32,000 nucleotides of DNA, taken from contig JADGIF010000021.1 of the NCBI GenBank assembly GCA_018985225.1, positions 1-32,000 of the forward strand, read 5' to 3'. Every line of letters starts with the position of its first letter. The first letter of the stretch is position 1. Positions 1 through 32,000 of the stretch are shown here, in pieces. The DNA comes from Amoeboradix gromovi X-113 (taxonomy: Eukaryota; Fungi; Sanchytriomycota). The position numbers were made by a program, and so were the translations under genes. The notes beneath the pieces are model-generated. The model did no database searches, was not told the DNA's origin, and saw only the letters and a list, made by a program, of their open reading frames with translations.

Positions 1-412
1 GGAATCTTTGATGATCAGCTATACTAGCTTTGTAATAGGACTCTGCGATCCAAAGACTTGCAAAAATTAAATATCAAGTGGCTTGATGAACACTTTGGAC
101 TTGTTTGATCCAGAGGCGCGATTAACTTTTATTCATTGGGATGACTTTCAACTGATTCACATCTGTCCGTCATATTTTAAAACGATTTTGCACTCTGATT
201 CGTTTTCACAGAATGGTCTAACGACACAAGACATACCGAATGTTTCAGTTAATTCGGTGGCACCAGCACCAACTGCACCCATATTAAGTGGTGAAAAGCC
301 AACTGAGAGAAAAATGACAAAGTTACGGAAATCGTTTTATTTCTCAAAACCTTGATATCTCTACAATCAAAAGCAACATTTACTACAGAATGACTTTCAA
401 CAGATATGGTCA

Positions 413-793
413 TTACCGCCTATGAGATAATTGCATAAAGCTACCAATTGTATGGGGCACATCTCTGTTCAGATAGATGTACTCTATGCTGCTTAGATCT
501 GGTACTGGTCCTGACAGATTGTTGTTGCTGACATCTAGACTGACAAGTCCTGATGGAATGCTGCTTGGCAATGATCCGGACAGCTTGTTCTTGTTCAATA
601 GTAGCGATAGCAAACCAGTAGGTAGTACAGTTGGAATTGAGCCATTTATCGTGTTGTCTGACAGATCTAAATGTTCCAGGCTCAAAGGAAGATCTGAGGG
701 GATTACACCAATGAGCTTGTTGGAGTGCAGGGTCAAGTTTACGAGTGAGCTTGGCATACCCTGTGGCACTGGTCCATTGGTATGTTCAACCAT
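413..793 (-). pseudogene. Leucine-rich-repeat protein fragment (plant-type LxxLxLxxNxLxGxIP repeats); short gene or relic
   Basis: About four 22-aa repeats: SLVNLTLHSNKLIGVIPSDLPL / SLEHLDLSDNTINGSIPTVLPT / GLLSLLLNKNKLSGSLPSSIPS / GLVSLDVSNNNLSGPVP. First ATG is at 793. No signal peptide, N-cap or TM segment is visible, so it looks truncated. Confidence 0.65.
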
Positions 794-890
794 TTTGTGG
801 CAAGCAAAATACAAGCACTGGAAACAATGACGATACAATTGGTTTGCGATCAATTTATTTAGTATGAAATACGTACGACTTACCACAACC

Positions 891-2102
891 ATGTCAAATT
901 GGTTTAACTATCTTGCTCTTGAAATAATATCTTTGACTTGGGTTGCAGGATGGATTATCGCATCTTACATAAACAGAATGGATGCTGTGATTGCCAAGCG
1001 AGGTTTCTTGAACACTGTGATATTCTCAATCGTACTTTTAGTTTGCTGGTCAGAAAACTTGTTAGTCAATCAGTTCTATGATTTATGGTTAATTATACCA
1101 TGTCCTGTACATTTATATGCAAACTACATGTTTTTTGGGTTGTTCATGTTTATTTACAGTGTTCGAGGTGTATGTCTTTTGTATGAAAAGAACTCTGGAC
1201 TAATAAAAATCTTGAACGAGGACGAATTACATCTTTTTATTCAAAGTATGAATTTTTTTGAAAAATCACTTACAAGAATGAAAAGCTTAACTTGCAAACT
1301 AAGGCGCAGGGATAAAAATGCTACTCGTGAACAAGTAATTGAAGCCCATTTCAATCAAACCAGATTTTTTAAACCAAGGTTTTTACTCTATTGCTCGCTA
1401 TTATTTTTATCGTGCGGCGCAATAATTGGAGGAGTTGTTTTAGAATTTAACTCACAGACTGCTGCAAATCGGTGTACCTTCTCAATGTACATCTTCCTAT
1501 ACTCTGCAATTGGAGTTATGATGGCGTTGTCTTTTTTTGTAGCTTACTTGTTGAGGAAAGCATCTGACCCGTATTTTATGAAATATGAATTTAGCATATT
1601 TATGTGCTTTGTAATGCCGTTTTGCTACATTCTCGGTATTTCCTCACGGGCTGCGGGCGTTTCTCACTGGGAAGTGTTTATTGTTATTACCCTGGGGTTT
1701 TCACACTTCATAAGCGTAGTTATACCAAATGTTATTGGATTTCGGAACAGAAAATTGCGAATCCAGGTATTAAAGACTTCCCGGTCATCAGGATACATTG
1801 ATGAACTGGATATGTCGGAATTAAAAAAGAAAGCCGCGGAAAGATTTTGCGTGGAGCTAGTACTTTTCAAAGAGGACTACAATAAAATGAAACTGCTTAA
1901 GGATGAAGAGAAGGTTAATGATGCTTGTTGTAAGATGTATAAAAGCTATTTAACTGTCAACTCACCCTTGGAGATCAATATCAACTATGATTTGCTTGTC
2001 ATGGTCAGAAAAGGACACCAAGAGAAAAACTACGAGATTATGGACACAGTTATGGCGGAGGTCAATTATATTTTGTATTCCAATTTGGGAATACATCAAT
2101 AG
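891..2102 (+). CDS. 7TM-RGS protein (seven-transmembrane domain fused to a C-terminal RGS domain), copy 1
   Basis: Seven hydrophobic segments followed by RGS-like motifs (AERFCVELVLFKEDY; MYKSYLTVNSPLEININYDL). ATG 891 (MSNWFNYL) is preferred to 864 because it aligns with the paralog start (MSWINYL). Confidence 0.85.
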   Translation: MSNWFNYLALEIISLTWVAGWIIASYINRMDAVIAKRGFLNTVIFSIVLLVCWSENLLVNQFYDLWLIIPCPVHLYANYMFFGLFMFIYSVRGVCLLYEKNSGLIKILNEDELHLFIQSMNFFEKSLTRMKSLTCKLRRRDKNATREQVIEAHFNQTRFFKPRFLLYCSLLFLSCGAIIGGVVLEFNSQTAANRCTFSMYIFLYSAIGVMMALSFFVAYLLRKASDPYFMKYEFSIFMCFVMPFCYILGISSRAAGVSHWEVFIVITLGFSHFISVVIPNVIGFRNRKLRIQVLKTSRSSGYIDELDMSELKKKAAERFCVELVLFKEDYNKMKLLKDEEKVNDACCKMYKSYLTVNSPLEININYDLLVMVRKGHQEKNYEIMDTVMAEVNYILYSNLGIHQ

Positions 2103-2276
2103 AATCCATAAAAATTGCGAAAAGAGTAATAAATAAGCTAGACCGCTTTAATAGGCAAGATGTAGTGCATTTGTCATTTACTTGATATTAGGCTAGCTAG
2201 TGCCGAAAACCTCTTGTAAAGATAACCAGACATGTAGCGCATTTCACCAGAACTTGGTGGCTTTTTCAACAAAACC

Positions 2277-3515
2277 ATGAGCTGGATAAATTACCTCATA
2301 ATTGAAGTGTTTTCATCAATTTGGGTTCTAGGCTGGATTGTCGCGTCATATATAAATAGAATGGACGCTGTTATAGCGAAACGAGGATTCCTAAATACAA
2401 TGATATTCTCAATCGTACTTTTAGTGTGCTGGTCAGAAAACATTTTATTGGTAGCATACGTTGACAAGTGGTTTTCCGTACCATGTCCAGTACATTTATT
2501 TGTAAATTATATGTTTTTCGGCGTGTTCATGTTTGTCTGTAGTCTTCGCGGTATATGTCTTTTGTATGAAAAGAACTCCGGGCTCATCAAAGTCTTAAAC
2601 GAGGAAGAACTGGATGTTTTTATTCGAGGAATGAATTTTTTTGAAAAGGTTATCACCAGAATGAGAGTCTTGAACTTTAAACTAAAAATTAAAGATAAAA
2701 ATCTAGCCAGAGATCAAGTAATTGAGGCCCATTTCAACCAAACCAGATTTTTTAAACCCAGATTTCTTCTCTATTCCTCTTTCATATTCATTACAATTGG
2801 CGCTATAATTGCCAGTATAGAACTTGAAATAAACTCTGAAATAGTAAAGTCACAAAACTGCACATTTGGGATGTATTTACCGCTTTATGGTGCAATTGGT
2901 GCTATGCTAGGGATTTCGTTATTTGTAGGGTATCTTCTGAGGAGCAGTTATGATCCTTATTTTATGAAATACGAATTCACCTTTTTCATGTGTTTAATTA
3001 TGCCATGCTGTTATATAATAGGACTCTCCTCAAAAGCAGGAGGCTTTCGGTATTGGAATGCTTTTATTACTATTATGCTGGGGTTCTCACATGTCATCAG
3101 TGTGGTAATTCCAAATCTCGTTTGTATTAAAAACAGGAAGTTAAGATTTTTGCTTTATAGATCACAGTCTCTTTCCAGTTTGAAAGGATCCAAGACGGAC
3201 TTATCTAAAAGCGCAAAGGTAGATATTTCTGAACTGAAGAAAAGAGCGGCGCAACGCTTTTGCGTTGAATTGGTACTTTTTAAGGAGGACTACAATAACA
3301 TGAAACTTCTAAAAGATAAAGACCAAATTGAATTAGCTTGCACTAAGATATACGAAACTTACATAATGGCAAACTCGCCGCTTGAGATAAACATCACATA
3401 CGATTTAATTGTGAAAGTCAGAAAGGCTCATCACGATAAGAGCTACGAAATTTTTGACAAAGTGATTCGGGAAGTGGATTACATCTTGTACGCGAATTTA
3501 GGAATAAATCAATGA
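2277..3515 (+). CDS. 7TM-RGS protein, copy 2 (tandem paralog)
   Basis: Colinear with copy 1 (ASYINRMDAVIAKRGFLNT, EAHFNQTRFFKPRFLLY, DPYFMKYEF, RFCVELVLFKEDYN, NSPLEINI); intact 412-aa ORF. Confidence 0.88.
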   Translation: MSWINYLIIEVFSSIWVLGWIVASYINRMDAVIAKRGFLNTMIFSIVLLVCWSENILLVAYVDKWFSVPCPVHLFVNYMFFGVFMFVCSLRGICLLYEKNSGLIKVLNEEELDVFIRGMNFFEKVITRMRVLNFKLKIKDKNLARDQVIEAHFNQTRFFKPRFLLYSSFIFITIGAIIASIELEINSEIVKSQNCTFGMYLPLYGAIGAMLGISLFVGYLLRSSYDPYFMKYEFTFFMCLIMPCCYIIGLSSKAGGFRYWNAFITIMLGFSHVISVVIPNLVCIKNRKLRFLLYRSQSLSSLKGSKTDLSKSAKVDISELKKRAAQRFCVELVLFKEDYNNMKLLKDKDQIELACTKIYETYIMANSPLEINITYDLIVKVRKAHHDKSYEIFDKVIREVDYILYANLGINQ

Positions 3516-4438
3516 TTTTAATAGATTCAGAAAATATTTTAGTTTATTAGCCTGTAACACATTCTCTTCTTTCATAATGGAACCAACACAATTCTGGCAA
3601 GTGAGACATCAAGTAACAACGCTATGTTAAAAGCTCGAGTTTTACAGTTTTATTAATGCACTATATAACGTAATTGTGTGTTTTATAGCTATGAAGTCTG
3701 TTTATGCATGACTTCCTAACGACATTGCAAATAGTCATTTTGATACGTTTGTGCAAATTTGGAGCAACTGTAGTATTCAATCGAACAAACGATTTATCGC
3801 GACATAGTCCTATCATCAACTGAAATGGGTCCAGATATCGAGATCCTGAATTTAACCTGCAAAGAAAGCGCAAATAGATAACTGATGCATGCTTCAAACA
3901 AGAAAATGATTTACGCTTCCGCAGCAATCGGTCATTTGATAAGAAAAGCAAGGATCCACTTCATATTATCACTACACAAGCTGGATACTATAGTGATCGA
4001 TTTTAATTGAATAAATGATCTGAGTTAATCACACAACTTTTGCTTCTCTAATTGATCCAGTTTCTGTGGTGTAAAATTGCTGAATAACTCGTCACACTTT
4101 CCTTTCGATTGCAAAATATTTGGGAGTTTCTCAATGGAATTCTTCATTTTTCGGTAATCATGATCTAGGAGCAGTTCTAATTATTATTAAATGAAACGTA
4201 ATAGAATGTCAAGGTTGTCATATATGGGATCTCCTAAATTCATAGGCCGTCATGAATACACGTAAATGACATAAACCTACTGCAATACTCCAAAAAATTG
4301 GGAATATGTAAATGGTCCTTCAACATCACAATATTTCTCGCTTTTTGAAATTTCTATCTGACAAATCATGGGCTCTTTAATAAACGAGCTGATTGGTTGA
4401 ATTAGTCACAAAACATTGCAAAACATTTTAGGATTAGA

Positions 4439-5428
4439 ATGAGCAAGTACCAGAAAAACAAAAAATCGAGTTTATTTATTTACTTGTTTGGACTGTTATT
4501 TTTAGTTATACTTTTATTGATTAATTCACTTTATCTGTCCAAAAAAATCTCAAACTCACCAAGGTTAGCATTTGCTATTCTTGTTCACAACAAGGATACA
4601 GTTGAAGGTGCTATTGAGCTAATGGACGTATTGTATCCAAGTAAGCATTGCTTTATTATTCATTTTGACAAGAATACGCCTAAAGGGAGTGTCCAGGAAT
4701 TTTTAAAGCTCTATCCTTTTGCAATTGTCGCGCCACAGCACAATGTAGAATGGGGTAAATTTAGTATGATAGAAGCAGAGTTAGATTTGCTAAAAGAATC
4801 TTCGAAGTGTGTTTTTGACCACTTGCTATTCCTTGACGGCAAATCATTTCCGTTGAAGAGTTTAAAGGAAATAGAAAATCAATTTCTTAAAATTCCAAAA
4901 GAAAGCAGTATCGTGTTCAGCAATAAAGCTAGTTATGGTACCGATATACCCACATGCAGACGTAACTCACCAACGTTTCATGCATGCGCTAGAACTTCAA
5001 GTAGGTGTTTAAACGAAGACTGTACTAAATATAAAAATACTCCAAATAATGCCCCAATATATAAAGGACCACAGTGGACAGTGCTTTCATCCTCTTTTAT
5101 TAACCACTTGTTATCTCACGAAGCTTGGCTGTTAAGTTGGAAAAATTTCTTTGCTAGAACTGTTATGCCTGATGAGAGTTTTTTTCAGACTGTTCTAATG
5201 GACTCGCCGTTCAGCCCAAAAAAACAAATTCTGGAACAGGATTGGCTGCAAACTGTTTGGAAAGACTGTAGAACCTATTCTACACAAAGATCAAAAAGAG
5301 GGTTTTCTCCTTGTACTTTGGGATTGAATGATTATGGGCCGCATTTGAAAGATTCCAAATCCATTTTTATTCGTAAGATTAGCGCTGGTGATCCTTTAAA
5401 ATCTACTATTATGCATAACTTAAGTTGA
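4439..5428 (+). CDS. Glycosyltransferase family 14 (Core-2/I-branching enzyme or xylosyltransferase-like), type II membrane protein
   Basis: N-terminal TM anchor after a basic tail; GT14 motifs AFAILVH, IHFDK, WGKFSMIEAELDLL, GPQWTVLS, PDESFFQTVLMDSPF. Confidence 0.85.
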   Translation: MSKYQKNKKSSLFIYLFGLLFLVILLLINSLYLSKKISNSPRLAFAILVHNKDTVEGAIELMDVLYPSKHCFIIHFDKNTPKGSVQEFLKLYPFAIVAPQHNVEWGKFSMIEAELDLLKESSKCVFDHLLFLDGKSFPLKSLKEIENQFLKIPKESSIVFSNKASYGTDIPTCRRNSPTFHACARTSSRCLNEDCTKYKNTPNNAPIYKGPQWTVLSSSFINHLLSHEAWLLSWKNFFARTVMPDESFFQTVLMDSPFSPKKQILEQDWLQTVWKDCRTYSTQRSKRGFSPCTLGLNDYGPHLKDSKSIFIRKISAGDPLKSTIMHNLS

Positions 5429-5890
5429 GCGGATCTCCAATATTTTATCATCTATGATTAAAGATACCATTCTTTTACAAGATATTTTCTGTTTTCAACT
5501 CATCCAGATGCTATGCAGCTTCTTTCTGCCAACTGCTAAACTTACTATCTTATTTGAGCGCACTAAAATAGTGCTTCTGTAGTCCCCGTGACTGCTATTA
5601 CCATATTAAATCATTTTTGCCGAACAAAAATCTTCTATACATTAGATCCGCTCTTATCGAGCTTCTTGGCGTTAACTGTTGCCACAGAGCAAGTCTAATA
5701 GTCGGATGGACTTATATATTACAGTCCAGTGAAACTCTCTTGAGGTGTTGGCAATCTAATTATTCGTCATTACTTTTTGTCATCCGATTTACTACTAACC
5801 TACTCAGCATAGTGCTTTTACGACGTGTTCGCTAGGTGCACTTCTATATACGATTGCTTTATTTTCTACTTACTATTTTTAAAACATCAA

Positions 5891-6058
5891 ATGGCCAAGG
5901 GTAAGAACATCAGAGTTCGTAATAAACAATTTGAGCATCAATCCATGGAAGTATCTGAGGATCTAGAACCGAAAAAAAAGACTTCTTGGATGGTTTACTT
6001 GCTTGTTGGCATTACACTTGGAGGTCTGTTTCTAGAACTGTTGAAGTATTTTGTATAA
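5891..6058 (+). CDS. RAMP4/SERP1/Ysy6 family stress-associated ER tail-anchored protein (55 aa)
   Basis: MAKGKNIRVRNKQF resembles the RAMP4 IRxxN motif. C-terminal TM is WMVYLLVGITLGGLFLELLKYF. First ATG is at 5891. Confidence 0.7.
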   Translation: MAKGKNIRVRNKQFEHQSMEVSEDLEPKKKTSWMVYLLVGITLGGLFLELLKYFV

Positions 6059-6088
6059 TAAATGAAGAGGTTTTTATATTCGATTTAT

Positions 6089-8002
6089 TCAATCTTCTTG
6101 TTTTTGTTCTACTATAGTGTACTTATCTATAACATCTGACCAAGTCCACCCATACTGCTTAAATTCCTCATCTGCCATGTAGGCGAATCCATTTGTTAGT
6201 TTACTAATAACATCCAACGCATCATTTATTGGCAATCTAACTTGCTGCAAGCTATCCCTTTCTCTCAATGTGACAGTGTTTGTATTAAGTGTATCAAAAT
6301 CTACGGTAATGCAATATGGGCATCCTATCTCATCAATTCGTACATATCTTTTACCAATTGTTGTGCTGCTATAGTCTTCCTGTGTGTGTATCCCGAATGT
6401 CTTCAACTTCTTCGCCAATTTCTCTGCAATTGGTGATAGCTCCTGGTTATTAAATAGCGGCAATACTGCGCATTGGACTGGAGCCATATGTGGGGCCATC
6501 TTAAATACGCTTCTCTTAGCATCGTTCACCCTGCTGTAGTAGGTCTGTTCCATTAAACCATATAGAACCCGACCAAATCCAAAACTGGGCTCGATAATGT
6601 GTGGGATGATTTCTTCTACATGAACAACTTTTTTGACCATGTCAATTGATATCATCTTGGTGTCTAGTTCGTATTCTCCAATAACGCATTTGCTATTCTG
6701 ATCCAAGTCTAGTTTCATTTTCTTTAATTCAGATTGCTGAGCAGATTCCAGCAATACTTGGACATTCTTGGCATCCTTTTTAAATGATTTGCCGATAATA
6801 TTCATTTTTACTTCCACCTGCAGTTCTTCAGTTGTCTTTGGAGTCTCCAACTTCTTGCGATAAACCAATTTCTCCCCTGTAGCTTCTGAATGCCGCGTCA
6901 AGTCGAAACAGCCTCTATCAGCTAGCCCTATGGCTTCAACCCACCCGTGGCTGGTCAATACTTCAGTATCCCAGCAATCGTTTGCATAATGTGCCATTTC
7001 GTTGCTCATATGTTGTCTAAATCGGAAACCATTCAAAGGGTATCCAATAAATTGCAAAAACAAGTGTATTCTTCCTAAATAATACCCGACTATTTCAGAT
7101 TTAACGATTTTTGACTGAACAGCCTCCTGAATCGACATAGTCACCAAAGTGTCCAAACCTTGCTGCTGCGTATGTGCATTAAGCAGTCGGATTTCAAGAT
7201 GCTTGATAGTGGAAAACTTGGAATGAGACTTGTCTTCAGGGTCCACAAAATGCTCAATTTCACCCATTAGGAATTCACGTACACGAAGAATACCAGAACG
7301 AGGAGATATTTCATTTCTAAAAGATTTGCCAATAGAACAACTGACAGGCAGTTCTTTTAGTTCGCTTAGTTTATTGAAATGCATGAACTGGGATTGTGCA
7401 GTCTCAGGTCTCATAAAAGCATTCACCGGGGTGATAAGTTTTTCAGACTTTTGAACAATGTCTGTGTCTACACCAAGACAGGTGCCAAACATAAGATTGA
7501 AAGCAATACAATGACTAAGAGGTTTACCAAGAGGAGAAGTAATTTGGTGGTCTGTAATTATTTTATCAAAATCAGCATTGCTGAGGTTATCTAATTGGTT
7601 TAACAGCGTAGCGTACTTTGCATGATGTTCCTTGAACTGTTTACTTTCCAACCTTTCTTGAAATACTTGCTTAATCAAGTGGTCAACTCTAAATACATTT
7701 CCAGTTGATTTGGAATCATCCAACTCATAAATCATCCAGTCGCTAAATCGGTCTACATGACCACTAGTCTTAAGTACTGAATATGGAGTAATACTGACAG
7801 TGTCTAACTCAAACATATTTTCTTCCACAATAAAGAACTTGCGAAACCAATAAATCAAGTTATTCATCAGCGGTGCACCTGCTGGACCATAATCAAAAAG
7901 TCCTTTATATCCACCATATATACCGAATGATGGATACACAAACTTTCGGGCTAATAAAATATCAAATTCCGAGCGGTTAAGATTCTTCAGAGGGTTTTGC
8001 AT
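6089..8002 (-). CDS. GRS1: Glycine--tRNA ligase, eukaryotic alpha2 type
   Basis: Motifs IYGG..GLFDYGP, SGHVDRF, MRPETAQ, GKSFRNEISPRSGILRVREF, EMAHYANDCWD, IEPSFGFGR, and anticodon-domain IGKRY..DEIG.P...TVDF. Confidence 0.97.
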   Translation of the reverse strand: MQNPLKNLNRSEFDILLARKFVYPSFGIYGGYKGLFDYGPAGAPLMNNLIYWFRKFFIVEENMFELDTVSITPYSVLKTSGHVDRFSDWMIYELDDSKSTGNVFRVDHLIKQVFQERLESKQFKEHHAKYATLLNQLDNLSNADFDKIITDHQITSPLGKPLSHCIAFNLMFGTCLGVDTDIVQKSEKLITPVNAFMRPETAQSQFMHFNKLSELKELPVSCSIGKSFRNEISPRSGILRVREFLMGEIEHFVDPEDKSHSKFSTIKHLEIRLLNAHTQQQGLDTLVTMSIQEAVQSKIVKSEIVGYYLGRIHLFLQFIGYPLNGFRFRQHMSNEMAHYANDCWDTEVLTSHGWVEAIGLADRGCFDLTRHSEATGEKLVYRKKLETPKTTEELQVEVKMNIIGKSFKKDAKNVQVLLESAQQSELKKMKLDLDQNSKCVIGEYELDTKMISIDMVKKVVHVEEIIPHIIEPSFGFGRVLYGLMEQTYYSRVNDAKRSVFKMAPHMAPVQCAVLPLFNNQELSPIAEKLAKKLKTFGIHTQEDYSSTTIGKRYVRIDEIGCPYCITVDFDTLNTNTVTLRERDSLQQVRLPINDALDVISKLTNGFAYMADEEFKQYGWTWSDVIDKYTIVEQKQED

Positions 8003-8099
8003 GCGGATTCAAGGAGTTGCTCTGAAAATGATTTTTAATATTATTTTTCCATTTAAGTGAGCTGTCCGAATAGCAAAAATTGATGTAAAAGCTTCAATA

Positions 8100-8106
8100 A
8101 TTTACT
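8100..8106 (-). terminator. Candidate poly(A) signal AGTAAAT overlapping the SEC7 stop codon
   Basis: TGA GTAAAT; the same heptamer follows four other stops. Confidence 0.5.
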
Positions 8107-11100
8107 CAAAAGTATATCCTGTATCTGTTCAATACATCACACATTTTAAATCTCATCAGTTCGTCATTTTCCATCCTAGTCATCATGACCATGCTTGGGT
8201 ACATGTTCTTCCCTATTCTGTCAAATATATCATTCTCCATGTCCATCAAGTAGTCCATTACCATCTCTATCGCACCCTTGACGGCATTTTTGCTCTTCTT
8301 CTCTTCCCCATCGACCATATAGGTTTGCATCAACCTCATAATAACACCTATAAGCCTCTCTTCCATGTCTCTGTGCTTCACGATCAATTTCAATAGCAGT
8401 CTGATCAGGCTCATTATACTTGTTGTTTCCTGTTTGTGCAGATTAGGCCTTTGCTTCATAAACCCTGCCTTCCATAAATTAAATCGCAGTTCCTCATTTT
8501 CATTGAACTCATGAGCAAACTCCCAACTACTTTGCAGACAATCGCACATTTGTATTATACACTCCTTGTCCATTATGTTCGTAATATCCTCGAGCTTCAT
8601 CATATCGTCTACCAGATGTATCAGCAGTAACTGCAACACGCACTGACTGATAACTTGCTGGAATAATGTCAGGTCGGCTGAAGATGATGTTGGCGATGTT
8701 ACAGTTGCTGCATTTGAGACTGCAGCTGGAGCCGATGCATCTGGTGACGCATTCGGTGTTGCTGATTGTAAATGTGTAAAATGTGTAAACAGCTCATGTG
8801 CTGTCGTGTTTTTAAATAAATCCACCATTAAAGCACCTATTAATTCCCATTTTATATTCTTGTAATTGTTGGATATCAGGCTCATTAAACAGCTCGTTCC
8901 CAATCTGGCTATTACCTCGTTCTCGTGCAATATGCACTGTTTCAGCAGTGTCAGCATCATGTCCAATTCCTCTTCTAACTCATTGTAGTACTTGCTATAC
9001 AACTCAACATGACTTCGCAGAATTGTGGTAAACGTAGTTGATAGCCATATTACCCTGTTCTCATCATTATCGTTGCTTAGCTCGTCAAATAATGGCTGTA
9101 GTAGTCGTATCAGTGACTTGAGTCCACTTGTATTGTTTAAATAGTCATATAAAATAGATACACCGCGCTGTCGCACTTCTAAGTCGCATGATATAATTAT
9201 GGTACAGAGTGAGACTACTATAGATGACTTTTCTAAAATGCCCTGATCATCTGATTCTTCTGCGGGTATGCTGGCATTACTTTGTTGTACAGTCTTCTGC
9301 CGTGTAATCTGCCGAATCAGCTCAATTGCTTGAAGTGATATTTTGGGCAGCTCAGTGTGTTTGCAATAACATGCGATGGTTGTCAAGTAGTCTGAATATG
9401 CCCCATTTGATATTACAAGCTCTAAATAACCCATTATTCTCTTTACAGTCTCGAATCCTAATACAATGCATTCTATCGGCATATCCTGTTGTAGTATCAA
9501 CAGTATCATACCCCATCCACTTTTCAAATTGCTGTATTTTCCCTGTACAAACAAATCCATGCATTCTACAATAAACGATTTTAGTTCTGCATGCTTGCAT
9601 TGCTGTAAAATCAATAAAAATGGTTTCATAAACGTGGCCTGGAATTTAAATCCCTCAACCTCTACAAGGTCAAGAAATTTAAATGCCAACTGCCTTAATG
9701 AGTCTATGGCAAATTGGCAATGCTGTATGTTATCAAGCATTGTCATCTCTACAAAATAGTTGCCCAGGATACCCCATAACTGGGTCCATTCTACTTTGAT
9801 TCTGTTCATGTTATATATGCTAATCTCCACTAGCTTGCTACATGCGTACAGCAAATCATGCTTTAATTCATCTTTACTTATCACACACATTTGAGTTATA
9901 AATTCGACAATGTTGATTGCGTTTAGTTGACTTGTAGATTGCCACAATTTGTCAATTGCTACACTAATACTGTTTGTTGCATTGTTCACATTACCAATTC
10001 CATTACTGTTGTTATGTGTACTTATTATGGTAGTTAGTATTATATACCAATTGCCCTGCAAGTAATCACCCTCTCTGATTGCGATTGCTATAAATGCTTC
10101 AATTATCAGAGGATTTTTACTGCAGTATTTGCTCAAGGTTGTGACGAATGCATTTAGCTCCACTAGTAGCTGGTATTTACAAGCTATATGTATGGAATGC
10201 TGAATGCCTAGCAATGCATCATTCAACACAGATGTGTTATTGGAGTATTGCAAAGCATGACTGTAAGTATGCAAAAGAGAAGTCCAAACTAACAAAAACA
10301 TATCTCTAACATGATCTGGATGGCTAGCAGTAATATAAATTGAATTAGCAGGTAATACTAATGAGGTAGCGCTAGATGGGGTACTGGTGATTGATTTGGA
10401 TGGACTATGGACAGGGGTAGTAGCAGAAGCGCTGTTACCATTAGGAGTAGTATTGGCATTGTTTGCACCGGAAGGTGATGTAGAAGTGGCATACTTGACA
10501 TCCAATCTTTTAAATTCCTTTTCGATAGCACTTGTCTCATTTATAACTAGAGATTCCTGCTGTTTTTGACCTGGAACAAATCCTTGCACTTGAATTGGTT
10601 TGACTTTGTCATCTAACTTGATTTCATTATCTAATATGTCGTAATACATTTCAGTTAGTATTGTTGGATTGATATCATGGCCATCATCAATTCCCCTGTT
10701 ATTCTTAATAAAATCTTCCAGGCTCATCTTCTTTTTCACTTGAGGGTTGTGGAGATCTGTATTGAGTAGAATAATGGAATATGCTAGAATGTAGGCAGTG
10801 TCAGCATTCGCAAAGAGTTGATTAAATGTCGTAAAACGATCGGCAAACTTGAGCATTAATCTGTCAATCTTTTGCGCTTCACCAGGCAGCCTAAACTTGG
10901 ACAAAAGCAGCCTGAGAGCACTAAGAAACGATAAACCAGTAAAATCATAAAAATCGATGAATTGTCGCATTATTTCAGTGTTTTCTAATTCGCCCAAGTA
11001 ATCACCAAGAGCAGTTAAAGACAGCTGATGACCGTTATGAAATAAAACCTTTGCAATACTTGCCGGCGTATTGTCAGGAATACAATTGTTACTTACAAGG

Positions 11101-12173
11101 AACTGTATGCCATGCTTTGGTTTGACATTAAACTTCTTTAGACCTTGTTCGAGAATAGACTTGAATTGCTTTTGATGTATTGCATGATCTATGGCTTGTT
11201 GCTCTATGGGTAGCGGTGTGTTAGACCAATTGACCCACTGCTCCAATAAGATGGACAAATGATTCAAGCAATAAGTTCTTAACTGGTTTGGGGTAAATGG
11301 TACAACAGTAGAAGCCGGATAGAAAGGCTCTACCAATGCAGGATATGGCTCGTAGTCCGAGTGGTTAGTTATTGTTTTGTTAAAAAATAAAATTAGTTTT
11401 TCAAATAAGTTTATCTGCATTGTTGGATTACAGTCATAGTTGATATAAAACTCAATCCAATACTTGACATTTATGGTGGATAAAACATGGATCGAATGCT
11501 CATTGATTTGATTTAAAAGTAGCTTGAAATACACCTCAAAATGGTGCGGATATACTGGAAGCAAGGAGATGGTATGTTGTAAAATATATGTGGAGAGGAT
11601 AGAGTTTATAGGGGAACGAGTTAGATTGATAGTCATTGGAAGCAGAATATTGTAGTTTATAAACTGCTGTTTTGAAAGGAATAAAATTGAGAACAAACAT
11701 AAATCATCGGGATATTTGCAGCTTAATTTACATAACACTAGCAGGATTGCATTATAGTAAGGGACAAGCTCTTGGTTATTGTCTGAGGGTTGTGTGAGTT
11801 GAAGAAACAAGGCACCCATTTGAGATGAATTGGACTGCTTGTACAACGCATACAACTTGCGCATTAAAAATAACAGAGCATCTATATCATTTGGGGAGAA
11901 ATGTTGAAGATGGGATTTTATATTCAAATGAATAAATTGACCCATTAAAATCATTTCATTCGGTTTCAAAAGCAGCTCGGCGTTTAGAATGTCCTCAATG
12001 TAGGCTTGGGAAATTTTATCAACTTGAGCGTATTTAACAAGGACATCAAGGAATAGCTGTGGGTTCTGGGAGAGATTGTCCTTGATTGACTGTAGTATCT
12101 CTTGCTTTTGAGAAGGATACTCGAACTTCTTATTCAAATGAGTATTCAATTTAAGTAAAGAAGATTGAAACAT
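8106..12173 (-). CDS. SEC7: Large Arf guanine-nucleotide exchange factor, Sec7/BIG family (about 1355 aa)
   Basis: Sec7 domain FRLPGEAQKIDRLM (glutamic finger) and AYSIILLNTDLHNPQVK; HDS motifs NMNRIKVEW, FAIDSLRQLAFKFL, NLKSGW, LWKAGFMKQRPNLHKQE. ATG 12173 is preferred because 12236 lies inside the upstream gene. Confidence 0.93.
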   Translation of the reverse strand: MFQSSLLKLNTHLNKKFEYPSQKQEILQSIKDNLSQNPQLFLDVLVKYAQVDKISQAYIEDILNAELLLKPNEMILMGQFIHLNIKSHLQHFSPNDIDALLFLMRKLYALYKQSNSSQMGALFLQLTQPSDNNQELVPYYNAILLVLCKLSCKYPDDLCLFSILFLSKQQFINYNILLPMTINLTRSPINSILSTYILQHTISLLPVYPHHFEVYFKLLLNQINEHSIHVLSTINVKYWIEFYINYDCNPTMQINLFEKLILFFNKTITNHSDYEPYPALVEPFYPASTVVPFTPNQLRTYCLNHLSILLEQWVNWSNTPLPIEQQAIDHAIHQKQFKSILEQGLKKFNVKPKHGIQFLVSNNCIPDNTPASIAKVLFHNGHQLSLTALGDYLGELENTEIMRQFIDFYDFTGLSFLSALRLLLSKFRLPGEAQKIDRLMLKFADRFTTFNQLFANADTAYILAYSIILLNTDLHNPQVKKKMSLEDFIKNNRGIDDGHDINPTILTEMYYDILDNEIKLDDKVKPIQVQGFVPGQKQQESLVINETSAIEKEFKRLDVKYATSTSPSGANNANTTPNGNSASATTPVHSPSKSITSTPSSATSLVLPANSIYITASHPDHVRDMFLLVWTSLLHTYSHALQYSNNTSVLNDALLGIQHSIHIACKYQLLVELNAFVTTLSKYCSKNPLIIEAFIAIAIREGDYLQGNWYIILTTIISTHNNSNGIGNVNNATNSISVAIDKLWQSTSQLNAINIVEFITQMCVISKDELKHDLLYACSKLVEISIYNMNRIKVEWTQLWGILGNYFVEMTMLDNIQHCQFAIDSLRQLAFKFLDLVEVEGFKFQATFMKPFLLILQQCKHAELKSFIVECMDLFVQGKYSNLKSGWGMILLILQQDMPIECIVLGFETVKRIMGYLELVISNGAYSDYLTTIACYCKHTELPKISLQAIELIRQITRQKTVQQSNASIPAEESDDQGILEKSSIVVSLCTIIISCDLEVRQRGVSILYDYLNNTSGLKSLIRLLQPLFDELSNDNDENRVIWLSTTFTTILRSHVELYSKYYNELEEELDMMLTLLKQCILHENEVIARLGTSCLMSLISNNYKNIKWELIGALMVDLFKNTTAHELFTHFTHLQSATPNASPDASAPAAVSNAATVTSPTSSSADLTLFQQVISQCVLQLLLIHLVDDMMKLEDITNIMDKECIIQMCDCLQSSWEFAHEFNENEELRFNLWKAGFMKQRPNLHKQETTSIMSLIRLLLKLIVKHRDMEERLIGVIMRLMQTYMVDGEEKKSKNAVKGAIEMVMDYLMDMENDIFDRIGKNMYPSMVMMTRMENDELMRFKMCDVLNRYRIYF

Positions 12174-12189
12174 TGCACTAAAAATTAAT

Positions 12190-12772
12190 TTATTTTGGTA
12201 TAAAAGCAAGCAATTCTTCGACGGTCCATTGATCATAAATGTTCTTGCCGTAATGGATGGCTAAAACTTTACCAGTGCCTGTATCAATGATCGAATCCAT
12301 TGGTTTAGATTTATGACCATGATTATCACCCTTGCGTTTAAATTTTGAGACAAATTTCTTGCCTTGAGCTATGGCTTTAAGAATGCGAGGCGAAGGAATG
12401 GAAAATGAGCTAGCTTCCTTAGTTCCGAATAATTTATATAACGTCTTTTCCGGATCTCCAACAAAATTTAAGCCGCGAGACCATTCTTGTTCACCTTGAT
12501 TCTCCAGAATGATCTCCGGTTCTGAGTGTAGAACTATAATCTCTCGCAAGCCTGCTTTTTCAATCTCTGGCAACTTGTTCGCAATAAACCTCATGTGAAC
12601 CTTAATTAATTGTAAATACATTGCACAAGGGACAACCTGAAAATCGTCTTAGTTGAAAATGTACAAGCCCACTTCCTCCCTTTAACAGTATAACTTCATT
12701 TTTGATGGTTGTGATCCTGTCTATTGGGACAAACTCACCAACTTTAATTTGCGTCATAAATGTTTCACTCAT
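12190..12772 (-). CDS. AhpC/TSA-like (peroxiredoxin-like) thioredoxin-fold protein; exons 12772-12620 and 12600-12190
   Basis: Splicing the 19-nt intron gives RRFSGCPLCN|VHMR, an intact CxxC followed by its helix, then GDPEKTLYKLFG and IHYGKNIYDQWTVEELL. The start could be ATG 12772 or 12757. Confidence 0.82.
12601..12619 (-). other. 19-nt spliceosomal intron GTATTTACAATTAATTAAG (phase 0)
   Basis: GT-AG ends; removal joins two ORFs in different frames into one domain; TTAAT with A at -6. Confidence 0.88.
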
Positions 12773-14155
12773 ATCTGGTACTTCAAAATAAATAATCAAG
12801 CAATTTCAGATTGCGCTCTAATCAGATCGAGTCTAATTTAAGGTAATCCTCATTTCGTCATCAATTTCTGTAGACTGCATACTGGTTCAATGATTGCTCA
12901 CTGTAAAATATAGTGGCACCATTAATAACTTAACAAGGCTAAGTAAATATGCAGAAATTAGTCTGTTTTAAAACCGCAAGTCCTGTATTATCTCAGTTAC
13001 TCGATACTCAAACAAGAAACAAAATACATGAAACTTGGGAAGCTTCAAATACTTGATTAAGCTTTCATTACGTTCCACTGGTGTTTTATTTTTTACATTT
13101 ATAAACAAAATTATTTACAAGATTCGCTGGTGTATCAAATAGTAGACCATATTTTCCAACCTGAAGAAATTTCAGGTCCCAGAAATGGTCTATAGCGATT
13201 TCACTGGAAACTCTTTTCAAGTAACTGCTGCTTCTTTTTACCTCGACTAGTAATAAACTTGCACAATTTTTTCTATTCTGCACCCTAGTTTATGTTGTGA
13301 ATATTTGTTACTAACGATAGAGGTATAGTATTTTCTTTCTATAGCAGAAGTAGTCTTTTTGCAGATATTAGCTACATATTACATTGCATTTTTTATTTGG
13401 TAACTTCTCATTAAAGTCCTAATTTACCAGAAAATCAAGAATTTCCACAGAAGAAACTGACAAAGCCGGTGACTTCCCTTACAGTGGCTACTTACGCTTC
13501 AACTACCCGAGGCAAGATTGAATAAGCATGCATATACTTCAAGTGTATCTTACTTGTCAGCATATAGCCTCTGCCTGCTCTCAGAGAACAATTTGTACAC
13601 TTGTATCTCTCCAACTTGGTTATCTTCATACCTCCGCACATCTTGTGCATGTTTGGCTATTAAATGTTATATTACAGTACATCAATGTCTTTTTTTTAAA
13701 TTTAAAGGGCGGAAGAACTTAATAACGGTATATCTTTCTTGTCATTGAGATTCCTGTTCTTATGGCACTCGTGGAGTAGTTTCTAGGTCTGCAAGATTGT
13801 ATTCAGTACCTGCCAACAACATTTTTAAAATTCGGTATATTCAGGATCAGACGACTTGGAACCATTTGCATTGAAGAGAAGCAAGAATGTCGATTGCTAT
13901 GCAACTAGAATAATCTAGCGTGTGTGTATCGGAGCGTCACGGCTTCTATAATCACGATAAACGACTTATTCAGCAAAATGTAGAGCTAAAATAGCATGCA
14001 TCTGGACATTTAAGTCAATTGACAATACGAGGCAAAAAATGAAACCATACAAACATAGGTATGAACAGTAATTAAAATTCTGCCAAGATATTAACGTTTA
14101 TACAAGTAGAAATCAATTGTATTGGAATGCTTGTGATGTAAAATTCAGATTATCA

Positions 14156-14162
14156 ATTTACT
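14156..14162 (-). terminator. Candidate poly(A) signal AGTAAAT after PEX3
   Basis: TGA ACGTATTA AGTAAAT; this also supports 14171 as the true PEX3 end. Confidence 0.5.
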
Positions 14163-14170
14163 TAATACGT

Positions 14171-15193
14171 TCATCCTCTATATGCATCAAACGAAGTGTA
14201 TATGGATACAGTAAACATGTTCAATAAAGATGAGTTCTGTATTTGCTGGCAGTATACAGACTGTGGTTTATTTATTTGCTTACATTCTTTAACTATGAAC
14301 GGCAATAGTTTGGCAAATGGTAAGCAGTCTGCTTTAATGCTTGCAAAGTACACCTCCATTTGAGATTCTAATGCATTGAATGTAACATCAAATAGCTGCG
14401 ATAAAACGACATAAAAATCTTTGCTACATCAATAAGTAAGCCACCTATCTATAACATCATACAGCTCATTATTCAGCTGATGAATATTCACAATTGAGTC
14501 ATCCTTTAGCTCATTCAACTTTTCGCGACTTGGTAGGATTATTTGCTTGAACTCGTATATGTTCTGATGAACCTCAATACTTTCACGCATTTCCTGTATC
14601 AGCTTATGTAAATCTTTAATGGAAACCGCCTGATTCAGCTCCAAATCATCAACACGCTTTAATGCATTCTGAATGTTTAAATTTTTCCATCCCTCTTCAA
14701 ATACAAATTGAGACTTTTCCAAGAATACATTCTGACTCTTTTTATCTGTAAATTTAATTTTAGAGTCATTCAACTCGCCTACGCTCTGTAAATAAGTGTA
14801 CTTCCCAATAATATTCATCTGAACATGAACTAACAAACTAAGAGCACAAGTAGCGTATAATTTAATAAAAAGTTTTTCCATGCATTTCGACTTGAACAGT
14901 TTCCAAGCAGTCAACTTATCCACATAGTTTCCGTCAATTAAAACCTGTTGTGAATTTTTAAATTGGCTCAAAGATTGAAGATAAAGCTCTAAATCTATAT
15001 CATCTATAGTCATCATGGACAGTAACTGGTCAATTGTGAATTGAGAATCTTGCTTAAAGTGTTTGTACCTTCTGCTAATGTTGGCCTCATAATTGGTAGC
15101 TAGTAGTTCAGATTTCAGTTTGGTCTTTGTGTAGACTATTGCACCGTAAAGACATAGCGGAATCAAAATATAACGTTTTTTAAGAAACCACAT
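14171..15193 (-). CDS. PEX3: Peroxin-3; exons 15193-14445 and 14423-14171 (333 aa)
   Basis: N-terminal FLKKRYIL plus TM anchor; ANISRRYKHFKQDSQFTI, KLTAWKLFK, VQMNIIGKYTY. The spliced junction YDVIDSKDFYVVL matches the Pex3 D-x-x-E/D-S-x-D-F region, followed by LPFAKLLP. Confidence 0.85.
14424..14444 (-). other. 21-nt spliceosomal intron GTGGCTTACTTATTGATGTAG (phase 2, contains an in-frame TGA)
   Basis: GT-AG ends; removes the only stop between two same-frame Pex3 segments; TTGAT with A at -6. Confidence 0.82.
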
Positions 15194-15218
15194 TTTATCC
15201 TCTTGTTTTAAAGAGAAT

Positions 15219-15225
15219 ATTTACT
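15219..15225 (-). terminator. Candidate poly(A) signal AGTAAAT after GPN3
   Basis: TAA AATT AGTAAAT. Confidence 0.5.
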
Positions 15226-15229
15226 AATT

Positions 15230-15952
15230 TTAAGTTCTTTCCATAACCTCTTCGTACTCACCAAAACCTAGACATTGATCCATTGAAAGTATTAAATCCT
15301 CAATTGTCTCTTCATCTCTGTAATCAACTGGAATCCATTGTAAATCCACATGGTCCTGTAAAACGGTTGCCAGTTTTTGTGTGAAGGAATCTTTTGCTTC
15401 TGGAGTTTCTTCCATATACCTTCGGTACTCGGGTAATAAATCACATTTTGTAAGCACATTGAGATGTGGTAGTCCCATAAGCATCATACTACTTAGTGCA
15501 TTTAATTGAATACTCCAATAATGATGCGGACTTGTCAGATGGTGTGCCTCTGTTAAATGAACGACTAGTTGCTGATATCCCATTTGTTCAAGCAACTTAA
15601 CAAGTCTTGGCATTAGATTTAGATGTGTATATAGTTCGATTTGACCCGGACAGTCAACTATCAAAAAATCGTTTTCAAAGTTGAATTTCTCATGAATCCA
15701 ATCGGAGTTCTCTAACAAATACTCATAGCAATAAATCAATGCACCATTTGGCCCCAGTCCTAATTCCTCCATAACATCATCCACCCGAATCAGATCTCTA
15801 ATATCAACACTACATTGATAATCTATATTTTCTACTGCCGGATCCATATTAATAGCATGGCAGTATCTGGTTTTAAAGTATTCCATCATTTCCTTAACAA
15901 AAGTGGACTTTCCTGCACCTGCAGTTCCCACACAATAAATCAAATATTTCAT
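15230..15952 (-). CDS. GPN3: GPN-loop GTPase 3
   Basis: GTAGAGKST, NMDPA, GLGPNGALIYCYEYL, DCPGQIELYTH, HLNVLTKCDLL. Confidence 0.9.
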   Translation of the reverse strand: MKYLIYCVGTAGAGKSTFVKEMMEYFKTRYCHAINMDPAVENIDYQCSVDIRDLIRVDDVMEELGLGPNGALIYCYEYLLENSDWIHEKFNFENDFLIVDCPGQIELYTHLNLMPRLVKLLEQMGYQQLVVHLTEAHHLTSPHHYWSIQLNALSSMMLMGLPHLNVLTKCDLLPEYRRYMEETPEAKDSFTQKLATVLQDHVDLQWIPVDYRDEETIEDLILSMDQCLGFGEYEEVMERT

Positions 15953-15995
15953 TGTGTATCCGAACTAACCCCTCGTTACTCTTTTATTCTTCAAC

Positions 15996-17864
15996 ATGGA
16001 CCTCTTAAAATTGAACTGGGCATATAATGACAACATTAACAATAACGAAATTCATCTCAAGTGTCTAAAACTGCTAAAAGCTAGATCTTCAAGTCCCAAA
16101 GAATATCTGCTAGCCAAGAAGTATTTATTTGAGTTACAAGCCAACATTGGAAAATGGAAAATGAACTTTCTTGGCTATATACTAACATATATATTTAATA
16201 AAATGTATCTGCAAATCAATGTTATGGTGGAGAATATTGCAACGATTCAATCTATCAGGAAGCGACATCCGGTAATTTATATACCTTGTCATAAGTCTCA
16301 TTTTGACTATTTGCTTATACAATTTGCTATTGTAACTCTACATTTAGGCGTGCCTTTTATAGCAGCAGGCGAAAATCTTAATTTAACGGGTGTTGGTAGC
16401 TTACTGAAAGGAGGTGGTGCTTTTTTCATTAAACGGTCTTTTACCGATCCAATTCACAAATTAGTAACTTCTACCTATATTAATGTTCTGCTCCAAGGTA
16501 ACCACTGCATAGAATTCTTTATTGAAGGCACACGAAGTCGAACTGGCAAATTAAAAAGACCAAAGTATGGTTTACTTAAAATGATTTCATCAGAAATGAA
16601 GAGCGATGCTTACATAGTTCCAATTAGTATTACTTACGATAGGGTTGTGGAAACACCCTCATACGTAGACGAGTTATCAGGGTCTGAAAAACAGCAAGAA
16701 AGCATTTTATCACTAATAAAAAGTGTATCAGTGATAAATGAAAAGTATGGAAACATTAGCATCAGATTTGGGGAGCCATTCTCTATCAAATCATATTTGG
16801 CTACCAGCAACATTCAAACTTTAGCTTATGAGATACTTTACAGAATCAATGATCTAGCAGTTATTTCACCCTCTACATTGTTTGCCACAGCGCTATTAAC
16901 ACATAGCGGTAAAGGAGTAGGACTTCTGGAATTAACGAAAAGAATAGATTGGATAAAAGAGCGAGTTTTGGATAGAAATGGGTACATTAATGTGCATACA
17001 GCAGAAGAAATAATAAAGGACTCTCTAAATATCCTTAAAAACACTCTAGTGAAGGAGAAACATGGGTTATTAGAGCAGATCTATTATACAGATAGGAGAT
17101 ATGAACTGTCCTACTACAGAAACCAGTTGATCCATTTGTTTGTAAATGAATCCCTGGTATGCGCTGTTATACATGCTCATAAACGAAGGGATTTGCTCGT
17201 AAATGATTTATTGCAGGGAGTTTTGTACTTGTCTAGATTACTGAAATTTGAGTTTATTTTCAGATCAAATCCAATTAAAGACAATTTGATGGACACTTTG
17301 TCTAGGTTAGAAAGAGATGGTATAATTAGTAAGTTTGATGATACTTTGGTATGCTTGAAACCACTTGTAGGGTCTCCTCGGGAGAAATTTGAATTTTATT
17401 GCTTGTTGGTTTGGCCATTTATTGAGAGCTATTGGTTAGCTACTGTGTCTTTGTACTCATTATACCTCTATTACAAACATAAGAAGCATAACGAGAGTTG
17501 TTCCACTGCTAGATTTATGCAAATAAACATGGATATTGGAAGTACCCTGCACTATCAAGGCGATTTATTCTTCATGGAGTCGATTAACAAGGATAACATC
17601 TTCAATGCATGGGAATATTTGAGGCTGATATTGCCATTTACTTTCCAGAAAAACGAAGTGGCATTAAACTATGATATTGTTGTTGAAAATGGAAAAGCAA
17701 TCGAGCTTAATGATCCCATCGCCAGTAACTTTCCACAGGGAGCGCTGAGTGATGCGATAAATAGAAACAATATGTTTAGAATGAAGCCGCACACGACAAT
17801 GTGGAGATTGATTAGATGTTGTGAAATAGCATATTTGAGACTTTCTTCAGATGCCAAACTATAA
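15996..17864 (+). CDS. GNPAT: Glycerolipid acyltransferase of the GPAT/DHAPAT family, probably peroxisomal dihydroxyacetone-phosphate acyltransferase
   Basis: PCHKSHFDY (HxxxxD), FIAAGENL, GAFFIKRSF, FFIEGTRSRTGK, VPISITYDRVVE, LSYYRNQLIHLF; ends in -AKL (PTS1). Confidence 0.82.
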   Translation: MDLLKLNWAYNDNINNNEIHLKCLKLLKARSSSPKEYLLAKKYLFELQANIGKWKMNFLGYILTYIFNKMYLQINVMVENIATIQSIRKRHPVIYIPCHKSHFDYLLIQFAIVTLHLGVPFIAAGENLNLTGVGSLLKGGGAFFIKRSFTDPIHKLVTSTYINVLLQGNHCIEFFIEGTRSRTGKLKRPKYGLLKMISSEMKSDAYIVPISITYDRVVETPSYVDELSGSEKQQESILSLIKSVSVINEKYGNISIRFGEPFSIKSYLATSNIQTLAYEILYRINDLAVISPSTLFATALLTHSGKGVGLLELTKRIDWIKERVLDRNGYINVHTAEEIIKDSLNILKNTLVKEKHGLLEQIYYTDRRYELSYYRNQLIHLFVNESLVCAVIHAHKRRDLLVNDLLQGVLYLSRLLKFEFIFRSNPIKDNLMDTLSRLERDGIISKFDDTLVCLKPLVGSPREKFEFYCLLVWPFIESYWLATVSLYSLYLYYKHKKHNESCSTARFMQINMDIGSTLHYQGDLFFMESINKDNIFNAWEYLRLILPFTFQKNEVALNYDIVVENGKAIELNDPIASNFPQGALSDAINRNNMFRMKPHTTMWRLIRCCEIAYLRLSSDAKL

Positions 17865-18046
17865 GCGAACATACTGCAATTAAACTTTCCACTTCTCTAT
17901 ATTGTGCTAGTCATCTAAGTAATATAAATTATACTACTGGGACACCAAATATAAAAGCTAGACTAAGTTTTAAATTATAAAGTATTATTTATTTATCCTA
18001 GTAAAACATAATATATCTCTAAAATGTCTATAAGTTGGATGTAATA

Positions 18047-18499
18047 TCAACCTGCAGCTCTTTTTGCGATCACTTTAACTTTTCTGTCCTTGTTTTTTCG
18101 ATATTTTCGCTTTTTAGTTGGCTTTGAAGGACTAATAGTAATTCCCTCGAGTTTACTAAGTATATGCGCCTCGGATTGCAATTCTGCAGCTTCTTTAGGT
18201 AGCTGATGCGCAACTGAACCTTTTTCTTTGCAAATCTTGTAAAATTCGTCATCTTCAATGGTACCTTCTAGGTCGTTCTTTATTGGGACCTTGGTAATTT
18301 CACCCTGAAATAAGTTACAATCTAATCTACCTTCGTTCATTTTCTGCAACTCATTTACTAAGCTTCTTAGTTCATCTTTTGATGCGGTTGTAAAAAATAG
18401 ATTTTTACCATCTGTATATGTTGGATTTAAATGGGCGTACTTTTTAACATCAGTAACATCGTATAGCGTACATCTCTTCCGCTCCTGAAATGTTGACAT
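18047..18499 (-). CDS. Hypothetical protein (150 aa) with a basic, NLS-like C-terminal tail
   Basis: ATG-initiated ORF filling an otherwise empty gap, with protein-like composition and KPTKKRKYRKNKDRKVK; no family recognised. Confidence 0.6.
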   Translation of the reverse strand: MSTFQERKRCTLYDVTDVKKYAHLNPTYTDGKNLFFTTASKDELRSLVNELQKMNEGRLDCNLFQGEITKVPIKNDLEGTIEDDEFYKICKEKGSVAHQLPKEAAELQSEAHILSKLEGITISPSKPTKKRKYRKNKDRKVKVIAKRAAG

Positions 18500-18658
18500 T
18501 TCAAAATTGGTTTATGTTAGTTTCACTGGTCCCCCTATTGAAGGCAATCAAAATAGTTTACTTTTGCTTCCAAGAATTATAGAATCATTACATTTTACGG
18601 TCTTAACTAACTTCTTTTTTGTCATGACGGCTCATCGTTATTCCGGCTAGCTTGAAAC

Positions 18659-21600
18659 ATGAGGAATCTAGAGTTTAACGCTAGCTTTTTCTCCAGATGG
18701 ACTTTTTCCTGGATGGACCCAATTTTTAAACTTGGTTCCGCGTTAAATAATGAGAATTTCATGGAAATTAATGAAGCTGATAAATCGGAACCTCACTTTC
18801 ACATGTACTCCATATATAAATCCATGTTCCCTGATAGAGCTTTGTATAAGTATATTTTTAAAACTGTGAAATATTTACTGTATCAGCAATTACTATGCGG
18901 TGTATTTTATGCACTCTGCAGTGTTTTACCTTCTTATATGTTACATCAATTACTACAGGCCACATCGATACCGTCTCATATCTTTTATTTGTCTTTGATT
19001 GTGCTGTCATTAATAGCGACGTCTTTCCTTTTAAACCGCACAAATTACTGCGGAAACAAGCTAGTTATTCGAGTATATTCCATATTGCAATCTGATATAT
19101 TTGTGTCAACACTACAAAGAAAGCAATTTCAACTACCCCAACAAGGAGAATTGTTAAATTTTATAAATATCGATGTAAAGATCATTTCAGAGTTCATTCG
19201 CATTTCTTATTACTTGATTTCTGCTCCAATTCAAATTGTTACATGTACTCTTGTTTTATGCAATTTTTTGGGTGTTAGTGGTTTACTAATTATTGTCGTA
19301 TTAATCCTCACCGTACCAGTCCAAAAGTATATTATGAGTGTTGTAAGTAGACTGCAATCTAAGATTCTGTTTTACACTGATTCCAGAATATCAAAAACTA
19401 ATGAGTTACTGGTTGCTATCAAGTTAGTCAAGTTAAATGGATGGGAAGACTTGTTTTATAACAACATTAGAGATATAAGGAAACTAGAACTAATGGCTCT
19501 TTGCAAGTTCAAATGGATCATGGGTACTTTTGACTGCATATTTGGTCTAATTCCTATTTTATTACCGATAATGACTCTATTGATATATCTGCAATATAAT
19601 CCGTCATTGGATCCATCCATTGTATTCACGATGCTCTCTATTTTACAGTTGGTACAGTTCCCGATCAAAGACTATCCTGAAACAGCATTAAAATATTTTG
19701 AATTTCGGGTTTCAATTGAAAGATTACAGAGATATTTGAACACGGATTTGGATTGTAACAACAGCGTGATAAACTCTGATTTTATAGGGTTTAAACAGGC
19801 TAAAATGGGATACGTAAAACCAAAAACGCAACTATCAGCCAAAGATGAAATAAATCCCGATGATTTTGATTTTTTACTAGATGTAGGTTTTGTCATCCCG
19901 ACAGGCAGATTAACTGTAGTTCTCGGTAAGACCGGCTGTGGTAAGTCAATGTTACTACAATCCTTGTGTAATCAAGTACCTATTTATAGAGGGAAAGTTA
20001 GTATTGGTAATAACAAATCTGTAGGAATGGTACCCCAAATACCTTGGATGATGCATAAAAGCATCAAGGATAATATTATTTTAAACCATCCTTTTGAAGT
20101 GAATAAATATCACGCCATCTTAGAATTGTGCTGTTTGATAGAGGACTTGAACACATTTCCTAGCAAAGATGCTACTATACCCCAGTACTGTAGTGGCGGT
20201 CAGCTACAAAGGATTGCCTTGGCTCGCGTTTTGTATGCTGAACATGAAATGTATCTTTTTGACAATGTGTTGGCCTCTCTAGATAGTATAACTGCGAGTA
20301 TTATATTGAAAAATGTTATAATTAATACATTGAAGGAAACAACACGTGTCTTGACAGCTACTGATGCGCAATTAGTGCTACCTTTTGCGGACTACATTGT
20401 GATTCTAAAGGATGGTAAAAGTATCGTACATGGTACATTGCAACAAGTACAGGACAAACTAGCAGGATTTGACAAATATTTGTTGAATTCGTCACAACCC
20501 GAGGCCAACCCGGAGGGGCAGCCAGAAGCAAAAGTTCAACTGCTGCATACTTCACCAATAAAAGAAAAAGAAGAGAAAATGGCTGGAAAAATAAACAACA
20601 GTACATACCTCTTTTATATCTCGAGTATAGGAGGAGTTTTTATACTGTTTTTAATAATGTTTGGCGATTTTGCGCTACTAATTTTATCGTTTATGAGGGA
20701 TATGGTTTTAAAGCATTGGAGTATGGGTGCAGTAGGAGATTGGCTTCTTATGGCCAATTCAAATAGCGATATTAATGCATATTATACTTCTACATTTTTA
20801 GAGATTACATTCATTTTTATAATAATTAATCTGATAATTCAGTACTTTAAAGTGGTAATGGATATAAAGGGAGCGCTATATTTGCACAACACATTGTTGG
20901 ATAAAATATTGCATTGCGAGTTATTCTTGATTGGCAATGTCGGTACTGTACTGAACCGGTTTTCAAACGACATGCTGATTGTTGATAAACAAATGGCGAA
21001 CTCATTGTTTAGTGTGATCTTCTTTATAATAATGATTTCTAGTATTATGTTCTTTATTATGATTTATACTCCGTGGTTTGTGGTACCTTGTTTTTTGATA
21101 ATTTATGTTTATTATAAACTTAGCTTTTATTACTTAAACGCGACACGAGAGCTAAAGAGGCTAGAGAGCAGCTTTAGATCGCCCTTGATGACGATGATTC
21201 TCACCATGTTCAGCGGGAACAAATACATTCAGGTATATGGAATTGAGGGATATATAAAGCAGGATTTGTTAAATAGAGTTGACGATTGCAACAACTTGTT
21301 CTTTCAGCTGTCTGCGGCTAATAGATGGCTAAGTATAAGAAGTGACGTGATTGGAGGGATTATAGTGCTCTGCAGTGGACTAAGTTTAATAGGAATGGAT
21401 AAAGGTATCACAGGACTAATAATGACATATAGCTTGCAAATAACAAACTCACTGGTTTGGCTACTACAGCACAGAGGCAATTTGGAAATAAACAGTTGTG
21501 CTATAGAAAGAATACAAGAATATGTAAATATACAACAAGAACCCAAACTATTAAAAGAAACGGAAGTGCGTAGGGACTGGCCTTACAATGGGTCAATAAA

Positions 21601-22324
21601 AGTAAACTGTCTCTCAGTTAGCGTTGGTGACACTGTTATTTTAAAGAATTTATCTCTAAGAATAAAGGGTGGGCATAAAATAGGGATTGTTGGCAGAACT
21701 GGAGCAGGTAAGTCAACCTTTTTAAATTCTTTCTTTCAATTGTATCAATACAGTGGTGAGATATTTGTTGATGACGTTAATCTGCAAGAGCTGAATAGAG
21801 GCCTAGTCCGTAAAAGATTCTGTTTGATTCCTCAGGATCCGATTCTATTCAAGGGAACGGTGAGACAAAATCTTGATTTGTTTGGGATATACGACGATTT
21901 GCAATTGTACACCATACTGGATAAAGCCCAAATTAAGCTGAACTTGGACGATTTAGTGGAAGATAATGGAAACAACAAAAGCGTTGGTGAACGCCAGCTG
22001 ATTTGCTTAGCTCGTTGTTTATTGAAGTCCAGTAGGCTGGTATGTATTGATGAAGCTACTGCCAGTTTAGATGATCACGCTAGCTCTTCAATTCAGAAGC
22101 TAATGTTGAATATGAAGGAGACAACAATTCTGTGTGTTGCTCATAAATTAAAAACAATCGTTGGTTTCGACAAGATTATCGTGATGAATAACGGGGAAAT
22201 AGTTGAATACAACACACCCCAAGTCTTGATCAACAACCCAAACTCGTACTTTCTACAGCTGGCAAAGGAGAGTGGGGACTACGAATTTATCATTTCCCAT
22301 GTGACACGAATACTGCAAAGATAA
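18659..22324 (+). CDS. ABCC/MRP-type ABC transporter (short form, no TMD0)
   Basis: Lasso NASFFSRWTFSWMDPI; TMD1 (IKLVKLNGWE); NBD1 GKTGCGKS and SGGQLQRIALAR; TMD2 (LNRFSNDM, RELKRLES..RSP); NBD2 GRTGAGKST, SVGERQLICLAR, DEATASLD, VAHKL. Confidence 0.95.
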   Translation: MRNLEFNASFFSRWTFSWMDPIFKLGSALNNENFMEINEADKSEPHFHMYSIYKSMFPDRALYKYIFKTVKYLLYQQLLCGVFYALCSVLPSYMLHQLLQATSIPSHIFYLSLIVLSLIATSFLLNRTNYCGNKLVIRVYSILQSDIFVSTLQRKQFQLPQQGELLNFINIDVKIISEFIRISYYLISAPIQIVTCTLVLCNFLGVSGLLIIVVLILTVPVQKYIMSVVSRLQSKILFYTDSRISKTNELLVAIKLVKLNGWEDLFYNNIRDIRKLELMALCKFKWIMGTFDCIFGLIPILLPIMTLLIYLQYNPSLDPSIVFTMLSILQLVQFPIKDYPETALKYFEFRVSIERLQRYLNTDLDCNNSVINSDFIGFKQAKMGYVKPKTQLSAKDEINPDDFDFLLDVGFVIPTGRLTVVLGKTGCGKSMLLQSLCNQVPIYRGKVSIGNNKSVGMVPQIPWMMHKSIKDNIILNHPFEVNKYHAILELCCLIEDLNTFPSKDATIPQYCSGGQLQRIALARVLYAEHEMYLFDNVLASLDSITASIILKNVIINTLKETTRVLTATDAQLVLPFADYIVILKDGKSIVHGTLQQVQDKLAGFDKYLLNSSQPEANPEGQPEAKVQLLHTSPIKEKEEKMAGKINNSTYLFYISSIGGVFILFLIMFGDFALLILSFMRDMVLKHWSMGAVGDWLLMANSNSDINAYYTSTFLEITFIFIIINLIIQYFKVVMDIKGALYLHNTLLDKILHCELFLIGNVGTVLNRFSNDMLIVDKQMANSLFSVIFFIIMISSIMFFIMIYTPWFVVPCFLIIYVYYKLSFYYLNATRELKRLESSFRSPLMTMILTMFSGNKYIQVYGIEGYIKQDLLNRVDDCNNLFFQLSAANRWLSIRSDVIGGIIVLCSGLSLIGMDKGITGLIMTYSLQITNSLVWLLQHRGNLEINSCAIERIQEYVNIQQEPKLLKETEVRRDWPYNGSIKVNCLSVSVGDTVILKNLSLRIKGGHKIGIVGRTGAGKSTFLNSFFQLYQYSGEIFVDDVNLQELNRGLVRKRFCLIPQDPILFKGTVRQNLDLFGIYDDLQLYTILDKAQIKLNLDDLVEDNGNNKSVGERQLICLARCLLKSSRLVCIDEATASLDDHASSSIQKLMLNMKETTILCVAHKLKTIVGFDKIIVMNNGEIVEYNTPQVLINNPNSYFLQLAKESGDYEFIISHVTRILQR

Positions 22325-22330
22325 GTAAAT
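22324..22330 (+). terminator. Candidate poly(A) signal AGTAAAT overlapping the ABCC stop codon
   Basis: TAA GTAAAT. Confidence 0.5.
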
Positions 22331-22352
22331 ATTATGTTAGTACTAAATTAAA

Positions 22353-23465
22353 TTATTTATTTAAGAGTAATGAGAGTGGAAGATCAATTAAAATGCTGTA
22401 ACACTCTCTAAACAGCTTTATATTCTTTACAGGTTCCACAAAATAGGGGCAAGCAAAAGTGAGAACAAAGTTACCAAATAACAGACCGAATACTTTTCCA
22501 AAAGACGAGTGCTTATTGACAATTGAAAAAACAAAATATTCAATTAGAACAGCAATTCCCTGAATTACAAAATATGTTAATGAAGAGGTACAAATTTGAT
22601 ATGAACAAACAAGAATCAAATAATCATGGAATACTCCTGATACTATAAAAGCAGATAAAGCAAACATTGATTTGGCCACTTTGGTAGAGCCCTTGTACAC
22701 ATTCTTTGGAACGAGAATGAAAATATCCCTTAAAATTGTATGCCACGATTCTGACCAAAAAGATGCTACGCTTTTAACCATAAAGGGCTTGTTAAAGAGC
22801 ATGTACGGTCTTTGATCACCAACTTCGTACGCTATTTCCAGCAGTAAAGAGTTAAGAGTCTTTTCTGGGATCAAAATTGATAACTTAAAACACAATTTGG
22901 ATACTAAAATAAATATTAGAGAGGAGATCAGAGTAAACAGTTGAATAGCAGTAGATATTAATATGCCATAGTAGAATGCGTAAATAAATCTAAACAGACA
23001 GTAGTACCACCCAGTCAAGAGATTGATTCTATTTAAGTTGAGGTCATTGGAGTGCTTTTGACCAACGACCAACAATGAGATCAGAAAGAGTGTATACTTA
23101 ACTAGCAGTGGAATTACTTCAGCTGGGCTAGAAAGATATTTAAAATTGTTTTCAATTTCGTACTTTTTATGCGGATCATACTGCTTCATTCGTAAATCCT
23201 TGATAGCATACATAACATTGCTAGAATAATTTTTAAAATTAATGTTAAACGATTTATAGCATTTCACGACAACAATCCAGTTCAGTATAGCGCCAAAATA
23301 GTTATTTCCCATAGTTGCATAAACATGAAAATATGGAACTACTAGCACTATCAACATAGCTATTGCCTTTGAAATTTTTGAAAAGTTGTGCATGTTGGCT
23401 CCAAACAACACTGTAATCAATACTAGCGCTATATCTCTGGATACATGAGTAATATCCAAATTCAT
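22353..23465 (-). CDS. Membrane-bound O-acyltransferase, wax-synthase/MBOAT_2 type
   Basis: Polytopic; FNKPF...SVASFWSESWH and AFIVSGVFHDY (catalytic His). Confidence 0.88.
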   Translation of the reverse strand: MNLDITHVSRDIALVLITVLFGANMHNFSKISKAIAMLIVLVVPYFHVYATMGNNYFGAILNWIVVVKCYKSFNINFKNYSSNVMYAIKDLRMKQYDPHKKYEIENNFKYLSSPAEVIPLLVKYTLFLISLLVVGQKHSNDLNLNRINLLTGWYYCLFRFIYAFYYGILISTAIQLFTLISSLIFILVSKLCFKLSILIPEKTLNSLLLEIAYEVGDQRPYMLFNKPFMVKSVASFWSESWHTILRDIFILVPKNVYKGSTKVAKSMFALSAFIVSGVFHDYLILVCSYQICTSSLTYFVIQGIAVLIEYFVFSIVNKHSSFGKVFGLLFGNFVLTFACPYFVEPVKNIKLFRECYSILIDLPLSLLLNK

Positions 23466-23612
23466 TCGGTTTCACCCTATAACATACCGATGCGGCCGTA
23501 TGAAATTGACATGAATGAAATCTTAGTTTTTCTGATCGTCTTTTACTTGAATTATATTAATACATCTTATAACAAGTGTTCTAAAATAAATCAAGGATAA
23601 AACATCAACAAA

Positions 23613-25152
23613 ATGGGAAAAAAGGTAGTTATTGTAGGATTAGGGGAAGCTGGAAAGAGTTGCTATAGAATATTAGCTCCCATAAAGGAACTAGAAGTTA
23701 AGCAGGTTAACCACATCATTAAAAGTATAGATACGGCAAAAAAAACTTTGCATTGTGATAAGATAAGTTATGAATATGACTTTTTAGTTCTCTGCACCGG
23801 TGCATCTCCTCGGGAGTTGGAAAAAAACCATCCTAACATAAAGACTACCCGCGATTTTAACTCTATCCAGCAACTAGCTGAAATTGCCAAATCCAGTAAC
23901 CGTATCGCTGTACTTGGAAATGGAGGTGTTTCATTGGAAGTCGTCAACGAATTTCGTAGCCTCGAACTTTTATGGATATTCAAGGACAGCCATATTGGAA
24001 AGGATTTCCTTGACGAGGATACTAGCAAGTATTTTTACCCCTACATTTTTAAAAAGAACATTCCCTGCAAGAACGACGTATGGGCCTATCTTAATAACGG
24101 TGATTCTCCAGATCTCTCTGCGAGCTCAATGGACAACAACATATCTGATAAAGCTAAGAAATTGGAAACCCCTTTGGGCCCTGCTCTTGGCCCTGTTTGG
24201 AAAGATAGCTTCAGACAATTTATTAAGGTGCATCATGAATTAGATAATTTCAGAGATATACGATTTGAACCTTCCACTACTCTGGATGATATTTTGAGTT
24301 CTAAAGCAGCCAGAGATGTATATAATGATGCAGTCGTCTCAAAAGATACCATTAATGCCTTTGCAGAATCCGATCAGGCAACCGGGTGGGAAATGAATGA
24401 CATAATTAATTTTCAAGTGCCACCATCTAAGATTAAACATTTAAAGCAATTAAAGAAAAGTGATGCGAAATTTGAAGAGTATCCGCTGTTCTTGAAGTTA
24501 AAGAATGGCAATGTATATGGAGTTGACTATCTGATATGCGGTCTTGGTGTAGTGCCAAATACCTCCTTTATTAAAGCATCTGATAAGATCAAATTAAGCG
24601 AGGAAGGAGGCATAATTGTAGATAATACCATGAAATCATCAATTGATTCAATATATGCAGCAGGTGATGTGGCTACAATAATGCCAATACAGCACAACTT
24701 CATCCAAAAGAGACTGTGGTCTCAAGCAAGAGTCATGGGAATTGCAGCTGCACAATCGATAATACAGTCCGTGGATATAAAGTATACAATTTCGAAGAGC
24801 GTAACATCACTTATACACTTTTGCATGCTTCCCGCACTAAGCTCAGCGATGATAACGCGCTATTTCAACAATTTTGTGCATGTTACATCTTTTTTTGGAT
24901 TACGTGCTGTATTCCTGGGCAAATATAATGGACAAGGTCTAAAGTACACTACGGAGTTCTATAGCGCTGGTAACGGACTGGTCAAATATGTCAAAATGGA
25001 TGGAAAAGTCAGGGGTGCCATACTAATTGGTGAGACAGGAATGGAGGTATCAATAATTAACTTAGGACTACATTGAGAACTTGGTAATAACAGGTACAGA
25101 TACTGTAATATTCGATTTCTCGGCAAACGATGTGGATTTGTTTGGGGAATAG
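23613..25152 (+). CDS. PYROXD1: Pyridine nucleotide-disulfide oxidoreductase domain protein 1; exons 23613-25046 and 25066-25152 (506 aa)
   Basis: LCTGASP, IAVLGNGGVSLE, ALGPVW, IYAAGDV, QKRLWSQAR, HVTSFFG..VFLGKYNGQGL. The spliced end GAILIGETGME|DYIENLVI matches the family GETDLEETFENLIL. Confidence 0.9.
25047..25065 (+). other. 19-nt spliceosomal intron GTATCAATAATTAACTTAG (phase 0)
   Basis: GT-AG ends; restores the conserved C-terminus; TTAAC with A at -6. Confidence 0.9.
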
Positions 25153-25178
25153 CCAAAAGTGTTAATAAATCAGTTTAT

Positions 25179-25850
25179 TTAGAAAAGATTTTTGACTTTA
25201 AAAGCCTCAATTTGATTCATTAGCATCCTATTTTGATCAACCAGCACCTGCGTAAGATGTACAAGTTCTATCGTATAAGTTTCTAATCTCTTGTTTTCAT
25301 CCAAGGTAGCAGCCAAAGAGTTTGATATTTTAGACTTGAAGTTTGATTTCATTAATTCCACAGCGTCTTGTAGCTTGCAAGATAACTGCTCATTCAAATC
25401 ACGTTTTATGATCAAATGTGATTTTTCAAGAGCAAATAGTTCATGTTTTGACTTGACACTTAGATCGGCTATCTGGTTTTCAAGGCTGGAGATCTGGAGT
25501 TGATATTGAGACTGCAGTTCAATGGCAATGTTTGCAGACTGTATTTTATTATCCATTTCTTGCACAGCCTGATTTGTAGATGATTGTAATAGACAAATTT
25601 GATTTTCATGACTAGACTCCAACTCTACTAGGCTTCTGGAGGAGAATTCTATAATTTGTTCTTTTTCTTGAATGGTTTTTGATAAAAAAGCATTATCAGT
25701 CGATAGCAATCTTATCTTTTCCTCCAATTCAGTTACCACAAATTCTGTCGTCTGAATCGATGCTGCATATTTACGGGTTAGCTCCAATATCTGTAGCTCC
25801 AGGACTCGGATAGTAGATTGCATCAGAATTATGTTTTTGTCAGTTTCCAT
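25179..25850 (-). CDS. Coiled-coil protein, possibly CFAP157/BBOF1-like (cilium or basal body)
   Basis: All-helical 223-aa ORF. The segment FALEKSHLIIKRDL...ATLDENKRL...VLVDQNRML follows the LEK...EN...EN register I recall for CFAP157/BBOF1, but coiled-coil similarity is weak evidence. Confidence 0.5.
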   Translation of the reverse strand: METDKNIILMQSTIRVLELQILELTRKYAASIQTTEFVVTELEEKIRLLSTDNAFLSKTIQEKEQIIEFSSRSLVELESSHENQICLLQSSTNQAVQEMDNKIQSANIAIELQSQYQLQISSLENQIADLSVKSKHELFALEKSHLIIKRDLNEQLSCKLQDAVELMKSNFKSKISNSLAATLDENKRLETYTIELVHLTQVLVDQNRMLMNQIEAFKVKNLF

Positions 25851-25871
25851 TTATTTTCAATTTTTGAGACA

Positions 25872-26123
25872 ATGGAAATTGTACTTCTTGATGACCTAAA
25901 AGATTTAACGCTTTTAGAATTTCAGGGTGATTTTACTAAATATAAAGGCACTGTAACTATTACAGATGATGTGATTAAGGTTGGAAATCAGACCATAAAA
26001 GAGAAATCTCAAGAAAATCCAAAGTTCTTGTATAGAATAAACAAAGAAACTTTAGAAATTACAGGAAAAGTTGGACTGCATCGAAAGTTTACTGAAAGAC
26101 CGCATTTAAATTTTAAAATTTAG
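25872..26123 (+). CDS. CTF8: Chromosome transmission fidelity protein 8 (Ctf18-RFC subunit), 83 aa
   Basis: LLEFQG, VG-N/H-Q and terminal KF..RP are characteristic of Ctf8; first ATG is at 25872. Confidence 0.7.
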   Translation: MEIVLLDDLKDLTLLEFQGDFTKYKGTVTITDDVIKVGNQTIKEKSQENPKFLYRINKETLEITGKVGLHRKFTERPHLNFKI

Positions 26124-26127
26124 TTTA

Positions 26128-26724
26128 TTAAAATCCGTACTTTGATAATTCCGCTTGAAGTTTCTTCACTTTTTCGTTTGTCTTTACACTTTGCTTCTTT
26201 TTTAATTGAGCAGCATACCAAGCAGCATCTCTAGTCTTACGTTTAGCTTCAAGCTTATCTACGACAGCTCCATACTTCCATCCAACAGTGTTAGCTAGTT
26301 CACCAACAGTACAAAACTTTCGGTTTTGTCGTAATCTAAGTTGACGATAAGCCTGAGGTACAATCATTTTTTTGAGAACTTGATATTTTGGAGGAATTCC
26401 TTCAACAACAGTTAATCTAGATAATGCTTGCTCACCTCTTTTGGTAAATCGAGGGACCATACCTCTAACTGCCTTATGGAAGATTTTGGAAGGTGCGCGG
26501 AAGTGGAACGGTCCTTTCTTTGGGTTAACTAGACATCTTTTTCTCAAATAATGAGAATGTAACAGCTTGTTTCTAGCTAGTGATCCACTAATGCACAAAT
26601 CTTCACATCTGACAACTACAATGTCCTGTCCTTCCAATAAATGTTTTGCAGTGATAGATGCTAATCTTCCCATCATATGATCTTTACCGTCAATAATGAC
26701 TACCTTTTCAAAAGTATTAACCAT
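26128..26724 (-). CDS. RPL13A: 60S ribosomal protein uL13 (L13a/L16), intronless
   Basis: IDGKDHMMGRLAS, VVVRCE, NPKKGPFHFRAPSKIF, EGIPPKY, VGWKY. Confidence 0.98.
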   Translation of the reverse strand: MVNTFEKVVIIDGKDHMMGRLASITAKHLLEGQDIVVVRCEDLCISGSLARNKLLHSHYLRKRCLVNPKKGPFHFRAPSKIFHKAVRGMVPRFTKRGEQALSRLTVVEGIPPKYQVLKKMIVPQAYRQLRLRQNRKFCTVGELANTVGWKYGAVVDKLEAKRKTRDAAWYAAQLKKKQSVKTNEKVKKLQAELSKYGF

Positions 26725-27208
26725 TTATGAGTCATAGAATTGTCCAACATGACAAAATCTACACGTGTTGTAAGAATTATGACCAATCAAAATTCAACAC
26801 AAATAACCTACAAGGAGTTTTTAAATCACTGCAGCGTTTGAGACAAGCAGTAAGAAACTAACCTCATTCCGTTGAATAGAGGTTTTGATTGATGCAGATA
26901 ATGGTGTCACTAAGGGATCGTTACACCAAAGCTCATATCTTGCCATTCAGCTTTCTTGTTAGTTCTGCAATAACTTTTTACAACTTGTTCGATTTTTGGG
27001 TCTTTCATAAAGAATAGGAACATCAATGTTCGTAAGGTGTTTCGATGGTATTCGATTGTAAATTAACTATTTTGAGTATCTCGCTCTCAAGACACGATGC
27101 CTATTAACTAGTCTGTTTCTAGTTCTATTTAACAAAAAGTATTTGTTCACAAATTGTTTGAGTACCGATGAGGTCAAAAATGTCATTTGATGTCCCATTT
27201 ATTAAATT

Positions 27209-28225
27209 CTAAATAGCTTTCAAGCGACTTAAGTACGTTTGCAATTTTAGTATTTTACCAGCCAAGGGACTTTTAGAATCGATTTGTACTGACGAGTCCT
27301 TTTGTGAATCATTATTAGATGATAAAGGTGCACGAGAATGCGAACGAGATCGCGACAATCTATCCCACCAGGGAACTGCTCTACCGCTTGATTCTGATGA
27401 TTTTCCTGAGAATTTTGAGTAGACATCGCTTGAATACCCGTGTCTTAGTTTTACACTTTTCGAATCTTCCCGGTTTAAGAATCTTTGTCGCAACATATAG
27501 GCTTTATTTTGACGAGGCATGGCGATCGAAGAGGTGGATCGGCTGTTTCCTCTTCTTTTAGCTTTTTTCTCTAGTCTCTTATTTGAGATAACAACTGTCA
27601 ACTCCTCGATTTCTTTTTTTCTATCATGCAAATCACTCTTCTGTTTCTTGAGCTTAGCGTCCTTTGCTTCAGTTTCTTTCCAATAATTTTCAAACAATGC
27701 TAGATTTAATAACTGTAACCTTTTTGCTTCTTTCTTTCCTAATTCCAAGTCTCCACTTGTTATATGTGTTATTAGTAGACTGGATATATCTCGTATCTCC
27801 AATTGCAAATCCTTCATATTTGCGGGAATTTCAGTTTTAATTGCATTTCGTATGTCAAAATCTACTCTAATTAATGGCAAAGGATAGTAAACCTTTTTGT
27901 GGTTATTTACAAAAACTAAGAAGATTTTGTCTTCGTTCTCAACTTGTTGTGTATCCAAAGACCGCAATGATTTGCCTCCAATTAACTTGTATTTATCTTC
28001 TTCCTTGATAATGTAGAGTGCCTCCCTGTTTAGTTGCGTTAACTCTATCATTCCATTGAACTCATCCAAGTCCATCCACTCGCCACACTTTGCACTCATC
28101 TTTTGTATGAACCCATTGGAGAATCTATTAGACCACTCTCTACCATTAATCTCTATTTTTATATCAATCAGCTCTTCAATTATCACTGCTGTCATAAACA
28201 CATTTTTGTGAATTTGAAATCTCAT
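27209..28225 (-). CDS. CCDC61: CCDC61/VFL3-like centriolar protein (SAS-6/XRCC4-like head, coiled coil, basic Ser/Arg-rich tail)
   Basis: WSNRFSNGFIQKMSAKCG...F..M resembles the CCDC61 W.GEF...FIE.LT.KTG...F..F..ML pattern; KIFLVF....KVYYPLPL resembles KRYLIL....RIHYPLPL. Confidence 0.72.
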   Translation of the reverse strand: MRFQIHKNVFMTAVIIEELIDIKIEINGREWSNRFSNGFIQKMSAKCGEWMDLDEFNGMIELTQLNREALYIIKEEDKYKLIGGKSLRSLDTQQVENEDKIFLVFVNNHKKVYYPLPLIRVDFDIRNAIKTEIPANMKDLQLEIRDISSLLITHITSGDLELGKKEAKRLQLLNLALFENYWKETEAKDAKLKKQKSDLHDRKKEIEELTVVISNKRLEKKAKRRGNSRSTSSIAMPRQNKAYMLRQRFLNREDSKSVKLRHGYSSDVYSKFSGKSSESSGRAVPWWDRLSRSRSHSRAPLSSNNDSQKDSSVQIDSKSPLAGKILKLQTYLSRLKAI

Positions 28226-28246
28226 TGGCCTTGTAAAATTTAAAAG

Positions 28247-29864
28247 TTAATTATTTTTTATTGTCAAGTTTAGTTGCTTTTCCATTTCTTCTATACTCAC
28301 CAACCCATCTTTATCAAGATCAAATTTATCAATTAATATTTCAGCATCGTTATCTTCTACAGGGTGTCTTATTGTCTTCAAAGCTACCCTCAAGTCATCA
28401 ATAGTAATTTGCCCTTTAGGGTTAGGCTTTACCAAGTTCAATGATGATCCTACCTGTGAGTCTAACTGAGTTATCTCCTCACTTATTTTATCAATTAAGC
28501 TATTAATTGGTGTCTCTTTTGTCTCTTTATTCTCTACAATGTCTTGTAGGAGCTGCTTTTCTTCCTCTACAATACTTACATTCATCATTACACGTAATAC
28601 CGAGGCCAATTCATTTTTTTGATCCACGGTCAATTCACCCTAAATAAGATTAAATTACCTGTGCTGCGCTTTCCTTTTCCACTTGTTTCTTTAGCTCATC
28701 TTGCTGTCTAGCCTCCTTTTCTTTTTCGATTTCTACCATCTCCTCCTGAACTGCTGCTAAAATTACGTCCTTCTCGCCTCGCCCTCGAGCCATGTCTAGC
28801 ATTGTTTCTTTTATCACAGTATCTGGCAGAGATTTTAAAGTATCCTTTAAGACATTCAATGTTTCTTCTGATAGCCCAGAAGCGTTTATACTTTGTTCAA
28901 CTGTTTTGTTGGAGTCCTTGAATTGCATATCTACCATTAAAATGCGACTTAGGACGAGTAGAATGTTTGGCACATTGTAAACACCAGATAGTTCAACCCA
29001 CTGTTTTAATTCTAATCTCATTCTACGCGGTGAAGAAACCGGGATACCTCGTTCTTTGCAAAGAGTCTGCAGCTCGTGTATTGGGATATCTGAAATAACA
29101 GGCATTAAAGAAGCTGGGGACTCTGGAACATCAGAACTTGGAGTAGATGCAGGTTGATCAATTCTAATCGCATCTTGAAGAATTAGCCCATCTTCAAGTC
29201 TAATCTTGTTAATATGTCTAGCAACATTCCTACGAATCATATCGTTGGTACCAATACCTGGAATGGTAAAATATCTACAAATACTAATCAGCTGTTGGCG
29301 ACTTAAATGGTCCAAAGTGACATTATCCTTGAATTTCTGACATAACTTTAATAAATCAGGAGTAGCCACAATAGCAGATTCATCTTGCTGCGATTTAGGC
29401 TGCATATTATTTAATAAATTAACAAACGTACCCAACTCACCTTTGTCTTTCTCTTCCAGAGTTTCTCTCAAAAAACTAGCGACTTTAAGACGGACACCAA
29501 GTAGCTTTTTTCTGTTTTCCTGTTCTTTGAATTCGTCCCTAAAGGTAGAAGGCAGAAAATTCGGAAATATTTTTATCACAACAGGCAATAAAAACTCCAT
29601 AAATGGAACAATTAGGAAGACAGAAAACGGTACGATCCTAAGTAGATCGCTAGTAGTTCTTTTCAGTTGTCTGTGCTCTCTGTGAGTTAAAGGTTGACCG
29701 CTTAGAGTTTGTCGCAAAAGTCTGGATGATATTTTGGTTTCTGCAACTAGAAGTTTGGATCCGGTCCAGAAATGATTTGCTTCGTGCTTAACCCGCTGCC
29801 ATATTGTGGGATTTACAGCTGGCTTGATGTTAAACCGAATGGCAGTACTTCCCAATCGAAACAT
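28247..29864 (-). CDS. LETM1: LETM1/Mdm38 mitochondrial inner-membrane protein with C-terminal EF-hands; exons 29864-28659 and 28639-28247 (about 532 aa)
   Basis: HEANHFWTGSKLL, LTHREHRQLKRTTSDLLRIVPFSVFLIVPFMEFLLPV, FPNFLPSTF, TLDHLSRQQL, ELQTLCKERG; exon 2 carries the EF-hand DLDKDGLVSIEE. First ATG 29864 gives a presequence-like start, MFRLGSTAIRF. Confidence 0.93.
28640..28658 (-). other. 19-nt spliceosomal intron GTAATTTAATCTTATTTAG (phase 0)
   Basis: CAG|GTAAT donor and TTTAG|G acceptor; joins the LETM1 domain to the EF-hand ORF; CTTAT with A at -6. Confidence 0.9.
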
Positions 29865-29918
29865 TCTAGCTCCTAGCAATATTAATCAAAAGGAGTAACT
29901 GCCGTAACTTGTTGCAAA

Positions 29919-30438
29919 ATGTCATTATTCCAACAAGATTTGATTTCTAAAGATATCGCAATGCCAGAGGGATATGTAATACGCCCATTGCATCTCGAGG
30001 ATTTTCACAAAGGATTCTTGGATTGTTTAAAAGGTTTAACAATGGTTGGAAATGTCACTTTTGATGAGTTCACTTTCAGATTTAGAGAACTGAATCACGA
30101 TTACTATATCGTCGTTATTGAAGACCTAAATAATCGCAGAATTGTTGGTGCTGGTACTATGATGGTTGAAATGAAATTTATTCGACACTGTGGAAAAGTT
30201 GGACACATTGAAGATATCGTAGTGGATGAAAGCCAACGTGGTAAAAGGTTCGGTTTAAAGATTATTGAGCAGCTAAAACATTTAGCTGTCAATTCCGGTT
30301 GCTATAAAGTATTTTCGTTTAATCTAGGTTATTTTGGATTGCGCTGAGCACAATTTGACGTTCTATGAGAAGTGCGGATTAAAAAAGAAAGAAGTTCAGA
30401 TGGTTTTGTATTTTCCTCAGAACGAGCCTAAAAGTTAG
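29919..30438 (+). CDS. GNA1: Glucosamine-6-phosphate N-acetyltransferase; exons 29919-30308 and 30328-30438 (166 aa)
   Basis: IRPLHLEDFHKGFLDCLKGLT, EMKFIRHCGKVGHIEDIVV. The spliced GCYK|VILDCAEHNLTFYEKCG is the canonical Gna1 C-terminal motif. Confidence 0.96.
30309..30327 (+). other. 19-nt spliceosomal intron GTATTTTCGTTTAATCTAG (phase 0)
   Basis: Removal restores CYKVILDC exactly, with no extra or missing residue; TTAAT with A at -6. Confidence 0.94.
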
Positions 30439-30443
30439 AAATT

Positions 30444-30450
30444 AGTAAAT
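30444..30450 (+). terminator. Candidate poly(A) signal AGTAAAT after GNA1
   Basis: TAG AAATT AGTAAAT; this also supports the spliced GNA1 end at 30438. Confidence 0.5.
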
Positions 30451-30678
30451 CTTCTCTATAACTCCAAACAGTTAAAGATTTGCTAGCAGAAGGCTGTGAA
30501 AAGCCACAATATGTATCTTTGGAGTGTGAGCCATATAAATCTACGGGTGTATCACAAGGGATGCGCTCCACAAAACTAGGCAAACCCGCTCAAATAAACA
30601 TCTCAAAAAGGGTGAAGTTGTCTCAGACTCCCATGAGATTTTCTTGTGCTTTATCTTAGCATACCTAACTAAAGTAGC

Positions 30679-31167
30679 ATGGATAAAATGGACAGCACTC
30701 CATTAGAATCAATTCAGCAGCTTCAATCCCGATATGATAGCATGGCTGAAGAGCATGCTAAATGCAACGCAACGATACACAAGTACGAACTAGAGTTGAA
30801 GAAAATTCAGGCAGAGTTAGAAGAAATAAGCAGCTCAAAGGATTCCGAGCTAAAGCAGTCACAGGATCAAATAGCAGAAGCGCAAATAAGGTTGATGAAC
30901 ATGGAAAAGCTGAGCAAGGATGAGAGCAGCTCCAAACTGAAATTGGAGCAAGATCTAGAAGAAATGAACAAGAAATACACTGACACTCTGGAAGGATTAA
31001 GTAGCGAGGTGGAGATAAAGCAGAGAATGATAATGAAGCTAGAGATGGACAAGAGTGTTCTGGATCAGGAGAATAAGAAGATAACCGGTGAGTTGAATAT
31101 GCTCGAGGAACAGTTGGATGACATACTGCAACGAAACATGGAGCTGCAAATGAAGTTGGCTGGTTGA
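30679..31167 (+). CDS. Hypothetical acidic coiled-coil protein (162 aa)
   Basis: Continuous heptad pattern rich in E/K/Q/L; AATAAA about 35 nt after the stop; family not recognised. Confidence 0.7.
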   Translation: MDKMDSTPLESIQQLQSRYDSMAEEHAKCNATIHKYELELKKIQAELEEISSSKDSELKQSQDQIAEAQIRLMNMEKLSKDESSSKLKLEQDLEEMNKKYTDTLEGLSSEVEIKQRMIMKLEMDKSVLDQENKKITGELNMLEEQLDDILQRNMELQMKLAG

Positions 31168-31675
31168 CTAAAAGGCGCATAGGCCCAGCAATCGAGTTTT
31201 GAATAAAGGGTTCTTGTTACGTGGAAGCTGCTCTTTGCCGCATTTCAACAGACTATGCAATACATTGGAATCATAAACGATCAAGGTCAGTGGGCTTTAT
31301 AAAATGAATGCTTAAAAAGGAAACTAGCGATCAACTGGGTTACCGTGAGTAGAGCTTTGTAATAGTACAGGACGCTTCATGTTATTCCTATTATTAGATG
31401 TTGTAAAACCAGCAAGATATCTTTTCGATGAGTCTGGCAGTAGACTTAAATAGTTACTGCTGAATTTCCGCCATTTCAGAAACTCCTGAGGCACTGAAAG
31501 AGAAACGCAGTCGTTTCGCTGCAAAATTAATTCGATTAAGGAACGTAGCATCATTATTTCTTATGATAGAGTAAAATGAAGATCGAATGTATTCCTAAGT
31601 TAAGGCTCTGACTATACCACTAGATAATCATGGCTGGTGGATTAAGCTGCACTGCGTCAAGGCTCACTGATTTCG

Positions 31676-31999
31676 TCATCCATATTTAAGAATGCTAAAA
31701 GAAGAGTAAATAAATGGCCTGTATCCAATCTGCTCTACTTTTGCTGCTTCCGGCTCGAATACAGGCAGGTATTCTATAACTTGTAAGCTCATAGACATTA
31801 TCATGGACACAGTGCGCCTAATGCGCTGCATTTGTGTATTGAGGTCTGAATCCATGTTATAGCTGTGTTCAAATAGTTGAGAGACTACATTGGCAAAGAA
31901 GTGCGACCGGTGGCAAGTTGTGACCTGAATTACATGTGGTAGAGTACGTGGCATTTCTGCCTCACTAGAACTACTTGACGTTTGCTTGAGATACTCTGC
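31676..31999 (-). CDS. Possible 3' part of a gene entering from beyond the window edge
   Basis: The frame is open from the window end (AEYLKQTSSSSSEAEMPRTL...) to TGA at 31676; no motif recognised. Confidence 0.3.
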   Translation of the reverse strand, partial: AEYLKQTSSSSSEAEMPRTLPHVIQVTTCHRSHFFANVVSQLFEHSYNMDSDLNTQMQRIRRTVSMIMSMSLQVIEYLPVFEPEAAKVEQIGYRPFIYSSFSILKYG

Positions 32000-32000
32000 A

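What the first reader, a model, noticed from the sequence alone, without database searches (positions are those of the whole stretch)
12601..30327. Ultra-short (19-21 nt) spliceosomal introns of near-uniform length in a fungus-like nuclear genome
Seen: five conserved genes are interrupted, and each is repaired exactly by one tiny GT-AG segment. They are 12601-12619(-) GTATTTACAATTAATTAAG, 14424-14444(-) GTGGCTTACTTATTGATGTAG, 25047-25065(+) GTATCAATAATTAACTTAG, 28640-28658(-) GTAATTTAATCTTATTTAG and 30309-30327(+) GTATTTTCGTTTAATCTAG. Four are exactly 19 nt, and no longer intron is needed anywhere in the window. Known: introns this small are recorded from heterotrich ciliates (15-16 nt) and chlorarachniophyte nucleomorphs (about 18-21 nt); microsporidian and Paramecium introns are usually somewhat longer and typical fungal introns much longer. 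Inference: this lineage independently evolved a minimal-intron splicing system. Default gene finders, whose minimum intron length is often 20 nt or more, would mis-annotate these genes as truncated. I cannot tell whether this has been published for the organism.
Basis: partly seen in the sequence, partly recalled or inferred. Interest (0 to 1): 0.92.

Follow-up and report, generated by a model that had tools for sequence, protein, structure and literature searches.

The report
Nineteen-base introns in a sanchytrid fungus
Five genes of an alga-parasitising fungus (very probably Amoeboradix gromovi) are each interrupted by an intron of only 19-21 bases, shorter than the fungal introns in the papers I could search, and these introns sit mostly near the ends of genes, the reverse of the usual pattern in intron-poor genomes.

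Summary
All five GT-AG segments are at the stated coordinates, and each restores one open frame. The genome is a sanchytrid fungus, very probably Amoeboradix gromovi.

Evidence:
(1) Two related species lack exactly these bases in the peroxiredoxin-like gene and GNA1, giving intact 187- and 166-aa proteins.
(2) Orthologous introns in relatives keep position, ends and branch A, while the interior diverges and length switches between 19 and 21.
(3) Ascomycete-like GNA1 genes have 57- and 83-nt introns at the same site.
(4) A genome-wide motif peaks at 19 nt (331 matches; 25-37 at 17, 18 and 26 nt).
(5) U2, U6 and Prp8 are present.

No RNA data exist, so splicing is inferred. New here: 18 of 20 sampled introns lie in the last 30% of the coding sequence (P about 1e-8, small sample); intron-poor genomes are usually 5'-biased. 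I estimate about 1,300 introns (800-2,000). The published ORF-only proteomes are truncated at these sites. Tiny introns are known in ciliates, mikrocytids, nucleomorphs and myxozoans; I found no report for sanchytrids. This scan already reported the intron class on other contigs of this genome; my look-ups found no note of the 3' bias.

The parts
12601..12619 (-). 19-nt phase-0 intron in an AhpC/TSA-2 (peroxiredoxin-like) gene; predicted branch A at 12606
   Evidence: The ortholog in L025/L026 lacks exactly 19 nt here and is an intact 187-aa ORF: exon 1 ends at its residue 51 and exon 2 covers 52-187
12620..12772 (-). Exon 1 of the peroxiredoxin-like gene (51 codons, CxxC motif)
12190..12600 (-). 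Exon 2 of the peroxiredoxin-like gene (136 codons)
   Evidence: Weak Pfam AhpC-TSA_2 hit, below cut-off
14424..14444 (-). 21-nt phase-2 intron in PEX3, with an in-frame stop; predicted branch A at 14429
   Evidence: Same site has 21 nt in L025/L026 and 19 nt in L027/L028
14445..15193 (-). PEX3 exon 1
   Evidence: Pfam Peroxin-3 positions 160-336
14171..14423 (-). PEX3 exon 2
   Evidence: Weak Peroxin-3 hit to profile positions 367-458; 76-79% identity among relatives
25047..25065 (+). 19-nt phase-0 intron in PYROXD1; predicted branch A at 25060
   Evidence: Same site has 21 nt in L002/L003 and 19 nt in L004. 91 of 97 homolog motif matches continue directly into the xxxEN motif that exon 2 supplies
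23613..25046 (+). PYROXD1 exon 1 (478 codons)
25066..25152 (+). PYROXD1 exon 2 (28 codons)
28640..28658 (-). 19-nt phase-0 intron in LETM1/Mdm38; predicted branch A at 28645
   Evidence: Same site has 19 nt in L002/L003, and the acceptor is conserved in L004
28659..29864 (-). LETM1 exon 1 (LETM1 RBD domain)
28247..28639 (-). LETM1 exon 2 (EF-hand domain)
30309..30327 (+). 19-nt phase-0 intron in GNA1; predicted branch A at 30322
   Evidence: 21 nt in L002/L003. Intron-less 166-aa ortholog P0131 equals 130+36 codons. 57- and 83-nt introns at the same site in two ascomycete-like loci
29919..30308 (+). GNA1 exon 1 (130 codons, ends at GCYK)
30328..30438 (+). GNA1 exon 2 (36 codons, begins VILDC)

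Best explanation
These are ordinary major-spliceosome (U2-type) introns that shrank to a fixed minimum in the sanchytrid lineage. Shown in DNA: a 5' site GTA-W-T-T (usually without the +5 G), a fungal-type branch motif (C/T)TAAY with its A six bases from the end, and a (T)AG three bases after it, with no pyrimidine tract. Length varies only between the 5' site and the branch, with a hard floor at 19 nt. Inferred: U1/U6 and U2 bind almost edge to edge, giving a 14-nt lariat loop with a 5-nt tail, and the fixed branch-to-AG spacing selects the acceptor. Deletion pressure erodes length until both snRNA helices can no longer be fitted. At least one intron (GNA1) occupies a position shared with ascomycete-like genes, so it is probably an old intron that shrank. 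Precise intron loss is still going on among sanchytrids. Most introns were lost, and the survivors concentrate near the 3' end of genes (median about 74 codons from the stop). The cause of that bias is not established. My preferred inference is that tiny introns are spliced well mainly as last introns, helped by 3'-end processing, so 5' and internal ones were purged. A close rival is that cDNA-mediated loss spares introns with little downstream homology.
For: Frame restoration. Intron-less orthologs matching the predicted splice to the base. Conserved position, ends and branch A, with diverged interiors and 19/21 length switching, in two further species. All 14 introns located by homology rather than by my motif filter (5 window, 9 in relatives, one of these only by its 3' end) have T at -8, A at -6 and Y at -5. 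Same-site 57- and 83-nt GT-AG introns in ascomycete-like GNA1. Genome-wide length peak with a sharp lower edge. U6 full length with ACAGAGA box, U2 full length, Prp8 in a 2233-aa open frame, weak U1 candidate. All five 21-nt introns examined carry an in-frame stop. 3' bias: 18 of 20 in the last 30% against 27% expected from a simulation of scanner sensitivity, P = 8e-9; 14 of 15 outside the window. A motif-only scan agrees: 11 of 17 hits at ORF ends, 2 before ORFs.
Against: No RNA run holds this sequence, so excision, efficiency and lariats are not shown. The branch A is assigned from sequence alone. The positional sample is 20 candidates in 155 kb (1.5% of the genome), 15 of them not confirmed by homology. 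5'-UTR introns, stop-free 3n introns and introns splitting the ATG are invisible to my scan. Ancestral position is shown for one intron only. The GNA1 site is empty in Blastocladiella and Rhizophlyctis and the PYROXD1 site in Trichinella, so parallel gain is not excluded. The U1 hit is below Rfam's cut-off.
Confidence: 0.93

Rival explanations
1. The frame breaks are assembly or amplification indels, and the GT-AG segments are chance fits.
For: The genome comes from whole-genome amplification of single sporangia. The only DNA run is probably the same data.
Against: Independent metagenome assemblies of other species have segments at the same sites. Orthologs lack exactly the segment. The length peak is genome-wide.
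Confidence: 0.01
2. The segments are real but mostly unspliced relics: transcripts retain them and the cell relies on truncated proteins, frameshifting or read-through, as with poorly spliced short microsporidian introns.
For: E. cuniculi short introns are spliced below 20% on average. A 3' position makes the unspliced product nearly full length.
Against: Second exons stay conserved in frame across species (75-79% identity for LETM1 and PEX3 exon 2) and carry conserved C-termini. Splice signals are conserved while interiors drift. The required frame change differs between orthologs (19 vs 21 nt), which splicing tolerates and a fixed frameshift would not. Partial retention remains likely.
Confidence: 0.04
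3. The segments are removed by a non-spliceosomal route, such as Ire1-type cleavage and ligation of short HAC1-like introns (own knowledge) or DNA-level excision.
For: Similar size to unconventional HAC1 introns in some fungi (own knowledge, not tested).
Against: Invariant GT/AG ends, a fungal branch consensus, a site shared with normal 57- and 83-nt introns, spliceosome genes present. The re-assembled DNA contig shows no excised form (contigs cannot prove absence).
Confidence: 0.01
4. On origin only: the introns are mostly a recent gained family (introner-like or repair-derived) inserted preferentially near 3' ends, not shrunken old introns.
For: Presence and absence differ among close relatives. 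Two tested sites are absent from some outgroups.
Against: No shared interior sequence among the introns. The one repeated 19-mer reads through as coding in the copy examined. The GNA1 site is shared with ascomycete-like genes. With the tree, the Sec7 and GNA1 differences are best read as losses.
Confidence: 0.2

Closest known systems
Chlorarachniophyte nucleomorph introns (Bigelowiella natans, 18-21 bp; PMC6009652)
   Same: Nearly the same size range, AT-rich, GT-AG.
   Different: Nucleomorph introns have no discernible branch A and number 3.1 per gene. Here there is a clear (C/T)TAAY motif at a fixed place, about 0.2 introns per gene, and an ordinary nucleus.
Heterotrich ciliate introns (Stentor coeruleus 15-16 nt, PMC9505925; Fabrea salina, PMC13685798)
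   Same: Branch A followed by a 5-nt tail, GTAWTT-like 5' site, conserved U6 ACAGAGA, about a fifth of genes with introns. Fabrea salina also shows extreme 3' enrichment through loss of 5' introns.
   Different: Lariat loop of 14 nt or more here against 10-11 nt; modal length not a multiple of three; Stentor is 5'-biased; unrelated lineage.
Mikrocytid introns (Mikrocytos mackini, 16-17 nt; PMC10245619)
   Same: Parasite with a very narrow intron size class.
   Different: Shorter, 224 in all, sequence highly conserved, strongly reduced spliceosome; rhizarian.
Microsporidian short introns (Encephalitozoon cuniculi, about 25 nt; PMC6349667)
   Same: Fungal-side parasite with short GT-AG introns.
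   Different: Longer, a few dozen per genome, the original set directly after the ATG of ribosomal protein genes. Here about 19 nt, roughly a thousand or more, 3'-biased.
Myxobolid and dicyemid introns (median 22-27 bp; PMC13644364)
   Same: Convergent shortening in parasites, validated by conserved positions.
   Different: Animals, longer. That 2026 paper lists ciliates, microsporidia and dicyemids as earlier exceptions, not sanchytrids, in the part I read.

Membership tests
U2-type (major) spliceosomal introns | GT..AG termini | tested here: met
   All five window introns and all orthologs
U2-type (major) spliceosomal introns | Branch-site consensus able to pair with U2 | tested here: met
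   T-8, A-6, Y-5 in 14 of 14 homology-defined introns; C at -9 in 13 of 20 sampled. Sequence only; the U2 sequence itself was not read
U2-type (major) spliceosomal introns | Removal restores the conserved protein | tested here: met
   Exon-wise match to intron-less orthologs and homologs
U2-type (major) spliceosomal introns | Major spliceosome core (U2, U6, Prp8) encoded in the genome | tested here: met
   U2 102 bits, U6 65 bits, Prp8 domain E 6.5e-81. U4, U5 and other proteins not tested
U2-type (major) spliceosomal introns | Canonical U1 snRNA | tested here: inconclusive
   One full-length hit, 37.8 bits, below the 69.5 cut-off
U2-type (major) spliceosomal introns | Excision from transcripts through a lariat | not testable with these tools
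   No RNA run holds the sequence
Ultra-short uniform intron class (heterotrich, mikrocytid, nucleomorph type) | Narrow size class under about 25 nt with a sharp floor | tested here: met
   Counts by length
Ultra-short uniform intron class (heterotrich, mikrocytid, nucleomorph type) | Longer introns absent genome-wide | tested here: inconclusive
   No excess at 26 nt. A few unverified 26-32-nt candidates in 155 kb. Long introns were not surveyed
Intron-poor genomes with 5'-biased introns (yeast, microsporidia, Stentor) | 5' positional bias | tested here: not met
   18 of 20 in the last 30% of the coding sequence
Introner-like mobile introns | Many sequence-similar copies at unrelated sites | tested here: not met
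   Interiors differ; the only repeated 19-mer is in an open frame in the copy examined

The most novel reading that the evidence does not exclude
Sanchytrids are a whole fungal phylum whose introns, on the order of a thousand or more per genome, have collapsed to 19-22 nt and survive almost only as last introns near the stop codon, because a standard-looking spliceosome can remove such tiny introns efficiently only when coupled to 3'-end formation. This would make them the shortest introns on the fungal side of the tree and a natural test of how intron position and minimal size are linked.
Probability: 0.3. Interest if true: 0.82.

Novelty: new variant of a known kind. Interest (0 to 1): 0.67.

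Why it matters
It adds an independent origin of minimal introns, in fungi outside microsporidia and below the microsporidian size reported in the papers I read. These introns keep a readable branch motif, which lets one measure the smallest 5'-site-to-branch distance (branch A at position 14) that a fungal spliceosome accepts. The 3' concentration contradicts the usual expectation for intron-poor genomes, which rests on reverse-transcription loss; the one precedent I found is Fabrea salina. In practice, the published sanchytrid proteomes were called as uninterrupted ORFs, so perhaps a sixth of the proteins have wrong C-termini or are split. That affects gene-loss and domain claims for this phylum.

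Tried and rejected
RNA evidence: the single run search returned one DNA run only; laying it showed no indels and no skip joints at the introns.

I did not try to obtain more DNA another way; later genome searches asked for no loci and returned counts and matches only.

The joined-protein search was left out.

Introner idea for a repeated 19-mer: rejected, since it lies in an open frame.

Ancestral position: negative for GNA1 in Blastocladiella and Rhizophlyctis and for PYROXD1 in Trichinella. A JGI sequence with GT at the PYROXD1 site looked mis-assembled and was not counted.

Other: one Pfam call failed on my frame slip. Rfam found no RNA genes in the window. The Stentor genome paper was not held. 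Three searches for sanchytrid plus intron or splicing terms found no report; one hit was read and was irrelevant.
Full report
Observation. All five segments are in the window at the stated places, four of 19 nt and one of 21 nt, all GT..AG. Frame arithmetic done exon by exon shows one phase per site that links two long open frames, while retention stops translation within 2-12 codons. The genes are an AhpC/TSA-2 peroxiredoxin-like protein, PEX3, PYROXD1, LETM1/Mdm38 and GNA1.

Organism. The assembly has 10,549,678 bases in 1319 contigs and the window is about 36% GC. Its uL13 is 80% identical to that of Sanchytrium tribonematis and at most about 60% to other named eukaryotes, and the two group with three environmental sequences at 100/100 support. 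Galindo et al. 2021 (PMC8371127) give 10.5 Mb and 36.27% GC for Amoeboradix gromovi, with 1167 contigs, and called proteins with TransDecoder on genomic contigs; the word intron occurs only in a reference title. So the window is very probably A. gromovi, and its annotation could not model introns.

Comparative proof. Metagenome contigs gave syntenic loci from two related species: A (uL13 91%, L002/L003; GPN3 87%, L025/L026) and B (83%, L004; 77%, L027/L028) (pairing of loci into species is inferred from identity, GC and sample). PYROXD1, LETM1, GNA1 and PEX3 have tiny GT..AG segments at the same codon positions, with diverged interiors and lengths switching between 19 and 21. Two orthologs act as natural cDNAs. 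Species A's peroxiredoxin-like gene lacks exactly 19 bases and encodes 187 aa, with window exon 1 ending at residue 51 and exon 2 matching 52-187. A relative's GNA1 is an uninterrupted 166 aa, equal to 130+36. Conversely, Sec7 is intact in the window but carries a 20-nt intron in both A and B, a precise loss in the window's lineage given the tree. S. tribonematis GNA1 and PYROXD1 in EukProt break off just after the same sites, so the trait probably spans both described genera (inferred from protein only). Two ascomycete-like metagenome loci have 57- and 83-nt introns at exactly the GNA1 site, which points to an old intron that shrank. Blastocladiella and Rhizophlyctis lack it.

Genome-wide class. 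A strict motif (GTA, spacer, WTAAYNTAG) occurs 25, 37, 331, 167, 77, 48 and 25 times at 17, 18, 19, 20, 21, 22 and 26 nt. About 14% of the 19-nt hits are one repeat that reads as coding. The floor at 19 is sharp. An ORF-aware scan of 154.6 kb found 20 candidates of 19-22 nt (13, 4, 2 and 1) and only scattered ones at other lengths. Scaling gives about 1,300 introns (rough range 800-2,000), or about 0.2 per gene, somewhat above this scan's earlier estimates of 500-1,000.

Anatomy and mechanism. The 5' site is GTA-W-T-T, mostly without G at +5. The 3' end is (C/T)TAAY-N-TAG with the putative branch A at -6. The -8, -6 and -5 positions were part of my scan filter, but they also hold in all 14 introns located by homology. 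In a 19-mer the branch A is base 14, giving a 14-nt lariat loop and a 5-nt tail; Stentor has the same tail and a 10-11-nt loop (PMC9505925). U6 with its ACAGAGA box, U2 and a 2233-aa Prp8 frame are present; U1 is a weak candidate. All five 21-nt introns checked contain an in-frame stop, as expected if retained forms must be degradable. I infer standard two-step splicing by the major spliceosome, with the acceptor set by fixed distance from the branch and the size floor set by the footprints of the U6 and U2 helices. None of this is shown at RNA level: no RNA run exists.

Positional bias. Four of the five window introns, and 18 of all 20 candidates, lie in the last 30% of the coding sequence. 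Simulated insertions show the scanner is 93-96% sensitive in the first nine tenths of a gene and 63% in the last tenth, so 27% were expected (P = 8e-9; 14 of 15 outside the window, P = 1.5e-7). The median distance to the stop is about 74 codons in genes of 130 to over 1,100 codons. A motif-only scan gives the same picture, and three of four further introns in the relatives are also 3'. Intron-poor genomes are normally 5'-biased (PMC532390; Stentor; E. cuniculi). The ciliate Fabrea salina is a published exception caused by loss of 5' introns (PMC13685798). The sample is small and blind to UTR introns and stop-free 3n introns. The cause is open: coupling of splicing to 3'-end formation, or cDNA-mediated loss that spares introns with short downstream flanks. 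PMC532390 found loss lower at 3' ends in filamentous fungi. The only 5'-located window intron is the one missing in the closest relative, which is suggestive but a single case.

Comparison and novelty. These work like, and by every feature I could test are, U2-type spliceosomal introns. The ultra-short uniform class is known from nucleomorphs (18-21 bp, no visible branch A), heterotrichs (15-16 nt), mikrocytids (16-17 nt), myxobolids and dicyemids and microsporidia (about 25 nt). I found no paper reporting it for sanchytrids; the library lacks most subscription journals. This scan had reached the same basic conclusion on other contigs of this genome. Verdict: real, a new variant of a known kind, interest 0.67.

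Noticed in passing
window 8106-12236 (-); L025:9890-9909, L027:5989-6008: The Sec7/BIG gene is uninterrupted in the window but has a 20-nt intron at the same site in both relatives: a precise intron loss.
   Followed up: yes
L022:87-105 and about 14% of the genome-wide 19-nt motif hits: One 19-mer recurs on many contigs. In the copy examined it reads through in an open frame, so it is probably part of a multicopy coding element; the element was not identified.
   Followed up: partly
window 12800-14170: About 1.4 kb without a long ORF or repeats between PEX3 and the peroxiredoxin-like gene; species A has only about 100 bases here. Possible insertion or decayed gene.
   Followed up: partly
window 26727-27209: 480-base intergenic stretch (115 bases in species A). 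A second, deeper Logan contig matches 26993-27034 and 27166-27187, suggesting a repeated element. No Rfam hit, no internal repeat.
   Followed up: partly
window 17915-17934 (-): A 20-nt intron-like motif about 110 bases downstream of the ORF at 18047-18499 (-): a possible 3'-UTR intron or a chance match.
   Followed up: no
window 864-2102 and 2277-3515 (+): Two tandem, similar 412-aa genes with hydrophobic N-terminal segments and a C-terminal RGS domain (Pfam hit for the first).
   Followed up: partly
window 8106-31167 vs L002-L004, L025-L028 and S. tribonematis NODE_41: Gene order is largely conserved across uncultured relatives, and four of the same genes share one S. tribonematis contig. 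The two ENA metagenomes hold at least two undescribed sanchytrid species usable for comparative work.
   Followed up: partly
L029:3600-3618: A 19-nt intron-like segment joins two gelsolin-domain ORFs in a relative, here in the first half of the gene.
   Followed up: partly
G000:C978:1695-1852 (-): Divergent U1 snRNA candidate. Its 5' end may have co-evolved with the +5 T of the donor sites; sequence not read.
   Followed up: no
L021:2176-2205 (-), L020:3343-3368 (+), window 31295-31324 (-): A few 26-30-nt GT-AG candidates at ORF ends; either chance or rare longer introns, unverified.
   Followed up: no
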